Source of the DNA: a virus
Taxonomy: Duplodnaviria > Caudoviricetes
DNA: 64,000 bases
Virus record (IMG/VR): IMGVR_UViG_3300025723_000017
Span: 90,060 to 154,059 of that record
Strand: one strand, 5' to 3'
Shown here: positions 1 through 64,000 of the stretch, in pieces
Position numbering within the stretch: the first letter of the stretch is position 1
How the letters are laid out: every line of letters starts with the position of its first letter
The notes under the pieces: model-generated
Databases searched by the model: none
Told to the model about the DNA's origin: nothing
Seen by the model: the letters and a program-made list of their open reading frames with translations, nothing else
Translations under genes and position numbers: made by a program

Positions 1-486
1 ATAGCAGCAGTTTCAAATGATGGTAGTGCAATAGTTTATATTATCGACGCTGGTATTACGCCTAGTGAAGCGGTACAACGGGCAGCAGTTTCACAATATG
101 GTGGAGCAATACTATATATTATCCGCGCTGGTATTACGCCTAGTGAAGCGGTACAAAAGGCAGCAGTTTCAAATGATGGTAGTGCAATAGTTTATATTAT
201 CGACGCTGGTATTACGCCTAGTGAAGCAGTGCAAATAGCAGCAGTTTCACAATATGGTGGAGCAATACTATATATTATCCGCGCTGGTATTACGCCCACG
301 GAAGCGGTACAAAAAACAGCAGTTTCACAACTTGGTCGTGTAATACGATATATTATCGACGCTGGGATTAAACCCACGGAAGCAGTACAAATAGCAGCAG
401 TTTCAAATGATGGGCTTGCAATAGAATTTATTATCGACGCTGGTATTACGCCCAGTAAAGCGGTAAGGCGAGCGTATTACAGCTAG
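1..486 (+). CDS. C-terminal part of a 24-aa tandem-repeat protein (5' truncated by window)
   Basis: Frame open from base 1; about 6.5 copies of a 72-bp unit encoding GITPSEAVQxAAVSxxGxAIxYIIxA. Confidence 0.8.
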   Translation: MAAVSNDGSAIVYIIDAGITPSEAVQRAAVSQYGGAILYIIRAGITPSEAVQKAAVSNDGSAIVYIIDAGITPSEAVQIAAVSQYGGAILYIIRAGITPTEAVQKTAVSQLGRVIRYIIDAGIKPTEAVQIAAVSNDGLAIEFIIDAGITPSKAVRRAYYS

Positions 487-588
487 TGAAGCAGTAATCC
501 AAGCAGCTGGCAAAAGATAACCATACCGTTTGACAATATAATGTAGCCGTGTTACTATAACTTAACATTAACATTATAAGGAAGTTGA

Positions 589-1185
589 ATGCCCAGTTTA
601 ATCCCCATGGTAGTAGAGCAAACCTCAAAAGGCGAAAGATCCTACGATATCTATAGTCGGCTATTACGAGACCGTATTGTTATGCTGGATACAGATGTCA
701 ATGAAACTAGTGCAAGTCTAGTAGTGGCACAGATGTTATTTCTCGAAGCCGAAGATCCCGCTGCAGACATCCTATTTTATATTAATTCACCAGGTGGGTC
801 AGTTACAGCGGGCATGGCTATTTACGATACCATGCAGTTTATTCAGTGTGACGTTTCAACTATTGTCATGGGACAGGCCTGTAGTATGGGTAGTCTACTG
901 GCACAAGCAGGCACCGCTGGCAAACGTTTAATCCTTCCCCGCGCTAGACATATGATTCATCAACCATCAGGTGGTGCACGTGGACAAGCTACGGACATGC
1001 TGATTCAAGTTAATGAAATTCTCAAGATGAAACGGGAGTTAACTGGAATCTACGTGACGCATAATTCTGCAAACAAGACATACAGTGAACTGGAACAGGA
1101 TATGGAACGGGACAACTTTATGTCAGCCGAAGAAGCTGTGGCATATGGTCTAGCTGACAAAATTGTTGCCAAACGAGGACAGTAA
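589..1185 (+). CDS. clpP: ATP-dependent Clp protease proteolytic subunit
   Basis: [39 protein letters not shown] (catalytic Ser), [10 protein letters not shown] (His), [18 protein letters not shown]; TTGACA-17-TACTAT promoter upstream. Confidence 0.97.
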
Positions 1186-1249
1186 CCTTCTGCGTCTGAC
1201 TATTGAACTAGAGAACTAAGGCGCGAAGCGCCCTAGCTCCTGAGCCACA

Positions 1250-1480
1250 ATGAAAAAAGTTTTAATTGATCCCGATAGTTATAAACCCATTAATCCCGGT
1301 CGGCTGTCTGAGATGATGACAGATTGGTGTAAACTGCAAAATCTAGAATACGGACATGACTATGCCTGGAGTTATCGACCCATATCTCTAAATAACCTTC
1401 CTCACATAGTAATGGAATTTCGTTTTTACAACGATGACAGCAACGTAGCAACCATGTTTGCACTAAAATGGCGTAGATAA
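1250..1480 (+). CDS. Small F-x-L-[RK]-W family protein
   Basis: Ends ATMFALKWRR; internal WC motif. Confidence 0.75.
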   Translation: MKKVLIDPDSYKPINPGRLSEMMTDWCKLQNLEYGHDYAWSYRPISLNNLPHIVMEFRFYNDDSNVATMFALKWRR

Positions 1481-1701
1481 ATGATAGATAAAGAACTTAC
1501 GGGAAAGTATACCGACGAAGAAATACAGCAAATAGGCCTATGGTTAGATCAGTATATGCCCAATCCGCCCTTATCTCTTAAACAACGATGGAGTGTGGGA
1601 CATCACTGGATACAAAATGATGAATTCTCCTTCGGCAGATGGGCATACAGTTTACTGATGATCGAGATGCTACACTATTCGCACTACGCTGGGAAAAATA
1701 A
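1481..1701 (+). pseudogene. Frameshifted F-x-L-[RK]-W family gene
   Basis: Alternative frame near 1640-1701 reads GIQFTDDRDATLFALRWEK*, the family C-terminus, out of frame with the ORF starting at 1481. Confidence 0.65.
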
Positions 1702-1748
1702 CAGTCCAGGATGACAATGAAATCGTGGATTTACCTGGGAGGGAATAG

Positions 1749-1964
1749 ATGATTATAGTTAAAATACCACATAATGATACTCAGTTACTTGCTACTAAAC
1801 GTGCCATTAAAATGAGTAATTGGTGTAAGGAAAACGGACTAGTACATAGTAAGGACTATGATTGGGCATTTAGGAATCTGTCAAATGAAATACACTTTAG
1901 ATTCTATAGTGATGATCAAAGCCTAGCCACCATGTTTGCACTATTATTTAACAAAGGCAGATGA
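1749..1964 (+). CDS. Small F-x-L-[RK]-W-related protein (paralogue of 1250)
   Basis: WCKENGLVHSKDYDW...FRFYSDDQSLATMFALL; GGAGG RBS. Confidence 0.75.
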   Translation: MIIVKIPHNDTQLLATKRAIKMSNWCKENGLVHSKDYDWAFRNLSNEIHFRFYSDDQSLATMFALLFNKGR

Positions 1965-2354
1965 CTAAATTACTGTATCTAGATGATACTGTAAGTATGA
2001 TTCTATACAGTGTGGAGATAGAAAAATTTGTGGCCAAAATTTTTTGATCAGCTGATTTAAATCCTGATGAAGTTTTTGACCCCTGGGGTCCTACATAGTG
2101 GAAGAAGATTGATTTATACGATCCAGGATTGACAAAATTGATTTATACGATCCAGGATTGACGCAAAGCTAGTATACATACAATGTATTGTAGCTAAAAA
2201 ACAACACCGGGGTGTCCGAAGTTTTTGAAATAGCTAAATTATAGCATGTAATTTTATAAAATGCAAGCGCATAAAATGCAAGCGCATAAAATGCACGCTG
2301 TAACGCATTAGTACAGCGTAGTGTACATAATGCGTTACAGCGTGCTTGCTACGC

Positions 2355-2969
2355 TTACAGCGTGCTTGCTACGCTTACAGTTTGCTTGTTAGCTGTAATG
2401 CTAACTAAGTTAGCTAGTGCAATAGTGCGCACTTTTACAGTATGTAACACGTTGTTAGCTACGTTGTGCGTTACAGCACTTTGCGCTAGCAGTTTGTTGC
2501 GTGCGCTAGCAGTTAAGTATTGTGCTACTTGTAGCTTAGTTGCTAATTGGCCGTTAATAAAATACATACTGCTAGCGTTGTTAAATATAGCGTATAAGTA
2601 CAGCGCATTAGTTTGCTTGTGCTTAACTATGCTATGTACGTTAGTGTGTGTAAAATAGTTACTTTGCGTTGTAAAGTTAGCTACGTTGCTAGCGTTGTTA
2701 GCTTCAATATTATTTGCACTTTTTTGTACAGCGTTAGCGTAAACGTTAGTAAATGCGCTAATGTTGCTAAAAAGTTGCACGTTAGCACTAACTACTTTTT
2801 TAATGCTAACTAAGTTGTGTTTTGCGCTAGTAGCTACTTGCGTAACGTAGCATACGTTAGCAAACGTAGTGCTTTTGTTAGCAAGTAATACTTGTATAGT
2901 TTGTGCGCTAATTGTGTTAGCGTTAGCGTGTGCTGTAAGTGCTTGTTGTGCTTGCTGTAAATTTAACAT
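2355..2969 (-). CDS. Hypothetical protein nearly lacking D/E/G/P/W
   Basis: 204-aa ORF downstream of a TTGCAA-17-TATAAT promoter; lies in the dinucleotide-depleted tract. Confidence 0.7.
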   Translation of the reverse strand: MLNLQQAQQALTAHANANTISAQTIQVLLANKSTTFANVCYVTQVATSAKHNLVSIKKVVSANVQLFSNISAFTNVYANAVQKSANNIEANNASNVANFTTQSNYFTHTNVHSIVKHKQTNALYLYAIFNNASSMYFINGQLATKLQVAQYLTASARNKLLAQSAVTHNVANNVLHTVKVRTIALANLVSITANKQTVSVASTL

Positions 2970-3015
2970 TTTTGTTTACGCTTATAAAATGTGTTTAAGT
3001 TGTTTACTGCAACTA

Positions 3016-3203
3016 AATTATACTGCTAACTGCGCTAATTTGCAAGTGCTACTTTGTTGCAAAAAAACAACGCTTGCTAACTGCTGTACTGCTTACTATG
3101 CAGTAATTATACTGCTAACTGCGCTAATTTGCAAGTGCTACTTTGTTGCAAAAAAACAACGCTTGCTAACTGCTGTACTGCTTACTATGCAGTAATTATA
3201 CTA
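3016..3203. repeat. 89-bp tandem duplication carrying a minus-strand promoter and a GTTG-N8-CAAC palindrome
   Basis: AATTATACT recurs at 3016, 3105 and 3194 with identical intervening sequence. Confidence 0.9.
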
Positions 3204-3238
3204 CTTGCGTAGCTAATACGCAAGTAGTATTTTGTAAG

Positions 3239-3586
3239 TTATGCGCTAGCAAATAAGCGCAACAATACGCTATTGTTGTCCGTTGTTACAATTTGCGCAT
3301 TGTAACGCTTTGCAATAATTAGCAAGTTAGTGCATACTTGCGCTTTAGCTACTTTAACTGCTATAAACTTAGCACGCAAGTTAGTATAAACACGCTTAGT
3401 AAAATATTGTGCTTGTACTGCTTGCGCTAGTGCTTGCGCTTGTGCGTGTTGTTCGTTTGTGTACAAGTGCGCATTTTTTGCATTTTGCGCTTGCACTTGT
3501 AACACGCTTATATAACGTGCGTGCTTTACAGCGTTGTTTTTTGTTGTTAAAACAACGTGCGCTACTGCTTGAGGCTTTTTTTGCAT
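3239..3586 (-). CDS. Hypothetical protein nearly lacking D/E/G/P/W
   Basis: 115-aa ORF with the same AAGCGTAAACAAAATG leader and TTGCAA-type promoter as 2355-2969. Confidence 0.7.
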   Translation of the reverse strand: MQKKPQAVAHVVLTTKNNAVKHARYISVLQVQAQNAKNAHLYTNEQHAQAQALAQAVQAQYFTKRVYTNLRAKFIAVKVAKAQVCTNLLIIAKRYNAQIVTTDNNSVLLRLFASA

Positions 3587-3943
3587 TTTGTTTACGCTTT
3601 ATAAAATGTTGTTAAGCTACTTGTTTACTGCAAGCTAAATTATACTGCTAACTGTGCTAATTTGCAAGTGCTATTTTGTTGCACGTTTACAACACTTGCT
3701 AACTGCTGTACTGCTGTACTGCAAGCTAAATTATACTGCGCATTGTTTTAATTTGCAAGTGCTATTTTGTTGCAAAAAAACAACGTAATTAACGCTTGCA
3801 ATTTAGCGCAAACGACTTTACAATGTAGTTGTTGTTAGCAGTTAGCAGTTAGCAAGTGTTGTTTTTTTGCAACAAAGTAGTGCTTGCAAGTTAGCGCAAA
3901 ATGCGTTACAATGTAGTTGTTGTTAACAAAAAGGAGCTGTACT

Positions 3944-4174
3944 ATGTTAAATAGCACAAACGTTCGTCGCCTAGGCGAGATGGCGGCAGAATTTGGCCTT
4001 GATTCTTTTTTCAGCACAATGCGAGTGTTGCATAATTGCGACAACAAAGACCAGCTTAATACGCAGGACGAAGCTGTACTGTATAACATAGCAGAGGAAG
4101 CTGTGCAATACGTTGTGCAGTATCAAATGTCAGCACTAAAAGAAGCTTTAGCAGAACTTAACGCTAAAGTGTAA
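3944..4174 (+). CDS. Hypothetical protein
   Basis: AGGAG RBS then ATG 3944; similar to 4263 (VRRL.....E.GLD.F). Confidence 0.75.
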   Translation: MLNSTNVRRLGEMAAEFGLDSFFSTMRVLHNCDNKDQLNTQDEAVLYNIAEEAVQYVVQYQMSALKEALAELNAKV

Positions 4175-4262
4175 CAAAAAAGCACTTGCGTTTTAATAGC
4201 GCAAGTGCTACAATGTAGTTGTTGTGCAGTAAGTAGTTTAACTTTTAACAAAAGGATCTACT

Positions 4263-4496
4263 ATGAGCGTAAAACGCCTAGCTGTTTTTGCCCGTGAACG
4301 CGGCCTGGATGACTTCTGTGACGTCATGCTGACACTGGACCAAATGGATCAGAAGGGAGACCTGATGCCAGGAGACCCCATCTTTGATCTGCTCGAGGAT
4401 GTTAACGAAGAGTTAACACGCTTTATGAGCCTGTACCGAACCCGCATGCTCAAACCCGAATACGTGCAGACCTATCCCGAGACTGCACTGGCTTAA
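4263..4496 (+). CDS. Hypothetical protein
   Basis: Own promoter and AAGGA RBS; paralogue of 3944. Confidence 0.75.
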   Translation: MSVKRLAVFARERGLDDFCDVMLTLDQMDQKGDLMPGDPIFDLLEDVNEELTRFMSLYRTRMLKPEYVQTYPETALA

Positions 4497-4501
4497 ACCA
4501 A

Positions 4502-4521
4502 GGGGCTCGGGCCCCGTTTTT
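4502..4521 (+). terminator. Rho-independent terminator
   Basis: GGGGC-TCGG-GCCCC followed by T run; the same GGGGC/GCCCC stem recurs near 4789, 10242, 11519, 13042. Confidence 0.75.
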
Positions 4522-4587
4522 AGGTTGAAATCTGCAGGCCAAATTCTGCAGACCAAATTCTAGGATCAAATTTCTCAGGAGAACTAC

Positions 4588-4785
4588 ATGGCTTCAGTAG
4601 AAGGCAAGACCGTCAAGGTGGGTGACTACGTTTGTTTTAAATCAGACTTTGAGCAAACGGGCAAAATTGTCAAAATTAACGGCAATAACTTGACCCTGTT
4701 CAGGGATGACGAGGGGTTTGGCGGCGACTACATTGGCGGCGAGAACTACACAACGGTACACGCCGCCGACTGTTGGATCGATTAG
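4588..4785 (+). CDS. Small SH3/KOW-like beta protein
   Basis: VKVGDYVCFKSDFEQTGKIVKI pattern; AGGAG RBS; followed by terminator. Confidence 0.7.
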   Translation: MASVEGKTVKVGDYVCFKSDFEQTGKIVKINGNNLTLFRDDEGFGGDYIGGENYTTVHAADCWID

Positions 4786-5187
4786 TCCAGGGGCTCAGGC
4801 CCCATTTTTTGTTTATTTTCTTGGCCTCAAAATCTAGGATGAAATTCTCAGAGTCAAATTCCCAGGGTCAAATTCTTGACCCTCATCTCCATTATCAAAT
4901 CTGCTAGACCAATCTCTCGTCAGCCTCTGACTCCACAGGCGAAATTCCCAGGGTCAAATCGTCATGGCGAAGGTCATACACAAGGCCAAATCTTTAACGC
5001 TACACGACAGAATCCTAACCTTGACATCACCTCTAGCCGTTGATGTTGGTCTACGAAGTCTAGTTCTGTCTACGACAGGGTCAAATCGTCTCGCCAATAT
5101 TAAATCCCTGAAGGGATTTTGTAGAATTGACCTTTGCTGTCAAAGGTCTCGGCTAATGTCTAAGCCTCTGTTTCGCAGGGTCAAATC

Positions 5188-5394
5188 TTAGACTGAAGTC
5201 TGCTGCCTAAGTCTCAGGATAAAGGCTTCGTGTAGCTCGTCAACTTCTTCCTGCCAAAGATACAGGTCAGTTCTGGGATCGTAGTATTGACCTTCACGTA
5301 CATCATAGTAAAGAACACGCCCTGTGGCAAAGGCATAGGGACCTTCTAATCCCGGGCGAGGTTTGTAAGGCCAAGTTGCAGATTTCTGTCGCAT
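5188..5394 (-). CDS. Hypothetical phage protein
   Basis: GLEGPY...GRVLYYD..EGQYYDPRTD; probable ATG 5394. Confidence 0.65.
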   Translation of the reverse strand: MRQKSATWPYKPRPGLEGPYAFATGRVLYYDVREGQYYDPRTDLYLWQEEVDELHEAFILRLRQQTSV

Positions 5395-5596
5395 AATAAA
5401 GTCTCGATATTGAAATTTCAAACGTGTCGTCTAAGACGAAAAGTCTAAGATTGAAGTCTAAGATTGAAGTCTATTTGGGAAAACATCGCCCTAGGATCGA
5501 GGCCACAAGCATAACACCTAGAACTGCCAGTGCAGGATAAGTTAGATAAAATATCAAGTTTAACACGTTTGTCTCCCCTGCCTGTAGGCTGAGCTG

Positions 5597-5764
5597 TTAA
5601 CTGTTGATGGTGCGGAAGGGACTGTAAATGTCTTCAACCAATCGTTGCTGTGCAGTGGGACTCCACTGGCTGAAATCCTTAACTGACCCAGCCTCAAGAT
5701 ATATTCCTGTCTCCTGCTGCTGTGTATAGTCAGGGTCTTCGTATACTACTTCGAATGATGTCAT
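5597..5764 (-). CDS. Hypothetical protein
   Basis: AGGA RBS and own promoter (5789-5817) place the start at MTSFEV. Confidence 0.6.
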   Translation of the reverse strand: MTSFEVVYEDPDYTQQQETGIYLEAGSVKDFSQWSPTAQQRLVEDIYSPFRTINS

Positions 5765-5813
5765 TGCGTCAATCCTGGTTAAAATATTATTATACTGTCT
5801 GGGCTCCTGTCTG

Positions 5814-6080
5814 TCAAGCCCAGGTGATTTCGGTACCCTGGATGGTGTGATCCAGTCCCTGCTCGATGACATAGAGGTCTACGGTATAGCCATTCCGCTT
5901 CAATAGTTTAGAGGCCAAATACCATTCGTTACTAGAGGGGCGCGACCAAAAAGAACCCCCCAATCGAATACCTCGTTTTCCTGACTCCGCGGCATCTTTG
6001 ATCAAGGGATAAACTGCCTCCACCTGTTTTATATGGTCTGATTCCATTAACTGTTTAGCCTCGGCTGCTGTGATCTTCAT
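5814..6080 (-). CDS. Hypothetical early protein
   Basis: Own promoter/RBS; paralogues at 6835-7103 and 22027. Confidence 0.8.
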   Translation of the reverse strand: MKITAAEAKQLMESDHIKQVEAVYPLIKDAAESGKRGIRLGGSFWSRPSSNEWYLASKLLKRNGYTVDLYVIEQGLDHTIQGTEITWA

Positions 6081-6154
6081 AGCGGATTCCTGTTGGGTTA
6101 CTTAACAGTGATTATAACTGACAATGATGTAATTGTCACCCGATAAGATAAGGT

Positions 6155-6388
6155 CTACTCCAGCTCTTTGGTCCGCATCGCTGCGTATATCAATGCCGCG
6201 CTGTCGCGATTGCCCTTTAGGTATGCTTCAACGTAAGGTCGTAACTCCTCGTCAAAATTGGTAAGGTCGTAGTGCTTACAGCCCCCGCATCCGCCCATTG
6301 AATGCTGAATACTTGCGTCCATCATCGCTCGTGCAACCCGTTCCCCAAATTCTTTGACTTCCTCTGATGGGTAGTTGGGCACATTCAT
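6155..6388 (-). CDS. Hypothetical early protein
   Basis: Own promoter/GAGGA RBS. Confidence 0.75.
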   Translation of the reverse strand: MNVPNYPSEEVKEFGERVARAMMDASIQHSMGGCGGCKHYDLTNFDEELRPYVEAYLKGNRDSAALIYAAMRTKELE

Positions 6389-6471
6389 ATTAAATCCTCG
6401 CTTTCGTTCTTTAGTGTACTGTGATTATACCCAAAATTGACGTAATTGTCAACCCCTGTTGAAGAAGTTGA

Positions 6472-6774
6472 CTATTCTGTTGCCGGTTGTCTAGCGGCAA
6501 CGGCTGCAAGTTCAGCGGCATTGTGCTGTTGAGCAGCCACTGTACGCTTGGCTTCCTCATGTATACGAGTTCGCTGTTCTATCATAGCCGCCGCCACCAT
6601 ACGCTTGGCTTCCTCATGTATGCGAGTTCGCTGTTCCATCATAGCCGCCGCCACCTCATATGCCTTTTCCGCTAGACGGTCGTTATCTATTCGTGTTCCG
6701 ACTCGGGCCAACAGTCCCGTCATAGCATGGGCTGCCAACTGATCTAACATCTCACGTTTTTTGTCATCGATCAT
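6472..6774 (-). CDS. Hypothetical early protein with internal 60-bp duplication
   Basis: DQLAAHAMTGLLA...AYEVAAAM; AAAMxEQRTRIHEEAKR occurs twice. Confidence 0.8.
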   Translation of the reverse strand: MIDDKKREMLDQLAAHAMTGLLARVGTRIDNDRLAEKAYEVAAAMMEQRTRIHEEAKRMVAAAMIEQRTRIHEEAKRTVAAQQHNAAELAAVAARQPATE

Positions 6775-6834
6775 AGTCTTGCTCCGTATCGTTTAGTGTA
6801 TAACTATTATAGCCGTTTTTGATTTAATTGTCAA

Positions 6835-7103
6835 CTACCAGGATATTTGGGTACCTGTATCTTCTGTCCGATGTAATGACCGTAAAGACTTCACCTTGAA
6901 CCCTTGTTTTCTTAATAGGTCACAGGCTACAACCCATAGTACTTCGGGAGGATTACTGTCTCCGCCAGTCCAAAAAGGACCCCCAATCGAATACCCCCGT
7001 GACCTTTTGCCGCGGCCTCTTTAATATAAGTATACACCTTAGCTACTTCTTTCTCTGCTTGCTGGAGGGCAAGTTTTCTAGCTGCCTCTGCTGTGATCGT
7101 CAT
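6835..7103 (-). pseudogene. Frameshifted paralogue of 5814-6080
   Basis: G5 run where the paralogue has G6; adding one G restores GIRLGGPFW...LLRKQGFKV...GTQISW*. Confidence 0.75.
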
Positions 7104-7308
7104 TGAGGATTCCTGTTTGTTTACTGTATAGCTATAATAACTGACAATGATTTAATTGTCAATACCACAATGTTCTAATAGTGCCTGCGACAATTCGTCA
7201 CTTAACGTAGGGTTGACGTTGGATTTGATATGTGCTGCCCACACCCTGTACCACCCCTCTCTTACGCGGTCCAGGACCGCTTGGCCCTCAGGGGTTTCAA
7301 TCCAGTCA

Positions 7309-7584
7309 TCATTGATGCACGTCATCATCTACTCCAGTTGTTAATGTACTGTGATTATAACACCTGACTATTAAATTATCAACTGACACAACCGCTGTGT
7401 CAAAGCCCTGTACATACCCCTCCTGGTGACTCAGGGTCATGTGGTGATGAATCCAGGCTTGGAATCCTGCTAGGTCTACCTCCTGAGTTTTTACCCACTC
7501 GTACATCTGGACTTCGGTGATGTCTGCCATCGCATAGGTTTTATTTTTACTTGCTATCTGGTTAGATGAACGAATGTATCGCAT
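7309..7584 (-). CDS. Hypothetical early protein
   Basis: AGGAG RBS, duplicated as a 39-bp tandem repeat at about 7560-7636. Confidence 0.55.
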   Translation of the reverse strand: MRYIRSSNQIASKNKTYAMADITEVQMYEWVKTQEVDLAGFQAWIHHHMTLSHQEGYVQGFDTAVVSVDNLIVRCYNHSTLTTGVDDDVHQ

Positions 7585-7682
7585 AATAACTCCTTTTCTG
7601 GTTAGATGAACGAATGTATCGCATAATAACTCCTTTGAGTGGTAGTCTACTGCTATTATAAACAGAGACGTCGTAATTGTCA

Positions 7683-7834
7683 AATGGTAGAGGGATTCGA
7701 ACCCTCACAGACGAGTCGGTCGTGTTCGCTCGTCCCAACAGTTTTTGCCATGAACACGAGGGATGGGGTTACCCGTCATCTCCTATCCGTATCGGCTCGT
7801 CCACGTCGGCGGATACCATTTTCGCCATACCATA
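7683..7834 (-). ncRNA. tRNA-like RNA with a large insertion replacing the anticodon/variable region
   Basis: Acceptor ATGGTA/TACCAT, D-arm-like GCGAAAATGGTATCCGC, T arm GAGGG-TTCGAAT-CCCTC; internal stems GACGAG/CTCGTC and TCGTGTTC/GAACACGA. Confidence 0.7.
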
Positions 7835-7925
7835 TTGAAATACACTTACTGGATAAACTTGCTACGACTGGGCGTAGTCACCTCTAGTTGGCTTTATCAC
7901 ATCCACTAATAAATGTACTTCAATA

Positions 7926-8041
7926 TGGTGTCTAACGTGGGATTCGAACCCACAATGTGCAACGGTGTCGATGACGTTACCATCATCGGGGGGTTTAAGC
8001 ATCCCACCGCCGTCTGCGACTCTCCAGATCGCCGGATAGAC
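7926..8041 (-). ncRNA. tRNA-like RNA with an expanded, branched anticodon region and encoded CCA
   Basis: Acceptor GTCTATC/GTTAGAC + A + CCA, D arm GCGA-TCTGGAGAG-TCGC, T arm GTGGG-TTCGAAT-CCCAC; about 116 nt. Confidence 0.7.
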
Positions 8042-8415
8042 AAGGTATTAAAATACATTACGCTGGTCTACGTCCAGTTGCGCTTTTGACTTCCATCGCA
8101 TATAAATGTATTTCAATATAACTAGATTATACTAGATGTTGACGTAGTTGTCAACCCGCTTCAGTAATGAAACCCCTAAGCTTCTGCTCCGGCACCGACT
8201 GTAACAACTCCGCCAGGGCAGTCAAGTCTTCATTTCTAATGTCAACCTGTATCTGCAATAACACCATGTCAATTAGGCTGCTGTCCATCGTCTACTCCCG
8301 TTTGTTTACTGTAACTAAATTATACTGAGAATTCCTCAGTCAGTCAAGCGTCGGCAATATTACTCTGCCGACAGATCAACTATGCCGGCAGAGGATACTG
8401 GGGATTACAATGTTG

Positions 8416-8697
8416 TTAATACATTACAATGTTGCTGATACGCAAATACGTGTCGTAACTGCAATAATCACGCTTTGCAGGCATTACACGCACGCGAGCC
8501 TGGGGATAGAGTGCTTGCAAAGCATCAGCAACAAATTGTAGCTGTGCTGGACTAGTGCTGTGATAAAAGCCGTAGGCTACGCTACGCTTGTTAGCGTCTA
8601 GACGACTTGTTTTGTTAGTGTAAGTACACGTAGGGGAGAGGTTAGCGTAGTCTAAGAACTTTTTTGCACTGCTGCGCACTTGTGTAACTGTTGGCAT
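8416..8697 (-). CDS. Hypothetical early protein
   Basis: Own promoter/AGGAG RBS. Confidence 0.75.
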   Translation of the reverse strand: MPTVTQVRSSAKKFLDYANLSPTCTYTNKTSRLDANKRSVAYGFYHSTSPAQLQFVADALQALYPQARVRVMPAKRDYCSYDTYLRISNIVMY

Positions 8698-8752
8698 TAC
8701 TAGCTCCTGTTTGTTTACTGTAAAGTTATTATACTGCGGGTCCGGCCGATTG

Positions 8753-9022
8753 TCAAGCGTTATTTTGCATTAGCTTTTTTAATACTGCTTTGTTGCAGTC
8801 AACCAATGTCAACGCTGTATTACTGCGTTGTTGCAATTTAGCAATGGCGTCAGCAAGTTGACCAGAGGTAGCAGTATCACTAAGAGTAGCGTAGTATAAC
8901 GCATTTCTAGCGTTAAAATTGTTATGTATGTCAGCAGTAACAACGAAAAACTGCGCACTTAAATTCTTCTTAAGACGAACAGTTGCGTACAGTGTATTCT
9001 GTGCAGAGTTTGTGTTTAACAT
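8753..9022 (-). CDS. Hypothetical early protein
   Basis: AAGCGTAGACAAAAATG leader as in the 2.3-3.6 kb genes; stop lies in the next -35 box. Confidence 0.7.
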   Translation of the reverse strand: MLNTNSAQNTLYATVRLKKNLSAQFFVVTADIHNNFNARNALYYATLSDTATSGQLADAIAKLQQRSNTALTLVDCNKAVLKKLMQNNA

Positions 9023-9114
9023 TTTTGTCTACGCTTATGAAAAATTGTTTAACTTGTTACTGTAAAACTATTATACTGCCTAACTAACTAATAGTCAAGC
9101 AGTATAACATTACG

Positions 9115-9441
9115 TTAGCAAAAAATGTCGTCATGCAGTGCATAGTCCATGTACATAGTGCCGTCTTCTAGCACCACTACGCTTACATTGTTAGTGTAGC
9201 AACTTGTGCTGCCGCTCATATCGCCCATTACTGCCAACGCCTCTACTACTTGCACGCTAACAATTTTGTCTGCAATATTAGCAAAGTCCTGCACTGTGTC
9301 GTATGCGTCCTCGTCCAGTGTGTAGCACGCCAGCAACGCTGTGTCGTCTCCGTCATAGTCTTTAACATCGTCTGCTATGTCAGTGTTTTTAACTTGCGTT
9401 AGCTTAATAAACTGCTTGCCCAAATCTTGTGCTATAAACAT
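9115..9441 (-). CDS. Acidic hypothetical early protein
   Basis: GGAG RBS; TTGCAA-17-TATAAT promoter. Confidence 0.75.
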   Translation of the reverse strand: MFIAQDLGKQFIKLTQVKNTDIADDVKDYDGDDTALLACYTLDEDAYDTVQDFANIADKIVSVQVVEALAVMGDMSGSTSCYTNNVSVVVLEDGTMYMDYALHDDIFC

Positions 9442-9675
9442 ATACGCTCCGTTTTGTTTACTGTAACTAAATTATACTGCTAACTACGCTAATTTGCAAG
9501 TAGTGTTTTGTTGCTGCTCAACAACACTAACTAACTGCACTACAACTAGATTATAAAGCAGTATTATTAAAAAGTCAACCCCTTCAAAGTGTTGTATGTA
9601 TACAACATTGATAAAGCTCTTGACAATTACGTCATTATGCACTATAATTATTTAAGTTAACAAACGGGACAAATT

Positions 9676-9906
9676 ATGTTGCAAAACACTATTGTAGTCA
9701 ACAATAACTCTGTAACTGTTGCTAATGCGCAACGCCCTTTTAGTAACAATTTTTTGTTTAACCGTGCAATTAAAACAGTACGTACCCGCAACGGCCGTGA
9801 CGCTTATGTTGTTAGCGTAACGTGTGCAGCTGACAGCAACGAGCCAGGGCGTGTGTATTTTTGTACATATACAGCAAAAGGCACACTCTTAGAGTGCCTA
9901 TGCTAA
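9676..9906 (+). CDS. Hypothetical protein
   Basis: TTGACA-17-TATAAT promoter at about 9620-9648. Confidence 0.7.
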   Translation: MLQNTIVVNNNSVTVANAQRPFSNNFLFNRAIKTVRTRNGRDAYVVSVTCAADSNEPGRVYFCTYTAKGTLLECLC

Positions 9907-9982
9907 AGTAGTAAAATACTGCTTGACTATTGACCGGTCCTGCAGTATAATAACAGTACACTTAAACAATTGGAGCGAACCC

Positions 9983-10234
9983 ATGTTTGATATCTCTCGT
10001 ATTGCCCGTGTTTACAACGGGCGGATTGGTTGTATGTGCGGCTGTAACGGCAAGTACAGCTACAATGAGGGCGTGCCGCACGAGGACTGGCAAGGTGAAG
10101 TCAACGTGCGTAGCGTTAAAATCATTGCTGGCAAAGTGTTTAAGAATCCAAAGGCCAACTACACAGAAAGCCCAACGTATGTATTCGTTGAGGACCGAGC
10201 CAGGAATCGTATGCAGGTAGTTTACTTCAAGTAA
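9983..10234 (+). CDS. Hypothetical protein (GCMCGC motif)
   Basis: Promoter 9923-9951, GGAG RBS, ATG 9983; terminator follows. Confidence 0.75.
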   Translation: MFDISRIARVYNGRIGCMCGCNGKYSYNEGVPHEDWQGEVNVRSVKIIAGKVFKNPKANYTESPTYVFVEDRARNRMQVVYFK

Positions 10235-10604
10235 TCAAAATGGGGCCGAGGCCCCATTTTTCAGTAGGTATTTGACTGCACAGGGTCAAATTCTGATGTC
10301 AAATTCTATCGGCCAATTCTACAGGCCAATTCCCACACTTGAATCCGCATCATTCCTGCCGCTTGAGAATCTTCCCATCTAAGGGTTAAGTATTAGTCCT
10401 GAGATTTAAGTCGTGTATATGAATGATATGCCCTCATCAGACTGGTGGTGTCAATACAGAATTAGTTCTTCCCGCCAGCTGACTAATCTCTCATCATGAA
10501 TCAAGGTTAGCCTGGGGCTAACCTTGATGGTGTCGTCTAGGATTTGAATTCTACAGACCAATTCTAACCCGCAAATTTTAGAATTGACGTCTGCAATATC
10601 AAAT

Positions 10605-11189
10605 CTAGGATTTGAATTCTAACTGCGGAATCTCGTTGTCTTCTTCTTCCCACTCTGACATCGTCACGCTGATATTAAACGCATGGTCGATATCTTCAGG
10701 CACGTTCTCCTCAACCCAGTCGCTATTGCCCTGGATTGTAATAGTGTTTTCACCTGAACCCGTATTGTACTCGCCGCAAAAGCCTACTCCTGGCTCATAG
10801 TACATGGCTTCAATGTGAAAGCCCAGCTCCTCCAATTCCCGATATGCTTCGACCGGAGGTGACCACGCTGATTCAAAGTTTAACTGCAATCCGTTTTCAA
10901 TGTCCTGCCATCCCTCGCCGCCCACGTCCCATTTGGTACCCCATTTGTCCACGCAAAAGTCATACCACGTAGCATAACCGTAAACAGATAAATTTCGTAC
11001 AATTTTGGCTTGGTTGGCTGCTTCCTCGACATCATCACCAAACGAACCTGACACCGTGTCTTCAAGGTCTCGGGGAATGGGAATAAAGGTCTGTAATAGC
11101 TTACCCTCCTTGAACCCGTCTCTAGCACGAGACGTCATTGAGGGATCTTTGTGTGTTAGCACTACTGCGTTCTGGCACCAATTGGGCAT
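10605..11189 (-). CDS. DUF1281/YubB-like ferredoxin-fold phage protein
   Basis: MPNWCxN start, WYDFCVDKWGTKWD, FESAWSPP, YYEPGVGFCG motifs. Confidence 0.75.
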   Translation of the reverse strand: MPNWCQNAVVLTHKDPSMTSRARDGFKEGKLLQTFIPIPRDLEDTVSGSFGDDVEEAANQAKIVRNLSVYGYATWYDFCVDKWGTKWDVGGEGWQDIENGLQLNFESAWSPPVEAYRELEELGFHIEAMYYEPGVGFCGEYNTGSGENTITIQGNSDWVEENVPEDIDHAFNISVTMSEWEEEDNEIPQLEFKS

Positions 11190-11254
11190 ATCAGCTCCTG
11201 ATGTGTTGAATAATTGTCACTACAACTACATTATACTCGATATTGACGAAATAG

Positions 11255-11458
11255 TCAATACAGAGATTCTAGAGCCATTTCCTGTGCTACGTCTGGGTAC
11301 TCTTCACTGAGCTCGTCTAACTCGTCAGCAGTGAGTGAGGTACCATCCATAAAGGCGGCATAGCTAAAGTAAGTATCAACAAAGTCAGGATAATCTTTGG
11401 TATCGACACCATCAACCTCTAAACTATTGCGATCTACTTCGCGTCCGTTTATTTGCAT
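11255..11458 (-). CDS. Hypothetical early protein
   Basis: EVDGVDTKDYPDFVD...DGTSLTADELD; own promoter. Confidence 0.8.
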   Translation of the reverse strand: MQINGREVDRNSLEVDGVDTKDYPDFVDTYFSYAAFMDGTSLTADELDELSEEYPDVAQEMALESLY

Positions 11459-11537
11459 GTTACTGCTCCTGTAGGTTTACTTAACTAGATTATACTGGAT
11501 ATTGACGAACTAGTCAATGGGGCTTGCGCCCCATTGT

Positions 11538-11801
11538 TTAGGAAAACTCGTAAATGTTAACTGTGGGGTCCAGTGCCAACAATTCCTTGGCTGCTGCCAT
11601 TAAGAATCGATATCTGCGAGCTACTTCTGCACGGGGCAACTCGCCATCGCATGTCAAGTTTTCTGGACTCAACTGTGAATCAATAATCCCTGCAATTCTC
11701 TGACGATCCTGTGCATTCTGCAAGCTGAGTTGTGGACGATTAAATGCGCTAGCAAATGCATTTTCTTTGTCTACTAAAGCAGTGAGTTTGGTAACTTTCA
11801 T
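11538..11801 (-). CDS. Hypothetical early protein
   Basis: LSPENLTCDGEL motif; own promoter; terminator downstream. Confidence 0.8.
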   Translation of the reverse strand: MKVTKLTALVDKENAFASAFNRPQLSLQNAQDRQRIAGIIDSQLSPENLTCDGELPRAEVARRYRFLMAAAKELLALDPTVNIYEFS

Positions 11802-11855
11802 TTAGTTCTCCGTTTGTTTACTGTACTGCTATTATACTCGATATTGGCGGAAATG

Positions 11856-12251
11856 TCAATCGGCATCCATGACCAGTCGGCCGTAAGTCTTGTAAAACCA
11901 GCTAAATTCAGATAACTTACCAGGATTATACCAAGGTAGATATTGCATGGATCCCAATTTCATCAAGGCCACGGGAAACAATGAGTCAGCTACCTTGGGA
12001 GGAATACTGCGCAATAGTGCTTCATATTCAACGGAACTTAGTCGTTTCCAATGACGCATAATGTTTGACGCATCTTCCTGAATTTTGTCAGTCGTAGACT
12101 CGGGAGCAGGAAAATTCTCCCTGCAGTACTTCAACAGGGCATTAATTTTCGGATATAATTCTGGGCCGTCATCGACACCACGGCAGTCATCCAACAACTG
12201 CAATGCAGTAGTATATCGTATATTATTGTCGAGAGTTTGATCGCTGTTCAT
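11856..12251 (-). CDS. Hypothetical protein, paralogue of 14640-15086 without signal peptide
   Basis: Shares TALQLLD.CRG, LLKYCRENFPAPEST, RSIPPKVADSLFPVALMKLG. Confidence 0.8.
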   Translation of the reverse strand: MNSDQTLDNNIRYTTALQLLDDCRGVDDGPELYPKINALLKYCRENFPAPESTTDKIQEDASNIMRHWKRLSSVEYEALLRSIPPKVADSLFPVALMKLGSMQYLPWYNPGKLSEFSWFYKTYGRLVMDAD

Positions 12252-12256
12252 TTATT

Positions 12257-12658
12257 TTACTTAGCCTTTGCTTTGGTGACAACGTATCCTGAAGTCTGTA
12301 GGTATCGGACCATGTGATTTATTGTCTGCTCTTCTGCGGCCTCTACATTAGACGTATATAGGTCGTGTTCAACCTGGTCGCATGCGGATACAAATTTGGC
12401 AAGTTGAGGAATGAGCATGGATTCTAACGTGGCATAGACTATATCACCCCACTCGCCCATGGCCATTTCCGTTAAATTTTTAGTGAATTCGGCCACGAAC
12501 TTTTCGTCTGCATAGATGGATTTGGCCAACTTGCCGGCCGCAGGCACCTTGGCCTTTTTTAGGGCTTCGTCAGCGAAATTATCATGCAACGTATTCCTGA
12601 TGTGTGAAGCAAGTAGGTCAGTGACGAATTTGTCTTTGATGGTGATGGTGATTGGCAT
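12257..12658 (-). CDS. Hypothetical protein (similar to 59702-60139)
   Basis: ITITI...F.DE.LK.A..P...; C-terminal L..SGYVVTK. Confidence 0.75.
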   Translation of the reverse strand: MPITITIKDKFVTDLLASHIRNTLHDNFADEALKKAKVPAAGKLAKSIYADEKFVAEFTKNLTEMAMGEWGDIVYATLESMLIPQLAKFVSACDQVEHDLYTSNVEAAEEQTINHMVRYLQTSGYVVTKAKAK

Positions 12659-12720
12659 TTTTAGATCCCGTAAGTTGTGATATATGTATTATACTCGATA
12701 TTGATTCAACAGTCAAGTAT

Positions 12721-12993
12721 TTAGACTGCGGTTTCGACCTTGCGACCTCGAGGTTTGAGACGATCAATTTCGCTTTGCAATGCCAATACTATCTCAGCGT
12801 TGCCACAATCAAAGTTATTTGACAACAGGTACTGACAGGCTGTGTCTTTGTTCATTGGCGCTGGTAATTCAATAAGGGCAATGTCTTTGTGTCCGGCACG
12901 TTCAAGCACGCGAGCGCGGTCCAGTGAGTTAGCGAAACGTGCGGTTAATCCAGTGGTTCTACGGCTTACACCAGCGACTTTGAAAAGTTTCAT
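12721..12993 (-). CDS. Hypothetical phage protein
   Basis: GGAG RBS then MKLFKVAGVS...RFAN...GHKDIALIELPAPMNK. Confidence 0.75.
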   Translation of the reverse strand: MKLFKVAGVSRRTTGLTARFANSLDRARVLERAGHKDIALIELPAPMNKDTACQYLLSNNFDCGNAEIVLALQSEIDRLKPRGRKVETAV

Positions 12994-13060
12994 ATACTGC
13001 TCCATGAGAAAAAAAATTAATAATGAGAAACCACAATCAATGGGGCTTTCGCCCCATTGT

Positions 13061-13348
13061 TTATACAGCGTCTTCGACAATCGACAGCATATTGGCTGGC
13101 ACTTTCCAAAGTCCGTCTATGGTCTTAACCGTTACAAACTTCTGTGCAATCTTAGTCACATGGCCAGTGATGTTTCTGCCAGTGCGGCTGCTGGTAAAGT
13201 TCACGTTCACGCCCAGCGAAAGTTCACGCTTGACATCCTTGACCAACTCACTACGAGCATACCTAATAGCTTCTGACAGTAAGTTTAATTCGTCGTTGTT
13301 AAAGTTACTGAATTGAATAGCATAGCGAACTTCTTGTAATGTCTTCAT
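13061..13348 (-). CDS. Hypothetical protein with SH3-like C-terminus
   Basis: LSLGVNVNF...TGHVTKIAQKFVTV...WKVPANML. Confidence 0.75.
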   Translation of the reverse strand: MKTLQEVRYAIQFSNFNNDELNLLSEAIRYARSELVKDVKRELSLGVNVNFTSSRTGRNITGHVTKIAQKFVTVKTIDGLWKVPANMLSIVEDAV

Positions 13349-13395
13349 CTTCAACTCCGTTGTGTTAGTGTATAACTATTATAACCAAAATTGAA

Positions 13396-13851
13396 TCAAT
13401 TGTCAACCAGTTCAGCTTGCAAGTCTGGACCCAGCTCAACAAAATCGCGACCATAAGAACGATAGTACCATACGCCATCGTTGCGCAGGATGTAATCAAA
13501 TTCCTTACTGCGCCCGGAGATTTTATACATGCCAAAGTCCCAATAACTCTGGGCTTGACACTTTGTCTCACCACGATCACGAGCGTAAAACGTAGTCATT
13601 TTGTCGTATAACCGATCATACTCCCGTAAGTCCATGCCTGCCTCGGCGGCACTGAACGGATGCTGAACCCCAATCGTCGGGGCTAGGCTGCTGATGTCGC
13701 CCAGATCAATAAGCTGGCGCAATTGAGTAGGGTCCGAGTAATGATCCCGCAATAGCCGCCCATTAAAACTCAAATAGCCATCCCAGTGGCAGTACACTTG
13801 TTTAACTGTACCGTCTGCGAGTTCGATTGCGATAGTTGACCGTGTTGCCAT
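13396..13851 (-). CDS. Conserved phage hypothetical protein
   Basis: MATRSTIA...VYCHWDGY motif; own promoter. Confidence 0.85.
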   Translation of the reverse strand: MATRSTIAIELADGTVKQVYCHWDGYLSFNGRLLRDHYSDPTQLRQLIDLGDISSLAPTIGVQHPFSAAEAGMDLREYDRLYDKMTTFYARDRGETKCQAQSYWDFGMYKISGRSKEFDYILRNDGVWYYRSYGRDFVELGPDLQAELVDN

Positions 13852-13922
13852 TTGTTACTCCTGTAGGTTTACTGTACTGCTATTATAACCGAAAACGACG
13901 TAATTGTCTAGTGATATTTTCA

Positions 13923-14147
13923 CTAGCAATAAAACGACTCGTCTCTTTCTTCTGCACCAATCGCCGTATATACAGCTTCCCGAACCGCTGTATCCAGGGC
14001 CTCGGCCCGACCGGGTTGCTGTGCCAACTTCTCCAGGAGTTTATAAGTTTCGTACCAGGAAAGCCGCTGAGCTAGACTCAGCGAAACAATATTGCCCACT
14101 GCTAGATTACCCTCTGGGGTGTACATTTCGTAATCTTTTGTATCCAT
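13923..14147 (-). CDS. Hypothetical early protein
   Basis: YEMYTPEGNLAV...EALDTAVREAVY; own promoter. Confidence 0.8.
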   Translation of the reverse strand: MDTKDYEMYTPEGNLAVGNIVSLSLAQRLSWYETYKLLEKLAQQPGRAEALDTAVREAVYTAIGAEERDESFYC

Positions 14148-14213
14148 TTCGTTTACTCCCGGTGTGTTTACTGTACCAGTATTATAACCGATAACGATTT
14201 ATTTGTCAAGCCG

Positions 14214-14411
14214 TTATTCAATAATCAATATAGGATGATCAAGGTCCAGTGTGTCAAGCATCACTTCGAGATGTTCGTCACAGTTAAGAATCATACCCGC
14301 AACAGGTATGGTTTCATCAATAATACTGTTATATACCGTTACGTTTGAGTCTAACTGCTCTTCTGAGAGTGTTGAGATCCACTGGGCTAACTCTCGATAA
14401 GTTGGTGTCAT
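14214..14411 (-). CDS. Hypothetical protein
   Basis: AAGGAG RBS; TYREL....LSEEQLDSNVTV. Confidence 0.75.
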   Translation of the reverse strand: MTPTYRELAQWISTLSEEQLDSNVTVYNSIIDETIPVAGMILNCDEHLEVMLDTLDLDHPILIIE

Positions 14412-14639
14412 TTCGTTTACTCCTTAGTATGCAATTTTGTGAACATTTTCATTTTTGCCGACATAAAATGTTCGGCCATTCATTAACATTCGCGCAGTAC
14501 GGGTTGACTGTTTGCGGTAGTCGTTGCCGTTCAAGTGGAACAATTGTCCTATTTTAAGTTCTGCAAATAGCCAAGTATTGTACATCTCTGCTCCCGTTTG
14601 TTTACTATACTGCTATTATAACCGAAAACGATTTAATTG

Positions 14640-15086
14640 TCAATAGGCATCTAGGACCAGTTGGCAGTAAGTCTTGGCAAACCAGCCAAATTCAGATAAC
14701 TTACAGGGGTCAATAAGATCAGCTAGTTGATAATGAGCTAAGCCCAATTTCATCAAGGCCACGGGAAACAGTGAGTCAGCTACTTTGGGAGGAATACTGC
14801 GAAGGAATGCTTCATGTTCAATTGAACTCAACTCCCCTCGTTTCAGGATGTTCCGCATATCTTCCCGAAGATCGAGTGTAGACTCGGGAGCAGGAAAATT
14901 CTCCCTGCAGTACTTCAACAGGGCATCAACCCGTGTATGGACTTCTGCGACGTCATCGATGCCTCGGCAGTTATCCAACAACTGCAAGGCAGTATGATAT
15001 CGTGTGGGAATTCCTGCATTGGCGGCACCAACACTGGCGGCTGCGGCCAGTGCCATAATACTGCCAAGAAAATGTCTGCGATCCAT
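14640..15086 (-). CDS. Protein with twin-arginine (Tat)-type signal peptide
   Basis: MDRRHFLGSIMALAAAASVGAANA then a body paralogous to 11856-12251. Confidence 0.8.
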   Translation of the reverse strand: MDRRHFLGSIMALAAAASVGAANAGIPTRYHTALQLLDNCRGIDDVAEVHTRVDALLKYCRENFPAPESTLDLREDMRNILKRGELSSIEHEAFLRSIPPKVADSLFPVALMKLGLAHYQLADLIDPCKLSEFGWFAKTYCQLVLDAY

Positions 15087-15134
15087 TTACTGCTCCTGTT
15101 GGTTTAATGTACTGCTATTATAACCAAAATTGAA

Positions 15135-15347
15135 TCAATTGTCAAATGATTCTTCGCCAATTTCTGTCACCGTCTCGTCAACGACTTGAACCCCAATGAT
15201 GCGATATGTTTGCGTCAGGTCACTGACGCCAACAAACGCCTCTGTAAAGTCTTGGTCCCTGGCAAGGAAGTTCAATACTGCCTGTTTATCTGCACCTTCG
15301 GGAACTTCAATTTCTTGACGAATTACTGTGGTGACGTATGCTTTCAT
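15135..15347 (-). CDS. Hypothetical early protein
   Basis: Own promoter/RBS. Confidence 0.75.
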   Translation of the reverse strand: MKAYVTTVIRQEIEVPEGADKQAVLNFLARDQDFTEAFVGVSDLTQTYRIIGVQVVDETVTEIGEESFDN

Positions 15348-15455
15348 TATTGACTCCTGTGTGTTTACTCAACTGCTATTATAACCAGAATTGACGGAAA
15401 TGTCAAGTGTTGGTGACGGGAACGTGCATTATACTCGCACCCGCCACCCCTAGCC

Positions 15456-15791
15456 TTAGTCTGCTCTGCTTCCGCTGTAGGCTTTAAGTCCCAGTCGTTC
15501 GCGCAATATCTCCGCGCAGGCATCTGCACCTACTTCTTTAATGTCCATGCTTTGTGTTGGCAAACCGCTGGGGTTCCACAATTGTAACCCACCGCCATAG
15601 GCTTTGCTAAACCCGTATCGGGCCAACAGTTTACCCAGCTTGCTATTACTGCGCACGCCATAGACTGTACACCATGCAAACCCACAATAAGCAGGCTCGC
15701 CATGCTGTGCCAAATAAGCCCGGGCACGTTGCTGGGCAGTTTCAATGGATTCTTTAATAACAATTTCTGCTACTGCGAGATCTTCAACCAT
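15456..15791 (-). CDS. Conserved phage hypothetical protein
   Basis: CGFAW...QSMDIKEVGA.A motif. Confidence 0.8.
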   Translation of the reverse strand: MVEDLAVAEIVIKESIETAQQRARAYLAQHGEPAYCGFAWCTVYGVRSNSKLGKLLARYGFSKAYGGGLQLWNPSGLPTQSMDIKEVGADACAEILRERLGLKAYSGSRAD

Positions 15792-15846
15792 CTTCAACTC
15801 CTGTTTGTTTACTGTACTGCTATTATAACCAAAATTGAATCAATTG

Positions 15847-16035
15847 TCAAGCCTGGGGTAACAGTGCTCCATCGACGGCATCACGTAGTTGAATATAATT
15901 ATTCATGACGAAGGTATATTCCTCGTCACTTAGACCAGTGGCCCGACATGCTCGTGGGTCAAACATATTCCACTTGCCCGACATCTGTACCCGACGGTAA
16001 CTACTGAAATTCTTTAACTGTTTTTCTGTAAACAT
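15847..16035 (-). CDS. Hypothetical protein
   Basis: VQMSGKWNMFD motif; coupled to 16038. Confidence 0.7.
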   Translation of the reverse strand: MFTEKQLKNFSSYRRVQMSGKWNMFDPRACRATGLSDEEYTFVMNNYIQLRDAVDGALLPQA

Positions 16036-16037
16036 GA

Positions 16038-16241
16038 TTACTTACTCCCAACCAATAACCTTGCCAAGATTGCAATGCCCCAAGCCTGCAACCATGTGAT
16101 GTCTTGTAGACCCACGATAGCATCTACTAAACAGTTATTCCACAACGTCATTACCGGCCAACTAAGTACGAGCCCGACTGCTAACACCAGCATGACACCT
16201 AAAACGAAACCACCTAATGCTTTGTATAGTTCTTCCATCAT
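16038..16241 (-). CDS. Small membrane protein
   Basis: Two hydrophobic segments, LWN...ITWLQAWG. Confidence 0.75.
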   Translation of the reverse strand: MMEELYKALGGFVLGVMLVLAVGLVLSWPVMTLWNNCLVDAIVGLQDITWLQAWGIAILARLLVGSK

Positions 16242-16293
16242 CGACTCCTGTAGGTTTACTCAACTGCTATTATAACCAAAATTGAATCAATTG

Positions 16294-16644
16294 TCAAGCC
16301 CGCAGATACTGATAAGGCAGGCCCAGTAGGTACTCTAGATAACTAGCATCACCCTGCGTGTCGTTAGCCTCATGCAGCCAACGCAGGGCCATAGCGCGAT
16401 CACGGGCACCTGACTCCAGTAGTGTTAGAACTGTGCGTTCGAAGCGATCTGTGGCCTCTGCTTCAGCCTGTGCCCTGTGGACCGCATTCAGGCGACAGAC
16501 CTCAGCTAAGGTCTCGAACTCCTTATCGAAATCCTGCAGAGTCCAGTTCTGGGTATTACTGGCGCGAGGGCGCACACCATACGCTTCCTTATAAAAGTCC
16601 CAGTAGGTGTTCTGCGCTTCTTGCAATTGATCTAGTTCTAACAT
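16294..16644 (-). CDS. Conserved phage hypothetical protein
   Basis: WDFYKEAYGVRPR...GARDRAMALRW...YLLGLPY. Confidence 0.8.
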   Translation of the reverse strand: MLELDQLQEAQNTYWDFYKEAYGVRPRASNTQNWTLQDFDKEFETLAEVCRLNAVHRAQAEAEATDRFERTVLTLLESGARDRAMALRWLHEANDTQGDASYLEYLLGLPYQYLRA

Positions 16645-16927
16645 AGCTGGCTCCTGTTTGTTTACTCAACTGCTATTATAACCAAAATTGAATCAATTGT
16701 CAAGCCGTTTGTTTGACGTGATGCCTGAGGTCAGGATCCTGGCGAAGTATTTTTCTCCAGTCCCATTTAGCCTGTGTGTATGCTTCGCGGCTCAGTGTAA
16801 ATGAGGGGTTCTTTGCCGTAGCCCAGTTAACGAAATTTATACGTTCAATATGACTTCTAAATAGCACGGTCATCTCCTGTTGTTTACTGTATAAACATTA
16901 TAACGGCAATAGTGTTGATTGTCAATA

Positions 16928-17025
16928 TGGAATCCATTGTGAGTAGGCCTCGAACCTACATGTGGTGTTTATTTCCACCGGCTCCTATCCGAGCCTATGT
17001 CTACCAATTCCATCATCACGGATTC
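16928..17025 (-). tRNA. Aberrant tRNA-Leu-like RNA
   Basis: D loop GGAATTGGTAGAC, long variable arm GGTG/CACC, T arm GTAGG-TTCGAGG-CCTAC, 3' CCA; 6-nt anticodon loop GGATAG and bulged acceptor; own promoter 17084-17113. Confidence 0.6.
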
Positions 17026-17194
17026 TTGGGGTCATGACTTCCCAATATGGACAGGGTAATTACTCCTGTTTTCGCCATATTTATATTATACTGAGGTTTG
17101 TCTTGTATGTCAAGTCACTTACTTCATCATCGTCTCCGTTAGAGGCAGTACCGCCGGTGGGGTTCTCCCCCACCTTTATGAATGGTCTAGAAGA

Positions 17195-17425
17195 TCAAGC
17201 TCCGATTGCGTAATGACGCAGTGTCTGTTGATATTGTTGATAGTTAGCGTGTCTCTTGGCATTGCCCTGCCACGCGACTACTACTGTGCCTGAAGGCTTA
17301 ATACCCCAAAATCTCCCGCGATACAGGGCGGCATTCTCACCTGTATAGACCCATTGTCCTGGCTGAAGTCGGCGCATTTCAGCTGGTGTCATACTGCCAA
17401 TGTCAACTGTCGGGGTGTATTTCAT
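17195..17425 (-). CDS. Hypothetical early protein
   Basis: LQPGQWV...RGRFWG; own promoter. Confidence 0.75.
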   Translation of the reverse strand: MKYTPTVDIGSMTPAEMRRLQPGQWVYTGENAALYRGRFWGIKPSGTVVVAWQGNAKRHANYQQYQQTLRHYAIGA

Positions 17426-17492
17426 TTGGGGCTCCGTAGGTTTACTGTAACTAAATTATAGCTGTAATTGGAGTAAGAGTCAAGTCCAGTGA

Positions 17493-17843
17493 TTAGGACA
17501 GTGTAAGACTGCGATTCAGCACTGCCATTACATTGTGCAGGGCCTGAGAATTAAATCCGCCCACGTGCCACTCGTATTCCTCTGTGGGTGTGCTGGGCTC
17601 TTTCCAATCATAAATCGTAGCAACTACGCCGTCGCTAAACTGAATGATCCATTCTTGTGTGACTTTATCACCGGGTCCTCTGCTGGGACCAAACACCTCA
17701 ACTAGACGTTGGTATCGTGTAGTGACCGTGCCCTGCAGATGTGTTCCCGACGCAGAGGACGAGCTGACGGGTTGAAATGTTATACTGGGTTTAATTCCCA
17801 ACGGGGTCATACCGGGAATAGCTGCCACTTGTGGTGTTTTCAT
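17493..17843 (-). CDS. Conserved phage hypothetical protein
   Basis: GTHLQG...LVEVFGP...DKV..EW...ATIYDWK...WHVGG. Confidence 0.8.
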   Translation of the reverse strand: MKTPQVAAIPGMTPLGIKPSITFQPVSSSSASGTHLQGTVTTRYQRLVEVFGPSRGPGDKVTQEWIIQFSDGVVATIYDWKEPSTPTEEYEWHVGGFNSQALHNVMAVLNRSLTLS

Positions 17844-18081
17844 ATCGCGCTCCTGTTCGTTTACTGTAACTAAATTATAGCTGTAATTGGACTAAATGTC
17901 AACTAATCTGCCAGAAGATTAGGGGATTGAGCTGCTTACGTTTAGTCCAGTAAGGCAAAGCCCATTCTATATTAGTTTCAATTACCAAGGGCCTGGTGCG
18001 GCCTTTAATGTATACCGTCATCACGAGGTCTGCTCCTGTTCGTTTACTGTAACTAAATTATAGCTGTAATTGGACTAAATG

Positions 18082-18492
18082 TCAAGCAGTATGCAGGTAT
18101 GGTTTGTTCCACTGCCCAATGTTGACGTCCACATACCAGCCCACGCAAAAGTAGTCTGACTGGGCGTCACTGCGATCGTAATTGCCCTGGTTCATTACAG
18201 TAAAGACTTCGGTTAAAAAGTCTAAAGCCCGGCCAGTAAAGTGTTCTTGATACCAGTAGGGGTTAACCTGCAGGTACCGTATTGGAGGCTGATGCTCCTG
18301 GCGATGTTGGCTGTCCCAGCCCTGCCGTCGATCCTGACAGTTGCCGATAAAGTCAATATCTCCACTACGGATGTTGAGTACGAGGGTGCTGTGATTACGA
18401 ACTGCCAACGACGCCTTGACTCTGTAGCGTCTCAAAATCTCTCGAATTTGGGGTGCAATCTCTGCTTTCTTTTGTTGGCTCATGTAGGCCAT
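18082..18492 (-). CDS. Conserved phage hypothetical protein
   Basis: MAYMSQ..K...YDRSDAQSDYF.VGWYVDVNIG.WNKPY. Confidence 0.85.
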   Translation of the reverse strand: MAYMSQQKKAEIAPQIREILRRYRVKASLAVRNHSTLVLNIRSGDIDFIGNCQDRRQGWDSQHRQEHQPPIRYLQVNPYWYQEHFTGRALDFLTEVFTVMNQGNYDRSDAQSDYFCVGWYVDVNIGQWNKPYLHTA

Positions 18493-18546
18493 ATTTCGCT
18501 CCAGTTGTTAACTTACCCAGTATTATACGTGATTGAGCCCCAGAGG

Positions 18547-18732
18547 TCAACCCTCCGGGGTCTCGTCTATGTCGAAGTGACAATAGTCAGTTACCCCACG
18601 ATCGTATCCCGCACGGAAAGCCGATTGCTCTACTGACGTCATGGTTTCCCACCCGTCATACTCTTCTTGTCCCACTACCCGACCCTGATAGTATCCCAAG
18701 GCATAAGCATACTCGCGTCCTGCTGTATTCAT
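18547..18732 (-). CDS. Hypothetical early protein
   Basis: Own promoter/RBS. Confidence 0.7.
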   Translation of the reverse strand: MNTAGREYAYALGYYQGRVVGQEEYDGWETMTSVEQSAFRAGYDRGVTDYCHFDIDETPEG

Positions 18733-18790
18733 AGCCGCTCCAGTTGTTTAGTGTACTGCTATTATAGCAGAGTTGACCGCCGGGGTCAAC

Positions 18791-19153
18791 TCAAAGATAC
18801 TGCAAATCACTGAGAATTTCCGCAGAGGCTGCCAGTTCATATTGTTCCATGAGATTGCTGGTAGGACTGGTACTTTGTGCAGGATAACGGCTTTTATGCA
18901 GTACACGATCCTGTAGACAATTGCCCACCTGCACTACTGTACTGCCCTCTGCCAACGCCGTAATCACTTGATGACATACTTTGAGTCGGGCAGCAGAGGC
19001 GAACACGCGGTTGCTCCAGGTCAACGCATGTGCAGGGTCTGAGACCAGAGACCCTCTGAAGGTGTTAACGACCTCTTGATCAGAATCAATTAACCGTTGC
19101 AGTCGCTTTGATAATGACTGGGCTGTTAACTCTTTCTCTGTATGAATTTGCAT
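18791..19153 (-). CDS. Hypothetical early protein
   Basis: Own promoter/RBS. Confidence 0.75.
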   Translation of the reverse strand: MQIHTEKELTAQSLSKRLQRLIDSDQEVVNTFRGSLVSDPAHALTWSNRVFASAARLKVCHQVITALAEGSTVVQVGNCLQDRVLHKSRYPAQSTSPTSNLMEQYELAASAEILSDLQYL

Positions 19154-19209
19154 TTCGCGCTCCCTAATTGTTTACTGTACTGCTATTATAGCAGAGCTTG
19201 ACCTAATCG

Positions 19210-19431
19210 TCAAGCATAAAAAGTAGGATCGCAAGGTTGAATAAAACCCAATTCTTGCTCTATTTCTTCTAACGATTCTTTTACAGTTATGACCCCACCA
19301 GTCCAATATATTTTATTGGCGCTGTATCCCTGAATGCTGTCCCTACGCAGTTTAATTGGACCGTAAAAATATTGACCATTCCAAGCATCCCGGCACTTTT
19401 CCATGTCTTTAACAGTTAGTGTAATAAACAT
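19210..19431 (-). CDS. Hypothetical early protein
   Basis: Own promoter/RBS; ITVKESLEEI tail. Confidence 0.75.
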   Translation of the reverse strand: MFITLTVKDMEKCRDAWNGQYFYGPIKLRRDSIQGYSANKIYWTGGVITVKESLEEIEQELGFIQPCDPTFYA

Positions 19432-19478
19432 TTCGGCTCCTGTTTGTTTACTGTAACGTTATTATAGCTGGGGTTGAA

Positions 19479-19673
19479 TTAATTGTCAACCGGCAGGGGC
19501 ACTTCTAACTGACCTATCTCACGGGCCACAGTATTCAATACCACGTACATGGCAGTCATTGCCACTGGATCATTTTTCATGATGTCATGCGCATATTCAA
19601 ATGCTTCTTCCAGCGTGTCACGACTGGCAAACCAGTTACAACGGATTCTAGCTGCTAGTTGGTCTTGTGTCAT
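19479..19673 (-). CDS. Hypothetical early protein
   Basis: Own promoter/RBS. Confidence 0.75.
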   Translation of the reverse strand: MTQDQLAARIRCNWFASRDTLEEAFEYAHDIMKNDPVAMTAMYVVLNTVAREIGQLEVPLPVDN

Positions 19674-19742
19674 TTCGGCTCCTGTTTGTTTACTGTAACG
19701 TTATTATAGCTGGGGTTGATGTAATTGTCAACCCCCTGAAAC

Positions 19743-20009
19743 TTACCGTGACCAATAAGTCTCGGAACTGGGTGACGCGAAGTAGGGAGTGTCATAACGC
19801 TCTTTAAACTCTTGGCCGCTTAACAAGTTCTTACGTGTTACATAAGTCTCATGCAGCTCTAGAACGAAGCCCCGGTCTGCGGGAAACACTTGATGATAAT
19901 AGTCTAATACAGCACCTTCAGTAGGGGCCGACATTTCTACCTTTTGGTAAGCACGCAAACCTGACTTAGTACGTGCATCACGACGGAAAACTTCTACTGT
20001 ATATTGCAT
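19743..20009 (-). CDS. Conserved phage hypothetical protein
   Basis: RKNLLSGQEFKERYDTPYFASPSSETYWS. Confidence 0.8.
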   Translation of the reverse strand: MQYTVEVFRRDARTKSGLRAYQKVEMSAPTEGAVLDYYHQVFPADRGFVLELHETYVTRKNLLSGQEFKERYDTPYFASPSSETYWSR

Positions 20010-20614
20010 TTCGGCTCCCAGTTGTTTAGTGTACCGTTATTATAATTAATCCCCAGCCAATAGTCAAGACTTGACAGCAAAGACTAAATCAGTTATAATT
20101 TAACTATAATAAAGCATAGGTTCGATCAGCTAAAATCTGGGGATGCACAACACCGGCCTAATCCATTTCTAATGTTGCAAAACCGCAACAATATACAGGT
20201 TGACTATTGGCCCAGAATTCAATAGAGTTTAGGGTTGCGGTGCAGCTACAGATGCAGTTAACTTTTGGTTGACTTTTCAGTCATTTGATGCTAGCAGTGC
20301 TGACCGTTGTGAAAAAACGACAGTGACAGGCTTGACTTTTCGGTCACTTGATGTTAACTACATTTTCGTTGTATTTTCACAACAGTTGTGAAAAAACAAC
20401 AGTTGCAAAAATACCTCAGTCGACCCACCGTTGTACAGTCACAACACCGTCGGAGCCGCACAACCCTACAGCATTGACTTTTGGTACAATACCCAGTATA
20501 ATCTATATACTAAGGCGTCAGGTTCCCGTGACCCTGGAGGGAAATCTTAACCGCCGGGCCGCTGACCTCACTGAAATTTTAACCTGTTTAAGTTAATTTA
20601 AAGGAACTGTAAGT

Positions 20615-20743
20615 ATGAAAACAATACTGGCATTTATACTGGGCATTGTGGTAGCATCAATAGGCGTACAAGGTACTGTGCATGCAGTTGAAAATATAGT
20701 AGTGGCAATACAGACCTTTGCACAGCATTCGGCAAAACTATAA
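20615..20743 (+). CDS. 42-aa membrane or secreted peptide (below ORF-track cutoff)
   Basis: AAGGA RBS; MKTILAFILGIVVASIGVQG... Confidence 0.55.
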   Translation: MKTILAFILGIVVASIGVQGTVHAVENIVVAIQTFAQHSAKL

Positions 20744-20885
20744 ACCCCGTACAGATTACTCAACTAGCTTAGAGACTGCGAGGCTGTGTAGGCAAGTAAT
20801 AACAGTTGATGTAATAGCTTAGACAGCAGTTTATTACAGTGTAAATTATACAGCAGAGTGTTACAGTGGAAATTATACGGCAGTT

Positions 20886-21030
20886 GGTCTAGAAACGAAA
20901 TTTCAGGGACGACGTCTAGAAACGAAATTCAGGAAACGACGTCTAGAAACGAAATTCTAAGGACGAAATCTTAGAACGAAATTCAGGAAACGAAATTCTA
21001 AGGACGAAATCTTAGAACGAAATTCTAAGT
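20886..21030. repeat. Iteron-like array with 13-14 bp period
   Basis: 8x ACGAAAT plus 2x ACGACGT cores in tandem. Confidence 0.85.
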
Positions 21031-21324
21031 ACGACCCAGTGTCAACACAGTATAAACTTGAAATAAAGTCATTTCGCTCGAGTGGAAAGTTAAGAAGCTT
21101 TTGCTCAGCGTAGACTATTTGACGTAGAGTCTGTAGTGACTGCGACGACCTGCAGGCCACAGGGTTATAATAGGGGTATTAGGGTCAGTATTAAAGTCAG
21201 TATTACAGTCAGTAATAAAGTCATTTCGCTCGAGTGGAAAGTTAGAATCTACGGTGTATACTGAGTATACAGTGTGATCAAACAGGCGTTACGGAAGGTG
21301 ACTGTTGACTATACCCACTATTGA

Positions 21325-21388
21325 AGTCGTAACCAGTCGTAACCAGTCGTAACCAGTCGTAACCAGTCGTAACCAGTCGTAACCAGTC
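21325..21388. repeat. 10-bp tandem repeat
   Basis: (AGTCGTAACC)x6. Confidence 0.95.
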
Positions 21389-21604
21389 CTAGTAGTACCG
21401 GCGACAGCAGCAATTTCAAACTGAACCTGTTCGGTGACTGAATGTTTTGACACTTTTTTACCCCACCCACTGACTCAATAAAGATTACTGAATTAATTTA
21501 CACACACAGTATTGACTATTTGTATAGAGTCTTTTATACTGTATTTTTATCACTTTTATCACTTAAATTAATCGAATTACTTAAATTACTTAAAAGGCCG
21601 CTGT

Positions 21605-21838
21605 ATGCAATTACACCCACTAGTTAACGCCACTTATAAAGAAACAATTATTAAGTCTAGTCCTGAATTTCAGTTGGTATTAAAGCAATATTCGGTTCCT
21701 GGATCACAGGATCTCTACAGTATTGGTTTAGAGCATCAAACACTGGTCCACAATCAAGTTACTGACACTGCCATTTATAATTTCCTCATGACTTCAGCAG
21801 AGCGACAGCGTTTAGCTGACAGTTTAGTTGCGATTTAG
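21605..21838 (+). CDS. Hypothetical protein
   Basis: TTGACT-17-TATACT promoter upstream. Confidence 0.7.
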   Translation: MQLHPLVNATYKETIIKSSPEFQLVLKQYSVPGSQDLYSIGLEHQTLVHNQVTDTAIYNFLMTSAERQRLADSLVAI

Positions 21839-22026
21839 ACGATGACACGTTTATTATTAATCACAGCAGTAATCTTAACTCTATGCGTAGTCACTGGAGT
21901 CTTTACTACACCCCGTGGCTTGTGTGTTGGCTTCTGTCGTTAATGTGTAGACATTGACTACTGGGTCGTTTGGCAGTATAATTGTGTTATTAAATTTTGT
22001 TATTAATTATCTACAGGAGTAGAACA

Positions 22027-22335
22027 ATGATCACTGCCAGCACAGCAAGACAATTACAGGATCAAAATCATCAACAGGTTCAGTATTTTTTAATGTCAAA
22101 AGTTGAACCCCTAGTACGTGATGCGGCGATGCAGGGCAAAAGCTCAGTATTTGTTCGTTTGGGCTCCGTAGCCGCTGATGAGCCCCTGTATCGCATCATT
22201 ACCGCCTTACATCGTTCCCTACTTGCACAGCTTGAGTTCTTGGGATATCGCGCTGATATTGTCGTTAACGGTGGTTTTTATATCGACCCTACAGGGTCAC
22301 GTGTTAGAAATTACGGCATCTCGATCAAATGGTAA
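22027..22335 (+). CDS. Hypothetical protein related to 5814-6080
   Basis: MITASTAR...DAAMQGK...LGY...ISIKW; AGGAG RBS. Confidence 0.75.
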   Translation: MITASTARQLQDQNHQQVQYFLMSKVEPLVRDAAMQGKSSVFVRLGSVAADEPLYRIITALHRSLLAQLEFLGYRADIVVNGGFYIDPTGSRVRNYGISIKW

Positions 22336-22989
22336 AGTTTTTTAATTTAATCACGAAAGTTGTAGGGACCACTGACTCGATAAGTATAGAGAAACTGGTA
22401 AAATGGTCCTCTGGACACAGAAAAATCACTACAGGGTCACTGAAATGACGGATAAATTATTTTTTGGTTTATGCTTGGGATGGATGGCTTTATTAACAGG
22501 CTCGCCTGGTTGGGCGTTTTTAATCTTTATAATAACCTTAATGGAAACTTGATGAATTAATTATTTTAATTTAATTAATTATTCAATTAATTTATTATTT
22601 TAATTAATTATTTTATTTAATTATTTTATTTAATTATTTAATTCAACTCATCACTAGGTAATTTAAATAAAATTCCTAGCGAGAATTTCGGTCGTGTAGT
22701 CCCACCCATTGACAATTGTATCAAACTCACTTATAATAGTTTTAACTTAACTAACTTAACTAACTTAACTAACTGGGAAACAAAAAATGTTTGGCGTAAT
22801 TTTAGGTGTCGCGCAGTGGTGTGCAGTGCTTCTTGCTGCTTGGCTTAGATTCGACTGGCTTGACCTTGTGTCGGCAGTTAGCACAATGGTGCTGGCCGCT
22901 TTTGTTTTAAAATTTTTGTTAGACCGAGATGAAGAACTAAAGAAGTAGAATCCAATTAAAACTTAGGGCCTTGCCCACGGGAGTATAAA

Positions 22990-23187
22990 ATGAACGACGA
23001 ACTAATTGAAAAACTCAAAAAACTAGCCAGTACTAAATGTTTTTATGACGATGAAGACGAAGATGTCACCATCGATGATTACGCAGGCGGAAATGTTGAC
23101 GATGCCTTTTATACCGGCGAATGTGCAGGTGAAGTCACCTTGGCGAGAACGGTGTTGACCGCATTGGCGATTGAGTGGACTGTGTGA
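22990..23187 (+). CDS. Hypothetical protein
   Basis: GGAG RBS; DYAGGNVDDAF. Confidence 0.75.
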   Translation: MNDELIEKLKKLASTKCFYDDEDEDVTIDDYAGGNVDDAFYTGECAGEVTLARTVLTALAIEWTV

Positions 23188-23189
23188 TT

Positions 23190-23447
23190 ATGAACGAACG
23201 AATTAAGCAACTTGGTTTGCAGTGCCGAATTGAAAAATACAATCAATTTGGTAATTTGATAGAATTTGGGTTCGATGAAGAAAAATTCGCCCAGTTGATT
23301 GTAGAGGAATGTATTGCCAAACTATCCGGGCTTGTCATAGTGACAAACGACGTCGTATTTGAGAAAGACGCTGCATATGAGCAATGGAACTTGGCTCTTG
23401 GGCATGCTGAACTTGAGATTAGAGAACATTTTGGAGTTGAAGAATGA
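23190..23447 (+). CDS. MNE...KFAxLIVxEC...HFGVEE family protein
   Basis: Family motifs. Confidence 0.8.
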   Translation: MNERIKQLGLQCRIEKYNQFGNLIEFGFDEEKFAQLIVEECIAKLSGLVIVTNDVVFEKDAAYEQWNLALGHAELEIREHFGVEE

Positions 23448-23577
23448 ACGAACAAGAATTTACACCCGAACAAACCGATGCTCCTTGCCCAAACTGCGGT
23501 TCGGAACACGAAGATTTGTGCTATCATGAGGGGCATGGCCAATACTATTGTGAAACCTGTTGGGATAAGGAAACCGA

Positions 23578-23856
23578 ATGAACGAACTTATTAAACAACT
23601 TGCCGAACAGGCAGAAGAATACGCCGACAGTGTGGTTGATGAGGGTGGTGATTTTCACCCTGAATATACCCAAAAACTCGCCGAGTTGATCGTCGGGAAA
23701 TGTCTGGAACAAATCAAGTATATGCTGGTTGACGAAGATGAACAATTGTTTGCACACGACGAAACTACTGATTGTGTCAATGAATCATTAATGGATGCAC
23801 ATCACAACATCGCATTAGAATTTGGATTTGGCAAACAATTTGGAGTTGAAGAATGA
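23578..23856 (+). CDS. MNE...GVEE family protein
   Basis: Family motifs. Confidence 0.8.
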   Translation: MNELIKQLAEQAEEYADSVVDEGGDFHPEYTQKLAELIVGKCLEQIKYMLVDEDEQLFAHDETTDCVNESLMDAHHNIALEFGFGKQFGVEE

Positions 23857-24101
23857 ACAAAGAACGATTTAACAAACTAAAAGATGAAGCATTCCAAACT
23901 ACCGAATGGGAAGATAGGGATTATGATAAAATTCTCGAAAGAATAGTTGAGTTAACTGTGAGGGAATGTGACGCACTGTGTCAAAAACATGCTCGTGATC
24001 ATGCTGAAAAAATGATGGGTATAGGGCACGTTCCAACCGAGCAAGTAGTTGCAAGAAAAATGGGACTTAAGATTAAAGAACACTTCGGAGTTGAAGAATG
24101 A
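23853..24101 (+). CDS. MNE...GVEE family protein
   Basis: Family motifs; ATGA overlap. Confidence 0.8.
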   Translation: MNKERFNKLKDEAFQTTEWEDRDYDKILERIVELTVRECDALCQKHARDHAEKMMGIGHVPTEQVVARKMGLKIKEHFGVEE

Positions 24102-24307
24102 ACGAACGAATTCAGGAACTAATGAGGCAGGCCACTAATCCAGACTATGACGGTGATGATGGTCCAGCAAACGAACTCAACATTGAAAAATTCGCCGAGT
24201 TGATTGTCAAGGAATCTGTCCAAATGTTTGCTGAGAATGGATATGACGAAAGTTGTGATATGCTTATTGAACATTGGGATATTGATCCAAGAACATTTCG
24301 GAGTTGA
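24098..24307 (+). CDS. MNE...GVEE family protein (tail out of frame)
   Basis: EKFAELIVKE; the GAACATTTCGGAGTTGAAGAATGA junction is kept at DNA level. Confidence 0.75.
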   Translation: MNERIQELMRQATNPDYDGDDGPANELNIEKFAELIVKESVQMFAENGYDESCDMLIEHWDIDPRTFRS

Positions 24308-24310
24308 AGA

Positions 24311-24502
24311 ATGACACGCAGAGCAATTAAATTAGAAGGTACTGATGTGATTTTAGAATTATCTAAATTTGCAACACCAAGAGTTCAAACAGAGTTTATT
24401 CATTTAGATAAACTGCCTGACGGAACGTGGCGTTTGTTATATAATGTTAAAGATACTGATATTAAAGATATCACTGCCTTAACAATTGTGAGAGAAGAAT
24501 GA
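24311..24502 (+). CDS. Hypothetical protein
   Basis: Coupled ORF. Confidence 0.65.
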   Translation: MTRRAIKLEGTDVILELSKFATPRVQTEFIHLDKLPDGTWRLLYNVKDTDIKDITALTIVREE

Positions 24503-24717
24503 CAATTTTTATACTACGTGAGAAATTTTCCTCAAATTTATTGGCCATTCCCTTTAAAAAAATCGACCAAATTGTCTGGGTTGACAACGTCGTCGATTGT
24601 GATCTGTCGGGAATCAAAGTAAATGGTATCTGGGTTGAGGGAGATAGGGATCGATTTATTCATATGATTAAGACAATGGGTTCAATGGAAATATTGGCGT
24701 CAAATTTCAAGGTTTAA
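24499..24717 (+). CDS. Hypothetical protein
   Basis: ATGA-coupled ORF. Confidence 0.65.
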   Translation: MTIFILREKFSSNLLAIPFKKIDQIVWVDNVVDCDLSGIKVNGIWVEGDRDRFIHMIKTMGSMEILASNFKV

Positions 24718-24734
24718 CTTCAAGGAGCAGCACA

Positions 24735-25067
24735 ATGCAAGGTTATTTAGGCGAAACACCAATTGATATATCTGATACAGCATATAGTGAATATACTCCC
24801 AAGGATTGGGCATTGTTTTATATTAAAAAATATGGAGGTATCGACGGCGCACATCATAAAGATTGGGTACTGGACCAAGTTGTACGATTGTTGACGGGTG
24901 CGGTGCCCAAATTCTCATTACGCAAATGGGCGAATGGACAGGAAGAGCTGACTTTTGACGAGTCAGAAATGACAACTCCTGAATATGAAGCATTTGTATT
25001 AGAGTACGAAGACCGTGATGAAAATGGTGAAGTACAATATGAATACAATACGGGAATTGCTCCATGA
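24735..25067 (+). CDS. Conserved phage hypothetical protein
   Basis: YGGIDGAHHKDWVLDQVVR...GIAP; AAGGAG RBS. Confidence 0.8.
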   Translation: MQGYLGETPIDISDTAYSEYTPKDWALFYIKKYGGIDGAHHKDWVLDQVVRLLTGAVPKFSLRKWANGQEELTFDESEMTTPEYEAFVLEYEDRDENGEVQYEYNTGIAP

Positions 25068-25291
25068 ATAAGAAAATTTCTCATCTCTACAAACTAGCAT
25101 GGATCATGACAGCGGATGCAGCAGTTAAATCAAGTGCTTCGATATCACAGGAAAGCGTCTTGGAACAATTTACCGAGCTAGTGCTTGCTGAATGTGCTGA
25201 TGCAATTCTTGCGGCGGAAACTCGCATGTGTAGTTATTACGTGGCCCTGATAGAAACTCGCTTTGGCTATCCACAGGGCCATTTTGAATGA
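25064..25291 (+). CDS. MNE-family-related protein
   Basis: EQFTELVLAECA...RFG. Confidence 0.7.
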   Translation: MNKKISHLYKLAWIMTADAAVKSSASISQESVLEQFTELVLAECADAILAAETRMCSYYVALIETRFGYPQGHFE

Positions 25292-25710
25292 GCGAGTGGA
25301 GTCACTTACCCAATGCCGCGCATATAGATCGTATTATAGTTGATTTGGCCCTCAATACTAAAAATTGGGCGGAAGTATGGCCTTCGACATGTAATGAATG
25401 CCAACAAGTGGCATCAAAGATCTGGGTGGTCAGGAATGCGTTCCGGGATGCGGCTTTGTCTGCGCTCAATACTCTAGCTTGGAGTTCGGATGGGAATACT
25501 GCTCGGAGTTCTGTTCGGAGTTCAGATAATCAGGCGGCAGTGGGCGCAGCCAGATATCCGATAACAGCCTTAATTGCTTGGCCAGAATCAGCTGAATATC
25601 TATCATTACCTCGGGATCAAGTACAGGTCATGGCGGCATTGGGCGATCAACGAGCGATATTGATGTTACCGGCAGTTATGGCATTTGCCAAATCACGGGA
25701 GTTGGCATGA
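25288..25710 (+). CDS. HLPNAAHIDRI family protein
   Basis: Conserved N- and C-termini, variable middle. Confidence 0.85.
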   Translation: MSEWSHLPNAAHIDRIIVDLALNTKNWAEVWPSTCNECQQVASKIWVVRNAFRDAALSALNTLAWSSDGNTARSSVRSSDNQAAVGAARYPITALIAWPESAEYLSLPRDQVQVMAALGDQRAILMLPAVMAFAKSRELA

Positions 25711-26120
25711 CCACAGCTTGGCATCATCTGCCCAATGCCGCACATATAGATCGCATCTTAGCTGATCTAAAACTCAATTTTAATAATTGGTCAGCAGTTT
25801 GGCATTCACTGATATCTCGGATTGATGATTTTGATGCAGGATTTGATGTGGCTGACGATAAGATTGATGAAATGGGCAATACAAAGGAGTGGGATGCGCT
25901 GTGGGATGCAGTTTATGGTGTAGCAGAACAAACGTATTGGTATGGAGCTCGTGAGGCGGCTAGGCATTCTATAATGTCCTTAATTGCTTGGCCTGAATCA
26001 GGCGATTATCTATCATTACCTGTGGATCAAGTACGGGTCATGGCTGAGTTGGGTGACCATCGAGCCCGATTAATGTTGCCAGCAGTTATGGCATTTAACA
26101 TGTACAGGAAAGATGTATGA
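25707..26120 (+). CDS. HLPNAAHIDRI family protein
   Basis: Tandem paralogue. Confidence 0.85.
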   Translation: MTTAWHHLPNAAHIDRILADLKLNFNNWSAVWHSLISRIDDFDAGFDVADDKIDEMGNTKEWDALWDAVYGVAEQTYWYGAREAARHSIMSLIAWPESGDYLSLPVDQVRVMAELGDHRARLMLPAVMAFNMYRKDV

Positions 26121-26518
26121 CTACAGCTTGGAGTCACTTACCCAATTCCGCACATATAGATCGCATCTTAGCTGATATAGAAACCAATTCACATAATTGG
26201 CGTAAGCCTTTTGGGACTGAGACTGACGGTGCATCTTATAAGGTGGCTACCGATTTGCTCTACACGTGGGATAAGTCTAAGCATATAGTTTATAATATTA
26301 TCAGCAGGGAGGCCCAGACGGTGGCTAGGGCCAATCTGGCGGCCTGGGATGCGGCCTGGTATGCAGCTTGTTTTGCCATATTGGCCTTGATTGCCTGGCC
26401 CGAATCAGGTGATTATCTATCATTACCTCGTGATCAAGTGCAGGTGTTGTCGGCACTGGGTGATTCCAAGGCCACCTTATTATTACCAGCCATTGGAGTG
26501 TTGTCATGTGTCAATTGA
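26117..26518 (+). CDS. HLPNAAHIDRI family protein
   Basis: Tandem paralogue. Confidence 0.85.
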   Translation: MTTAWSHLPNSAHIDRILADIETNSHNWRKPFGTETDGASYKVATDLLYTWDKSKHIVYNIISREAQTVARANLAAWDAAWYAACFAILALIAWPESGDYLSLPRDQVQVLSALGDSKATLLLPAIGVLSCVN

Positions 26519-26745
26519 ATCTATTGCTCAATGATCAATTGGGAGATCTATGGTTTACTCACTCACTCCCCACCTATGATGACCATGGCGGACTGTGTGA
26601 CTATTGGTATAATTTTCTTACCCAAACAGACTCGGCCGGTGGCGACCCAGATGATCTACTATGTTGGTCGGCTAGGCTAGTTGATGACACGATATATTTC
26701 CACAGCGAATCTGCTAGAACATTATTTTTGCTGAGATTTGCATAA
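26506..26745 (+). CDS. F-x-L-[RK]-W family protein
   Basis: Ends FLLRFA. Confidence 0.75.
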   Translation: MCQLNLLLNDQLGDLWFTHSLPTYDDHGGLCDYWYNFLTQTDSAGGDPDDLLCWSARLVDDTIYFHSESARTLFLLRFA

Positions 26746-26999
26746 TGCAGCCATGTGTGCAACCTGGACTTCTTCCTGACCCTCAATACCTGTCCGTTTA
26801 TTCCCACAAACTATACCTATACCAGGGTATCCTTTTTAAGGCTCATAGTTATACTGAGAATTTTTCCCGGTATCTCAGAACCAATCAATTGAATATAGAT
26901 AAGGTGTTACGGGAGGATTTTAATGCAATTCAATATTACGGAGCATTTAGATTTCAGCAGGAGCAGGATCTTACTTTATTTTTATTAAAATTTTCCTAA
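26745..26999 (+). CDS. F-x-L-[RK]-W family protein
   Basis: Ends FLLKFS. Confidence 0.75.
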   Translation: MQPCVQPGLLPDPQYLSVYSHKLYLYQGILFKAHSYTENFSRYLRTNQLNIDKVLREDFNAIQYYGAFRFQQEQDLTLFLLKFS

Positions 27000-27000
27000 C

Positions 27001-27303
27001 ATGTGGCCAATATACATAGCAGTCCCCACTACATATCCCTATCGTTTCGACAGACGAGCCAACTATGCAGAAGATGCGTTATCACGCGAGTTTAATCTAC
27101 CCGTTCATTTTGTAACAAACGAAGGGATTAAGTTTGGTCATCCAGCTACTGATGTGTACCGTGTGGAATTACCCAGTGAGCAGGACCAATTATTTTTCCT
27201 ACTAAAATATAATTTCGTGCTGTTGGATAATAAGCTGGTAGACGACTATATTCAATATGAGTTTAACGAAAACGCCAAGTTCCAACTATTTCATTCATTA
27301 TAA
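27001..27303 (+). CDS. F-x-L-[RK]-W family protein with C-terminal extension
   Basis: EQDQLFFLLKY then extension. Confidence 0.7.
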   Translation: MWPIYIAVPTTYPYRFDRRANYAEDALSREFNLPVHFVTNEGIKFGHPATDVYRVELPSEQDQLFFLLKYNFVLLDNKLVDDYIQYEFNENAKFQLFHSL

Positions 27304-27611
27304 ATGATTGACAATTACAGCATTTGGTTTTATAATTAATTTTTAATTAAACAATTTAAATTTGAGACGTGACGAATGATCGCCATAATTATGCTTTATA
27401 TTATTGGATTGCTGGGGTTTTTTACACTATTAATGGTGCCTTCTGCATATAAAGAACAGGGAATTGCGTCTGCCATTTTACACATAATTGTTGCGATGAC
27501 GATTTTATCAGTTCCTGTTTTTGTTTTGATACTGTAATAATTAATATTTTTGTTTGACAATTAAATCATCCTCATTTATAATTAACTTATATTAAACAAA
27601 CGGAGTATGTA

Positions 27612-27812
27612 ATGAACGAGCAAATTCTAAAACTTTTAGAGCAATCGGGACTACAGCCTTATTATCCAGCTCAAGAACAACAAATTGAACAATTTGCTCA
27701 GTTGCTGGTTCGGGAATGTCTAACAGTAATCAATCAACCCAATGGTGTTGGCGATGATGATGTTATTCGAATCAGTAATGATGTACAACAATATTTCGGA
27801 GTTGAAGAATGA
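27612..27812 (+). CDS. MNE...GVEE family protein
   Basis: Family motifs; own promoter. Confidence 0.8.
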   Translation: MNEQILKLLEQSGLQPYYPAQEQQIEQFAQLLVRECLTVINQPNGVGDDDVIRISNDVQQYFGVEE

Positions 27813-28039
27813 ACGAACTTATTCGACAACTGGCTGAACAGGCTGGAATGATTATTGGTGATACTAGTGAGTTTGATATGGCAAAAATCATGCCGAAGGA
27901 ACTAAAGTTCGCCCAGTTGATTGTAGAAGAATGTATTGCCAAAATCTCACAAGAGCAGGACTTAGCTGAACAAAATTGGCTTTGTGATAATGGTGTACAC
28001 ATTTGTCACGAACTAACAAAACATTTCGGAATTGAATGA
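27809..28039 (+). CDS. MNE...GVEE family protein
   Basis: Family motifs. Confidence 0.8.
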   Translation: MNELIRQLAEQAGMIIGDTSEFDMAKIMPKELKFAQLIVEECIAKISQEQDLAEQNWLCDNGVHICHELTKHFGIE

Positions 28040-28187
28040 TGACACAGATTAGAGTGATTCCGAGATATGTTGATCATCTATGGTATCCTATACTTGTAAA
28101 AACCACAACAGGTTATAATCGAATCATAGAAATGCAAGGTCGTGCTGTGAATGAATGGAACGACAAAATAAGAAATGGGAGAAGATT

Positions 28188-28349
28188 ATGAAAGTCTATA
28201 TCGGCTATGAATGCTATAACAACTATGCTGACATTTTGAAAACTGTAGTAAAGGTGTTTGACGATGAAGTCAAAGCTCTTGTATGGAAAGAAGAATTCGT
28301 AGAAACAGAAACAGAGTTTCGTGAATATACTGTGATGACGGTAGAATAA
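28188..28349 (+). CDS. Hypothetical protein
   Basis: GGAG RBS before MKVYIG. Confidence 0.6.
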   Translation: MKVYIGYECYNNYADILKTVVKVFDDEVKALVWKEEFVETETEFREYTVMTVE

Positions 28350-28403
28350 AGTTGACAGTTAAAACTTTATCCACTATAATGAATTATGAATAAGGAGATG
28401 GCG

Positions 28404-28859
28404 ATGAAGAAAGGCGAAATGTTAGGCAAGATGTTAGTACTGGTCACCAATGCCCATGCAGGACAGTTTGATCGTGGTGGCTCGCCCTACATCCTCCACC
28501 CCCTGAAGGTCATGCACTACCTCAAGAGCGATGATGAAGAGCTGATGGTGATGGCTCTAGGGCACGATGTTATTGAGGATACTAATGTGACTTACGAGGA
28601 CCTTCGTCAAGCGGGCATCAGCGAGCGAGCAATCAAAGGCATTGCTGCACTGACTAAACTGCCTGGGCAGACTCTAGACGAGTACAAGGAAAGGGTCTTC
28701 GCTAACCCAGACGCAATGCGTGTTAAGCTAGCTGATCTACGTCACAATACAGACATTCGCAGACTCAAGGGTGTTACCGAAAAAGACATTGCACGTATGG
28801 CCAAGTATCACACATTCTTCATGGAAATACAGGCTAGACTGGTCGACAATAAAATCTAG
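28404..28859 (+). CDS. HD-domain hydrolase, RelA/SpoT hydrolase (Mesh1/SAH)-like
   Basis: AHAGQFDRGGSPYILHP, LGHDVIEDT, VKLADLRHN motifs. Confidence 0.85.
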   Translation: MKKGEMLGKMLVLVTNAHAGQFDRGGSPYILHPLKVMHYLKSDDEELMVMALGHDVIEDTNVTYEDLRQAGISERAIKGIAALTKLPGQTLDEYKERVFANPDAMRVKLADLRHNTDIRRLKGVTEKDIARMAKYHTFFMEIQARLVDNKI

Positions 28860-28900
28860 AATGAACGAACGAATTCGGCAACTTGCTAAAAGAATACTAC

Positions 28901-29203
28901 ATGGGTTCTAACTCCTATTACATTATCCAACGACCAATGGAAGATTCTGAACTTGAATGGTATGATGATTCTTCTGTTTGTTATGTCGCTGGTCAGCCCT
29001 CTTACCTTGATTGGGTTATGGACCCACTGGACGCTCGGCGATTTAAATCTATTACCGAGATTCGACGTTATATTACCAATGTATTGAAATTTAACCCACT
29101 TAGTGTGATTAACCTTAAGGCCTGGGAATTTCATCTAATCACTATGATTCCTCCAACAGACATCTTCACTGGAGCGCACACTATGGGCTTGCTTAAAATA
29201 TGA
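28901..29203 (+). CDS. Hypothetical protein
   Basis: ORF coupled to 29200. Confidence 0.55.
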   Translation: MGSNSYYIIQRPMEDSELEWYDDSSVCYVAGQPSYLDWVMDPLDARRFKSITEIRRYITNVLKFNPLSVINLKAWEFHLITMIPPTDIFTGAHTMGLLKI

Positions 29204-29424
29204 CCCACATCTCCATGTGGGATTCCCTTCGTCTGAACCGAAGCAGACAATATCATAATTTCATTCAGTATCTGCAGCGGCAACACGAACCGGCTCTTGT
29301 CACATTGGATTTCGTTATTGAAATACTTCGCCGAGATTGGCACTGTCAATTACTGAAGGAAATGGGTTTATTTATTTTTGAAAACGACGCCGATGCCACA
29401 GTATTTTTACTGAAGTTTAGTTAA
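29200..29424 (+). CDS. F-x-L-[RK]-W family protein
   Basis: FENDADATVFLLKFS. Confidence 0.8.
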   Translation: MTHISMWDSLRLNRSRQYHNFIQYLQRQHEPALVTLDFVIEILRRDWHCQLLKEMGLFIFENDADATVFLLKFS

Positions 29425-29705
29425 TTGTCAATATTGACAATTACATCAATTCAGCTTATAATAACTATAACTTAACAAAACCTATTAGAGGTCAATAATG
29501 GATACAGAATTACGTGAGCAATTTTTACAATTTCTTCGCGAAGAGTTAACTATTGATGTTACTACCGAAAGTGTTTATAGTGGCGGTATGTTTGGTGATA
29601 GCATGTATAGTAAGGTTCGTACATTGAACATTATGCTTGGTAATGAGGTTATTTCGTCTATCTGCCTTGACAGTTAATTAAATCCAGTATAAGGAATTAT
29701 TAATC

Positions 29706-29912
29706 ATGCTACAACTAGTAGAATTTATCAAAACATTTTATCGCGCTATAAAATATGGCTATTTTGAATGTGATTGGATAGGTAGAGACACCTGGCCCCA
29801 AAAATCTTATTTCGCCATTGATGCAACTTATTATGATGGTTATTGGGCTTCAATTAATATTTACAAATTATATATTGGATGGGTGCCGCACCTGCCTGAC
29901 TGTCAGAATTAA
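29706..29912 (+). CDS. Hypothetical protein
   Basis: AAGGA RBS. Confidence 0.6.
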   Translation: MLQLVEFIKTFYRAIKYGYFECDWIGRDTWPQKSYFAIDATYYDGYWASINIYKLYIGWVPHLPDCQN

Positions 29913-29960
29913 AAATTTGACAATTAATACACGTGTCTTTATAATTAACTGTTAATTAAC

Positions 29961-30170
29961 ATGACTGCGCCTATCACTATTTCCTCTACTGTATTAACTC
30001 GTGCGGTGCGTAGTCTATTACATGAGGGTGAGCAGTTGCCTATCCGGGAAGAAATTCTATATCAGGCTTTTGATATTGCAGCAATAATGGATGATTATAA
30101 CTCTCACGGATTCACTGTATTATTCAAATCAGAATATGCAGCTACTATGTTTTTATTAAGGTTTTCGTGA
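29961..30170 (+). CDS. F-x-L-[RK]-W family protein
   Basis: Ends FLLRFS. Confidence 0.8.
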   Translation: MTAPITISSTVLTRAVRSLLHEGEQLPIREEILYQAFDIAAIMDDYNSHGFTVLFKSEYAATMFLLRFS

Positions 30171-30171
30171 T

Positions 30172-30435
30172 ATGATAATCACTGTGCCAGATAAAGTGTT
30201 TCGGCGTGCTACTGCTTCTATCGGAGCGCATTACGAGTTTCCTACATTACGTACCACTGCTACTATTGGAACATCTGACCTGTATCCTGACTTCTTTAGC
30301 ATTTACAATATTAAAAATTATAAGTTAATTCCACAAATTGACGAATTTAACGATTCGGAACCCTTCATTGTGATGTGGCGTATTGAGTTTAAATCAGATG
30401 CCGACGCTGCTTACTTTTTACTGAAGTTTAGCTAA
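30172..30435 (+). CDS. F-x-L-[RK]-W family protein
   Basis: Ends FLLKFS. Confidence 0.8.
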   Translation: MIITVPDKVFRRATASIGAHYEFPTLRTTATIGTSDLYPDFFSIYNIKNYKLIPQIDEFNDSEPFIVMWRIEFKSDADAAYFLLKFS

Positions 30436-30436
30436 C

Positions 30437-30700
30437 ATGGCTAACATGACATCAGAACATCTAGCTGAACTGGCAGAAGAAATTAATCTAACAATAGATT
30501 GGGAAATTCTTTGCACATTAGACCCGACTAGAAAAAATTGGATAAGGATAAAATTTGCTTCCCAAACCAAATCGATAGACAGAGGTGCGATTGATACTTG
30601 GTGCCAACAGACGTTTGTTGGTGGCTATTATATAATTAGAGATCATATATATATTTCCAGAGAAGAAGATGTTGTAATGTTTAAACTGAAGTGGGCGTGA
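30437..30700 (+). CDS. F-x-L-[RK]-W family protein
   Basis: Ends FKLKWA. Confidence 0.8.
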   Translation: MANMTSEHLAELAEEINLTIDWEILCTLDPTRKNWIRIKFASQTKSIDRGAIDTWCQQTFVGGYYIIRDHIYISREEDVVMFKLKWA

Positions 30701-30704
30701 TAAA

Positions 30705-31049
30705 ATGAATAGTCACCAAAGAAGAATTGCAAAGCGTAAGAGCATGCAGGATCGGCGTAAAAGGATAGATATACTATTTGAAAAGATCGTCCCGTTCTAC
30801 TACGCTTCTGTTTCGCCGGTATACACCATTACTCTTAATATTCGTTTTCCTAATTTCACTATTGTAGACCATGCAATGTATGATTATGTACCCGACAACT
30901 ATTGCATAGTGCAGGTACTGTCAAAGGTTGCTGATTGGATAGAACAGCAGGATATTACACTTTGGAAACCTGATGATTCCAACAACCATCTTCAGAGATA
31001 TATTATATCCAATGAGTTATATTCATTGATGGCATTAAGGTGGTCATGA
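30705..31049 (+). CDS. F-x-L-[RK]-W family protein
   Basis: MNSHQRR start; ends ALRWS. Confidence 0.8.
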   Translation: MNSHQRRIAKRKSMQDRRKRIDILFEKIVPFYYASVSPVYTITLNIRFPNFTIVDHAMYDYVPDNYCIVQVLSKVADWIEQQDITLWKPDDSNNHLQRYIISNELYSLMALRWS

Positions 31050-31297
31050 TGGTCACTGATAACCAACGTAGATTAACTCATCAGGTTGTAATAGCTCCTG
31101 CACCTTATGCTAAAATACAACAAATATGCACATGGTGTCAAAATCAATTTGGAAAGAGTTTTGGTATTATTGATAGTGACATTGATGGGACGTGGAGAGG
31201 TGTATATCATGAGATATCATCTGGTGTACCAATTTCATATAAATTCTTATTCGATCACGAAGATGATGCTGTACTTTTTGCGTTGAAATGGTGTTAG
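31046..31297 (+). CDS. F-x-L-[RK]-W family protein
   Basis: ATGA overlap; ends FALKWC. Confidence 0.8.
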   Translation: MMVTDNQRRLTHQVVIAPAPYAKIQQICTWCQNQFGKSFGIIDSDIDGTWRGVYHEISSGVPISYKFLFDHEDDAVLFALKWC

Positions 31298-31298
31298 T

Positions 31299-31544
31299 AT
31301 GTCTTATTATACAGATAATTTAACAAAACACAATACAGAATATACCGCACGCGGCGAAGGTATTCGATATCGTACTCGCTCAATGTTTATGGGTCAGGTT
31401 TACAAATGGTTAAACGAACACAATATTGAATATACATGGGTAGGCCACCAGACTAGTGAGAGAGGCAGTATTACAACTTATTACCTCACTGTGAGTATAC
31501 TTAATGAGCATGACGCCATGCTGTTTATGTTAGCATGGAAATAG
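31299..31544 (+). CDS. F-x-L-[RK]-W family protein
   Basis: Ends FMLAWK. Confidence 0.75.
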   Translation: MSYYTDNLTKHNTEYTARGEGIRYRTRSMFMGQVYKWLNEHNIEYTWVGHQTSERGSITTYYLTVSILNEHDAMLFMLAWK

Positions 31545-31545
31545 A

Positions 31546-31779
31546 ATGAAGAATTTGGGATTTAATTATAAAATATCCGCAGAGGTGGGCAATTACCACC
31601 AACTCGATAATATGTTTACATGGTGTAATGAAACATTCGGCCCTAGATATGGTTCATTTAGTAACAACCAAGGCAGGTGGGCTTGTTTGTGGCAACAATA
31701 CCAAAAGACACATGGATATTTCTGGTACTTTAGACAGGAAGAAGATGCTGCATTTTTTACACTGAGGTGGATAAAATGA
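31546..31779 (+). CDS. F-x-L-[RK]-W family protein
   Basis: WCNETFG; ends FTLRWIK. Confidence 0.8.
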   Translation: MKNLGFNYKISAEVGNYHQLDNMFTWCNETFGPRYGSFSNNQGRWACLWQQYQKTHGYFWYFRQEEDAAFFTLRWIK

Positions 31780-31961
31780 AAAATGATAATTTTATGGTTA
31801 GTAAACCGGGGGAAATTTATATTAGGGTGCCTACAATAACCAAGGAAATACTCATGTGGCTTGACAATTATGAAGGAGATGGTACATATTCACGAGGATG
31901 GTATGGTATATATTTTACTAGAGAAGAAGATGCTGTCATGTTTAGCCTGAGGTGGATATGA
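31776..31961 (+). CDS. F-x-L-[RK]-W family protein
   Basis: Ends FSLRWI; close paralogue of 34444. Confidence 0.8.
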   Translation: MKNDNFMVSKPGEIYIRVPTITKEILMWLDNYEGDGTYSRGWYGIYFTREEDAVMFSLRWI

Positions 31962-32191
31962 GTCAATATAGTCAAGATTCTTTATCACGACGTACATATC
32001 ACGATAATTGGATTCTGATCCAGTTACCTCGTCTACTTTCGCTTGACTGTATTGTATGGTGTTATGAGAAATTTGGTGAAGAACGAATATTACGTGGGAC
32101 TTGTACGGGTAAGTGGCTTCATCGTGGCGCAGGTAACATTGAATTTGAGCGTGAGGAAGACGCTGTATTATTTACCCTGAGGTGGCTATAA
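31958..32191 (+). CDS. F-x-L-[RK]-W family protein
   Basis: Ends FTLRWL. Confidence 0.8.
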   Translation: MSQYSQDSLSRRTYHDNWILIQLPRLLSLDCIVWCYEKFGEERILRGTCTGKWLHRGAGNIEFEREEDAVLFTLRWL

Positions 32192-32430
32192 TGTACTATG
32201 TCAAGAAATCTAGAATCCGTCTACAGATATCACGATTATATCAAAATTGGACAAACATACTTGGTCCTTCCTGGTTCTTTTATACGTTTGAAGAAAGGTA
32301 TCAACAGTTTGATGTGTGGATGGAGAGAGAACATGGTATAATAACAATTCGTTCGAATAATAAAAGCCAAACAAAACTTGGATTTAAGAGCCAAGGTGAC
32401 TTTTTAATGTTTATGCTACGCTGGAGTTAA
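32191..32430 (+). CDS. F-x-L-[RK]-W family protein
   Basis: Ends FMLRWS. Confidence 0.8.
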   Translation: MYYVKKSRIRLQISRLYQNWTNILGPSWFFYTFEERYQQFDVWMEREHGIITIRSNNKSQTKLGFKSQGDFLMFMLRWS

Positions 32431-32495
32431 AATACCACTTACTATAGAGTTAACTTTTTGTTGACATTTAATTCATTCTTAATTAAAATTGATAT

Positions 32496-32849
32496 ATGTA
32501 TACCGAAAACCTATTGATTGATTTTCACAACCTAACGAGTGTTAATCTCCCTCAACACACTTGCATATCTCTACAGCAATATCTGCTAAAGGGATGGGAT
32601 CCAGGTGGATTCCTCAGTGCAGTTCTTATGAATGATATGATGTTGGCTGTGACTCGCGCAGATCCGGTTAACCGCAAGTTTTTATGGGATATCGGACGTT
32701 GGGTCTACACTCAAGCGCCACCTGGCAGCTGGGGCAGTAGAGAAATGGTACTGAATTGGATGAATGATCTAGGCGGTCATAGAAGTAAGTACGCAAACAC
32801 TATAGAACATGAACACTTAATCCATGTGTTAAAGAGGCCTGAGCCATGA
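32496..32849 (+). CDS. Conserved phage hypothetical protein
   Basis: PGGFLSAVLMND...AD..N...P.GSWGS. Confidence 0.8.
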   Translation: MYTENLLIDFHNLTSVNLPQHTCISLQQYLLKGWDPGGFLSAVLMNDMMLAVTRADPVNRKFLWDIGRWVYTQAPPGSWGSREMVLNWMNDLGGHRSKYANTIEHEHLIHVLKRPEP

Positions 32850-33094
32850 AAAAAACTTCTACGTTACCTCGTAACGGACAGTATGAAATCTTTAGTAATG
32901 CAGGAAGAACCTATTGTTTTGATGATCCTGGATTTAAATGGATGTACACACCTGAGGGTATGTTTGATTGGATCAGAGCACAAGATCCAGCATTATGGAC
33001 AGACATGACCCAACTGCATGGATGGCGTGATGATAATTCGGCTTTTTATCTACAACCTAAACTTTATCTATTGTGGAAATTGAGATGGGTATGA
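32846..33094 (+). CDS. F-x-L-[RK]-W family protein
   Basis: Ends WKLRWV. Confidence 0.75.
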   Translation: MKKTSTLPRNGQYEIFSNAGRTYCFDDPGFKWMYTPEGMFDWIRAQDPALWTDMTQLHGWRDDNSAFYLQPKLYLLWKLRWV

Positions 33095-33354
33095 TTTCTG
33101 TGCCTGTGGGTACTTATAACTATCATTATCCTACTTCTGGTGTAATTGTTGTAATTGCTGAGATTCCGCAAGCGTTTCAACATGCGCATCATGCTATAAT
33201 AGCCAAACGCGGTATTCCTACGACTGGTCAATGGTTGAAAACAATGAAGCAGTTGTGGTGGGAAGAATATGGCGTTACTGTTATCAAAGACTGGTTTGCA
33301 CTTGAGTTTGCAACTGAACAAGAATTGACTATGTTTTTGTTGAGGTGGTCATGA
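33091..33354 (+). CDS. F-x-L-[RK]-W family protein
   Basis: Ends FLLRWS. Confidence 0.8.
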   Translation: MISVPVGTYNYHYPTSGVIVVIAEIPQAFQHAHHAIIAKRGIPTTGQWLKTMKQLWWEEYGVTVIKDWFALEFATEQELTMFLLRWS

Positions 33355-33557
33355 AGATTCGAATTCCAGTTGAAGGCAAGTGTTTTGACAAAATTATTCA
33401 ATCATGTGTTGAATCGACATCTACTACTTTGGATATATGGGATTTTATAGAGAACCAGACAGGGGCTCGACGTAAATGGAGTTGGTGGCATCAACAAAAT
33501 TACTTGGTATTTACATCAGAGAAAGATTATGTCATGTTTTTGTTGAGGTGGTCATGA
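33351..33557 (+). CDS. F-x-L-[RK]-W family protein
   Basis: Ends FLLRWS. Confidence 0.8.
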   Translation: MKIRIPVEGKCFDKIIQSCVESTSTTLDIWDFIENQTGARRKWSWWHQQNYLVFTSEKDYVMFLLRWS

Positions 33558-33799
33558 GAATTTATACTAAAGTGATAGTACCTAGACATTATAATCGAAC
33601 GGAACATTCTACCATGCGAAACTGGTGTAAGGAAAACTTCGGCGTTAGCAACAGTAAGAAAGATAAGGATCTTGGTTACCAAAATCCTTGGTATGCTCGT
33701 AGCGACTGGTATCTGATTAACAGACAATATGAGCGGGCGTCATGCTTTTGTTTTCGCAATCCTGCGCATGCCACATTATTTGCCCTGAGGTGGTCATGA
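33554..33799 (+). CDS. F-x-L-[RK]-W family protein
   Basis: WCKENFG; ends FALRWS. Confidence 0.8.
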   Translation: MRIYTKVIVPRHYNRTEHSTMRNWCKENFGVSNSKKDKDLGYQNPWYARSDWYLINRQYERASCFCFRNPAHATLFALRWS

Positions 33800-33990
33800 A
33801 ATTTTACACAGTAAAGATGCCAGAGGCGTATGCCAGAATACAATGGTGTAGAAAGACCTTTGGACCACCATTTCAAAATTTACCAAGGGAACAACGCCAG
33901 TGGAGTAATATACGTTGGTATCGTTGTTATGGCTCTCTTTGTTTTCGTGAAGAATCAGATTATCTGTTATATTTGTTAAGGTGGGCATAA
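33796..33990 (+). CDS. F-x-L-[RK]-W family protein
   Basis: WCRKTFG; ends YLLRWA. Confidence 0.8.
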   Translation: MKFYTVKMPEAYARIQWCRKTFGPPFQNLPREQRQWSNIRWYRCYGSLCFREESDYLLYLLRWA

Positions 33991-34196
33991 TGACTGAATG
34001 GCATGCGGTAATGTATAACTTTCCATCATATGATACCCTAACCAGAATTGAATACGCAAGGAATATGCAAACATGGTTTAAGGAAAACAATATTGAAGAT
34101 TGGCATACTCTACGCGATGAAGACGATAATATGATGATCGGATATGCCTTTAAACATGAGCGTGATGCTATAATGTTTTCATTGAGGTGGTTATGA
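33990..34196 (+). CDS. F-x-L-[RK]-W family protein
   Basis: Ends FSLRWL. Confidence 0.8.
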   Translation: MTEWHAVMYNFPSYDTLTRIEYARNMQTWFKENNIEDWHTLRDEDDNMMIGYAFKHERDAIMFSLRWL

Positions 34197-34447
34197 TGGC
34201 GCGTGTCGAACAATCTAGATTAGAATATCCTGTGGTAATAAAAGTCATATCTTCAGATGAGCTTAACGAAATCGCAACCTGGTGTCATGAACAGTTTGGC
34301 CTGAAGGTTACTGTCGATATTCATGCCAATTATATCTTTGACAGAACATGGCGATTAAGTAGCAACTCTAATTATTTCTCCGGATACTCATTCTCATTTG
34401 ATCGAGAGCAGGATGCTATTTTATTTGCACTGAAGTGGGTGAAATGA
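34193..34447 (+). CDS. F-x-L-[RK]-W family protein
   Basis: WCHEQFG; ends FALKWVK. Confidence 0.8.
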   Translation: MMARVEQSRLEYPVVIKVISSDELNEIATWCHEQFGLKVTVDIHANYIFDRTWRLSSNSNYFSGYSFSFDREQDAILFALKWVK

Positions 34448-34632
34448 AAAATAATGATTTTGTAATTGGTAAACCGGGAGCAATTTATGTTAGGTCGGGC
34501 TCGTTAATAACTAACGAAATAATTGCATGGCTCGATGCCTATGAAGGGAAAGGAGTGTATTCGCGAGCTTTGCATGGTATATATTTTTCTAGAGAAGAAG
34601 ATGCTGTCATGTTTAAACTGAGGTGGGCGTAG
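34444..34632 (+). CDS. F-x-L-[RK]-W family protein
   Basis: Ends FKLRWA. Confidence 0.8.
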   Translation: MKNNDFVIGKPGAIYVRSGSLITNEIIAWLDAYEGKGVYSRALHGIYFSREEDAVMFKLRWA

Positions 34633-34633
34633 T

Positions 34634-34858
34634 GTGAGAATATTATTATTTAAACCTACTAACGTTAATCCCACGTGGTGGTATAATTTCCTAGATGCGC
34701 ACCCAGGGTATACAAATACTGTTGAGCAAATAAATCTAGTTTTATCGCCATTTAATTGTAGATTTTCTGTGAATAATACAAAGAAGGGGTATGGAGCTAG
34801 GTATTTACATTTCAAAACAAAAAGTGATTATCTTATGTTTATACTGAGGTGGTCATAA
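34634..34858 (+). CDS. F-x-L-[RK]-W family protein
   Basis: PTWWYNFL subtype; ends FILRWS. Confidence 0.8.
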   Translation: MRILLFKPTNVNPTWWYNFLDAHPGYTNTVEQINLVLSPFNCRFSVNNTKKGYGARYLHFKTKSDYLMFILRWS

Positions 34859-35064
34859 TGCATAAGCTCAAGACAGCAGCAGGCCTATGGACTATACTTC
34901 AGACACAACCCAATAGTAACATTCGTGAAATTAACCAATGGGCTCGAGATACTTTTGGTTCATCTGAAGTAGCATGGCCGCCACGTTGGATGTACTTATC
35001 TGGTGATAACTACGGATTTCTGTTTGAAGAAGATGCTATGCTTTTTAGCTTGAGGTGGCTATGA
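34858..35064 (+). CDS. F-x-L-[RK]-W family protein
   Basis: Ends FSLRWL. Confidence 0.8.
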   Translation: MHKLKTAAGLWTILQTQPNSNIREINQWARDTFGSSEVAWPPRWMYLSGDNYGFLFEEDAMLFSLRWL

Positions 35065-35294
35065 GTTTACCAGAGCGAGATCGTTGGCCCCACGTGCTAC
35101 GTTTGCCTGATTATCGCCGATACATCACAGATGCGTTAGAGGCGAAGGACCCTAGGGTAATATGGTGCCGTGAGAATTTAAAATCCAATCAATGGCGTTA
35201 TGATGGGTGGCATCCCATAAATTTTCGATTCAAGAATCGTGCAGATGCTGTTATGTTTTCCTTGAGGTGGATATGCATAAACCCATTGTATTAA
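35061..35294 (+). CDS. F-x-L-[RK]-W family protein
   Basis: FSLRW plus short tail. Confidence 0.8.
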   Translation: MSLPERDRWPHVLRLPDYRRYITDALEAKDPRVIWCRENLKSNQWRYDGWHPINFRFKNRADAVMFSLRWICINPLY

Positions 35295-35518
35295 CCCCAG
35301 AAGTAACCACTCGAATTTGGAAAAATTGGCTGATCAAGGTAGAAGGTGAGACTGGCCGAATCCCTCATAGTATGCGCTATAGTTACGACGCTCCTCATCA
35401 CGATCGGTTTCAATCCTGGTTATGGAATCAAGGTGCGGTACTTCGAAAAATCAATAAAAACTATCATATTGAAGCATATGATTCCGATGCAACTATGATT
35501 TCTTTGAAGTGGGGATAG
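35273..35518 (+). CDS. F-x-L-[RK]-W family protein
   Basis: Ends ISLKWG. Confidence 0.75.
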   Translation: MHKPIVLTPEVTTRIWKNWLIKVEGETGRIPHSMRYSYDAPHHDRFQSWLWNQGAVLRKINKNYHIEAYDSDATMISLKWG

Positions 35519-35572
35519 ACAATTGATTAATTTTCGTTTATAATCACAATAATGTAATCAATTGAGATCAGC

Positions 35573-35761
35573 ATGGCTATAAGACATTTTCCATATAAAG
35601 TTGCAGTCAGCGGGTCATACCAACGACAGGATATACATGAATGGTGCGATAAAAATATCGGCGAATATGGTATCATGTGGGGACGTATGGTCATGTCCAA
35701 CAAACCCTACCGATTCCGGTTTAAGCGTGATGCGGTGCTGTTTACTCTGAGGTGGGCATAA
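35573..35761 (+). CDS. F-x-L-[RK]-W family protein
   Basis: Ends FTLRWA. Confidence 0.8.
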   Translation: MAIRHFPYKVAVSGSYQRQDIHEWCDKNIGEYGIMWGRMVMSNKPYRFRFKRDAVLFTLRWA

Positions 35762-35994
35762 TGTATGTCGCATTTTCAGGGCTGAGGCATGTACATGAAA
35801 CTCCATCATGGTTTCAAAACTTTCTCGTGGAATTAACAAAAAAGACAAATTCCTCCCGACTTTCTGTTAAAACTCTAGGCGAAGAATTGGCATTATATGG
35901 AGCAGTTTATAGAGTTCCTAACATTAACATCGGGGCCTCCTTGGAATTCACTACAGAGCAGGATTATCTTATGTTTGTATTGAGGTGGTCGTGA
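35761..35994 (+). CDS. F-x-L-[RK]-W family protein
   Basis: Ends FVLRWS. Confidence 0.8.
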   Translation: MYVAFSGLRHVHETPSWFQNFLVELTKKTNSSRLSVKTLGEELALYGAVYRVPNINIGASLEFTTEQDYLMFVLRWS

Positions 35995-36167
35995 TAACCA
36001 GAATCTATATTCCCGGCATGGTGTCAGCGGAGATGAATACTATATTTAAATGGTGTCTAGATCATTTCGGTGAATATCGTGATCAATGGAATTACAATAT
36101 TATGACTGGTGTCTGGGAGTTTAGAAAATCCAGTGATGCTATGCTTTTTAAATTGAGGTGGGCATGA
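35991..36167 (+). CDS. F-x-L-[RK]-W family protein
   Basis: GTGA overlap; ends FKLRWA. Confidence 0.75.
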   Translation: MITRIYIPGMVSAEMNTIFKWCLDHFGEYRDQWNYNIMTGVWEFRKSSDAMLFKLRWA

Positions 36168-36352
36168 AGATTATATTGTATATGAATCACAGAGACGACG
36201 CAATATTGCAATGGATTATAGACAATAATATTCGGCATACAGTATTAGAAATAAACGTGCATTATCGTTCCTTTGAACTGGTGCCTACAGTAATTGAAAT
36301 TCCAGACGACTCTGTGGATTTAGATCTTTATTTGTTGAGGTGGTCACAATGA
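36164..36352 (+). CDS. F-x-L-[RK]-W family protein
   Basis: Ends YLLRWSQ. Confidence 0.75.
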   Translation: MKIILYMNHRDDAILQWIIDNNIRHTVLEINVHYRSFELVPTVIEIPDDSVDLDLYLLRWSQ

Positions 36353-36582
36353 ACGCAAAACAGCGACGAATTTGGAGAAGAGGGTTTGATCATAAGGTAA
36401 TACTTGAGTATAAGGTAATATTTGATTCTGATATTACCTATTGGAGTGAGTATGAAGCAAGAGCATGGTGTCGTGAAATTTTCGGAGAAGATTTTAAAGA
36501 TTGGGGACACATACATGGAGAAGGCATTTTTTATTTTCGTAAACCAGAACATGCAACTTTATTCAGGTTGAAATGGACATAA
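36349..36582 (+). CDS. F-x-L-[RK]-W family protein
   Basis: MNAKQRR start; ends FRLKWT. Confidence 0.8.
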   Translation: MNAKQRRIWRRGFDHKVILEYKVIFDSDITYWSEYEARAWCREIFGEDFKDWGHIHGEGIFYFRKPEHATLFRLKWT

Positions 36583-36824
36583 CAACTCAGTATACTAAAG
36601 ATGGCTATTGGGTTGTTGTTCCCCCACTTGTAACTCCTTCGTGGTATGTTCGACTATTTGATGAGGCGATTAAACAAGCCCGGCAAAAAAGGTCAAGTGC
36701 GCATTACATGCTTGCACAACTGTTGAGTCAGTATAATGCCCACTATTGTTTTAGCAATGATGGGTTTAGGATTAGATTTGATCACGAACAGGATTATATA
36801 ATGATGTTATTAAAATGGAGTTGA
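36573..36824 (+). CDS. F-x-L-[RK]-W family protein
   Basis: Ends MLLKWS. Confidence 0.75.
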   Translation: MDITTQYTKDGYWVVVPPLVTPSWYVRLFDEAIKQARQKRSSAHYMLAQLLSQYNAHYCFSNDGFRIRFDHEQDYIMMLLKWS

Positions 36825-36833
36825 TGATTATTT

Positions 36834-37067
36834 GTGAAATATACTAATTTCTATAAAGGATGGCATTATATTCAAATGTCCAGTGACATGGATGTAGTGA
36901 AATGGGGAGACTGTTATCAATGGTGTAGTGAGATATTTGGATTCGAACATCACACAAATTCTAGATGGGCTTATGTTGGAAACGGAGCATTTTATTTTGC
37001 CGACGAACATGATTTTCTATTAGTAACATTAAAATTTCCACATTCCTACATAATAAATAAAGTATGA
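36834..37067 (+). CDS. F-x-L-[RK]-W family protein
   Basis: WCSEIFG...FYFADEHDFLLVTLKF. Confidence 0.75.
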   Translation: MKYTNFYKGWHYIQMSSDMDVVKWGDCYQWCSEIFGFEHHTNSRWAYVGNGAFYFADEHDFLLVTLKFPHSYIINKV

Positions 37068-37645
37068 AGATAATTTATATACACGGAGCAAACGCCACTA
37101 GTGAAAGTTTTACTAGGATTAGAGAACACATCAAACAAGACGACTTGGTTATTGATTATGATAGTCGTAATGGATTTGACTATAATCTCGATCAAATGGT
37201 TGATACATTACGAGATTTTGACAATTTGTTCTTTGTAGGACACAGCTTGGGCGGAATTTACGCATTATATCTAGCGGCTAAATTTTATTCTCACAAAACC
37301 CTAGGTGGGATAACACTCAGTACTCCCTACGGAGGATGTCAACAGGCTGACTATGCCAAATATTTTGTACCCTGGAATAGATTAATGCGTGATATTGGAA
37401 TAATTAGTCCAGTTATGCAGGGTGTTAAAGATTTGGTATTGCCCTCAATTTGGGCTAATATTGTTACAACATCAGGAACCAGTCCTTGGATATTAGAACC
37501 AAACGATGGTGTCGTTACACATGCCAGTATGCGGGCTCGTGCTGACATGGAATTAATTGAATTGCCATTAAATCATTACGAAGTAGTTATCAGTAATCGC
37601 ACTATTACAACAATACAACATCAAATTGATTTGACAAATCGTTAA
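37064..37645 (+). CDS. Alpha/beta hydrolase (esterase/lipase-like)
   Basis: YIHG oxyanion motif, GHSLGG nucleophile elbow, STPYGG, NDGVV, NH. Confidence 0.9.
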   Translation: MKIIYIHGANATSESFTRIREHIKQDDLVIDYDSRNGFDYNLDQMVDTLRDFDNLFFVGHSLGGIYALYLAAKFYSHKTLGGITLSTPYGGCQQADYAKYFVPWNRLMRDIGIISPVMQGVKDLVLPSIWANIVTTSGTSPWILEPNDGVVTHASMRARADMELIELPLNHYEVVISNRTITTIQHQIDLTNR

Positions 37646-37702
37646 TTTATTGCTATCATAGCAATATATGATAACTCAATATCTTTTACATATTAGCAAC
37701 GC

Positions 37703-37918
37703 ATGATAGCGGCCGAAATCGAAACCGTTCAATTTAATCATATTGACACAATACATATAGAACGATGGTGTAGCGAGATGCTGGGCCCAAAAGCTATATT
37801 TCGTGATCAAGTCTCAGATGAGTATCCGTGGACAGTTAGTTATTCAGGACTTGGCACTTATCTGTGGCACTTTGCTCATGCAGAATCAGCTACTTTATTT
37901 GCTCTTAGATGGCGATGA
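37703..37918 (+). CDS. F-x-L-[RK]-W family protein
   Basis: Ends FALRWR. Confidence 0.8.
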   Translation: MIAAEIETVQFNHIDTIHIERWCSEMLGPKAIFRDQVSDEYPWTVSYSGLGTYLWHFAHAESATLFALRWR

Positions 37919-38154
37919 GCTATAAAACAGATCTAAACAAGATTTTTCGCAAGCATGCTTTGAGTCCGCCACTGCTGCGGGGTGAGAATATTCTGCAAGA
38001 GATAACCCAAGAGATAACCCAAGAGATGAAATTAAAATACCCAGGAAACTATACTGTAGAGTTATGTTTTCAATTCCGTCGTGGCACCTGGGAGCCACTG
38101 TTAAAGTTTGATAATTCACAAGAAGAAACAATGTTTTTACTGAGGTATTCATGA
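37915..38154 (+). CDS. F-x-L-[RK]-W family protein
   Basis: KYPG subtype; ends FLLRYS. Confidence 0.8.
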   Translation: MSYKTDLNKIFRKHALSPPLLRGENILQEITQEITQEMKLKYPGNYTVELCFQFRRGTWEPLLKFDNSQEETMFLLRYS

Positions 38155-38366
38155 AGAAAATAACTATTACTGGTAAATTACCTGGTCAAGTAATGGAAAT
38201 AGTTCGTGAACTTAGAACCATGGGGTGGGCACAGGGGCAAGATTTTGATTTTGCATATAATGGTCAAGTATGGGACCCAATGACAGGTAAAATGATACTT
38301 AGATATACCATTTTTACTTTTTATAATGAGATGTATGCTACATTATTTGCATTAAAATATTCATAA
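38151..38366 (+). CDS. F-x-L-[RK]-W family protein
   Basis: Ends FALKYS. Confidence 0.8.
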   Translation: MKKITITGKLPGQVMEIVRELRTMGWAQGQDFDFAYNGQVWDPMTGKMILRYTIFTFYNEMYATLFALKYS

Positions 38367-38429
38367 GATTCAAGTGTATTTTGATACAATTGCCAGTTGA
38401 CATTTAAACATTATGGTCGTATAATACTA

Positions 38430-38580
38430 ATACTGTAGTAAAGGTGCTGTCAAGTTACTACAATTTTCCCTTTAAATGCAGCAGCACTAACAGTTGTTTA
38501 CTAAGCAGACGAGTAGATCGCTCCCGAAAGTCTGCGACACCCGAAGCCCTTATAGATTCGCTCCCTATAAGGGCTTCATC
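38430..38580 (+). ncRNA. Candidate structured small RNA
   Basis: TTGACA-17-TATAAT at about 38397-38425; stem TGTAGTAA/TTACTACA, GCAGAC/GTCTGC stem and GAAGCCCTTATAG/CTATAAGGGCTTC hairpin; no ORF. Confidence 0.55.
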
Positions 38581-38598
38581 TTATCAAATGGAAATTAA

Positions 38599-39042
38599 AT
38601 GACAATTATTGATGCAATTACAAAATATAACTTTGATCCGGCAGGTTCTATAGTTCATCCAGCTGACAAAGAATTACCTAAATTTGAATTTAATTCTCAT
38701 TGGATCAGTAATAAAACTACTGGACTAGTTTATCTATGGGTCAAGTATACAAATAATGTTTTAGTTGATATTGCTTATGTAGGTAAAGCAGGACGAACCT
38801 TACGTATGCGCTGTGGGCAACATCACGGCGGATGGAGAGAAAGTTTAAAGACACCTGATATAGAATCTAATCGTACACGTATAATTTCCTGGCTTGCAGA
38901 GCCTGAAAACAGTATACAACTATTTGCTCGAGTGAGCCCTGTATTAGATATTAATGACGAAAAAATTTGTAGTTATAGTATTGACGAAGAATCTTTTATT
39001 AAGAAGTTTCGTAATATGAATTGCGCCTTGTGGAATAGTTAA
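38599..39042 (+). CDS. GIY-YIG-like nuclease-fold protein
   Basis: GLVYLW...AYVGKAGRTLRMRCGQH...EESFI...WN. Confidence 0.7.
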   Translation: MTIIDAITKYNFDPAGSIVHPADKELPKFEFNSHWISNKTTGLVYLWVKYTNNVLVDIAYVGKAGRTLRMRCGQHHGGWRESLKTPDIESNRTRIISWLAEPENSIQLFARVSPVLDINDEKICSYSIDEESFIKKFRNMNCALWNS

Positions 39043-39061
39043 AATATTCATAAAGACTCAT

Positions 39062-39349
39062 ATGACCAATAGAATTGATATAACTAAAAATATTCTCTCT
39101 CCCCGACTGACGCCCGACAGTCCGAGAAAAGTCATAATTGAATGGCTAAATCAAAATGTCGGCCCATCAATACCTAATGAGGATACCAGAGCCGAGCATT
39201 TTGATGATTATATTGGTGTGGGTTGGAGATTTGGCCGAACCACGACGATTATGGAGGCAGCTAACAGGATTCCATATTATGCCACGTCATGGTATGTTGA
39301 AATTGAAGATTCTATATTAGCAACTCTTTTTATCTTAAAATGGGGTTAA
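39062..39349 (+). CDS. F-x-L-[RK]-W family protein
   Basis: WLNQNVGP...GVGW subtype; ends FILKWG. Confidence 0.8.
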   Translation: MTNRIDITKNILSPRLTPDSPRKVIIEWLNQNVGPSIPNEDTRAEHFDDYIGVGWRFGRTTTIMEAANRIPYYATSWYVEIEDSILATLFILKWG

Positions 39350-39350
39350 C

Positions 39351-39584
39351 ATGACAGTTAGACTATTAGTACAAGATCCAACTCGTGGGCAATATCGAAG
39401 TTACATACCGCCTTGGTGGCGTAACTTCCTTAATGATATTCCTATGCCTTTGGCAAAGGCATCAGCATCAGACGTGGTGATTTCAAGATTAGCCGAATGG
39501 GGCGGGCGTCCTGTTGACGGTACTGCATTTATTGAATTTTATCTTGATGCTGACGCCACTAGATTTTTGTTGAGGTGGTCATGA
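39351..39584 (+). CDS. F-x-L-[RK]-W family protein
   Basis: PPWWRNFL subtype; ends FLLRWS. Confidence 0.8.
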   Translation: MTVRLLVQDPTRGQYRSYIPPWWRNFLNDIPMPLAKASASDVVISRLAEWGGRPVDGTAFIEFYLDADATRFLLRWS

Positions 39585-39808
39585 AAAGTGCAAAGATAAA
39601 TCCACCGTATAAATGGAAATTCGACGATCAGTCATCTATGCTGGATATTCAACAGTGGTGCCGACAGCATTTTGGAACTGCTTATCTACAGCTTTATGGT
39701 TATCTCGCAGATTTTGAACAAGAGCTAAGATGGACCTATAGTGACAGAATCTTTTATTTCCATCATGAAGAAGATTATGCTTGGTTTTTGTTGAAGTGGG
39801 TAAAATGA
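39581..39808 (+). CDS. F-x-L-[RK]-W family protein
   Basis: Ends FLLKWVK. Confidence 0.8.
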   Translation: MKSAKINPPYKWKFDDQSSMLDIQQWCRQHFGTAYLQLYGYLADFEQELRWTYSDRIFYFHHEEDYAWFLLKWVK

Positions 39809-40074
39809 CATTTGAGGTAGATAAAATGACATTCGAAATGGTAAAATTCTATGTCGGACCAGATCCAACAAAAAGAAAATTGGCAGAGTTTCATATCGAC
39901 CCTGATCGTAATCAAATCATTATCAATCATATTGAGGGAAGTAGTTGGGAAGACAGAGAAGCATGGTTAGAGCATCACGGTGCAATTAAATATGATTATC
40001 AAATAGGTGATTGGCGCACTACTTGGCCAGTTACTGAAGAACTTTGTGCGCTGTTTTTGTTGAGGTGGGCATGA
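39805..40074 (+). CDS. F-x-L-[RK]-W family protein
   Basis: Ends FLLRWA. Confidence 0.75.
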   Translation: MTFEVDKMTFEMVKFYVGPDPTKRKLAEFHIDPDRNQIIINHIEGSSWEDREAWLEHHGAIKYDYQIGDWRTTWPVTEELCALFLLRWA

Positions 40075-40286
40075 CAAAAGTTGATATGATCAGTCATTGG
40101 AATTTTTATAAGGTGATTAGAGATGAACCTGATCTTCAAGGGAAATATCCTTCTCGGGCATTATTTGAACAATTGATTCGCGAAAAATATGGATTGAAAT
40201 CTGCAAAGGTGCAGCCATTTGATATGTTTGGAGTATTTGAATTGTCACATCGTGATTACACATTATTTTTATTAAGGTGGTCATGA
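40071..40286 (+). CDS. F-x-L-[RK]-W family protein
   Basis: Ends FLLRWS. Confidence 0.8.
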   Translation: MTKVDMISHWNFYKVIRDEPDLQGKYPSRALFEQLIREKYGLKSAKVQPFDMFGVFELSHRDYTLFLLRWS

Positions 40287-40531
40287 TAACGAAACAGGCC
40301 GCAGCAAATTGGCGTGGCTATCCTGATGATATTATAAAGGATACACCTGATTATTATCCCTGGCGCAAATGTTACGTTTGGTATCCTGTTCAAACCATAA
40401 GTGGGCGGTACGCTTGGTTCGAACAATTATACAAGCGTAGAGTCTGGGTTTATTTGGGAAGTTACTATAGTTTATGTTATGAACCTGAAACACAGTACGC
40501 GACCCTGCTCGAACTACTAATGGTTGACTGA
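40283..40531 (+). CDS. Hypothetical protein
   Basis: WRKCYVWYPVQTISGRYAWF; coupled. Confidence 0.7.
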   Translation: MITKQAAANWRGYPDDIIKDTPDYYPWRKCYVWYPVQTISGRYAWFEQLYKRRVWVYLGSYYSLCYEPETQYATLLELLMVD

Positions 40532-40844
40532 TAACCAGATTCACGCTATAATATTAAGATTATCATTGCACACCGAATACACCATGAAAATTATTAAGCT
40601 GGACAAAAGATATAGATATTGGCACAAAGGATTTACTTATGCCATCCGTTGGAGTGGATATAATCACACTCGAATAGAACCGTATTCCATTTTTATGGAA
40701 CGCCATTATGGATCCGAGTATTTATATGAAAACTTGTGGTGCCAGGGGCATGGATCTATTCCCAAGTATGGAAGACGTAATTACTATCTATATGTGCGTG
40801 ATGAACGTATGCTGACCATGGCGATGTTGGGTGTGCAAAATTGA
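40524..40844 (+). CDS. Hypothetical protein (similar to 58788)
   Basis: KIIKLDKRY...YAI...RDERMLTM. Confidence 0.7.
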   Translation: MTDNQIHAIILRLSLHTEYTMKIIKLDKRYRYWHKGFTYAIRWSGYNHTRIEPYSIFMERHYGSEYLYENLWCQGHGSIPKYGRRNYYLYVRDERMLTMAMLGVQN

Positions 40845-41068
40845 ACGCACGGCAACGTCGACGTACCCAAAGATATTGGCTATATCATGTGGTACTGACA
40901 GATTATTATACAATGAGGAATGCCAGAGCCTGGTGTTATGATAATATCGGCAAATGGGGCATTGATTGGATACAACGCCCGGACCATGATACTTTTTATT
41001 TTCATAAATCAAAACATTCGGTTCTGTTTAGTTTGAAATGGCTATGCGTAAAATGTTTAAACAACTGA
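40841..41068 (+). CDS. F-x-L-[RK]-W family protein
   Basis: MNARQRR start (TTG); FSLKW. Confidence 0.75.
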   Translation: MNARQRRRTQRYWLYHVVLTDYYTMRNARAWCYDNIGKWGIDWIQRPDHDTFYFHKSKHSVLFSLKWLCVKCLNN

Positions 41069-41147
41069 TATCAGGGCCATACACGATAGATTGGAAATGG
41101 TATAATGATGACTCAGTCGAATATATCATGCGGAGATTGCGCTATCT

Positions 41148-41378
41148 ATGAGTAGAATATCTTTTAGCAGAGATCAACTTGACCGAGCGGGAGATTGTAT
41201 CAAATGGCTAATGAAAAATGTCGGGCCCTTAGAAGATCATCACGGAGGTAGTTATGTACGTGGTGTTGGGTGGGAATATTGGGTTGTTAACAATCCTGAG
41301 ATTTTAACAGTACATGTTGAATTAACTGCGGATGTTGACGAAGAAACACAAATACTTTTTATGTTGAAATGGGCATGA
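41148..41378 (+). CDS. F-x-L-[RK]-W family protein
   Basis: Ends FMLKWA. Confidence 0.8.
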   Translation: MSRISFSRDQLDRAGDCIKWLMKNVGPLEDHHGGSYVRGVGWEYWVVNNPEILTVHVELTADVDEETQILFMLKWA

Positions 41379-41620
41379 CGAAAATAGATAAAAATTGGCA
41401 AAGAGATTTGCGTGCATTTGAAGATGAATGCAGTGCAAAATATCATAATATGCTGTTGCACGGACAAGATATCAAAAGTGATTGTTTAGATAAAATGCAA
41501 AAAAAATATCCAGGTAAATATGATCTTATTTGGGCAAAGACTGACCATATGCTGTGGCATTTAGAAATAATGTTTGAAGATCCAGCTGAACAAACATTAT
41601 TTTTATTGAAGTGGACATGA
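41375..41620 (+). CDS. F-x-L-[RK]-W family protein
   Basis: KYPG subtype; ends FLLKWT. Confidence 0.8.
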   Translation: MTKIDKNWQRDLRAFEDECSAKYHNMLLHGQDIKSDCLDKMQKKYPGKYDLIWAKTDHMLWHLEIMFEDPAEQTLFLLKWT

Positions 41621-41853
41621 TGTCAATTGAAATTCAACGGTATACGGACATTGTAGTACAATATAAAAGTATTGATATGTTAGACTGGTGCAATGAGAAT
41701 ATTGCCGGATATGGACGTTGGGTTAACCCAACATTTTATTTTGATGCAGGATATGCTTGGTATGCTCGTAGATACATGAGTGGCGATTCACGAGTTATTT
41801 TTAGTTTTTTACGGCCAGAAGACGCCACACTATTTTTATTGAGATGGACATGA
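41617..41853 (+). CDS. F-x-L-[RK]-W family protein
   Basis: Ends FLLRWT. Confidence 0.8.
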   Translation: MMSIEIQRYTDIVVQYKSIDMLDWCNENIAGYGRWVNPTFYFDAGYAWYARRYMSGDSRVIFSFLRPEDATLFLLRWT

Positions 41854-42047
41854 AAGTAGAAAGAACAACATTCCCGGGTTGGAGCGATCACCCCTTATAT
41901 CGTGTTAAAACGCAGGCTGATTATCGTACGATTGGACAATGGATGTGTGAGAACGAATGTGACGATTTCTTGGTAAGCAGTGGCAGCTATGGATATGTCT
42001 TTCAAGTTAGAAAAAATCATGATTGGTTTTTATTGAGGTGTACATGA
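41850..42047 (+). CDS. F-x-L-[RK]-W family protein
   Basis: Ends FLLRCT. Confidence 0.75.
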   Translation: MKVERTTFPGWSDHPLYRVKTQADYRTIGQWMCENECDDFLVSSGSYGYVFQVRKNHDWFLLRCT

Positions 42048-42271
42048 CTGTGATCAAATTAAAATATCCACTAGATCAGAGTTTCTTTGCTCATGTAAAA
42101 CTACATGACCGGCAAAGAAAATGGTGCACTGAACAATTTGGCCCAGAAGGTATTTGGAAAGATGAACTCGCAATAGAAGACTCATATGCACAGTTATATT
42201 TAACAGGTGTTACTTGTTGGTATTTCGCTAACGAAGAAGATGCTGTGTTATTTGCCTTGAGATGGGCATGA
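42044..42271 (+). CDS. F-x-L-[RK]-W family protein
   Basis: WCTEQFG; ends FALRWA. Confidence 0.8.
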   Translation: MTVIKLKYPLDQSFFAHVKLHDRQRKWCTEQFGPEGIWKDELAIEDSYAQLYLTGVTCWYFANEEDAVLFALRWA

Positions 42272-42468
42272 TGCACATAGTTAGAGTACCCTTTCGTGTA
42301 CCTCCCCAGAGCACTGTCGGAATGAATCTTTGGTTGACACAACAGCTAAAGTTAGTGTATAGACAAGACTGGAAGTGGTATAGTTCATATCCTGAATATG
42401 GATATTATATCTATCAATTCAAAGATGAACAAATGGCCACAATCTTTGCCTTGCGGTGGGTTAGATGA
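42268..42468 (+). CDS. F-x-L-[RK]-W family protein
   Basis: Ends FALRWVR. Confidence 0.8.
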   Translation: MMHIVRVPFRVPPQSTVGMNLWLTQQLKLVYRQDWKWYSSYPEYGYYIYQFKDEQMATIFALRWVR

Positions 42469-42860
42469 AATTACTGGATGACATACGGGACCGTTGGACG
42501 ACATGGCGCACCGGCAAGAGCCGAACAGAGCGTGAGTGGGAGGATTGGTATGACAAGAATGTCAACTGGCGTGCAAATAATATTACCGATATGTTTAAAA
42601 ACTTTAAACATGTCATTGAAGTAGATGCTACTAAGTTTTTATGGGACGAAGGAACGGTCTGGGCTCCACACCCAGCTGCTCAACAATACTTCTATCCACA
42701 GAGATCCCTGGGTGAAAACTGTGTCTGGCGATTAGAAAGAGTATCATGGAGCGATTGGCAAAAGCGTTGGATAATAAACGGAATAGGCAGTGAAGATCGA
42801 GTATTTGTTGCGACAAATTCAGATGAAGATGCTGTAATGATTGCTCTGAGGTGGAGATGA
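42465..42860 (+). CDS. F-x-L-[RK]-W family protein (long)
   Basis: Ends EDAVMIALRWR. Confidence 0.8.
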   Translation: MKLLDDIRDRWTTWRTGKSRTEREWEDWYDKNVNWRANNITDMFKNFKHVIEVDATKFLWDEGTVWAPHPAAQQYFYPQRSLGENCVWRLERVSWSDWQKRWIINGIGSEDRVFVATNSDEDAVMIALRWR

Positions 42861-43141
42861 AGATATTTCTCAATTCAGACTGCCGAGTAAGCATGCCCAT
42901 GCTGGTGTGGTTAAGTTACAATATTGGGCCCATTGAAAGCACTCGTGCTCCTGGGCCCGATCAATCGTGGACTCATCAACCGAGGCGTCATGTTGGACCC
43001 GAGTGGTGGACCCAACATCAAGGCCGAGGATGGGAAATAATGTACACTCCTCGAAGACAGGAGCAACAGACAAGACGGGGCATTTACATTGATATTGATG
43101 ATGAACAACTGGCCGTGTTGTTTTCCTTGAGGTGGTTATGA
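42857..43141 (+). CDS. F-x-L-[RK]-W family protein
   Basis: Ends FSLRWL. Confidence 0.8.
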   Translation: MKIFLNSDCRVSMPMLVWLSYNIGPIESTRAPGPDQSWTHQPRRHVGPEWWTQHQGRGWEIMYTPRRQEQQTRRGIYIDIDDEQLAVLFSLRWL

Positions 43142-43359
43142 AAAGAATAGAAGGATATCCACCGCTTGATTGGCATGAAGTTGTCATACTTTGGACTGAC
43201 ATTATAAAGAAGCAGTCCTATCATTCTATAATAGAATGGCTTGACAAAACTATCGAAGGATGTTATTATCATATAGATATATTTAATCAACCAGAAGGAA
43301 TAGCGTTTAGATTTGAACAGCGCGGAGATGCTATATTGTTTAAGCTGAAATGGGCATGA
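43138..43359 (+). CDS. F-x-L-[RK]-W family protein
   Basis: Ends FKLKWA. Confidence 0.8.
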   Translation: MKRIEGYPPLDWHEVVILWTDIIKKQSYHSIIEWLDKTIEGCYYHIDIFNQPEGIAFRFEQRGDAILFKLKWA

Positions 43360-43619
43360 ATATAATGACAGAAAACTATATTCCTGATAGACAAGACCAA
43401 GTCGAAATGAAGAATCATTATATTCACGAACTCAAAGAGCCGCATGCAGCAACTACCGCAGAGCTGCTAGCATGGCGAAATAAATGCAGAGCTATGCAAG
43501 AATGGTGTAATGAACAAGGATTTACATGGGGACTGTGTGATATAACCAACAGAATGGCAGTAAAATTTTATTTTTCTCGTTCGGAAGAGTTAACCATGTT
43601 TCTATTAAAATGGGCATAA
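43356..43619 (+). CDS. F-x-L-[RK]-W family protein
   Basis: Ends FLLKWA. Confidence 0.8.
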   Translation: MNIMTENYIPDRQDQVEMKNHYIHELKEPHAATTAELLAWRNKCRAMQEWCNEQGFTWGLCDITNRMAVKFYFSRSEELTMFLLKWA

Positions 43620-43625
43620 GGAGTT

Positions 43626-44066
43626 ATGTTAATGTTGAGTATGATAGCATTTGATTTAGATGGGGTATTAGTTCCTGATTACAGTCACATTGAGGGGCTA
43701 AATCACCAACAGTTTTATGAGTATACTATGTATGCTAAACCACTTATCAATCCCGTTGGTAAGTTTGATATTGTAACAGCAAGATCGGAACAATATCGTA
43801 CAATTACCGAACAATGGATTAAACAGTTGAAGACAGCACCACAGCGTGTGATTATGAAAGCCAACAAAGATGAGTCACCGGCTGATTATAAAATTCGCAT
43901 GTGTCGTACACATGGATATGACGTTTTTGTTGAATCCGATGCCGATATTGTAAAAGAAATGACGGCAGCTAAAATCGAAGGTTTAACTGTTGTTTACTTT
44001 GATGAATATGTTACAGAACATTTAAATTCACATACAGAAAGTCTGTTCAATTTTATCAATAGGTAA
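43626..44066 (+). CDS. HAD-superfamily phosphatase
   Basis: IAFDLDGVL motif I, IVTAR motif II, K motif III, FVESD motif IV. Confidence 0.8.
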   Translation: MLMLSMIAFDLDGVLVPDYSHIEGLNHQQFYEYTMYAKPLINPVGKFDIVTARSEQYRTITEQWIKQLKTAPQRVIMKANKDESPADYKIRMCRTHGYDVFVESDADIVKEMTAAKIEGLTVVYFDEYVTEHLNSHTESLFNFINR

Positions 44067-44069
44067 TGA

Positions 44070-45134
44070 ATGAAAATTAGATTAATTGGAAAAGCTAATG
44101 ATTCAGGCATTGGCACGCATTTTGGCAATTATGCCAATGCACTACTGTCTATTAAGGCAATACAAAATCTAGTAGAACTAGTGGATCACAACGACGTTGA
44201 AGCTGTACGACGTACAGCACAAGCTAGCACAGACGATGATATTAATATTTCATTTATCTGTGCCGAACTAAATGGATACTATCGAGGATATAATATCAAC
44301 TGGGCTGTGTTTGAATCTACGTATATACCCAGTCGTTTATTTGATACTATGTCTAGACACAATTTATGGATTCCGTCTGAATGGGGTCGTAAAATTGCAA
44401 TCGCCCAGGGAATAGCACCAAGTCAAATAACAGTTGCACCCGAAGGGGTTGACAGTACTTTATTTCATCCTTACTTAATGCCTACAATAGATAAGTTTAG
44501 ATTTTTATTAATAGGAAAATATGAACAAAGAAAAACAATTGACGAATCAATTGATGCATTTGTTCAAGTATTTGGCAATAATCCTAATTTTGAATTAGTA
44601 ATCAAGTCAGACTTTTTTGTAAATCCAGAATTAAAGAAAAAAGAGTTAGACAATAAAATAGCCAGTACAGGTGTTGATAATATTCGTCTAGTATGGGGTT
44701 ATCAAACACTTGAACAGCTGGCTAATTTATACAGGTCAGCTAGTGTATTTTTATTTCCAACAAAGGCTGAGGGATGGGGCTTGCCCTTAATTGAAGCAGC
44801 AGCCACAGGGTTGCCATTGATTACTACTCTCCATTCAGGGCAAACAGAATTTTTGCAGGATATACGTTCCAGTTGTGTGCTATTGAACTACAATCTTGAA
44901 CCAATTGCTTGTCCTGAATATCAGAAATTTTATCCCAATGATCAAGGTAATTTTGGTAAATGGGCAGTAACTACAGTAGATGAGATAGCAAGAGGAATCA
45001 AACTGGCATATACAAATTATACAGCATTGAAAACTCAAGCAGTTAAGAATAGTGACGTTATCCGCAATAAGTATTCATGGTCTAATTGTGTATTAACGAC
45101 TCTTGGAATTTTAAAACAAAAAGGATTAATATAA
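44070..45134 (+). CDS. Glycosyltransferase, GT4 (GT-B) family
   Basis: GVDSTLFHP, GKYEQRK, FLFPTKAEGWGLPLIEAAATGLPLI (EX7E). Confidence 0.9.
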   Translation: MKIRLIGKANDSGIGTHFGNYANALLSIKAIQNLVELVDHNDVEAVRRTAQASTDDDINISFICAELNGYYRGYNINWAVFESTYIPSRLFDTMSRHNLWIPSEWGRKIAIAQGIAPSQITVAPEGVDSTLFHPYLMPTIDKFRFLLIGKYEQRKTIDESIDAFVQVFGNNPNFELVIKSDFFVNPELKKKELDNKIASTGVDNIRLVWGYQTLEQLANLYRSASVFLFPTKAEGWGLPLIEAAATGLPLITTLHSGQTEFLQDIRSSCVLLNYNLEPIACPEYQKFYPNDQGNFGKWAVTTVDEIARGIKLAYTNYTALKTQAVKNSDVIRNKYSWSNCVLTTLGILKQKGLI

Positions 45135-45353
45135 ATGGATATTACACAAATTTGGAATCAGTTGTTTACCACTACATTAGGAACTTGGGGTAGCCCTATA
45201 TGGTATGTAGTGGCTGCATGTGTTGTTACTGTGTTTGCAGCTAGATGGGCTAGGGCTATACGAACCTTATTGCCATTTTTAGGTGCATTTAGCTTACTGT
45301 TTATGATAGTTTGGGTTTTGGTAAATTTGCACATCATAACAATTACAATATAA
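45135..45353 (+). CDS. Small membrane protein
   Basis: Two hydrophobic helices. Confidence 0.65.
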   Translation: MDITQIWNQLFTTTLGTWGSPIWYVVAACVVTVFAARWARAIRTLLPFLGAFSLLFMIVWVLVNLHIITITI

Positions 45354-45629
45354 GATGCAAATTAAATCTCCACCATACTATAAAAAATATGCAGATGTCA
45401 GTGTAATTATAACAATGTTGCTGATTGAATTGTTAACAGTGAGTTTTGCAATCAGTTTCGTGTTTAGCTTGTAACTATATCAACCAATTCCCGATAATTT
45501 CATAATGGTATCGATTTCACAATTATCAGGTTCAACAACTGGGTTATCGGGAGTCACTTCAGCAGGATCATATTCTTCATAAGATTGAATTGTATCAGCT
45601 AATTGACGTAATATTTCTGACAATTTCAT

Positions 45630-46181
45630 TTATAATACGCCTGCGGCAGATTGAAGAGCTTTGATTGCATCATCCTGCTCATAAAATGTTTTAGTAGGTA
45701 GTCCTGCTGCCGTACGAACTTCATTTAAATCTTTATCATGTTGCTCACGATAGGCTTTTGGCGAAAGTGGAACTATACGTTGAAATTCTTCCTCTGAATA
45801 AGGAAAATCATGTTTTTCATACGACATGGTCCAATCTTTTGGTTCGAACTCAGTTAATGTAGATAAATCATCCAATAGTCTTTGGACATGTGATGCAGCA
45901 TTACTACGACGACGCAACTCAACAAATACTAGATAACGATTTGTTTTGATTTCACCTGGACTACGATCAGCATCAATAACAAAATCATAGCCTCTCTCAA
46001 ACCAATTCATTAAATCTTTGGCCGCAGCTTGATCTCGAACAAAGAATGACAGTACAATAATATCATCATCTTCGCCCATTTTACTGGTGAATTCATCAAC
46101 ATGAATAACAGGTTTAAGTAAACCCTCCATGTCCTTGTAATCTAATCCTTCGAATACAAAATTAGAATTGAGCTTGATCAT
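45630..46181 (-). CDS. Conserved large-phage hypothetical protein
   Basis: VDEFTSKMGEDDDIIVLSF...RGYDFVIDADRSPGE; coupled to 46162. Confidence 0.8.
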   Translation of the reverse strand: MIKLNSNFVFEGLDYKDMEGLLKPVIHVDEFTSKMGEDDDIIVLSFFVRDQAAAKDLMNWFERGYDFVIDADRSPGEIKTNRYLVFVELRRRSNAASHVQRLLDDLSTLTEFEPKDWTMSYEKHDFPYSEEEFQRIVPLSPKAYREQHDKDLNEVRTAAGLPTKTFYEQDDAIKALQSAAGVL

Positions 46182-46743
46182 TTTCCATTCCGTTAATTTC
46201 ATCGGTTCCTGACTGTGCATTAGCTTCATCAGTTACATCGCTATATGAATTATCTAATTCATCTAATTCAAGTTCTTGCTCTTCAATTTCAATGCTACCG
46301 GTACGTATATCACTCATTAAGGCTTTGGGTATAGTAATTTCCACTAACCAAACCTTTTTCTCAATAATTCTAGCTATCTTAGTACCAGGACGATAATCTT
46401 TTGGATCTTCGATTTTGAGTGGTATCTTCATATTAGTACGCTTATACTTTACTGTACAATCAAATGGAAGTAACCGTCTGCCGCCACGTGGATCAGGCAT
46501 TAAATTCTCGGGCCATAAAAAAACACAAGATACTTGGTATTTAGTAATAGTTGGACCTTGTACGAGTTCCCCAAATTCCCAGTTCTTAAATGCATATAAA
46601 TCCATGGAATCAAGTACACGTTCGAAGTCAAGTAACGTCATTAACGTTCCTTCAGACATATAAATGTCCTTAATGTTCTTCGCGACTTGCCAATAGTCCT
46701 GATGATCTTTGAATAGTTCAGAATCAAATGCTTTGTTTGCCAT
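46162..46743 (-). CDS. Conserved large-phage hypothetical protein
   Basis: LLDFERVLDSMDLYAFKNW..GELV.GP...MPDPRGGRRL; CTAAATA upstream. Confidence 0.8.
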   Translation of the reverse strand: MANKAFDSELFKDHQDYWQVAKNIKDIYMSEGTLMTLLDFERVLDSMDLYAFKNWEFGELVQGPTITKYQVSCVFLWPENLMPDPRGGRRLLPFDCTVKYKRTNMKIPLKIEDPKDYRPGTKIARIIEKKVWLVEITIPKALMSDIRTGSIEIEEQELELDELDNSYSDVTDEANAQSGTDEINGMENDQAQF

Positions 46744-46927
46744 AGTAAAGTATTTAGTATAATTTTAAATATGACATAATATTGATAGTTCAAGAAGTTT
46801 CCGGATAGCCAATTACTTATACCTTTTTATAGACTTTTCAATACCCATAGAATATAAAAGTTTATGATTGTAAATACTTAGGACAGTACGGTGCTGTCAG
46901 CAGTAATTTACTTCTACAGAGGTTCTA

Positions 46928-47662
46928 ATGAGTAGACATAGAGCAGTAAAATCACAACGTCGCGATGCGACATTTCAAGAAAATACAATAAATTTTGACC
47001 AAGTAAAACCCATAAAACAACGTCCTATCAATATAGTTCCTAGAACTTTAAATCAAGAACGTTTGGTATTGGCTTTGCAAGATAATGGTCAACATATTGT
47101 AATCACAGCAGGCCCAGCTGGTACTGGAAAAACATATCTTTGTATGTTAGCTGCTGTTAAAGCATTTCGTGAAGGAGAAATAGATCGTATTGTGTTAACA
47201 CGTCCAGCCGTAGAAGTCGAAGGGGAAAAACACGGGTTTTTACCAGGAGACTTGAATCAAAAAATGGATCCATGGGTTCGTCCACTGACAGATATTTTGC
47301 GTGAATATTATAGACCGCAGGATATTGCAGCTATGATGGAGGATGGAGTTATTGAGATTTCGCCACTGGCATTTATGCGTGGACGAACATTCAAAAATGC
47401 ATTTATCATTGCTGATGAAATGCAAAACAGCTCGCCTTCGCAGATGAAGATGCTGATGACACGTATTGGGGAAGGCAGCAAAATTGTCATTACCGGAGAT
47501 ATAGAACAAACCGACCACAAAAAAGGAATCAACGGCCTTGCAGACGTATGCGAAAGAGCGTTGAAAGGAGGTGTAAAAGGAATAGCAGTTTGTGGAATGG
47601 ATAGTCGCGATATACAACGACATGCCATTATTGGGCAGGTATTAAAGATGTACGCAGACTAA
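46928..47662 (+). CDS. phoH: PhoH-like ATPase
   Basis: GPAGTGKT, LTRPAVE, GFLPGDL, PLAFMRGRTF, IADEMQN, TRIGEGSK, TGDIEQTD. Confidence 0.95.
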   Translation: MSRHRAVKSQRRDATFQENTINFDQVKPIKQRPINIVPRTLNQERLVLALQDNGQHIVITAGPAGTGKTYLCMLAAVKAFREGEIDRIVLTRPAVEVEGEKHGFLPGDLNQKMDPWVRPLTDILREYYRPQDIAAMMEDGVIEISPLAFMRGRTFKNAFIIADEMQNSSPSQMKMLMTRIGEGSKIVITGDIEQTDHKKGINGLADVCERALKGGVKGIAVCGMDSRDIQRHAIIGQVLKMYAD

Positions 47663-47665
47663 AAT

Positions 47666-47686
47666 AAAGCCCCGAAAGGGGCTTTA
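47666..47686. terminator. Bidirectional terminator
   Basis: AAAGCCCC-GAAA-GGGGCTTT between convergent genes. Confidence 0.8.
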
Positions 47687-47690
47687 CTTA

Positions 47691-48242
47691 TTACTTTTTA
47701 AATTTGATAATGCAGGGAGTATTGATCTTTGCTGCTCGTGCTTTAAGTGCGGTTGACATCTTTGCAGCTCGTGCATCAATAGAATCGGCTAGCCAATCTA
47801 AAAACCTTACTCGCCAACAGTTATTTTTTTCAATAATGTTGTTAAGTTTGGTATACATAGTCTTGAATTCTTCTTTATTTTTATTTTCTACTTCTCTGGT
47901 CCATTTGTTGAGATTCACTATAGATAATGCAACACCTATAAGTTCAGGTTTTTTTGTCAGTCGACATACCGAGTCAAAAAATATTTGATCGGTTTCTTCT
48001 GAGGTATTTAATACTGTCTGATAAGAATTAATTATAAGTTTTACAGTATCATCGAGAACGTTGGTATTTGACGCATCATCAGGGCTATTTACTGCCGTGT
48101 CGCCCACCGCAAGTGACTGTTGTTGATTTTGTTCTGCTTGTGATACAGCTTGGATCTCATCCTTAGCTGCCTCGTTGGGATTGTTGATCAACGATCTCAA
48201 TGACTCGTTGAGATCGTTAATACTCTGTGAATTCGTTGTCAT
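47691..48242 (-). CDS. Hypothetical protein
   Basis: 183-aa ORF, AAGGA RBS. Confidence 0.7.
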   Translation of the reverse strand: MTTNSQSINDLNESLRSLINNPNEAAKDEIQAVSQAEQNQQQSLAVGDTAVNSPDDASNTNVLDDTVKLIINSYQTVLNTSEETDQIFFDSVCRLTKKPELIGVALSIVNLNKWTREVENKNKEEFKTMYTKLNNIIEKNNCWRVRFLDWLADSIDARAAKMSTALKARAAKINTPCIIKFKK

Positions 48243-48279
48243 TATATTTCCTTTACGTGTTAAGTTACTGGCGATTTAT

Positions 48280-48900
48280 TTACTGCTCTTCACCAGTTAT
48301 GTGATAATAAATAGCCTTCCAATTTTTTAATATTGTGATCTCTCGATGGAATTCGTACATATTATGACCATGTTCCAAGACTAACGGTTTAAGACCAGCA
48401 TATAATCCTGCTTCAGCATTTTCCCATTTGTCCTCAATCCAATAGAGTCTGGTATCTTTATATTCGGCCAATGCTGCATCTTTGGAAGCTCCGGTATCTA
48501 AACATACAATACGCTCGAATACTGTGCTGCCAAACAGTTTATGAAGATTCATCTCCCGTAGCTTTTGTGCATTGGGATCCAAACTCAAAGAAGTAATTGC
48601 ATGAAATTTATAGCCATGTTCCTCATGCAATCTTTTAATGTAATACATGGCATCACGCATGGGAGGCAAAAATCCAATAGCTGCGGATTCATTAAAAATG
48701 CGTATCAACTTGACTACTTGATCCCTTGGAATTCCATAACGTACTGCCATGTCATAGTTTAGTTTAGCCCCGGGGACTTCCTCAAATCCGTGCTCATGCA
48801 TCCAAATATTAAATGCCCATTCCCAGTCTAGGACTGCACCGTCAATGTCAGTTAGTATTAGTTTCTGTTTCGATAAGTTCTTGATTTTGAACCTCTTCAA
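48280..48900 (-). CDS. HAD-family 5'(3')-deoxyribonucleotidase-like protein
   Basis: ILTDIDGAVLDW, HAITS, WIEDK motifs. Confidence 0.8.
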   Translation of the reverse strand: MKRFKIKNLSKQKLILTDIDGAVLDWEWAFNIWMHEHGFEEVPGAKLNYDMAVRYGIPRDQVVKLIRIFNESAAIGFLPPMRDAMYYIKRLHEEHGYKFHAITSLSLDPNAQKLREMNLHKLFGSTVFERIVCLDTGASKDAALAEYKDTRLYWIEDKWENAEAGLYAGLKPLVLEHGHNMYEFHREITILKNWKAIYYHITGEEQ

Positions 48901-49150
48901 TAGTTTGATAAGCTGCTTCTAGTAAGTCGATATATTTTGGATAAAACCCATGATAAAAATCACGTACTTTAGGCCAGTTTTTTTCAACTAGCTCACCGTT
49001 AAAGCTACCTTTAACAACTTGTTTGTCCTTAAAATCAAGTATCACGCTGGCTGTTGCCAAATCTTTATTTTTAAGTGATTTACTGATGGACATAGATTCA
49101 TCTACCTTTCCGTCAGCTTTTGTAATGTATTGAATTATTAAATATCTCAT
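48848..49150 (-). CDS. Hypothetical protein
   Basis: ATGA-coupled to the clamp loader. Confidence 0.75.
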   Translation of the reverse strand: MRYLIIQYITKADGKVDESMSISKSLKNKDLATASVILDFKDKQVVKGSFNGELVEKNWPKVRDFYHGFYPKYIDLLEAAYQTIEEVQNQELIETETNTN

Positions 49151-50067
49151 ATTCCTCTCAATTCCGCTAATGTTGCTGAAACATTGATCTCAGCATCTGC
49201 AACCAAATTACTATTAACAATACCATTACGTATAATGATAATTGCCTTGTCTTGACCTTCGACTGTATTACTCCACAGATTCAAGTTATTATACATCCAG
49301 GAAAACATTCCATCCATATCTTCAACAGATGCTTGACTACAAATAATCCTACGTGCCTCGTTAAAATCACCGGCCTTAATTAATTCTACAGCATCCAGTT
49401 TCCAGTCATTTACTGATTGATCATTCTCACTGGGTGCAACTAATTTGCCTGATGTTGAATTTGCCTGCACTAAATTTAAACATTTGCGCAAGTCTGGATA
49501 GGTAGCTTTAATATAGCTGTCTAAAGTATCTAAATCAAATTCTATTTCTTCAGTTACCAGTACAGTTGCTACACGCGCCGTGAACTCTACTGAGTCTGTT
49601 TTTTGAATATGGAATCCTTGGCAACGACTATGTATTGCTGGCATAATTTTATTTGGGTAATTACATGTTAAAATAAATCTAACTGTTTCGCTATAGTCTT
49701 CCATTAAATTTCGCAATGCTGGTTGGACTGAATTAATATTCATGTAATCAGCTTCGTCGATTAGCACAACTTTAAAAGTGCCAAACGGCATTGTGCTACA
49801 AAAACTAATTAGTTTGTCTACCCATTCCAATTTTCGAGCATCTTTAGACCCATTGGCATACAATACATCAAACTCATCTACACCCAATTCATTGATTAGT
49901 AATTTAGCTAAAGTTGTTTTGCCAGTACCTGGACTTCCACTTAATAATAAATGCGGGATACTACCCTGCTTGATCCAATGCGTAACTTGTTGACGTTGCG
50001 AATCATCTGTAAAGACATATCCGTTTACCGTGTTTGGCCTGTATTTTTCAGTCCATATAGAATGCAT
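49147..50067 (-). CDS. Sliding-clamp loader AAA+ subunit (T4 gp44/RFC-small-like)
   Basis: WTEKYRP, GSPGTGKTT, LIDEAD, FILTCNY, SRC, PDLRK. Confidence 0.95.
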   Translation of the reverse strand: MHSIWTEKYRPNTVNGYVFTDDSQRQQVTHWIKQGSIPHLLLSGSPGTGKTTLAKLLINELGVDEFDVLYANGSKDARKLEWVDKLISFCSTMPFGTFKVVLIDEADYMNINSVQPALRNLMEDYSETVRFILTCNYPNKIMPAIHSRCQGFHIQKTDSVEFTARVATVLVTEEIEFDLDTLDSYIKATYPDLRKCLNLVQANSTSGKLVAPSENDQSVNDWKLDAVELIKAGDFNEARRIICSQASVEDMDGMFSWMYNNLNLWSNTVEGQDKAIIIIRNGIVNSNLVADAEINVSATLAELRGI

Positions 50068-50282
50068 CTATTTCTTCCTTATCTAATACTAGTATTATAA
50101 ACTAATATACAGGAAAGTACACCAGTATGGTTAACTGATTTTTTTAAATAATGATTTGATTTTATTAATTAGGGAGTAAAGTGTAAATGGCATATAAAAA
50201 TTAGGACGACGTGGGCATCGCCCTTGATTCCACTCACAGTTATCGTGTGGCTCTTGATGACAGAGTTTACACTTATTCATCC

Positions 50283-50675
50283 TTAATCTCTTGTCTTTTT
50301 ATCTACATGTACAGCTGAACTGATACCTTCAACAGTGGGACATTCTTCGTCGTCTGATACAAGTAAAATATCTTTTGGATCAATTTTACGAATTGTTGTT
50401 TTACCAGATTCATCTTCGATATCCAATCCTCTAGTCCAACGTCCATGTGCTACCAAAACCCATTGTCCAACTTTGACATTTGTTTGTTCATGTCCTACAG
50501 CATACACACGACCCCAGCGTGGACGAATTCCATTGCCTTTGCCGTTGTCATTTAACAGTACAATACCGCCTGTGCTGATACGTTCATCGAATACCATATC
50601 AGCTACTAAAACGTGGTCATGAATTGCTTTAATTTGATGCTTATTAAGTTGGTGTGCAGCATACTGATGCTTCAT
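50283..50675 (-). CDS. GroES-like co-chaperonin
   Basis: IKAIHDHVLV...STGGIVL...GRVYAVG...VKVGQWVLV...DIL. Confidence 0.85.
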   Translation of the reverse strand: MKHQYAAHQLNKHQIKAIHDHVLVADMVFDERISTGGIVLLNDNGKGNGIRPRWGRVYAVGHEQTNVKVGQWVLVAHGRWTRGLDIEDESGKTTIRKIDPKDILLVSDDEECPTVEGISSAVHVDKKTRD

Positions 50676-51151
50676 TAAATTCTCCGTAAGGGTTGATCTT
50701 TTGCTTTTTGACGTGCTGTTTTTTCTAATTCTTGCTTAATTGTTTTTGAGCGAGCAATTGCTGCGGCCAAACCAACTGGCTTTTCAGCATCTGCTGTAAT
50801 TTCTGTCTGTTTAGGAACTATCCCCACTGGAACTTCAGGTGCTGCTGTTGGTGCTGCTACAGGAACCTCTGGGATAGATGCTACTAGGGTATCATCTGTA
50901 GCAGTTGCCATTGTTGATTGTTGGTCTCTTGTACTGGAATGTACACGCCCAGTTGAAACGTTGGATTGTCGTTGAATACGACGCTGAACTTGATGATTAC
51001 GTGGATCAACGATATTGCCCTCTGCATCAATTCTATCTCCTCGTGCGTTTACGCCCATGTTCCCAACCGCACGAACATGCTCATTTTGTAAACGTAATGA
51101 GCCAACATCAACTGATTTGCCTCTAGCTGTTTTGTAAATTTTTTGTGTCAT
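50675..51151 (-). CDS. Hypothetical protein
   Basis: YKTARGK.VD...AVGNMGVNARGD. Confidence 0.8.
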   Translation of the reverse strand: MTQKIYKTARGKSVDVGSLRLQNEHVRAVGNMGVNARGDRIDAEGNIVDPRNHQVQRRIQRQSNVSTGRVHSSTRDQQSTMATATDDTLVASIPEVPVAAPTAAPEVPVGIVPKQTEITADAEKPVGLAAAIARSKTIKQELEKTARQKAKDQPLRRI

Positions 51152-51175
51152 AATATTCTCCTGAATACGCTATAT

Positions 51176-51697
51176 TTAGCGCAAAAATTCGTTAATAGAT
51201 AAATCATAGAACAAGCTGTTTATCCTGTGTACGTTCATTTTATATAGGACATAAGATGCCGTAGAACTACCGCGTCCGACACCCCAAATTATATGATTTT
51301 CCTGCATTACATCTACTAGATATTTTAAATATTTAAGTAGGTTAAATAAATTGTGTTGTTGATATAGCAATAATTCTTCGCCGCACCGTTGCAATTCGGC
51401 TTCATTTTTGCATAGACTCAGTACGTATTCTGCTATATCCATGTCTTTATAATGTTGCGGCATGTGCCAGTTTTGTTGGTTTTCATAATCCCAATCAGTA
51501 ACATCTTTGTCAACATCATCGGATGTATGCGAAATAAATGTATCAGGGAAGTCTTGGACAAAATTGACTAGTTGTTCAATATCAACAGTACTGTCTACTA
51601 ACATACCCCGTAAGGAATCTAGATTGCGACCCTGCATTAGCAAGTCTGCTACATCTCCCTCATTAAAAATCATTTCGCCGTACTTATTTTGTTTCAT
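51176..51697 (-). CDS. Stand-alone fragment of DNA polymerase III alpha (DnaE-like)
   Basis: RCGEEL...YLVDVM....IWGVGRGSSTASYVLY...HRINS, matching the DnaE GxGRGS region; only 173 aa. Confidence 0.75.
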   Translation of the reverse strand: MKQNKYGEMIFNEGDVADLLMQGRNLDSLRGMLVDSTVDIEQLVNFVQDFPDTFISHTSDDVDKDVTDWDYENQQNWHMPQHYKDMDIAEYVLSLCKNEAELQRCGEELLLYQQHNLFNLLKYLKYLVDVMQENHIIWGVGRGSSTASYVLYKMNVHRINSLFYDLSINEFLR

Positions 51698-52292
51698 CTA
51701 ATATTTTGAAATCTGCAAATACTACAGTATTGCCACTGTCATTATTTGATATTTCGCCGGGCCATGCTAATTCTAAATCACTCCATATAGTTAAATTGGC
51801 TAATATATCAATTTCATCTGTGTCTATTAGTTCTGGGTCACAGTGTACTATATCAGCTGATTTCCACCAGTCGGGTATTGTTAATTCATCTACATTTTCA
51901 TCTTGATTATGATAGTATATAATGCCATCACCCAATTTAGAGCTTATTTCTATTTCATCAATGATAATTCTATCTTCGGCAATGGCATTCAATTTATTAA
52001 ATAGCATTATACCCACTAACTGATCGATAGGTTCTTCTGGTATAGTGGTAATATTCATTCCGGCATCGATATATCTAGCACATTGATCGACATATGCTGA
52101 ATTAATAAAAACAGTATTTTCTAATTCATGATATACAAAATATTTAATTCTGTCAAGTGCTGTATTATTAATTGCACCATCTAAACTATTGGTTAAAATA
52201 TGTAGTTTAACTACATAGTCATTCATTTGTAATTCATCACCGTAATGTATACCGGCAAGAAAAGTAAGCGGACAAGTTATTCTAACATTCAT
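51684..52292 (-). CDS. Hypothetical protein
   Basis: 202-aa acidic ORF in operon. Confidence 0.75.
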   Translation of the reverse strand: MNVRITCPLTFLAGIHYGDELQMNDYVVKLHILTNSLDGAINNTALDRIKYFVYHELENTVFINSAYVDQCARYIDAGMNITTIPEEPIDQLVGIMLFNKLNAIAEDRIIIDEIEISSKLGDGIIYYHNQDENVDELTIPDWWKSADIVHCDPELIDTDEIDILANLTIWSDLELAWPGEISNNDSGNTVVFADFKILDETK

Positions 52293-52513
52293 GATATATC
52301 AATCATTCCATCGTAATCTGTACCATGTTGACTAGAACGAAGTTTTTCAGTGTATTTGTTTTGGTACGTTTCTATAGCCATTCTCAGTTGATTGCACAAA
52401 TGATGATTTCCCAATCGCCAAGCAATACTGAGTTTTTTGTTTAATTCAGAGATCTTAACACTGAGTTCTTCAGTGCTAAGTTCGTCAATATTTGGTATTA
52501 GTGGATGTTCCAT
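52289..52513 (-). CDS. Hypothetical coiled-coil protein
   Basis: MEHPLI...LS.EEL..KI.EL.KKL. Confidence 0.7.
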   Translation of the reverse strand: MEHPLIPNIDELSTEELSVKISELNKKLSIAWRLGNHHLCNQLRMAIETYQNKYTEKLRSSQHGTDYDGMIDIS

Positions 52514-52557
52514 ACATTAATTGTATTGGAATTTAAAGTATAGATCAATAGTTTTGA

Positions 52558-53451
52558 TTAGGCAAATACTGCGTTATTGTTGCCAATACAATACCAAACG
52601 GAGTTGGTATACTGTAATGTACACCCACTGCCCATAGCTGCTAATGTAATAGTACCTGATGTTCCTGGTACTGCGGATTTCCAGCCCGCATCAACTACTG
52701 TAATAACCATTGACCCGGCAAAAGTTTGGGTAAACACTTTAATTTGCCCTTCTACACCATCTGCTAGTGTAGCAGTACCAGCAGTGGTAAAATAGCTGGT
52801 AGTTACGGCTAAATTTGCTAAACCAGACGTTACTAAACTTTCACTACTAGCATTAAATGGCTCTAGTGATTTATTTGTTTCATTAATAGTAATATTAATG
52901 CCACCATTGTGTGTGGTAAATGTAAATGAATAAATGCCAGTGACTGCAAATTCCATAACATTAGTCGAAGGATTAAATCCTTGAATTCCTGTAGTATTGA
53001 CACTGACTGCTGCGGGAAACTGTAGCGTATAAGCAGTATTGGTAACAGTGACTTGTAAGGTAACAACACCCGTTTGCCCGGAAATTGGAAAATTACTAAA
53101 TCCTAAACTGGATACTCCGCCTAGTGTGACAGTTTGAAAATGTCCCGAAGCATAATTTATGTTAATTACTCCGGTTAGAGTTCCTAATGATACTGTAGTA
53201 TAGGCGAAATCAGCTACCAATGCATTAGTTAGTGGAGAATTCAACATGTTATTTTGTGTTGAAAGAGCTGCGCCACCGGTTAATTGGCTATTTAAAATTG
53301 ATTTATTTTGTAACTCAGTGATTTCCTGCGCGGCATACTGAAAATTGTTAGCAGTATTTGTGAAATTATCACGAAACCCTTGTGAATTATTATCTTGCCC
53401 CGCAACTGGGTAAGCCCCGTTGATATTATTTGGATTAATCTGACTTGTCAT
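52558..53451 (-). CDS. Probable virion structural protein (tail/baseplate-associated)
   Basis: YPVAGQDNNSQGFRDNF...EITELQ N-terminus; T/G/N-rich beta body; late promoter. Confidence 0.7.
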   Translation of the reverse strand: MTSQINPNNINGAYPVAGQDNNSQGFRDNFTNTANNFQYAAQEITELQNKSILNSQLTGGAALSTQNNMLNSPLTNALVADFAYTTVSLGTLTGVININYASGHFQTVTLGGVSSLGFSNFPISGQTGVVTLQVTVTNTAYTLQFPAAVSVNTTGIQGFNPSTNVMEFAVTGIYSFTFTTHNGGINITINETNKSLEPFNASSESLVTSGLANLAVTTSYFTTAGTATLADGVEGQIKVFTQTFAGSMVITVVDAGWKSAVPGTSGTITLAAMGSGCTLQYTNSVWYCIGNNNAVFA

Positions 53452-53490
53452 TTACTTTTCCTAGTTGCTATTATTTAGCGTGTTTATTAT

Positions 53491-56256
53491 TTATATTAAT
53501 ATATTTCGTTTGGGATACATTAAGTAACGGTTAGCTGCATCAGTGTTAGTATCACTATCAGCTGGACTATTAAATGTAACACTGCCATAATCAAACTCTG
53601 TTGCAACACCAGGAACCACTGTGATATTCCAGGATGCACCAGTTCCAGATCCTGAAATAGTAACACCTGCTAATGCTGAATAAGCGGTATTTGCAGCAAA
53701 TAAATTGGCAGTGCCTGAATAAAATACACTGACAATTGCACCAGTATTATCTACGGTGTTGACAACAATTAATATATCGTTAGCAGGAGTTGTACCGCCG
53801 AGTTCTGTGCCTACAATCTTAATTTGATCACCTACACTATAGCCCATTCCTGCTACCGCTATACCAATATCATAATGATAATTAATATCAAATGTGGTTG
53901 ATTCTGGTGGACTTGGAATCCACTGTTGTATAGCTGGATCCCAATTCACTGTCATTGAATTATCTAATTCATAACGATCAGCTTCAAAGTCAACTAGATT
54001 CAACTGTGTTCCGTATTGTGTTTGTATGTTATACTGTATCTGTCCAGATGCACCTGGTATTGTATAAGCAATGACCCACGCTGGAGTGAATCCCAATACA
54101 TTACCATTAGACTGTACTGACTGCATCCATAGTGGCAACAGGTCACTTTCTTGACCAACTACGTCAATCACCTGATTTCTCATGTTATCTAATGAGTTGG
54201 GATACACTACATCAACCGTTTGATTTTCAATAGGATAAGCCAGTACAACTTCTTTGTCTACACTTACCCCACTATTATTAACTAAATTATCAATGATTTC
54301 TGAATAAACTACTTCATATACAATCTTGCCTGTGATAGGATCAACTGCTTGTGCAGTTTTGATCTCGCCTAATGTTAAGTTTTTCCAATAGTGATTGAGC
54401 TGTAATGCTGTAAGATATGTAGCCGCAGTCGCTGCATTTAATCCATAAGCATGATAATAAATGACGTTTTTAGACAATCCAAAGTTAGGATCATCAGATC
54501 GATATAATAATGCTGGTGTAAAAATAGTAGGATTATTGACCAAACTGTTGATTATTTGTCTGTCATTAGATGGTGGCATACATTGTATGTATAAACTTTG
54601 ATATGGAGTATCGTATGTACGTACAACATCTATCGTGAAAGTTTTATAAACATTAACGTATCCACTGGGAGTAAACGCATTAACTGTAAAGGTATAGGTT
54701 AAATCAAAAGTTGTGGTATTAGCATCAAACGTAGTTGTTCCATTGTCTAATCCAAATGCATTAAAGCTCACACGTCCAACAATGTTACCTGAAGATAATA
54801 AGGTCAACCCCTGTGGCAAACGAGAATTAGTACCAGATGCCAAACGATATTGTAAATTTACATTAGCGGTAGTAGTTGCTTCAACAGTAAACATACTGGT
54901 AGAACCATTACTGATTTTGCCCATATATGATGGAGTAACCCAAGTTACGTTATATGCTATTGGGCCAGTTACAGTTAAACTGTAATACTGCGGGTCACTG
55001 GTTACATCAGGAGTTTCGACAATGTAAGCAGTTACTGAAAAATTATAAATCTGTTGGGATAATCCTATTGTGGGCAAATATCCAGTTAACCATCCGGTAG
55101 TTGCATCAAGATGTAGTCCAGTGGGAATCGATACTCCTATAAATCCAACTGCATCACCGGCAATGTTTCTTGCTTTAAATTGATAAGCAAAATACGTGTC
55201 GCTAGGTGCATTGCCAATACTACCCGGTGGTGTAAGCATTACAGGAGGATCTAAGTCAGATATCGAAGCGGTCAAATATGAATTGTCGGCAGTGATGTAA
55301 GTAGTTGTAGCATCAAATGCCTGTGTACTCCAAACATATAAACTAAATGTTCTCAATGAAGAGGTACGACCATCTGTAACTTGTAATGTAAATTGATAAT
55401 TGACACTGGGAGATTCCACGTCAAAATCAAACGGATATTCACCAAATCCTTGCCCGGTAACACTGAATCCAGGAATAGTTGCACTTGGCGGAAATCCAAC
55501 ATATCCTGATATTAGCCCTGTGCTACTGATAGATAACCCTGGTGGTAATGATCCCGCAACTAAACTAATTGATGGGGGAATATTAGCGGGATTGTCGTCA
55601 GTATATTCAAGCTGAATTCCTGGCTGTAGTAACTGCCCTTCCCAAAGTTGGTCTAATTCGCCAGCTGGGGTGATCCACGAAGGGAAATTTTGACTAGAGA
55701 CTGTTATTGTAAATGTTCTATCAGTCAACCGATTGGTAACAGTTGTACCGCCAATCGTTTTGGTCGTATAAGCGCGAATAGCAAATTTGCTAGTGACATT
55801 TTTTCCTGCTACAATTGCTTCGTCTGCCACAGTAACTACGTTGGTTGGGACTCCCTGTATGACTCCATTGGTAGTACATTCAATACCCGAAGGCAACGCT
55901 CCAGCAATAGGTTCGTAGTAAATTGTAGATGGCACACTGGTAATTGTACCGCCACTGATCCACTCTCCTGTAGCATTACTGGTATATATAACTTGAGTTT
56001 GAGTGCATTTTATTACAGTAAATGTACCATTATACTCTGAAGGATCTACTCCGGCAACTATGATACTATCACCAGGTTGAAAAATAAGTGTGGGCTGTGG
56101 ATAAAAAACTATGGTAACAGTTGATCCATTGCCTGTAATACTGTTAATGTTAATAGTAACAGCATCCGTTGCTTGCAATGGTACTTGATAAAAACTGCCC
56201 TGTTGTACAGTGCCTAAACTGCCCGGAGGAGTAATCCAAATTGGTTGTGATGACAT
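53491..56256 (-). CDS. Large virion protein with repeated Ig/cadherin-like modules (baseplate-like)
   Basis: Repeats of P.W.TP.GSLG and LP.GL.L...G.I.G; 921 aa. Confidence 0.75.
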   Translation of the reverse strand: MSSQPIWITPPGSLGTVQQGSFYQVPLQATDAVTININSITGNGSTVTIVFYPQPTLIFQPGDSIIVAGVDPSEYNGTFTVIKCTQTQVIYTSNATGEWISGGTITSVPSTIYYEPIAGALPSGIECTTNGVIQGVPTNVVTVADEAIVAGKNVTSKFAIRAYTTKTIGGTTVTNRLTDRTFTITVSSQNFPSWITPAGELDQLWEGQLLQPGIQLEYTDDNPANIPPSISLVAGSLPPGLSISSTGLISGYVGFPPSATIPGFSVTGQGFGEYPFDFDVESPSVNYQFTLQVTDGRTSSLRTFSLYVWSTQAFDATTTYITADNSYLTASISDLDPPVMLTPPGSIGNAPSDTYFAYQFKARNIAGDAVGFIGVSIPTGLHLDATTGWLTGYLPTIGLSQQIYNFSVTAYIVETPDVTSDPQYYSLTVTGPIAYNVTWVTPSYMGKISNGSTSMFTVEATTTANVNLQYRLASGTNSRLPQGLTLLSSGNIVGRVSFNAFGLDNGTTTFDANTTTFDLTYTFTVNAFTPSGYVNVYKTFTIDVVRTYDTPYQSLYIQCMPPSNDRQIINSLVNNPTIFTPALLYRSDDPNFGLSKNVIYYHAYGLNAATAATYLTALQLNHYWKNLTLGEIKTAQAVDPITGKIVYEVVYSEIIDNLVNNSGVSVDKEVVLAYPIENQTVDVVYPNSLDNMRNQVIDVVGQESDLLPLWMQSVQSNGNVLGFTPAWVIAYTIPGASGQIQYNIQTQYGTQLNLVDFEADRYELDNSMTVNWDPAIQQWIPSPPESTTFDINYHYDIGIAVAGMGYSVGDQIKIVGTELGGTTPANDILIVVNTVDNTGAIVSVFYSGTANLFAANTAYSALAGVTISGSGTGASWNITVVPGVATEFDYGSVTFNSPADSDTNTDAANRYLMYPKRNILI

Positions 56257-56298
56257 TAGTAGCTCTCTGTACCTATAATATCGACAGTGTATTCCATA

Positions 56299-64000: not shown

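Follow-up and report, generated by a model that had tools for sequence, protein, structure and literature searches.

Selection against short words in viral genomes is familiar from palindrome avoidance in phages and CpG depletion in RNA viruses, where the purged word is read by a cellular factor. Guanine modification directed at short motifs has been described in phages: in CAjan, preQ0 is located at GA and GGC (PMC7544227), and in the Pseudomonas jumbo phage PA5oct, which requires host RNA polymerase (PMC7318152), the signal is a 'modified G in GA and/or GG' (PMC12191111). At the RNA level, Rho loads on nascent transcripts through six clefts that each take one 5'-YC dinucleotide (PMC5314796), and avoidance of Rho through coding-strand composition is documented (PMC13323073).

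The locus analysed here resembles viral motif avoidance in that short words are purged by selection, but the words are two dinucleotide pairs rather than sites, the purge covers one transcription unit, its partial form is oriented by transcription, palindromic sites are enriched, and five amino acids are stripped from the encoded proteins. The banned steps, GA and GG (GR) with TC and CC (YC) on the complement, are exactly those targeted in CAjan and PA5oct; the difference is that modification genes were not found in this contig fragment, and in PA5oct only intergenic modules comply whereas here open reading frames (ORFs) do too. A literature search returned no description of modification-free islands, or of whole genes or proteins recoded to stay unmodified.

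The window is the whole 64,000-nt stretch of DNA that was analysed (positions 90,060 to 154,059 of IMG/VR record IMGVR_UViG_3300025723_000017), and the 154,059-bp contig that contains it is a genome fragment, approximately 45% complete. Between window positions 2228 and 3932, a dinucleotide count found nine GA, TC, GG or CC steps against ~316 expected from base composition on both strands (GA 2, TC 3, GG 2 and CC 2 within 2230–3930; expected 91 + 105 + 70 + 49 = 316), closely matching the first-pass annotation, which had put the figures at about nine and roughly 300 by eye. The sliding-window check proposed there was run over the whole contig as a 200-nt scan, and confined the depletion to a single tract (2192–3991); the other low window was a tail-fibre gene with codon bias, located where the contig begins, and approximately 270 other genes of the contig lack such protection. 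GC content is 37.3% in the tract and 38.1% in the genome. The longest run within the tract without any of the four steps is 575 nt, and the minus-strand RNA is devoid of YC across 1022 nt. Eight of the nine exceptions belong to just five codons, two in ORF204 (E, G) and three in ORF115 (P, E, D); the ninth is at position 3814. The tract runs from a leftward terminator hairpin (~2228) to the Shine-Dalgarno (SD) site of the first rightward gene (~3932). The features referred to below are as follows.

2194–2215, minus strand: intrinsic terminator of the leftward unit, stem 2204–2208/2211–2215 with a minus-strand U run behind it (sequence reading)
2228–3932, both strands: the whole GR/YC-free tract (step counts, scan, run lengths, exception positions)
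2297–2341, minus strand: 3' UTR hairpin, a 13-bp inverted repeat (2297–2309/2329–2341) built from allowed steps only (sequence reading)
2355–2969, minus strand: ORF204, conserved protein, net basic (homologues, composition, predicted structure)
2970–2992, minus strand: ORF204 leader without an SD site, ATAAGCGTAAACAAAA-ATG (sequence, comparison with relatives)
3017–3224, minus strand: three tandem promoters for ORF204, two of them TTGCAA-N17-TATAAT (3045–3017 and 3134–3106; promoter scan) and the third TTGCGT-N17-TATAAT (~3224–3196; read from the sequence)
3239–3586, minus strand: ORF115, second protein of reduced alphabet (composition, homologues)
3639–3758, minus strand: two tandem ORF115 promoters, TTGCAA-N17-TATAAT, at 3667–3639 and 3758–3730 (promoter scan)
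3796–3912, plus strand: two rightward promoters, TTGCAA-N17-TACAAT (promoter scan)
4155–4254, plus strand: promoter module between two normally coded genes of the rightward operon, 100 nt without the four steps (sequence, run lengths)
8753–9022, minus strand: ORF89, partly relaxed (YC 0.33 and GR 0.50 of expectation), with an SD-less leader like those of ORF204 and ORF115
9040–9549, minus strand: second early unit, with the ban on one strand (run lengths, promoter, gene composition)

The tract is a leftward, sigma70-driven unit whose five tandem promoters serve two SD-less ORFs of 204 and 115 aa; it also has hairpins and a terminator. The -35 boxes had been read as TTGCAA instead of TTGACA, and the promoter scan recovered four such sites (3045, 3134, 3667 and 3758), while the fifth, TTGCGT at 3224, was found by reading. 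The first two lie inside 98-bp direct repeats. Outside the tract at least seven perfect TTGACA-N17-TATAAT promoters occur, each containing GA. The claim that the ribosome-binding site had also been altered was likewise upheld: ORF204 and ORF115 share the leader ATAA(A)GCGTAAACAAA(A)-ATG, where neighbouring genes carry AAAGGAG. In relatives, AAAG followed by TGT takes the place of the AAAGGAG seen in homologues that lack the full ban. Terminator-like sites were detected at 2281–2299, and the terminator at 2194–2215, which forms the left edge of the tract, itself contains CC/GG. Four of the sixteen dinucleotides have thus been purged from promoters, leaders, ORFs and hairpins, and the price is a lost -35 consensus, no ribosome-binding site and proteins deprived of five amino acids. 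This is among the strongest local sequence constraints known to us, and points to a specific molecular reader.

More than 300 metagenomic homologues of ORF204 were found, in three states: all four steps banned, TC and CC banned on the coding strand only, or no ban. The full ban is kept in 20 lineages sharing 55–76% nucleotide identity, at 0–2 steps per 600 nt, and these near-zero counts suggest that every single site is harmful. No homologue bans GR alone; GR-free stretches nest within longer YC-free ones. A comparison of D/E/G content across homologues, as had been proposed, showed that unbanned members have ordinary amounts, whereas in banned proteins these residues give way to N, Q, A, T and S and almost never to transition products (E becomes T, A or Q, and K once in ~105 cases; G becomes N, S or A; P becomes A). 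The ban is selection on the nucleotide sequence, neither hypermutation nor restriction-site avoidance. The first-pass annotation had argued for selection, and the case now comprises the unchanged GC content, the non-transition replacements, the persistence of the ban in 20 diverged lineages, and the overriding of both -35 and SD consensus. As far as can be read from sequence, selection has written one strongly promoted early unit of an uncultured giant phage, proteins included, with G almost never before A or G on either strand. The family, with its full, one-strand and no-ban members, is a natural experiment for recoding.

Both proteins proved nearly free of Asp, Glu, Gly, Pro and Trp, as claimed from the translations (ORF204 D0 E1 G1 P0 W0; ORF115 D1 E1 G0 P1 W0). 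The AlphaFold model of ORF204 (pLDDT 91.4) has a predicted Sm-like barrel core, and its best structural match is YaeO/Rof (6jie_A; Z 6.5, rmsd 2.4, 69 residues), on a par with many Sm/Hfq/WYL barrels. The beta-barrel core of the model superposes on YaeO, with Hfq, Sm and WYL domains at Z 5–6, but there is no sequence similarity between these proteins and ORF204, the Z scores lie below a trustworthy level, and ORF204, at 204 aa, has extra helices and strands. Searches of cultured phages with ORF204 (megablast, tblastn) gave no homologue, profile comparison to PDB sequences no match, Foldseek against the PDB nothing below E 0.1, the protein atlas no usable match, and BFVD only uncharacterised phage proteins. 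ORF204, ORF115, ORF108, ORF89 and the unbanned homologues have no Pfam or PHROG match. The two tract proteins, put forward as possible anti-defence proteins in the first-pass annotation, belong to no family recognised by these searches. The ORF115 model matches generic alpha/beta sandwiches only, and its homologues adjoin those of ORF204 in nine loci and are nearly all under the full ban (no more than three GA). If the model of ORF204 is right, its family shows how far a protein can lose D, E, G, P and W and yet fold.

The likeliest reader of these steps in the infected cell would be the phage's own guanine modification, and the explanation we rank first, at a probability of roughly 40%, is a modification-free unit readable by naive host RNA polymerase, with Rho avoidance as its main rival. 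The earlier suggestion of DNA left unmodified is therefore the part of the first-pass annotation that now stands foremost; evasion of restriction enzymes, CRISPR PAMs or DarT, suggested alongside it, does not agree with the enriched palindromes or with the strand-specific ban in relatives and in the second unit. The tract would be the immediate-early unit of a PA5oct-like jumbo phage, driven by host RNA polymerase, and the virion DNA of this phage group, this member included, would bear a guanine hypermodification aimed at GA and GG that, by itself or through its recognition, hampers transcription. Selection excludes 5'-GR-3' from both strands, from ~50 nt upstream of the promoters to the terminator, which would leave a unit free of modification whose promoters the naive polymerase could bind and whose template it could read at once. 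Alternatively, the benefit might be that host enzymes nicking or cutting at modified bases could not interrupt the unit. The costs are the lost -35 and SD consensus and the recoded proteins. If guanine modification is indeed the reader, hypermodified DNA burdens the host polymerase or the first-minute survival of the infection, and such islands disclose the modification motif of uncultured phages from sequence alone. A point against this explanation is that 7-deazaguanine-type bases are not known to us to affect bacterial RNA polymerase.

Several properties of the locus favour guanine modification. A single duplex rule (GR) accounts for both banned pairs on both strands, and matches a DpdA-type short target, G then A or G. 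The ban also reaches untranscribed promoter DNA: in full-ban loci its onset lies 20–70 nt before the -35 box, where these promoters do not transcribe, and promoter modules between normal genes comply (4155–4254). The rightward promoters at 3796–3912 repeat the leftward modules in inverted orientation, and the genes that they drive, from 3944 on, are ordinary. Against guanine modification stand the normal coding of ORF76 and ORF77 behind compliant promoters, the GA in the TTGACA promoters outside the tract, and a related locus (L064) at which a promoter rich in YC and GR drives a YC-free transcript.

The partial form of the ban is oriented by transcription, both in relatives and in the second early unit of this window. 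There, TC and CC are absent from the mRNA strand for 510 nt while GA and GG are normal, and the YC-free run begins at 9549, the transcription start of the promoter at 9578–9550; L064 is the other independent unit in which the one-strand ban begins within a few nucleotides of the transcription start. Only the template is GR-free in this unit and in many relatives, the mRNA lacking UC and CC, which suggests that of the two strands the template matters more. In genes under the one-strand ban, GR at codon junctions is 0.77 of expectation, compared with 0.92 in control genes, which fits one pressure acting strongly on the template and weakly on the other strand. Co-transcribed genes under the one-strand ban mostly encode small, very acidic proteins, such as ORF108 (9115–9441, minus strand; D18 E3), which has a GGAG SD site.

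PA5oct is the nearest cultured relative (53% identity in the large terminase), and the gene order RNR, ligase, ClpX, S21, hsp, ClpS, ClpP is common to it and the contig. Its early 50 kb contains 15 GR/YC-free runs (length at least 45 nt, GC at least 25%), compared with 0.44 in controls made by block shuffling; a late 50 kb has three, compared with 0.64. This early enrichment, together with the relatedness and the dependence on host polymerase, speaks for guanine modification, as do the GA/TC-free runs of at least 60 nt in CAjan (8 against 1.0 expected); runs that lack every one of the four steps are not enriched in CAjan (2 against 1.8). The PA5oct modules are promoter-sized, strand-symmetric and intergenic, and its ORFs do not comply. 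Its early ORFs and untranslated lncRNAs show no depletion of the steps, with normal YC in the lncRNAs, hence modified templates are evidently transcribed there. A further point against guanine modification is the lack of deazaguanine genes: QueC, QueD/PTPS, radical-SAM/QueE and FolE gave no hit in the 154-kb contig (~45% complete) or in fragments of four relatives, by a search that detected two PTPS genes in PA5oct, and FolE-QueD is missing from the contig at the site syntenic to that of PA5oct, directly upstream of ClpX. TGT/DpdA (PF01702) had no match in the contig or in the records of five relatives, all of them fragments 8–45% complete, nor in PA5oct. With regard to the preQ0 genes, 55% of the genome is missing from the contig, and supply by the host is possible.

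The main rival holds that the early RNA is Rho-proof: a transcript without UC and CC could not be captured by Rho, and the first genes would be transcribed fully even with lagging or blocked translation. The missing RNA dinucleotides are the exact recognition unit of Rho (PMC5314796), and composition-based avoidance in coding strands has a precedent (PMC13323073). The coding-strand YC ban is also the commoner and stricter one, and both the transcriptional orientation and the onset at transcription starts (9549 and L064) are as expected. The rightward operon has YC-free runs (3454–3964 and 4131–4257) over its untranslated leader and spacer, but not over its translated ORFs. The likeness of ORF204 to a Rho inhibitor, YaeO/Rof, adds a weak lead. 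However, Rho avoidance as known so far is a statistical tendency of whole genomes towards purines or towards less C than G, whereas here the exclusion is absolute, limited to three or four genes, accompanied by loss of GA and GG, and extended to promoter DNA. A C-poor, G- or purine-rich coding strand was not found: C exceeds G in full-ban ORF204 mRNAs (22% vs 17%) and in the ORF115 family (21% vs 16%). YC is excluded from the transcribed region alone in the one-strand form, and in the tract from promoter DNA and the other strand as well. Rho leaves unexplained the same-strand GA/GG ban, the SD loss and the ban in untranscribed promoter DNA, as well as the strand-symmetric PA5oct modules and the normal YC of its lncRNAs; ORF108 is YC-free despite its good SD site; and several YC are required by Rho, so zero tolerance exceeds expectation. 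A role for antisense read-through is unsupported, and the extra ban in ORF204 and ORF115 would need a second, RNA-level reader of GA/GG (a RegB-like or G-specific RNase, or CsrA). We regard Rho avoidance as possible but doubtful.

Another transcription-linked reader of YC/GR steps, acting with single-hit kinetics, is unlikely though worth stating. It could be an enzyme of host or phage that attacks the exposed strand where DNA is heavily transcribed (an endonuclease, glycosylase or ssDNA deaminase), an endoribonuclease that cleaves at the steps, or an Alc-like factor halting polymerase at unmodified sites. The tract genes might then counteract this reader or give rise to it, and be kept clear of its target. 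The near-absolute absence of the steps across diverged lineages fits a per-site hazard, the strand asymmetry tracks transcription, and with five strong promoters in tandem the unit is expected to be transcribed at an extreme rate. Ocr and ArdA are early DNA-mimic anti-restriction proteins, of which the small, very acidic products of one-strand-ban genes may be reminiscent. Neither the window nor the literature search yielded a candidate enzyme, however, no nuclease or deaminase features were seen in ORF204 or ORF115 (Pfam/PHROGs, structural matches), and a deaminase acting as mutagen is excluded by the replacement spectrum. In a broader and still tentative form, cells infected by widespread uncultured jumbo phages would contain an undescribed transcription-coupled YC/GR reader, whether an immune nuclease, glycosylase or deaminase of the host, Rho in the role of antiviral barrier, or an Alc-like shut-off factor of the phage, and the recoded first-expressed genes would be the countermeasure. 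If true, the rewriting of first-expressed genes would have produced natural, well-folded proteins from a 15-letter amino-acid alphabet. Were Rho or such an unnamed enzyme the reader, the islands would flag genes needing expression before all others.

Stealth coding against defences that read duplex DNA, namely restriction enzymes, CRISPR PAMs (NGG, CC, TTC) and DarT (TNTC), is very improbable. The four steps do occur in many restriction sites and PAMs, and the tract contains no GATC, CCGG or TCGA, but other 4-bp palindromes are enriched: GCGC 12-fold (13.5 per kb, where the genome has 1.1), TGCA 3-fold (15.9, where the genome has 5.3), and ACGT, AGCT, CTAG and GTAC ~2-fold, while GCTAGC occurs five times. 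A one-strand ban beginning at a transcription start is unexpected for enzymes that read either duplex strand, and the other genes of the contig are left unprotected. Hypermutation in the absence of selection, with an APOBEC- or DddA-like deaminase turning C into T at YC on both strands, has the depleted context in its favour, as YC (GR on the complement) is classical for such enzymes, but is refuted as far as the sequence data reach, and its probability negligible, given the undiminished GC content, ORFs that are intact, conserved in the homologues and, for ORF204, confidently folded in the model, replacements other than transition products, a TTGACA to TTGCAA change beyond the reach of transitions, and a ban that survives such divergence.

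Some narrower ideas were also considered. The survival of particular banned steps in partly relaxed homologues showed no pattern with extended sequence context, and that idea was rejected. The SD-less state was rejected as the cause of the GR ban, as homologues retain AAAG at the SD position and have lost only the GGAG part. Antisense read-through by the flanking operon, as the origin of the symmetric ban, was rejected because neighbour orientation varies in relatives; it does fit this window, where the plus-strand YC-free run stops just inside ORF76.

Between 2230 and 3930 the four steps occur nine times (GA 2, TC 3, GG 2, CC 2) against 316 predicted from base composition, in line with the count by eye in the first-pass annotation, and a sliding scan along all 154,059 bp of the contig, of which the window is 90060–154059, found no second such tract. 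The longest stretch without any of the four steps is 575 nt, and UC and CC are missing from the minus-strand RNA over 1022 nt. Eight of the nine exceptions in 2228–3932 fall at five codons, two in ORF204 (E, G) and three in ORF115 (P, E, D), the two proteins encoded in the tract, with the ninth at 3814. GC content equals that of the genome (37.3% and 38.1%). Avoidance of restriction sites, as the first-pass annotation had suggested, does not explain the pattern: the tract is rich in other short palindromes (GCGC is enriched 12-fold and TGCA 3-fold, for example), and the constraint acts on the dinucleotide step as such.

The promoters, ORFs, hairpin and terminator of the unit are all leftward, and are listed here with the right edge and two rightward promoters:

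3758 and 3667, minus strand: two promoters, TTGCAA-N17-TATAAT
3586–3239, minus strand: ORF115
3224, 3134 and 3045, minus strand: three further promoters
2969–2355, minus strand: ORF204
between ORF204 and the terminator, minus strand: 13-bp hairpin
2215–2194, minus strand: intrinsic terminator, its CC/GG stem forming the left edge of the tract
3931–3934, plus strand: Shine-Dalgarno (SD) site of the first rightward gene, the right edge of the tract
3796 and 3884, plus strand: two rightward promoters, inverted copies of the leftward modules

The first-pass annotation had also noted regulatory signals departing from consensus, and both departures are real. At least seven perfect TTGACA-N17-TATAAT promoters occur outside the tract in the same genome, therefore TTGCAA truly overrides the −35 consensus. 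The ORF204 and ORF115 leaders read ATAA(A)GCGTAAACAAA(A)-ATG without an SD site, against AAAGGAG in adjoining genes.

Several further elements were seen nearby. At 5789–8756 (minus strand), small leftward genes are each preceded by a sigma70 promoter that matches the consensus at 12/12 positions (TTGACA-N17-TATAAT; at least seven in a row). Matches this exact are unusual, and they contrast with the TTGCAA sites inside the tract. Each compliant promoter is preceded, ~10 bp before its −35 box, by a palindrome, GTTG-N8-CAAC (GTTGCAAAAAAACAAC; at 3056, 3145, 3678, 3769, 3858 and 9510), that could be an UP element or a regulator site. An extra promoter-like site at 2194–2267 (minus strand; TTGCAT-N17-TATAAT, −10 box 2244–2239), ~35 nt ahead of the terminator hairpin, may yield a tiny RNA or be vestigial. 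Immediately left of the tract (2108–2165, plus strand) are two direct copies of a ~27-nt motif, ATTGATTTATACGATCCAGGATTGAC; a weak promoter-like site pointing rightward (TTGACG, 15-nt spacer, TACAAT) overlaps the second copy.

Public metagenomes held 307 ORF204 homologues, and 73 of their loci were retrieved, with steps counted on the coding strand in the order TC/CC/GA/GG. The homologues sort into three states: a full ban (0/0/0/0 in L001, L004, L035 and L050), a one-strand ban of TC and CC with normal GA and GG (0/0/35/25 in L055; D, E and G present, P absent), and no ban (44/21/38/25 in L003). A ban of GA and GG only was found in none of the retrieved loci. Twenty non-redundant full-ban genes have 0–2 banned steps each, despite DNA identity of only 55–76%. 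ORF115 homologues adjoin those of ORF204 in nine loci and are nearly all fully banned (GA ≤3). In a maximum-likelihood tree of the ORF204 family, unbanned forms are basal, one-strand forms make one clade, and full-ban forms group together in a large clade (support 97/97) within which the ban is partly relaxed several times, a grouping which may be helped by amino-acid composition bias. One metagenomic one-strand-ban homologue (L064:6001–6576) has an in-frame stop within the matched stretch.

The unbanned protein of L003 contains D 14 times and E and G six times each. At positions where unbanned homologues carry the avoided residues, banned ones have N/Q/A/T in place of D, T/A/Q in place of E (K just once), N/S/A in place of G, Y in place of W and A in place of P. 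C-to-T or G-to-A transitions would not yield these replacements, which excludes a deaminase footprint, and the spectrum upholds the earlier argument for selection over mutation. At the SD position, full-ban homologues have AAAG then TGT or similar, and others AAAGGAG; the SD site was given up for the ban. These comparisons show that both genes are real and that the ban is under selection.

The one-strand ban follows transcription. A second unit of the source genome (9549–9040, minus strand) encodes ORF108, and its RNA is free of UC/CC for 510 nt with normal GA/GG, the run beginning at the start site of promoter 9578–9550. The gene has a GGAG SD site and its product is very acidic. ORF108 (9115–9441, minus strand; 108 aa, 18 D, 3 E, only 5 K; gene without any TC/CC) is preceded by tandem early promoters. 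A large protein database contains just three close homologues of it, and it resembles early proteins of the DNA-mimic type. In L064, YC and GR steps (G followed by A or G, and YC its complement) lie within a perfect TTGACA promoter, and the transcript from it is YC-free from about +1. Among relatives, YC-free stretches span several co-oriented early genes (≤3 kb), and within them a narrower GR-free stretch centres on ORF204 and ORF115. One-strand-ban genes are mostly small and acidic, their proteins needing GA codons for their function; at codon junctions they slightly avoid GR (0.77 of expectation vs 0.92 in control genes), and YC occurs 6 times vs 160 expected. In full-ban loci the ban sets in 20–70 nt ahead of the −35 box, over DNA that these promoters do not transcribe.

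The source contig is a viral fragment, ~45% complete. Its large terminase shares 53% identity with the terminase of the Pseudomonas jumbo phage PA5oct, and the two phages have a common gene order (RNR, ligase, ClpX, S21, hsp, ClpS, ClpP). PA5oct depends on host RNA polymerase (PMC7318152). Its early terminal-repeat region (1–50 kb) has 15 GR/YC-free runs (≥45 nt, GC ≥25%) vs 0.44 in controls preserving local base composition, and a late region has 3 vs 0.64. These runs are intergenic and roughly promoter-footprint size; PA5oct ORFs and RNA-seq-defined lncRNAs showed no depletion. One intergenic stretch (MK797984.1, 27594–27698; 105 nt, 48% GC) has none of the four steps vs 25 expected, and shares the GCGC/AGCG/GCTG style of the tract. 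Phage CAjan carries preQ0 at GA and GGC (PMC7544227), and its enrichment of GA/TC-free runs (8 vs 1.0) is weaker than in PA5oct; 60 nt within its small early gene gp74 (NC_028776.1, 53678–53737) have none of the four steps.

A single reader that recognises, in the duplex, a G with a purine after it would account for the two banned pairs on either strand, for promoter DNA that is not transcribed, and for the modules of PA5oct. In this phage group the sole known reader of that kind is the phage's own guanine modification, and we therefore rank first the reading that the early unit is kept free of it. The template strand would be under the strongest pressure, with protection extending to the promoters and, in the most critical genes, to the non-template strand. 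Modification could disturb promoter binding or elongation, or invite modification-sensing enzymes whose nicks or cuts would block transcription mainly when made in the template strand. The counter-evidence is substantial. DpdA/TGT, QueC, QueD, QueE and FolE were not found in the source fragment or in relatives' fragments, with no deazaguanine genes at the PA5oct-syntenic site either; modified early ORFs are transcribed in PA5oct; ORF76 and ORF77 are normally coded although behind compliant promoters; and non-compliant consensus promoters are plentiful. Directly upstream of ClpX, where PA5oct holds FolE and QueD, the source genome has a 554-aa ORF without a PHROG family (72817–74481; L075:17818–19482, outside the window).

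The main rival is avoidance of Rho by early RNA. Each of the six primary clefts of Rho binds one YC dinucleotide (PMC5314796), and Rho avoidance shapes coding-strand composition (PMC13323073), which fits the one-strand ban, the point where it sets in, and the lack of YC in untranslated leaders of the rightward operon. Rho avoidance leaves unexplained why GA and GG are banned, why the SD site is lost and why promoter DNA obeys the ban; nor do the C-over-G excess in full-ban mRNAs and the PA5oct data fit. Modification and Rho may act jointly. A single-hit reader of a new kind (nuclease, glycosylase, deaminase or Alc-like factor) is a further possibility.

A full-text literature search found no paper describing such tracts. 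The new elements are the three states seen inside a single protein family and the spectrum of replaced residues, together with a contrast of limits (the one-strand ban begins at the start site, whereas the full ban takes in the promoter), the enrichment of compliant modules measured in PA5oct, and the missing deazaguanine genes at the syntenic site.

The predicted ORF204 fold is confident (pLDDT 91.4, pTM 0.85), an Sm-like barrel with the Rho inhibitor YaeO/Rof as best match (Z 6.5) and Hfq, Sm and WYL domains tied; the modelled likeness to YaeO/Rof is a lead rather than a finding. The ORF115 model is a generic alpha/beta sandwich.

Follow-up and report, generated by a model that had tools for sequence, protein, structure and literature searches.

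A promoter-driven, protein-free operon of hairpins and tRNA-shaped RNAs in the early region of an uncultured giant phage

Results

Layout and coding content of the operon

The locus lies in a window of 64 kb (the whole stretch of DNA that was analysed), which belongs to a 154-kb contig covering about 45% of the phage genome. On the minus strand, a promoter is followed in order by a hairpin (H1), a tRNA-shaped RNA (TL1), a second hairpin (H2) and a second tRNA-shaped RNA (TL2). A third tRNA-shaped RNA (TL3) occupies a separate cassette.

8126..8154, minus strand: promoter of the RNA operon, sigma-70 consensus, with the −35 box at 8154-8149 and the −10 box at 8131-8126
8046..8118, minus strand: hairpin H1, from about the transcription start
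7926..8041, minus strand: TL1, tRNA-shaped RNA, 116 nt
7831..7928, minus strand: hairpin H2, its first 3 nt being the CCA of TL1
7682..7822, minus strand: TL2, tRNA-shaped RNA, about 140 nt
7655..7683, minus strand: promoter of the next cassette, 12 of 12 consensus matches
16928..17113, minus strand: TL3, cassette of a tRNA-shaped RNA, with a separate consensus promoter at 17113-17085

The operon promoter is composed of TTGACA, a 17-nt spacer and TATAAT and agrees with the consensus at 12 of 12 positions. A preliminary description of this DNA had placed a promoter without ribosome-binding site at 8126-8154, and indeed no Shine-Dalgarno sequence with a start codon occurs downstream of it. Transcription probably starts near 8119. 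The stop codon of an upstream 45-aa ORF (8288-8151) falls within the −35 box, and at the far end the −35 box of the next cassette overlaps the final bases of TL2. No intrinsic terminator was found between TL2 and this next promoter, and none is listed for the minus strand from 8125 to 7600. Six small ORFs overlap the operon; they gave zero matches in PHROGs and a single faint match in Pfam that stayed below threshold (14 bits, cut-off 27). The operon contains no credible ORF. Folding and ORF searches hence bear out the initial view of a non-coding operon in which a hairpin and a tRNA-like RNA alternate twice. It is an early, promoter-driven and protein-free unit of an uncultured giant phage, located in a hypervariable, mosaic early region of exchangeable cassettes, each driven by a consensus promoter of its own.

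The top half of a tRNA is retained in TL1 and TL2

The first tRNA-like RNA, described beforehand as 116 nt long with an encoded CCA, was located at 8041-7926. Its acceptor strands (8041-8035 and 7936-7930) pair at six of seven positions with one U.U mismatch, its T arm (7953-7937) is perfect, and discriminator (7929) and encoded CCA (7928-7926) let the RNA end in ACCA. A branched domain of two hairpins, one of them capped by GUAA, stands in place of the anticodon arm. Related phages have tRNA-Leu genes with exactly this T arm; beyond this, no parent isotype emerged clearly for TL1 or TL2. TL2, previously put at about 150 nt, measures roughly 140 nt (about 7822-7682). A 7-8 bp acceptor stem, with seven of seven positions paired, is followed by P2 (7813-7800; stem of 5 bp, loop of 4 nt), the long hairpin P3 of about 50 nt with a tip loop of 3-4 nt, an 11-nt single-stranded joiner, a further hairpin (P4) and a perfect T arm (7706-7690). 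TL2 encodes no CCA and is followed by no terminator, and its 3' end is therefore undefined. As whole RNAs, TL1 and TL2 both have unremarkable folding z-scores of −1.3.

Exact copies of the 11-nt T-loop motif occur nowhere in the contig except in these two T arms. Immediately following the acceptor strand, both RNAs carry a 5-bp stem with a 4-nt loop that contains no GG; this common hairpin sits in the same place in each and carries a G-C to C-G swap. The claim that acceptor, D and T arms are all kept thus stands for the acceptor and T arms, whereas the element at the D-arm position is non-canonical. In TL1, a canonical D arm is a nearly isoenergetic alternative (−39.7 vs −40.5 kcal/mol). As a canonical D arm is not established in either RNA, an intact tRNA elbow is not established either. 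The replacement of the anticodon arm by multi-stem domains, also part of the earlier description, was found in both, other folded modules standing at its site. What the two RNAs retain is hence the acceptor stem plus the canonical T arm, i.e., the top half of a tRNA. With neither a normal D loop nor a 7-nt anticodon loop at the distance seen in tRNAs, they cannot decode.

In agreement with this, ARAGORN detected no tRNA or tmRNA gene in the 64-kb window or the 154-kb contig, and no Rfam family reached its gathering score at the operon; the check proposed at the outset, with ARAGORN and with Infernal against Rfam, speaks for RNAs that are neither ordinary tRNAs nor a known Rfam family. Below threshold, TL1 resembles a tRNA (RF00005, 17.6 bits, cut-off 29) and TL2 a tRNA-Sec (20.5 bits, cut-off 47). 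In both, the acceptor stem stands on a 5-bp T stem with 7-nt T loop as in a canonical tRNA; a 5-bp anticodon stem with 7-nt loop is present in neither, and assignment as canonical tRNAs was rejected. Likewise rejected was tmRNA, for which ARAGORN (-m) and Rfam were negative and which lacks support from a tag reading frame or a G3:U70 pair, TL1 having C3-G70 instead. The Rfam permuted-tmRNA model does match in one relative (G002).

One might still consider TL1 and/or TL2 working decoders, either as tRNAs with a removable intron-like insert or as small tmRNA-like RNAs. The sub-threshold tRNA and tRNA-Sec matches and the encoded CCA of TL1 would suit this reading, as would the permuted tmRNA and a group I intron-bearing tRNA found in relatives. 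However, it meets with the lack of an anticodon stem-loop, of a tag reading frame and of the G3:U70 pair, and with a discriminator that differs between near-identical strains. Moreover, the inserts of about 45-90 nt match no intron or tmRNA model, in line with the earlier remark that they are too short for either a group I intron or a tmRNA. We thus regard working decoders as highly improbable.

Hardly any better are the prospects of YrlA-type Y RNAs, tRNA mimics that would tether a Ro60-like protein. Some YrlA RNAs are phage-encoded, and in one bacterial Y RNA the tRNA-like module has a 7-bp acceptor and undergoes RNase P cleavage as well as CCA addition (PMC4201824). Like TL1 and TL2, these Y RNAs do not decode (PMC4201824). 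Their topology differs, however, since TL1 and TL2 end at the acceptor stem and have no Ro-binding stem. Furthermore, the YrlA and Y RNA models of Rfam gave zero matches between 7400 and 8400 at E values up to 10, and no TROVE/Ro60 gene was found in the 154-kb contig, which holds about 45% of the genome.

Structural conservation within the phage lineage

TL1 and TL2 were found only in their own phage lineage, on three metagenomic fragments (L166, L176 and L183), with no copy in 50 related contigs or in IMG/VR, and the covariation evidence within the operon therefore rests on one diverged copy of TL2, that in L183. It differs from ours by 12 substitutions, 10 of which form five compensatory pairs. 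Such double changes affect 5 of 43 base pairs (one in P3, two in P4 and two in the T stem), and one further G-C pair turns into G.U. The TL2 copies in L166 and L176 are identical. This substitution pattern indicates that the secondary structure of TL2 is under selection. Covariation, suggested early on as a test of both RNAs, is thus seen for TL2 and not for TL1.

Compared with strain L176, the operon shows two differences in 446 nt, whereas the coding flank (7150-7600) has diverged by about 4%. One of them, the discriminator (A to G), is the only change in the nearly identical TL1, and the other, at 8111, converts an A-U pair of H1 to G.U; both are structurally neutral. These comparisons bear on the idea that the RNAs are decaying tRNA genes, nonfunctional relics of an array that were shuffled as cassettes into the early region. 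Its hypervariable, mosaic character would fit such an origin, and so would the tRNA-Leu-like T arm of TL1 and the lack of any ordinary tRNA in the 154-kb fragment. Decay would, however, hardly produce compensatory substitutions in TL2 or keep the operon near-identical in a strain with diverged flanks. The dedicated perfect promoter, the perfect T arms and the conserved relatives of TL3 speak against it as well, and relics are an improbable explanation.

H1 and H2 belong to a family of CCA-stalks

The inverted repeats first noticed at about 8046-8119 and 7831-7927 correspond to H1 (8118-8046) and H2 (7928-7831), which share one type of stalk. H1 has a stalk of 13-14 bp and an interior of about 43 nt (−17 kcal/mol, z = −2.7). 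H2 is considerably more stable (−36.4 kcal/mol, z = −6.0), with a 21 + 6 bp stem and an interior of about 45 nt. At its base, the CCA of TL1 pairs with UGG at 7833-7831 and thus forms the first three base pairs of the hairpin. In L183, the stalk of H2 is kept, with one compensatory and one G.U-to-G-C change, and the interior is different. Within the 154-kb contig, the repeat motif of H1 and H2 occurs at the operon locus only.

In related giant phages, stalks of the same kind lie in tRNA arrays, directly 3' of a tRNA CCA. They start with the CCA of the preceding tRNA and end just before the next one; at single-base precision, the stalk boundaries fall on the CCA end of the one tRNA and the 5' end of the other. 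Matches occur in at least 120 IMG/VR contigs. Among 80 fetched loci, the complementary 3' arm is present for 83 of 91 stalk matches. Apart from position 8, a conserved mismatch, pairing amounts to at least 84% over positions 1-18 and at least 93% over positions 1-17, with covariation at positions 7, 14, 16 and 18. Arm sequences are conserved and interiors variable. The upstream partner is a Lys-UUU, Glu-UUC or Gln-UUG tRNA in 64 of 83 cases, as a raw count of loci. H2 fits the 18-bp consensus with 18 of 18 positions paired, two of them as G.U, and has the CCA:UGG pairing; H1 fits positions 3-18, without the CCA. Judged by sequence and pairing, H1 and H2 are members of a conserved, covarying 18-bp CCA-stalk family and not private inverted repeats. 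They depart from their relatives in their partners: these usually follow a real tRNA, whereas the RNA ahead of H2 is TL1, which does not decode, and H1, which begins at the promoter, consequently lacks a partner upstream. In the part of the literature covered, we found no published account of CCA-stalk hairpins or of anticodon-less tRNA-like RNAs in giant phages. The stalk-arm motif also resembles the −35 context downstream of TL2 and TL3.

Alternatively, the inverted repeats could act as DNA, i.e., as protein-binding or recombination sites such as operators or sites of cassette exchange that resemble integron attC hairpins in form. Conserved arms with variable interiors, the conserved mismatch at position 8, the setting among exchangeable cassettes and the likeness of the arm motif to −35 surroundings are all compatible with this. 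Nevertheless, stalk ends that match tRNA CCA and 5' ends to the base, the RNA-type interchange of A-U, G.U and G-C pairs and the position of the stalks inside transcription units, on the tRNA strand, argue for RNA. A purely DNA-level role seems rather improbable to us, yet both roles are compatible.

Distribution and the TL3 cassette

The operon locus had zero blastn matches among 50,697 phage records, and against 30 related contigs blastn returned ordinary tRNA T arms only. Pattern scans of IMG/VR for the common 5-bp hairpin with the T loop and for the TL2 joiner gave 0 matches each. In the two closest relatives (82% and 81% clamp-loader identity), tblastx synteny revealed no orthologous locus and a lack of conservation throughout the early region. 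Searching for related loci with a neighbouring 194-aa gene led to one contig with ordinary tRNAs only. A TL2 covariance model found no homologue in 50 related contigs, and nhmmer with TL1, TL2, H1 and H2 nothing significant in about 1 Mb of related tRNA regions. The TL2 model scores 13 bits on TL1, within the range of ordinary tRNAs, and this score was not counted as evidence that the two are paralogues. Within the contig, no recurring RNA target complementary to the operon was detected, and the search for an RNase III gene was negative. The sole target match, 9 nt to a 10-bp tandem repeat at about 21.33-21.40 kb, is probably due to chance.

The D arm of TL3 is of Leu type, the loop on its anticodon-arm analogue has 6 nt, and its acceptor (6 + 4 bp) contains a 3-nt bulge; its CCA lies at 16930-16928, and its T arm (16959-16943) is the imperfect third T arm of the contig. 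Three related phages have homologues, two of which gave nhmmer E values of 7e-16 and 1e-11; in these phages the cassette sits between two stalks, and 9 of 33 pairs in this family are compensatory. As with TL2, the 3' end of TL3 runs into the next promoter.

Discussion

With a probability of roughly 55%, we assume that the operon yields four small structured non-coding RNAs, scaffolded on tRNA and excised by tRNA-processing enzymes. Of the ideas put forward initially, a tRNA-scaffolded functional RNA fits the predicted structures best. The primary transcript would be cut up by tRNA-maturation enzymes of the host. RNase P may release every tRNA-like unit at its 5' end, the same cut creating the 3' end of the hairpin before it, and the CCA of TL1 could be where 3' trimming stops. 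For TL2, a 3' cut would be required, possibly together with addition of CCA, and the stalks might in addition be sites for a double-strand-specific nuclease. The tRNA frame could thus serve as a natural scaffold that provides defined ends and nuclease resistance for P3 and P4 of TL2 and for the branched domain of TL1.

The mature RNAs probably bind a host or phage protein, with readers of the acceptor and T arms as the most logical partners. Any function in trans is, of course, pure inference at this stage. If the partners read this half of the molecule, titration of a tRNA-end-directed enzyme or defence toxin would be more plausible than a decoy for anticodon nucleases. The latter had been offered in the preliminary description; it is unlikely and fits least among the ideas given there, as what these RNAs lack is precisely the anticodon loop. 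We may even speculate about top-half tRNA decoys that are made at the start of infection and soak up a host factor acting on the acceptor or CCA end, such as a defence toxin whose action alters or blocks the 3' ends of tRNAs, with the CCA-stalk masking the CCA end and timing its release. This specific version is a long shot. If true, the pair of stalk and tRNA-like RNA would represent an RNA-only counter-defence module.

A soberer competitor, unlikely but to be taken seriously, is that the tRNA-like units and stalks are pure punctuation, cis-acting signals for processing or stability whose excised RNAs have no further job. Within some bacterial mRNA operons, tRNAs play this part, keeping adjoining transcripts apart and shielding them. 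Consistent with punctuation, no terminator separates TL2 from the gene that follows, TL2 and TL3 reach with their 3' ends into a promoter, and in relatives a stalk occupies precisely the space between two tRNAs. However, such signals are hardly needed where every cassette already has its own consensus promoter, and the operon opens with a hairpin at +1, with no upstream mRNA to process. Furthermore, P3 and P4, which are dispensable for processing, are what the compensatory changes keep. We therefore prefer excised RNAs with a function of their own over mere processing signals.

With only 450 nt and a sigma-70-type promoter, the operon is compact and suited to expression and dissection in a laboratory host. 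The bias of the stalks toward Lys, Glu and Gln tRNAs with UUN anticodons provides a lead on tRNA maturation or tRNA-directed defence.

Comparison with known tRNA-like RNAs

Small stable RNAs of this design have a long history. RNA C and RNA D of phage T4, a puzzle since the 1970s, and RNA1 and RNA2 of phage T5 still lack an assigned function after about fifty years. In a man-made counterpart, the engineered tRNA scaffold, the anticodon arm is swapped for an RNA of interest. It follows the same logic as TL1 and TL2, a frame of acceptor and T arm with a cargo, but keeps a normal D arm.

T5 RNA1 (144 nt) and RNA2 (125 nt) are annotated as "tRNA-like stable RNA with unknown functions" (NC_005859). 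Both have an acceptor stem, a canonical T arm and an expanded anticodon region, and RNA1 has a Leu-type D arm. They occur in the orders P13a, RNA2, RNAIV and RNA1, RNAI, RNAIII, tRNA-His, and are directly followed by RNAs of about 105 nt, of which RNAIII and RNAIV are closed by a terminal stem; RNAI has an acceptor-like stem ending in CCA. With TL1 and TL2 they share the tRNA frame, the expanded anticodon region, sigma-70-type promoters and stem-closed RNA neighbours. In contrast to our operon, the T5 RNAs lie within a tRNA array, their terminal stems have neither CCA:UGG coupling nor a common stalk sequence, and no 5-bp stem with tetraloop replaces the D arm as it does in TL1 and TL2.

T4 RNA C (species 1, 139 nt) and RNA D (species 2, 119 nt) are small stable RNAs at the end of the tRNA cluster (NC_000866). 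In RNA C, the 5' end pairs with the 3' end, the T arm is perfect and has the same 7-nt loop, and two long hairpins occupy the sites of the D and anticodon arms. The lengths of 139 and 119 nt match those of TL2 and TL1. RNA C and RNA D, however, stand in tandem without stalk hairpins between them, and RNA D has no T arm.

At the level of sequence and covariance models, no homology of TL1 or TL2 to these RNAs was detected, all scores lying in the range of ordinary tRNAs. The best non-self match of the TL2 model is T5 RNA1 (21.2 bits), with ordinary tRNAs almost equal, and T4 RNA C reaches 14.1 bits with no similarity beyond the T loop. When folds are compared, TL1 (116 nt) and TL2 (about 140 nt) share the architecture of the phage tRNA-like stable RNAs of about 115-145 nt. 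The kinship with the T4 and T5 RNAs is hence one of design, descent not being demonstrated, and by this analogy the operon is of the same, precedented kind as T4 RNA C and T5 RNA1 and RNA2, here in an unrelated, uncultured giant phage. In this phage, the design comes with a dedicated early consensus promoter, structural covariation and coupling to a conserved hairpin family that pairs with CCA ends of tRNAs. The same design, together with this promoter, the covariation and the coupling to stalks that occur in well over a hundred phage contigs, argues for a recurrent, selected strategy of phages rather than a curiosity of T-even phages and T5.

The operon among early promoter cassettes

The window closes a 154-kb IMG/VR virus contig, of which it is the final 64 kb and whose completeness is estimated at ~45%. 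It contains a head protease and replication genes of the T4 type. This phage is related to uncultured giant phages whose size reaches 364 kb. Between 5 and 20 kb the window holds a series of small minus-strand cassettes, each with a consensus sigma-70 promoter before it; a promoter scan of 4–12 kb found 41 promoter-like sites where 15 were expected, eight of them perfect. The operon reads as follows:

8154–8126, minus strand: perfect promoter, with no ribosome-binding site after it
8118–8046, minus strand: hairpin H1 (z = −2.7)
8041–7926, minus strand: tRNA-like RNA TL1, 116 nt, 3′ end ACCA, after H1
7928–7831, minus strand: hairpin H2, 21 + 6 bp (z = −6.0)
~7822–7682, minus strand: tRNA-like RNA TL2, ~140 nt, after H2

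The transcript is expected to start near 8119, the first base of H1. A promoter lacking a ribosome-binding site and followed by hairpin, tRNA-like RNA, hairpin and tRNA-like RNA, as put forward in the preliminary description, was thus borne out. The size and encoded CCA it gave for TL1 were correct, whereas TL2 is shorter than the ~150 nt claimed. Six small ORFs overlap this stretch; they had no match in PHROGs and one faint, sub-threshold match in Pfam.

Anatomy of TL1 and TL2

Both RNAs keep a 7-bp acceptor stem, with one U·U mismatch in TL1, and a perfect T arm directly joined to the 3′ acceptor strand, and in both the anticodon arm is replaced, in agreement with the preliminary description. 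Exact copies of the T-loop motif are found in the 154-kb contig only in these two T arms. The D arm, also said to be kept, is not canonical. Right after the 5′ acceptor strand, TL1 and TL2 instead share a 14-nt hairpin of 5 bp with a 4-nt loop, with a G-C pair in one being C-G in the other and a single loop base changed. This hairpin has no GG available for T-loop docking. An alternative TL1 fold with a canonical 4-bp D arm and a GG loop is worse by only 0.8 kcal/mol; in the folding model the two are near-equal alternatives, and the TL1 elbow may take either form. The anticodon arm of TL1 gives way to an 8-bp stem bearing two hairpins, one of them with the loop GUAA. In TL2 its place is taken by P3, an interrupted hairpin of ~50 nt, followed by an 11-nt single-stranded joiner and the hairpin P4 at the variable-arm position. 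Neither RNA has a 7-nt loop at anticodon distance, and hence they cannot decode.

ARAGORN detected no tRNA or tmRNA at the operon, whether or not introns were allowed, and no Rfam family matched it at gathering score; sub-threshold Rfam matches were of tRNA type only, with 17.6 and 20.5 bits (cut-offs 29 and 47). By these searches TL1 and TL2 are neither ordinary tRNAs nor a known Rfam family. Canonical tRNA, tmRNA and YrlA were rejected as identities on the tested features.

Conservation in metagenomes

A metagenome scan with one loose pattern returned 21 stretches, three of which were true copies: one with a TL2 identical to that of the window (L166), a strain variant with both TL1 and TL2 (L176), and a diverged TL2 with its own stalk upstream in another gene neighbourhood (L183). 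TL2 of the window and of L183 differ at 12 positions, and 10 of these combine into five compensatory pairs, of which P4 and the T stem have two each and P3 has one; the remainder are one G-C to G·U change and one unpaired position. The proposed covariation was hence seen for TL2, although it is thin, coming from one diverged sequence, with none for TL1. The strain variant has 2 differences in the 446-nt operon, the TL1 discriminator A to G and an H1 A-U pair to G·U, against ~4% in the coding flank 7150–7600. The gene that follows TL2 has a 39–40 nt tandem duplication (7565–7642, minus strand) over its ribosome-binding site and initial codons. The first copy yields a 20-codon ORF closed by a stop; the strain variant is without the duplication.

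A family of CCA-coupled stalks

At the foot of the H2 stem, the CCA that ends TL1 (7928–7926) is paired with UGG (7833–7831), and this CCA is also paired in the fold of the whole operon. The closest relatives, the giant phages G001 and G002, carry the H1/H2 arm sequence in their tRNA arrays, between tRNA-Lys and tRNA-Arg in G001 and after a promoter in G002. In eleven related arrays the stalk begins 1–2 bases inside the tRNA CCA and ends just before the next tRNA.

The pattern "T loop, 13 nt, CCA, stalk arm" occurred in at least 120 IMG/VR contigs, and in the 80 loci examined from these, 83 of 91 matches had a complementary 3′ arm. The 81 distinct arm pairs define an 18-bp helix, paired in ≥93% at positions 1–17 except position 8 and in 84% at position 18, with random pairing beyond; positions 7, 14, 16 and 18 covary. 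Position 8 is a conserved A·C mismatch in 46/81 distinct copies (e.g., L147:10693–10791) and otherwise G-C, as in the window H2, or A-U. Interior lengths range between 11 and 180 nt, and the L183 copy of H2 retains the stalk around a different interior. H1 and H2 accordingly belong to one conserved type of RNA stalk whose contents are exchangeable. A literature search of partial coverage found no published description of this family.

In 64 of 83 cases (L185–L264; arrays L147–L157) the stalk was preceded by one of three tRNAs, Lys-UUU (36), Glu-UUC (14) or Gln-UUG (14), which together account for 13% of the tRNAs in the stalk loci (naive binomial p 1e-39, shared ancestry not corrected). These three are the bacterial tRNAs whose wobble U is modified and thiolated.

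A 10-bp unit repeated ~7 times in tandem (21330–21395, minus strand) has 9 bases of complementarity to a small hairpin inside H2, at its loop and 3′ stem, probably by chance (~0.03, judged post hoc).

Look-alikes in related phages

A third tRNA-shaped, non-decoding RNA lies elsewhere in the window:

17084–16928, minus strand: TL3, with its own perfect promoter (cassette with promoter 16928–17113)

TL3 has clear homologues in three related phages, between two stalks and just after two tRNA-Lys genes, and compensatory changes in 9 of 33 predicted pairs, acceptor pairs included. Its acceptor is unusual (6 + 4 bp with a conserved 3-nt bulge), and its anticodon-arm analogue has a 6-nt loop and no conserved triplet. 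Non-decoding tRNA look-alikes thus recur in this phage group and are under selection there. They are rare, with ~15 strict candidates versus 1,513 ordinary tRNAs in 0.9 Mb.

At their 3′ ends, TL2 and TL3 merge without a gap with the −35 box of the promoter that follows (7678–7689 and 16920–16930, minus strand). At the place where a stalk arm starts after the CCA in relatives, the window phage has a near-identical string reading TTGACA, a hint that promoter modules and stalk arms exchange by recombination.

The related arrays hold further RNAs. In G002, ~430 nt without ORF or Rfam match between a promoter-driven stalk and tRNA-Cys (L116:12160–12590, plus strand) may be a larger structured RNA. 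G002 also encodes a permuted (two-piece) tmRNA at L116:8933–9193, plus strand (RF04321, 66 bits); its counterpart in G001 is probably an orphan T arm whose 3′ end resembles that of a tmRNA (L104:11294–11310, minus strand), and no permuted tmRNA was found in the 154-kb contig. The relatives' tRNA-Ile(UAU) is 90–95 nt long with the anticodon oddly placed in the ARAGORN call (L147:6846–6935, L104:6079–6173 and others), and ARAGORN missed other tRNA-sized genes (e.g., L147:7040–7110 and 10310–10395).

Possible mode of action

For RNase P and the CCA-adding enzyme, the smallest sufficient substrate is a T arm with a 7-bp acceptor stacked on it. M1 RNA cleaves one bacterial Y RNA that carries a module of this form, and CCA is added to that RNA (PMC4201824). 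RNase P could hence cut at the 5′ ends of TL1 and TL2 and free H1 and H2 with exact 3′ ends, while trimming to the TL1 CCA would set the 5′ side of H2. TL2 lacks a terminator after it and shares its final bases with the next −35 box, so that its 3′ end would also have to come from processing. The tRNA frame might be a natural scaffold for P3 and P4, whose conservation suggests that they are the working parts, presumably protein-binding. Since the acceptor/T-arm half is kept and the anticodon loop lost, a partner reading the top half or the CCA end would fit better than an anticodon nuclease. Processing, scaffold and partner are what we infer; what is shown comprises promoter, RNA structures, covariation and the stalk rule.

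Comparison with T4 and T5

The operon is real and puzzling, though not unprecedented. The T4 record annotates the small stable RNAs rnaC (139 nt) and rnaD (119 nt); the fold of rnaC pairs its two ends and contains a perfect T arm besides two long hairpins. In the T5 record, RNA1 (144 nt) and RNA2 (125 nt) are listed as "tRNA-like stable RNA with unknown functions" and adjoin RNAI, RNAIII and RNAIV (103–107 nt). No sequence homology of the window RNAs to these T4 and T5 RNAs was found; the TL2 model scored T5 RNA1 at 21 bits and T4 rnaC at 14, with ordinary tRNAs reaching up to 21. The likeness is one of architecture: in T5 RNA1 the anticodon arm of a Leu-type tRNA frame is expanded, terminal stems of 12 and 8 bp close RNAIII and RNAIV, respectively, and the T5 order of promoter, tRNA-like RNA and stem-closed RNA matches the design of the window operon. 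TL1 and TL2 are a new sequence family of this already known, unexplained kind, unusual for the short hairpin where the D arm belongs, for their place among early promoter cassettes and not in a tRNA array, and for their coupling to the CCA-stalk family.

Follow-up and report, generated by a model that had tools for sequence, protein, structure and literature searches.

An expanded family of divergent small phage proteins encoded head to tail in an uncultured jumbo phage

Why would a phage carry about 52 small, divergent genes in one array, mostly closing on nearly the same codons? The source of this DNA is an uncultured jumbo phage of the PA5oct/Atu_ph07 type, and the record represents some 44% of its genome, put at roughly 350 kb. 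The answer was sought in the gene family itself, its junctions and promoters, its predicted fold and its occurrence in relatives. All features named below lie on the + strand, their coordinates refer to the window (the whole stretch of 64,000 nucleotides that was analysed), and E values of family members are those against the family profile.

Composition and divergence of the family

The array comprises 52 genes of one family (60-131 aa) at 26506-43619, 50 of them solid by profile and two borderline. Across the 154-kb record, ORFs (stop to stop, >=40 aa) ending in [FLMIYV]x[LM][RK][WFY], 0-3 residues and a stop numbered 47 on the + strand vs 5 on the - strand, and 45 of the 47 fell within 26.4-43.7 kb of the window. 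A profile built from the motif-bearing ORFs retrieved 52 ORFs from the whole record at E<=1e-3, every one on the + strand and none on the - strand: 49 in 26506-43619, two adjoining clpP and one 7 kb upstream of the window. A broader profile added 27001-27303 and 58788-59093. The 49, 27001-27303 and the borderline ORFs 32846-33094 and 41844-42047 make up the array's 52 members, in agreement with the count given by the earlier note. Three further copies are found in the rest of the window and one upstream of it. The earlier note had placed three copies beside clpP; two of these have profile support (1250-1480, E 2e-7; 1749-1964, E 4e-7), but the third, ORF 1481-1714, does not (E=3). The remaining dispersed copy, at 58788-59093, is divergent and belongs to an 'MLTM' sub-branch (E 2e-5, broader profile).

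The description of the members as highly divergent proved correct, since BLASTP at E<1e-3 detects only 179 of 1431 member pairs. All four recurring subtypes were located. WWxNFL is represented by 26506-26745 (79 aa, ending LLRFA, E 6e-7), 34634-34858 (74 aa, orthologue 69%, E 2e-8), 35752-35994 (80 aa, E 3e-8) and 39351-39584 (77 aa, E 1e-7), and KYPG by 37909-38154 (81 aa, E 7e-10), 40065-40286 (73 aa, E 2e-5) and 41369-41620 (83 aa, E 4e-6). WLxxNVGP..GxGW comprises 39062-39349 (95 aa, E 3e-10), 41148-41378 (76 aa, E 4e-9) and 42851-43141 (96 aa, WLxxN[IV]GP, E 2e-9), and MNxxQRR comprises 30705-31049 (114 aa, E 2e-5), 36340-36582 (80 aa, E 1e-14) and 40841-41068 (75 aa, extended end, E 4e-8). 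The supposed recent duplicates, 31767-31961 (64 aa, assigned by profile and pairwise comparison) and 34435-34632 (65 aa, E 2e-10), are indeed the closest paralogues, but at 62.5% amino-acid identity, dN 0.24 and dS 0.5 they are not recent.

Promoters, operons and gene junctions

Perfect TTGACA-N17-TATAAT sites occur 37 times in the record vs 0.085 in shuffles, and the + strand intergenic gaps of the array hold six perfect and four 11/12 sigma-70 sites. The WWxNFL member at 26506 is followed by 26745-26999 (84 aa, E 9e-10) and 27001-27303 (C-terminal extension of ~35 aa; E 4e-5, broader profile). Perfect consensus matches (12/12) then stand at 27308-27336, 27554-27582 and 28352-28380, the last ahead of a non-family insert encoding an HD metal-dependent phosphohydrolase (28386-28859; phrog_990, 3e-56; Pfam HD_4). 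Next come 29200-29424 (74 aa, E 2e-11), the last gene of its operon, which has an AAG Lys codon and no coupled gene, and another perfect site at 29434-29462.

The perfect site at 29917-29945 precedes a 10-gene run (29961-32430), in which the members named above are joined by 29961-30170 (69 aa, E 1e-5), 30172-30435 (87 aa, E 2e-4), 30437-30700 (87 aa, E 8e-13), 31040-31297 (85 aa, E 2e-17), 31299-31544 (81 aa, ending LAWK, E 5e-4, with a 59% orthologue in the uncultured relative L024, SESB01000101.1), 31546-31779 (77 aa, WCxxxFG subtype, E 1e-17), 31952-32191 (79 aa, E 2e-15) and, at the operon end with a CGC Arg codon, 32182-32430 (82 aa, E 7e-10). An 11/12 site at 32461-32489 lies in the gap ahead of a 13-gene run (32496-35518). 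This run begins with a non-family insert of 117 aa (32496-32849) and the borderline 32846-33094 (82 aa, ending KLRWV), which has a profile E of only 0.2 and was assigned by eye from motif and junction. It continues with 33085-33354 (89 aa, orthologue 61%, E 4e-10), 33345-33557 (70 aa, E 1e-12), 33548-33799 (83 aa, E 1e-15), 33790-33990 (66 aa, E 3e-13), 33981-34196 (71 aa, E 4e-13), 34187-34447 (86 aa, a 40% paralogue of 31040-31297, E 7e-18), 34849-35064 (71 aa, E 3e-14), 35055-35294 (79 aa, running 7 codons beyond the usual stop; its L024 orthologue stops after LRWA) and the operon-end gene 35267-35518 (~83 aa, E 1e-8).

Two further 11/12 sites, at 35516-35544 and 37631-37659, precede the runs 35573-37645 and 37703-38366. 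The former includes 35573-35761 (62 aa, E 1e-13), 35985-36167 (60 aa, E 1e-14), 36158-36352 (64 aa, E 1e-4), 36573-36824 (83 aa, E 3e-9), 36834-37067 (77 aa, C-terminal extension, E 2e-7) and an alpha/beta hydrolase insert outside the family (37064-37645; Pfam Abhydrolase_6), and the latter 37703-37918 (71 aa, E 3e-14) and, at the operon end, 38151-38366 (71 aa, E 9e-7). The perfect site at 38397-38425 precedes the run 38599-40531, with a non-family insert of 147 aa (38599-39042; orthologue 63% in L024), 39575-39808 (77 aa, E 1e-17), 39796-40074 (92 aa, E 4e-9) and a possible degenerate member lacking the RW end (40277-40531; E 0.86 only, by eye).

Beyond the last 11/12 match (40524-40552), the array holds an 'MLTM' sub-branch ORF (40524-40844, start probably near 40584; E 0.06, L024 orthologue 45%), 41611-41853 (80 aa, E 4e-15), the borderline 41844-42047 (67 aa, ending LLRCT; E 0.002, broader profile), 42038-42271 (77 aa, E 8e-17), 42262-42468 (68 aa, E 4e-16), 42465-42860 (131 aa, long N-terminal part, orthologue 75%, E 3e-4), 43132-43359 (75 aa, E 1e-13) and the last member, 43350-43619 (89 aa, E 5e-14). 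Downstream of it stand a separate GGAG and then the start codon ATG of the following gene. That gene is HAD/PNK-phosphatase-like (43626-44066; phrog_415; 63% in L024) and marks a right border conserved in relatives. Behind it lies a GT4 glycosyltransferase (44070-45134; 66-67% in L012, L013, L024 and L110), which also matches Pfam 'GT4-conflict'; the HD phosphohydrolase and the alpha/beta hydrolase lie inside the array.

The ~52 genes would accordingly be read from six to eight polycistronic units behind predicted consensus host sigma-70 promoters. Given that these perfect and near-perfect promoters divide the array into operons, it is probably expressed early. The relative PA5oct is dependent on host RNA polymerase (PMC7318152).

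The typical junction reads [CT]TG-AGG-TGG-NNA-TGA, in which the four codons closing one protein (Leu-Arg-Trp-x) supply the GAGG Shine-Dalgarno sequence as well as the next gene's ATG. ATGA overlaps account for 27 of 49 junctions; TAATG overlaps and gaps of 1-4 nt, read by eye, also occur. The junction Arg codon is AGG in 25/32 cases vs a background of 5-8% (binomial P=7e-22), and the junction Leu is TTG or CTG in 38/52 vs about 29% (P=6e-11), with the control Leu three codons upstream at background. The five members with no gene coupled behind them all lack AGG at this position (P=0.03). The GAGG-to-ATG spacer of 5 nt is at the short end compared with the record's other genes (mostly 6-8 nt), which counts against this reading. 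The invariant-looking L-[RK]-W-x-stop is partly a nucleotide constraint and holds the Shine-Dalgarno sequence and start codon of the next gene. Within each unit, a gene would be translationally coupled to the next in vivo through this shared junction.

Predicted fold and conserved core

Family alignments served as input for two AlphaFold models. The protein of 31040-31297 was modelled as strand-helix-strand-strand-helix (pLDDT 83.8, pTM 0.70), and the WWxNFL protein of 39351-39584 has the same core with one extra helix (pLDDT 85.8, pTM 0.73); for 42038-42271, the model supplied by the ESM Atlas reaches a pTM of 0.67. The models suggest a beta-alpha-beta-beta-alpha scaffold, a three-stranded sheet with two helices, ferredoxin-like without the last strand. 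This fold class is provisional, since the models derive from family alignments and the best PDB alignments are weak and only generic, reaching Z 6.5 and 4.1 with ACT, ferredoxin-like and RRM domains. In BFVD, the matches were dozens of uncharacterised uncultured-phage proteins, plus Atu_ph07 and BcepSauron.

The conserved columns, which in the 31040 protein are W32, C33, F37, G38, W52, F69, F71, E74, D76, A77, L79, F80, L82, [RK]83 and W84, are almost all aromatic or aliphatic and of buried type. They place a Trp in helix 1, a Trp in strand 2, FxF in strand 3 and ExDAxxFxLxW in helix 2. Members differ in the N-terminal tail, in the helix1-strand2 loop and at every exposed position, and they range in net charge from -9 to +8 and in pI from 4.1 to 10, with Trp enriched 2.9-fold. 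The proposal of one small scaffold with a variable surface is therefore supported, in that two subtypes share a core (pLDDT 84 and 86) under this range of charge. The 'constant docking helix' of the same proposal is not: the C-terminal helix is modelled at high confidence as integral to the fold, a single residue following the Trp, and the LRW end is partly explained at the nucleotide level. As the family's conserved positions are aromatic or aliphatic and of the kind that is buried, this helix is predicted to belong to the core and not to be a free docking element. In distant homologues from other phages, DAxxFxL is retained, but the [RK]W positions vary and the Arg codons are CGC.

Distribution, functional reading and comparison with other jumbo phages

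As in the earlier note, no known domain could be assigned: Pfam, PHROG, NCBIfam and PDB gave no match to the family, and characterised proteins, whether anti-defence or not, were matched by none of its members. Among 1.84 billion metagenome proteins, 3459 cluster representatives matched at E<1e-3, all small and all aligned up to their C-terminus. Widespread in phages and apparently virus-only, the family has no entry of its own in these databases. Array and L024 share 25 reciprocal-best orthologue pairs (27-75% identity) with dN/dS of roughly 0.15-0.47, values that are rough because dS is near saturation, and the nearest tree neighbour lies in L024 for 28/54 window members. These orthologues are under purifying selection, which marks the array members as real, maintained genes.

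The products could be adaptors for one common partner, with ClpP as a candidate: a ClpP homologue (589-1185; Pfam CLP_protease, 1e-76) adjoins two family copies both here and in PA5oct, and this conserved synteny is the only hint of a link. We consider a repertoire on one scaffold for host takeover or counter-defence most likely. The array would be a lineage-specific expansion of a virus-only small-protein family within the phage early region, and its members may each bind, stoichiometrically, a different macromolecule of the host or of a rival element during the first minutes of infection; early timing, binder function and targets are all inferred. Taken as a whole, the combination of expansion, coupled early operons and a shared-fold binder repertoire has, in our judgement, an even chance of being right.

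The extent of the expansion is best seen by comparison. Relatives whose records are complete and carry terminal repeats (364 and 337 kb) gave 3 and 5 matches in whole-record searches; profile re-scoring of fetched regions adds a few weaker ORFs. The copy number of complete relatives is put at only 3-6. Since these phages manage with so few, the majority of the array's members must be dispensable, a point that counts against the proposed repertoire. In the relative closest by clamp loader there are 10 copies, of which seven to eight form a cluster a few kb upstream of this glycosyltransferase. L024 carries 43 copies at the same locus as the array, with the gene order shuffled. In contrast to the ~52 members of the array described here, the cultured jumbo phages Phosso, Atu_ph07 and PA5oct carry 31, 5 and 3 family copies, respectively.

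The protein family and its relatives in other phages

This analysis revealed that the array (26506-43619, + strand) encodes one protein family with a single predicted core, organised in tandem operons with promoters and coupling sequences, that its open frames are under purifying selection, and that copy number differs widely between related phages. When the ORFs of both strands of the whole record were scanned for the C-terminal pattern, 47 were found on the + strand and five on the - strand, and 45 of the 47 lie at 26.4-43.7 kb of the window. A profile built from the pattern ORFs retrieved 52 ORFs of the record at E<=1e-3, all on the + strand (49 in the array, two beside clpP and one upstream of the window), and a broader profile including homologues from other phages added 27001-27303 and 58788-59093. 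With two borderline ORFs counted, the array comprises 52 members of 60-131 aa (median 78), in agreement with the figure of about 52 in the earlier note, and the four recurrent subtypes named there (WWxNFL, KYPG, WLxxNVGP and MNxxQRR) are all present. The members are as divergent as had been claimed, BLASTP detecting just 179 of 1431 member pairs. The closest paralogues, 31767/34435, had been regarded as a recent duplicate pair, but at 62.5% identity they are not recent, and the second-closest pair, 31040/34187, shows 40%. A recent duplication burst was rejected on the identity of the best pair.

The chain ends 1-3 residues past the DAxxFxLx[WF] helix in 47 of the 52 array members, as it does in the metagenome matches inspected and in most inspected copies of the phages Phosso, PA5oct and Atu_ph07. 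Four members (35055-35294, 27001-27303, 36834-37067 and 40841-41068) carry 7-35 extra residues past the usual stop. In the first of these the stop has been lost and the reading frame runs 28 nt into the next gene; the orthologue of this member in L024, the array locus of an uncultured relative, stops after LRWA at an ATGA junction. A divergent sub-branch, comprising 40524-40844, 58788-59093 and L024 8309-8704, has [DE]xxMLTMxxL as last helix in place of DAxxFxLRW, and one such copy is located 15 kb outside the array.

The earlier note had been unable to assign a known domain, and this was borne out: the profile matched no characterised family. Searches of Pfam, PHROG and NCBIfam with 10 members, and then with all 122, gave no family match, and a profile search of PDB sequences gave nothing at E<=1. 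Lone one-member matches to Gp23, phrog_138 and DUF1376 were judged spurious, and DUF3110, DUF7733 and calpain EF-hand matched weakly (E 0.02-0.2). Megablast of a 14-kb stretch of the array against GenBank records of phages and tblastn with the compact homologue P0008 gave no match, and a related-locus search of viral_contigs with member 31546-31779 found no relative. A word-index homologue search with the family alignment returned only the window's own protein, the index being too coarse for this family. Among 1.84 billion proteins, the profile matched 3459 cluster representatives at E<1e-3, all small and with the match reaching the C-terminus. The cluster members inspected are metagenomic "hypothetical proteins", one of them on a 344-kb contig, and the ESM Atlas neighbours are unnamed viral clusters only. 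The 1176-aa helicase-like match P0021 was rejected as a chance partial one, as only the WCxxxFG helix in a repeated domain aligned.

An HMM search of phage sequences matched, besides metagenome clusters, three cultured phages. With the window-derived profile, 31 matches were found in Phosso (best 8e-10), five in Atu_ph07 and three in PA5oct (best 2e-6), all annotated as "hypothetical protein". The PA5oct copies (gp237, gp210 and gp209) and the Phosso ORFs (XYS97177, XYS97193 and XYS97194, for example) match significantly from helix 1 to the C-terminus. The closest relatives of the family are thus unannotated ORFs of PA5oct, Phosso and Atu_ph07. These resemble the window's members in size, in the DAxxFxLx[WF] end, in their partly head-to-tail clusters and in having syntenic copies by a ClpP-like protease and by a metallophosphoesterase, but PA5oct and Atu_ph07 have far fewer copies.

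The window is the final 64 kb of one 154,059-bp IMG/VR virus record with a GC content of 38%, and its genes include those for ClpP, PhoH, an RFC-type clamp loader, a metallophosphoesterase and a GT4 glycosyltransferase. Its clamp loader shares 52% identity with the one in the Pseudomonas jumbo phage PA5oct and 44% with the one in the Sinorhizobium phage Phosso, and the clamp-loader/PhoH neighbourhood is shared as well. Among uncultured relatives with clamp loaders 70-82% identical, two genomes (337 and 364 kb) are complete and have terminal repeats, and fragments of 43, 98 and 158 kb were rated 12, 28 and 45% complete. Given these genome sizes and ratings, the record represents about 44% of a jumbo phage genome of roughly 350 kb. 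The complete relatives gave three and five family matches in a whole-record search, to which profile re-scoring of the regions examined adds a few weaker ORFs. In one of them a family cluster lies near the metallophosphoesterase, and PA5oct gp237 likewise adjoins its own metallophosphoesterase. In the relative whose clamp loader is most similar (82%), 10 copies were found, and seven to eight of them lie together a few kb upstream of the glycosyltransferase gene that the window also has.

Predicted fold, conserved core and variable surface

With regard to structure, the AlphaFold model of the 31040-31297 protein (53-member alignment; pLDDT 83.8, pTM 0.70) shows a strand at residues 14-18, a helix at 23-37, strands at 52-58 and 64-71 and a final helix at 74-84. 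The model of the WWxNFL-type protein 39351-39584 (122-sequence alignment; pLDDT 85.8, pTM 0.73) exhibits the same strand, helix, hairpin and C-terminal helix, with one extra helix. The two modelled subtypes therefore share a common core, as expected of a single fold, and the ESM Atlas model of a third member has a pTM of 0.67. Aromatic or aliphatic residues make up nearly all of the conserved columns (W32, C33, F37, W52, F69, F71, A77, L79, F80, L82 and W84), together with a glycine after helix 1, the acidic cap E74/D76 and [RK]. The remaining positions vary, and the net charge of members ranges from -9 to +8. As the conserved columns are of core type and all else varies, the family is best described as one small scaffold with a variable surface, which supports this part of the earlier proposal.

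Foldseek found nothing below 1e-3 in the PDB. An exhaustive aligner gave the ACT domain 5v0s_B as best neighbour (Z 6.5, rmsd 2.6 A over 61 residues), followed by Cse3/RRM-type structures at Z 4.1 or less, all of these scores being within the range of common arrangements. Among predicted viral structures, both models match dozens of uncharacterised proteins of uncultured phages, as well as proteins of Atu_ph07 and BcepSauron. Searches of Pfam, PHROGs, NCBIfam, PDB sequences and PDB folds revealed no similarity to characterised inhibitors (anti-CRISPR, anti-restriction and others).

The order and packing of strand, helix, strand, strand and helix recall ferredoxin-like domains such as ACT, RRM and the dimeric alpha-beta barrel. 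However, in those domains the antiparallel sheet has four strands and both helices pack against the same side of it, whereas the models have three strands and two helices (three in the WWxNFL type); the fourth strand is absent, and neither a sequence match nor a ligand or RNP motif is present. In RRMs, which are among the weak neighbours, the RNP1/RNP2 aromatics are exposed on the sheet, and the conserved FxF in strand 3 of the family has a spacing that would place it on one face or the other; in ACT domains a ligand-binding loop joins strand 1 to helix 1. Members that bind RNA, DNA or a metabolite, with paralogues tuning host or phage transcripts, could nevertheless be imagined: structural comparison ranks ACT, RRM, KH and Cas6-type ferredoxin-like domains highest, one member in three is basic (pI above 8.8), and an Arg-rich N-terminus occurs in several proteins of the MNxxQRR subtype. 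We consider this explanation unlikely. Even the ACT domain, the top structural neighbour, reaches only a Z that common arrangements give, and ACT, RRM and KH found no Pfam match among the 122 members; the strand 3 aromatics alternate like core residues, with no conserved surface position, and many members are strongly acidic, down to -9.

Gene junctions, promoters and evolution of the array

Neighbouring genes of the array are joined by a recurrent sequence, of which TTG-AGG-TGG-TCA-TGA is an example. The stop overlaps the ATG of the next gene (ATGA) at 27 of 49 junctions; TAATG overlaps and gaps of 1-4 nt, judged by eye, also occur. At the junctions GAGG stands 5 nt upstream of the next ATG, while the other genes of the record have AGGA- or GGAG-type sites, mostly 6-8 nt away. 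The arginine of the motif is encoded by AGG in 25 of 32 cases, against 5% in the record's long ORFs and 8% in family gene bodies (P=7e-22), and the invariant leucine before it by TTG/CTG in 38 of 52 against about 29% (P=6e-11). As a control, the conserved leucine three codons upstream is at background usage, and the upstream Ala, Thr and Asp codons vary freely. AGG is absent in all five members that lack a coupled downstream gene. The final residue looks free, since the last codon almost always ends in A where the stop is TGA. The freedom of synonymous sites upstream, together with purifying selection on orthologues, led us to reject the possibility that the ORFs are artefacts of DNA repeats. 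No tRNA genes were found in the record, which is thus without a phage tRNA-Arg(CCU) matching AGG codons. In Phosso (record positions 2821-3189), a tRNA-Arg(CCU) gene lies directly upstream of the best-scoring family copy.

The homologues of Phosso, PA5oct and Atu_ph07 keep DAxxFxL but vary in the next two residues (R, A, T, Q or Y; W, F or H); neither the [RK]W positions nor the AGG-TGG junction is retained, and Phosso has CGC for arginine and separate gene starts. On this comparison, ExDAxxFxLx[WF]-end is the signature of the family at the protein level, and the near-invariant L-[RK]-W-x-stop of the window phage is apparently reinforced by a second role as ribosome-binding site and start codon. 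We infer from sequence that these junction signals function in vivo. A conserved protein end can thus mix signals from the fold core and from the ribosome-binding site and start codon of the next gene. This matters for annotation when C-terminal "motifs" are read as docking sites, and for start calling in arrays of this kind.

This dual coding bears on an improbable alternative, in which the family consists of adaptors whose constant C-terminal helix or Leu-Arg-Trp end docks to one common partner, such as phage ClpP or host ClpX/ClpA, while the variable part brings different substrates, or in which the tail is a degron that times removal. Two copies (1250-1480 and 1749-1964) do lie directly downstream of the ClpP homologue (589-1185), and PA5oct has the same order at 180349-182187 (gp212 protease, gp210, gp209); these look like old, syntenic copies. 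Three copies had been placed beside clpP, of which the profile supports these two. ORF 1481-1714, between them, has no profile support and shows a faint resemblance only (helix W, FSF and a hydrophobic last helix). Helix 2 is also hydrophobic at six of its eight last positions, beyond the packing need of a three-stranded sheet, so that one face could be an interface. However, the models place this helix in the core with high confidence (block pLDDT 94-96), with one residue following the Trp, and do not support the constant docking helix that the earlier note had suggested. Known Clp degrons are unstructured tails. The Shine-Dalgarno sequence and start codon of the next gene account for the strict [RK]-W-x-stop, which is not kept in the three cultured phages; no Pfam or NCBIfam match to ClpS or another adaptor family was found among the 122 members, and 52 of the 55 window copies are not near clpP.

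The record contains 37 perfect TTGACA-N17-TATAAT sites, compared with 0.085 in shuffles. Six sigma-70 consensus sites matching at 12/12 positions and four at 11/12 are located in the gaps of the array (27308, 27554, 28352, 29434, 29917, 32461, 35516, 37631, 38397 and 40524), which they divide into runs of 3 to 13 coupled genes. A further 21 perfect promoters on the - strand stand ahead of small leftward genes at 5.8-19.7 kb, and + strand sites begin at 20.1 kb. The - strand region 5800-19750 contains 437 repeated 16-mers in 17 kb, far above the array. PA5oct relies on host RNA polymerase, and its small uncharacterised terminal-repeat genes are early (PMC7318152). Considering this dependence and the consensus promoters in its gaps, the array is, judged by its sequence, most likely an early region, and its predicted strong host-type promoters precede runs of small ORFs as in host-takeover regions.

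On its right, the array is bordered by genes for a HAD-like protein (43626-44066) and a GT4 glycosyltransferase (44070-45134; also matching Pfam "GT4-conflict"), and within it lie genes for an HD phosphohydrolase and an alpha/beta hydrolase. This context is weakly compatible with a takeover or counter-defence role. The glycosyltransferase is 66-67% identical in four relatives' loci that are otherwise poorly syntenic (L012, L013, L024 and L110), with family genes upstream of it in L024 and L110 and the HAD-like partner present too in L024; this gene may move along with the hot spot. Immediately upstream of the array, 25288-26518 encodes three tandem paralogues of 133-140 aa with the common N-terminus MTTAW[HS]HLPN, for which neither Pfam nor PHROG gave a match. 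Another pair of small paralogues, 27612-27812 and 27809-28039 (66 and 76 aa, starting MNE..L..L.EQ.G), is unrelated to the main family.

The locus L024 (contig SESB01000101.1; also SESF01002064.1) has 43 members in 20 kb with the same junction sequence, and its array is closed off by the same pair of border genes, which are 63% and 66% identical to those of the window. The two arrays share 25 reciprocal-best family pairs, at 27-75% identity. Their dN/dS is about 0.15-0.47, compared with 0.08 for the glycosyltransferase, values that are rough with dS near saturation. In a tree of 157 members, the nearest neighbour lies in L024 for 28 of 54 window members and in the window itself for 17. Taken together, the reciprocal-best pairs, purifying selection and tree neighbours indicate that most of the expansion predates the split of the two phages and has been kept since. 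The expansion is specific to this lineage, and that in Phosso is separate.

At conserved residues the third base is identical more often in family orthologues (455/716, 0.64) than in five pairs of non-family orthologues located in or next to the array (219/430, 0.51; Fisher P=3e-5). Several array genes have an NG86 dS of 0.7-1.0, and flanking enzymes have one of 1.9-3.0. These differences could reflect more recent cassette exchange or an extra RNA constraint. Exact 16-24-mers are repeated at the junctions (the array contains 36 repeated 16-mers and an equal-length control 2), which, with the higher synonymous-site identity, suggests as a lead rather than a result that the junction also helps cassettes to move. 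Such findings would also be expected if amplification were largely neutral or selfish, the 15-24 nt junction and 3' module driving unequal recombination so that copies with little individual function pile up and shuffle at a permissive hot spot. Gene order relative to L024 is kept in local blocks and shuffled overall, and relatives range from 3 to over 50 copies. We nevertheless find this unlikely: orthologue pairs have been retained at 40-75% identity with a dN/dS under 0.5, each of the 52 reading frames is open with no frame-shifted or truncated copy seen, and the paralogues are old, with no ongoing burst evident.

Proposed role and comparison with known systems

The explanation we favour is that the products would appear early, in comparable amounts, and that each would use its variable surface to bind a target of its own, forming a repertoire for host takeover or counter-defence. 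As a more tentative proposal, possible rather than probable, some jumbo phages would have amplified a virus-only binder scaffold into a counter-defence library in which each member neutralises a different host defence or takeover target. Protein core, ribosome-binding site and start codon would be combined in one unit of 15-24 nt, and this shared 3' module would let whole genes duplicate, swap and stay expressed anywhere in early operons. The least probable of the alternatives is that the members are self-associating modules, the missing fourth strand being made up by homo- or heterodimerisation into mixed oligomers such as an early scaffold or a condensate; the truncated beta-alpha-beta-beta-alpha model with its open sheet face and very hydrophobic last helix, the dimeric ferredoxin-like proteins among the structural neighbours and the metagenomic two-domain fusions P0002, P0024, P0046, P0115 and P0135 would fit it, but variable charge and surface speak against a common sheet interface.

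If the members do inhibit host systems, the array would be a ready catalogue of small binders and of host processes to disable. Small early phage genes are mostly without known function, and here more than 50 share one predicted fold. With thousands of environmental members and copies in three cultured jumbo phages, one structure and one pooled screen could assign roles.

In phages, the library would correspond to the multigene families known from large eukaryotic DNA viruses. The MGF110/360/505 families of ASFV and the ankyrin or Bcl-2-like families of poxviruses are paralogue arrays that vary between strains and are used against host defences. The likeness, which is one of analogy only, lies in tandem paralogues on one scaffold in variable number; there is no sequence or fold relation to the array family.

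Among known systems, those most like the array are the early host-takeover blocks found in large phages and the zinc-ribbon expansion in phage G. Early blocks, including the host-takeover module of SPO1 and the hyperplastic early regions of T4 with their promoter-stem-loop cassettes, likewise have dense, very small ORFs, strong host-type early promoters, overlapping stops and starts and an order shuffled between relatives. The terminal repeat of PA5oct also carries early small genes (PMC7318152). In contrast to the mixed, unrelated ORFans of these blocks, the array contains some 50 genes of one family and one predicted fold, and its repeated element is the gene 3' end with the junction rather than an intergenic promoter cassette. 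In Bacillus phage G, a zinc ribbon with about 35 copies was described as a lineage-specific expansion and called "unprecedented" for phages (Iyer et al. 2021, PMC7824862). It too is one small domain in tens of copies in one jumbo phage lineage, with a guessed function, but its fold differs, the present family having no metal ligands, and the array, with 52 copies in 17 kb, is larger, tandem and apparently coupled in translation. What is new here is that an uncatalogued fold family, more than 50 tandem and probably early genes, and a 3' module with a dual use occur together.

Follow-up and report, generated by a model that had tools for sequence, protein, structure and literature searches.

A conserved protein tail that probably doubles as ribosome-binding site and crossover point in a phage array of small paralogous genes

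Related systems and the paralog array

In overlapping gene pairs, the downstream gene usually has ahead of it a Shine-Dalgarno sequence located inside the upstream gene, and removal of this site lowered reinitiation in four of five E. coli pairs (Huber et al. 2019, PMC6728339). In T4-type phages, promoter-early stem-loops (PeSLs) mediate the shuffling of modules within hyperplastic regions (Arbiol et al. 2010, PMC2839356; Comeau et al. 2014, PMC4122927). In cdiA, the VENN-encoding sequence has been proposed as the site at which orphan modules (cdiA-CT/cdiI) recombine (Poole et al. 2011, PMC3150448). The gene array described here is of a kind known from translational coupling and from PeSL-type shuffling, but the present combination looks undescribed.

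Like gene pairs with termination-reinitiation, the array shows -4 and -1 stop/start overlaps and a putative ribosome site formed by the final codons of the gene upstream. In place of a site that is idiosyncratic to a single gene pair, its site is part of a conserved protein motif in about 50 consecutive paralogs, with the same codons used from junction to junction. As with PeSLs, small non-essential early genes have a short conserved signal for expression on their flanks, crossovers of indels between very close phages fall in that signal, and a moved gene would retain the means of its expression. However, a PeSL is intergenic, about 100 bp long and composed of a promoter and a terminator, whereas the array junction is 8-22 nt long, lies inside coding sequence, would act in translation rather than transcription, and encodes a protein motif. 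As in cdiA, DNA for a conserved peptide motif marks the bounds of exchangeable modules; but VENN lies within one very large gene, where it swaps toxin tips and plays no role in the translation start of a next gene, and the orphan cdiA-CT/cdiI modules are without initiation signals.

The DNA analysed here, a 64,000-nt stretch referred to as the window, is part of a 154-kb phage genome. A family HMM was run against all six-frame ORFs of the genome, and the gene list was anchored on its matches. Together with alignments, these data define a tandem array at 26506-43619 on the plus strand, made up of about 51 small paralogs of 58-131 aa with hydrophobic-L-[RK]-W-x ends. The sequence-only reading had placed the motif array at 30990-43370; the array is present there and extends beyond both limits. 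A few unrelated genes sit within the array, which also holds an alpha/beta-hydrolase gene (37064-37645, plus strand) that overlaps the preceding member by ATGA, and two weak stray HMM matches were found outside the array in the window (1244-1480 and 1749-1964). The C-terminus of the members is an amphipathic helix, ...F-x-L-[RK]-W, usually followed by one residue; the motif position is Arg in 32, Lys in 18 and Ala in one of the 51 motif-bearing members.

Five members queried against Pfam and PHROGs matched no family, and a tblastn search of cultured phages with one member gave no match. When 5.8 billion proteins were searched with a profile, the window's own protein was the sole match, as the family is short; the 90% cluster of one member is represented on 15 contigs. 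Matches in a protein atlas were confined to viral 'hypothetical' clusters. From an alignment of the 51 paralogs, AlphaFold2 built a beta-alpha-alpha-beta-beta-alpha model of mediocre quality (pLDDT 69), for which the PDB held no match at E <= 0.001. The structural match of the atlas to a PARP/WWE protein (TM 0.62) was discarded as too weak for use. The family abounds in phage contigs from metagenomes: one exact 21-mer junction occurs in at least 147 stretches, namely 30 viral contigs and no fewer than 117 stretches of metagenomes.

Junction geometry and operon structure

At the type junction (33340-33354, plus strand), the codons TTG AGG TGG TCA encode L-R-W-S and are followed by a TGA stop overlapping the next ATG. 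The sequence-only reading had singled out five junctions of this form, and its observation was confirmed: the same 15-mer, TTG-AGG-TGG-TCA-TGA, ends at 33354, 33557 and 39584, and GAGGTGGGCATGA, a variant with the tail codon GCA (Ala) at 36155-36167 on the plus strand, ends at 36167 and identically at 40074. A sixth junction of the same pattern, ending at 33799, has CTG. The pattern GAGGTGGNCATGA matched six times in the window versus 0.00 times in 100 shuffles.

The next gene starts at -4, -1 or +1 in 41 of the 47 internal junctions, the geometry of coupled operons. The ATGA and TAATG overlaps that had been read from the sequence are both present: 29 junctions have ATGA or GTGA overlaps (-4) and five have TAATG (-1), while seven have a 1-nt spacer (+1). 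The tail codon ends in A in every -4 overlap, with 263/263 in a wider sample described below, and stops in the array are mostly TGA, versus 78% TAA elsewhere.

At two junctions ATGA has become ATGC, and both retain the ATG at its position although the stop is lost. In the first (35264-35294, plus strand), the upstream protein is 7 residues longer and the next start is the ATG at 35273, 5 nt behind GAGG. In the second (41035-41150, plus strand), an 8-residue extension ends at 41068, and a 35-aa remnant member (41044-41150) follows, which has L-R-Y-L as its end and an ATGA overlap with the next start. Given the lost stop and the remnant gene downstream, the extended member at 41068 does not count as operon-terminal.

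The array is not the single self-assembling operon that had been suggested, but is split into several operons by consensus sigma70-like promoters. A 12/12 promoter (29917-29945) heads the operon 29961-32430, whose terminal member carries CGC for the motif Arg and a TAA stop; the stretch 32416-32489 comprises the end of this member and the 65-nt gap behind it, with an 11/12 promoter at 32461-32489. After the terminal member ending at 35518 (motif Lys AAG), an 11/12 promoter (35516-35544) heads the operon 35573-37645, and after the terminal member ending at 38366 (motif Lys AAA, stop TAA) there is a 12/12 promoter (38397-38425). At the end of the array (43605-43628), the last member carries motif Lys AAA and stop TAA, and the unrelated gene that follows has its own AAGGAG site past that stop. 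All of these features are on the plus strand. Consensus promoters are confined to the few gaps between operons; in the junction motif itself, neither the sigma70-like early promoter nor the terminator stem-loop typical of PeSLs was found.

Codon choice and the putative ribosome-binding site

The 32 motif arginines of the window are encoded by AGG in 25 cases, AGA in five, and CGC and CGG in one each. By comparison, AGG accounts for 50 of 1156 Arg codons (4.3%) across 91 long ORFs; for the bodies of the family genes the figure is 17 of 243 (7%). AGG use in the motif, which the sequence-only reading had proposed to compare with the genome-wide rate, is thus far above background (78% versus 4-7%; Fisher p 3.5e-26 against the long ORFs and 2.6e-18 against the family bodies). 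Moreover, in 21 of the 25 members G is the last base of the Leu codon preceding AGG, versus 25-31% in the background.

A wider sample of 534 dereplicated members was collected from other metagenomic phage contigs; it was fetched by one exact junction 21-mer, with search-matched sites excluded, and over-represents lineages with that type of junction. In this sample, 304 of 396 motif Arg codons (77%) were AGG, versus 7.5% in the bodies. AGG was used in 272 of 326 members with a directly following gene (83%) versus 32 of 70 elsewhere (46%; odds ratio 6, p 2.8e-10), although this uncoupled class may include members followed by short or GTG-started genes. The suggested comparison with members that end an operon was thus borne out in the wider sample, while the four terminal members of the window, with the motif codons CGC, AAG, AAG and AAA (AGG 0/4), are too few for a separate test; the p of 0.05 obtained in the window comes from a small sample in which the 41068 member was wrongly counted among the terminals. 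Since uncoupled members still use AGG in 46% of cases, inheritance rather than selection may account for part of the bias.

A G-ending Leu codon followed by AGG places GAGG 5 nt ahead of the next ATG. This arrangement, inside the upstream gene, was found in 25 of the 47 internal junctions, and would form a ribosome-binding site if the host has the canonical 16S tail assumed here. The other genes of the genome carry AAGGAG, with its GGAG 5-6 nt before their ATG, the same register as GAGG plus 5 nt. With the canonical anti-Shine-Dalgarno sequence, which may not be that of the host, the mean duplex energy of the junctions is -8.2 kcal/mol versus -3.5 kcal/mol expected from codon-usage-weighted synonymous recodings (Wilcoxon 1.4e-7), and AGG-type junctions, under the same assumption, reach -7 to -16 kcal/mol. 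We infer that host ribosomes use the junction site. The suggestion that each gene carries the signal for translating the next one holds for about half of the junctions, which have a strong site; AGG is absent from the other 22 of 47 (Lys AAA or AAG, Arg AGA or CGG, and one Ala), where complementarity to the anti-Shine-Dalgarno sequence is little or none. The overlaps are kept at these 22 junctions, indicating that a strong site is dispensable for chaining.

The uniform AGG-TGG end could alternatively be a product of DNA inheritance or homogenisation by recent duplication, gene conversion or unequal crossing-over, its likeness to a ribosome site being incidental. Such a process is mechanistically possible, as recombination at the junctions (see below) appears real, and it would account for AGG in 46% of the uncoupled members and for a preference of TTG over CTG before AGG (232:41 in the wider sample) that goes beyond the need of a ribosome site. 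In the window, however, which is an unselected sample, conservation is restricted to the GAGG, Trp and A-TGA overlap positions, while variation is free at the first base of the Leu codon (T 25, C 13) and at bases one and two of the tail codon, and the codons of preceding residues also differ. Furthermore, AGG rises with direct coupling, and its spacing is that of the phage's unrelated AAGGAG sites. We therefore regard homogenisation as an improbable source of the pattern.

It is less probable still that AGG is favoured for being rare and slow at a position two codons from the stop, or that the next gene truly starts at the GTG, with no pairing to 16S rRNA in either case. AGG is indeed the second-rarest Arg codon of the genome, and the GTG shares its frame with the downstream ATG. 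Nevertheless, neither role needs a G-ending Leu codon, which is seen in 84-91% of cases versus about 30%, or a fixed 5-nt distance to a near-universal ATG. The GTG at -10 was rejected as a start since it is without a ribosome site of its own and an ATG almost always follows 6 nt later. The starts MVM, MGM, MDM and MAM in the ORF track, suspected to be spurious, are so: they arise from GTG in AGG-TGG, or from ATG in AGA-TGG and AAA-TGG, whose frame is that of the real ATG lying 6 nt downstream. The junction thereby explains the wrong starts called by gene finders in such arrays.

Shared junction DNA and gain and loss of genes

In-register identity between the junctions of the window has a median of 5 nt over all pairs and 8 nt over AGG-type pairs, a 90th percentile of 10-12 nt and a maximum of 22 nt. 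The shared DNA is therefore shorter than the 15-30 bp that had been proposed, exact identity being usually 8-12 nt.

Neither megablast against phages nor queries with the hydrolase and two other proteins of the window yielded a contig reaching 88% identity to the window. The best match of the embedded hydrolase has 61% identity and no array around it, and the two other proteins led to no close kin. Two relatives found via a neighbouring glycosyltransferase, L001 and L002, have few members, joined by TAA-ATG without AGG. Since close kin of the window was lacking, breakpoints were compared in other phages carrying the same family, using pairs of contigs at least 88% identical to each other.

In these relatives, 27 array indels were found, representing about 20 distinct whole-gene events. 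For example, L008 and L012, which are about 98% identical, differ by three array indels of 306, 652 and 866 nt, corresponding to one, two and four genes, and each crossover lies inside the L-R-W codons. As anticipated by the sequence-only reading, breakpoints fell in the junction, in 23 of 27 indels by an automatic criterion and in all 27 by eye; these are events in relatives rather than in kin of the window. Junction windows make up 8.7% of the array sequence; that 23 or more of the 27 would land there by chance has a probability of 5e-21. Crossovers in the motif flanking small variable genes, a hallmark of PeSL-type shuffling, were thus found in about 20 distinct indels of these relatives.

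We also considered that breakpoints lie at junctions because selection purges indels that damage genes or coupling, or because assemblers join contigs at repeats, without guidance of recombination by the shared sequence. Selection alone would retain whole-gene units anyway; three of the 27 indels have no overlap at the breakpoint and several others only 4-5 nt, and six overlaps of at least 20 nt fall in the range of k-mer assembler mis-joins. However, 24 of the 27 indels do overlap, by 4-44 nt with a median of about 15 nt, and most overlaps are below 20 nt, which is not long enough for a de Bruijn mis-join. Moreover, crossovers track the longest local identity; one, in the L133/L110 pair, lies 44 nt deep in the conserved helix-coding stretch and not at a gene border. 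In addition, several events recur, with the same short alleles in contigs from different samples, and indels outside the arrays of the same contigs use other repeats. This explanation is accordingly considered unlikely, and recombination guided by the shared junction DNA is the mechanism that we infer.

The sequence-only interpretation is supported by these data, neither of the two outcomes that it had named as refuting having been obtained, and we consider it likely that the tail acts as protein end, as ribosome site and start of the next gene, and as crossover point. In this model, the tail codons of about half of the members are chosen so that the same bases serve two extra roles. In RNA, a G-ending Leu codon with AGG-TGG spells GAGGUG, the complement of the 3' end of canonical 16S rRNA; since the one tail codon ends in A and TGA comes next, the following AUG overlaps the stop, 5 nt past GAGG in the phage's ordinary AAGGAG register. 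A ribosome ending one gene would then be held and restart on the next, so that chains of up to about 15 genes could be translated from one early promoter. In DNA, the shared core, usually 8-12 nt and up to about 22 nt, is the longest identity between neighbouring paralogs, and a crossover or replication slip between two junctions would delete or add whole genes. Every such event would restore the protein tail, the ribosome site and the stop/start overlap, making each recombinant expressible. Selection may have favoured this capacity for shuffling.

About 15 bases would thus hold a protein motif, a ribosome site with overlapping start and a recombination substrate, repeated about fifty times. 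This would carry the PeSL idea over from signals for transcription to signals for translation within coding DNA, and would offer a natural system for measuring how a ribosome site influences codon choice and the protein C-terminus. It would also provide a sequence-level account of how phage regions of small unknown genes gain and lose genes with expression unbroken. More tentatively, and with considerable doubt on our part, the junction may be a selected cassette site, integron-like but without integrase, with arrays of early small effector genes kept by the phage family. If so, a gene could be gained, lost or swapped in frame by short-homology recombination and translated at once, possibly via excised single-gene circles as in PeSLs, which would give these phages a fast-reshuffled repertoire, for instance against host defences.

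An array of small family genes in a large phage

The window forms the final 64 kb of one contig of 154,059 bp, and genes for a clamp loader, PhoH, a head-maturation protease and several phosphohydrolases indicate that this contig belongs to a large tailed phage; no near relative was found among the cultured phages searched. Based on a family HMM, the gene list and alignment, an array of about 51 small paralogous genes (58-131 aa) was located on the plus strand at 26506-43619, in which unrelated genes (32496-32849, 38599-39042 and 40283-40531) and an alpha/beta hydrolase gene (37064-37645) are embedded. At the C-terminus the members have a module in common, approximately F-x-F-x-x-E-x-D-A-x-x-F-x-L-[RK]-W-x, and a Trp further upstream is also conserved. 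The few real gaps of the array hold consensus sigma70-like promoters, several scoring 12/12, and the array is therefore not one operon but a succession of early operons (for example 29961-32430, 32496-35518, 35573-37645, 37703-38366 and one from about 38599 onward).

Neither Pfam nor PHROG gave a family match for the five members tested. A model from 51 paralogs predicted, with moderate confidence (pLDDT 69), a small beta-alpha-alpha-beta-beta-alpha domain in which the motif forms the final helix, and this model had no match in the PDB. For the member at 42044-42268, a protein atlas lists a eukaryotic PARP/Macro/WWE protein (TM 0.62 by query) and DUF406 as structural neighbours. Positions W, W and E are conserved in the family, but its predicted topology has no obvious fit to a WWE domain; the PARP/Macro/WWE likeness may serve as a weak lead only.

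Other repeated features were observed in the window. Directly upstream of the array, three paralogous genes at 25288-26518 (133-140 aa; N-termini MSEWSHLPN or MTTAW.HLPN) are likewise chained by ATGA overlaps, and the first copy had no match in PHROG. Two weak family matches (E about 0.002-0.003) were found 25 kb from the array at 1244-1480 and 1749-1964; one of them has the ending F-A-L-K-W-R-R, with TAA-ATG directly after it. A 98-nt perfect direct repeat is present at 3016-3113 and 3105-3202 (offset 89 nt), and a 63-nt repeat of 97% identity at 19429-19491 and 19671-19733.

Geometry and codon choice of the junctions

Among the 47 internal junctions of the array, 29 have an ATGA or GTGA overlap (-4), five have TAATG (-1), seven have one spacer base (+1) and four have starts at -10, +4, +6 or +9. 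In the other two, behind the genes ending at 35294 and 41068, ATGA is changed to ATGC, by which the upstream protein is extended by 7-8 residues while the position of the next ATG is unchanged. At 41044-41150, a 35-aa remnant member starts at the ATG directly behind a preceding L-K-W motif whose stop was lost, and ends L-R-Y-L (Arg CGC) with an ATGA overlap to the next start. The sequence GAGGTGGNCATGA has 6 matches in the window and 0 in shuffles. The junctions that the sequence-only reading had named were found at exactly the positions it gave, and its observation of a recurrent junction is confirmed with corrections. The MVM, MGM and MDM starts in the ORF lists, which it had regarded as spurious, come from the GTG of AGG-TGG or the ATG of AGA-TGG or AAA-TGG, which precede the real ATG by 6 nt in the same frame.

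The motif Arg codons in the window (n = 32) are AGG in 25 cases, AGA in five, and CGC and CGG in one each. By comparison, AGG makes up 4.3% of the Arg codons in 91 long ORFs outside the array (Fisher p 3.5e-26) and 7% within the bodies of the family genes themselves (Fisher p 2.6e-18). The Leu codon preceding AGG is G-ending in 21/25 cases, against a background of 25-31%, and thereby completes GAGG. Stop codons in the array are mostly TGA, whereas 78% of the other genes use TAA. At -4 overlaps the one tail residue can be S, A, L, I, T, V or R, but its codon always ends in A, because the overlapping ATG requires it; the same holds for 263/263 such overlaps in the wider sample described below. 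A position-by-position comparison of the window junctions shows conservation only at the bases required for GAGG, Trp and A-TGA, with variation at the first base of the Leu codon and at the first two of the tail codon. The operon-terminal members (ends 29424, 32430, 35518 and 38366) have AAG, CGC, AAG and AAA as motif codons, AGG thus occurring in 0/4, a number too small to judge by.

The rest of the genome uses AAGGAG sites with GGAG 5-6 nt before ATG, and GAGG plus 5 nt in the array gives the same alignment to the rRNA tail. As a control for pairing energy, junctions were recoded synonymously by drawing from the genome's codon usage. With a canonical 16S tail assumed, which may not be the host's, the mean anti-Shine-Dalgarno pairing was -8.2 kcal/mol for the real junctions versus -3.5 kcal/mol for the recodings (Wilcoxon 1.4e-7), and junctions with AGG reached -7 to -16 kcal/mol.

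A wider sample was assembled from loci sharing one exact 21-nt junction of the window, which is present in 30 contigs of IMG/VR (4-382 kb) and in at least 117 stretches from metagenomes. In 148 of these loci the HMM identified a total of 848 members, the longest array having 37 genes, and 534 members were left after exclusion of matched sites, contig edges and duplicates. In this sample, whose contigs were all found via one junction type, the motif Arg was AGG in 304/396 cases (77%) versus 7.5% in gene bodies, and the Leu codon was G-ending in 91% before AGG versus 8-46% before CGN. Furthermore, AGG was commoner where the next ATG lay within +4 nt of the stop (272/326) than otherwise (32/70; odds ratio 6, p 2.8e-10). 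At two loci whose neighbouring glycosyltransferase is 66-67% identical (L001:3861-4886 and L002:6028-6651), only a few members stand at the equivalent place, joined by TAA-ATG without AGG and with CGT (Arg) or AAA (Lys) in the motif. The AGG junction is therefore a lineage trait and not universal in the family, and the large array of this type is lineage-specific.

Indel breakpoints in related arrays

No contig close to the window itself was found, and breakpoints were therefore examined in other carriers of the family. Two loci, L008 and L012, share about 98% identity across 10.5 kb, and their arrays differ by three indels of 306, 652 and 866 nt, corresponding to one, two and four whole genes. 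At all three, the short allele follows the left copy up to a point within the L-R-W codons or the stop/start core and the right copy from there on, with shared runs of about 5, about 35 and 9 nt at the crossovers.

A survey of all contig pairs at least 88% identical yielded 27 non-redundant array indels, which we judge to represent about 20 distinct events. By an automatic criterion (overlap with a stretch that begins 23 nt before a family stop and ends 3 nt after it), 23/27 lie at junctions, although such stretches make up 8.7% of the array sequence (chance of at least 23/27, 5e-21); the remaining four fall at junctions of weaker members (L-K-F or L-K-Y). Indels that break a gene would, however, also be removed by selection. 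The overlaps ranged from -12 to 44 nt (median about 15) and were positive in 24/27; for the six of at least 20 nt, joins made by the assembler are a possible source in principle. The inserts, 155-1008 nt in size, agree with multiples of the median unit (242 nt), and several short alleles recur in contigs of different samples. Between loci L133 and L110, one crossover lies 44 nt deep within the conserved helix-coding stretch, indicating that crossovers track local identity and not simply the gene border.

For the ten indels outside the arrays the overlaps lie in other repeats, one of which gives overlaps of 41-71 nt (L003:2738-3072, L021:2969-3030, L040:145-215 and L120:5766-5829). Read by eye on the opposite strand, this element resembles a TATAAT promoter, then a GGAG ribosome site, then ATG; if so, these phages would have a PeSL-like cassette for transcription alongside the coding junction.

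Comparison with known systems and proposed mechanism

It is well known that ATGA-overlapped pairs can carry a ribosome site within the upstream gene, and the contribution of such intragenic sites ranges from none to essential (Huber et al., PMC6728339). In T4-type phages, PeSLs are conserved expression cassettes that act as crossover points for small early genes (PMC2839356, PMC4122927). Different from PeSLs, which are defined by a promoter and terminator, the present junction has neither, is much shorter and lies within coding DNA. A further case is VENN, a peptide motif of cdiA, whose coding sequence was proposed to mark off modules and recombine them (PMC3150448); that sequence plays no part in initiation. 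A limited full-text literature search found no description of this family or of the junction's triple use. We regard the junction as a combination of known kinds, involving no new principle.

The same approximately 15 bases encode the end of a structural helix, provide a Shine-Dalgarno-like site in the correct register and place the stop over the next start. Their synonymous positions are biased toward the ribosome site, more so when a gene follows, and close relatives have gained or lost whole genes with crossovers in the junction bases. Both the AGG enrichment and the breakpoints, the two points on which the sequence-only reading had said that it could fail, support its proposal of a self-assembling operon, in which the junction is at once shared protein tail, ribosome site and recombination point. 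Terminating ribosomes would be held by GAGGUG and restart at the overlapping AUG, and junctions without AGG may depend solely on the overlap. The indels would arise when junctions recombine through their short homology or when replication slips between them, and recombinants would always be in frame and coupled, because the crossover rebuilds a complete junction.
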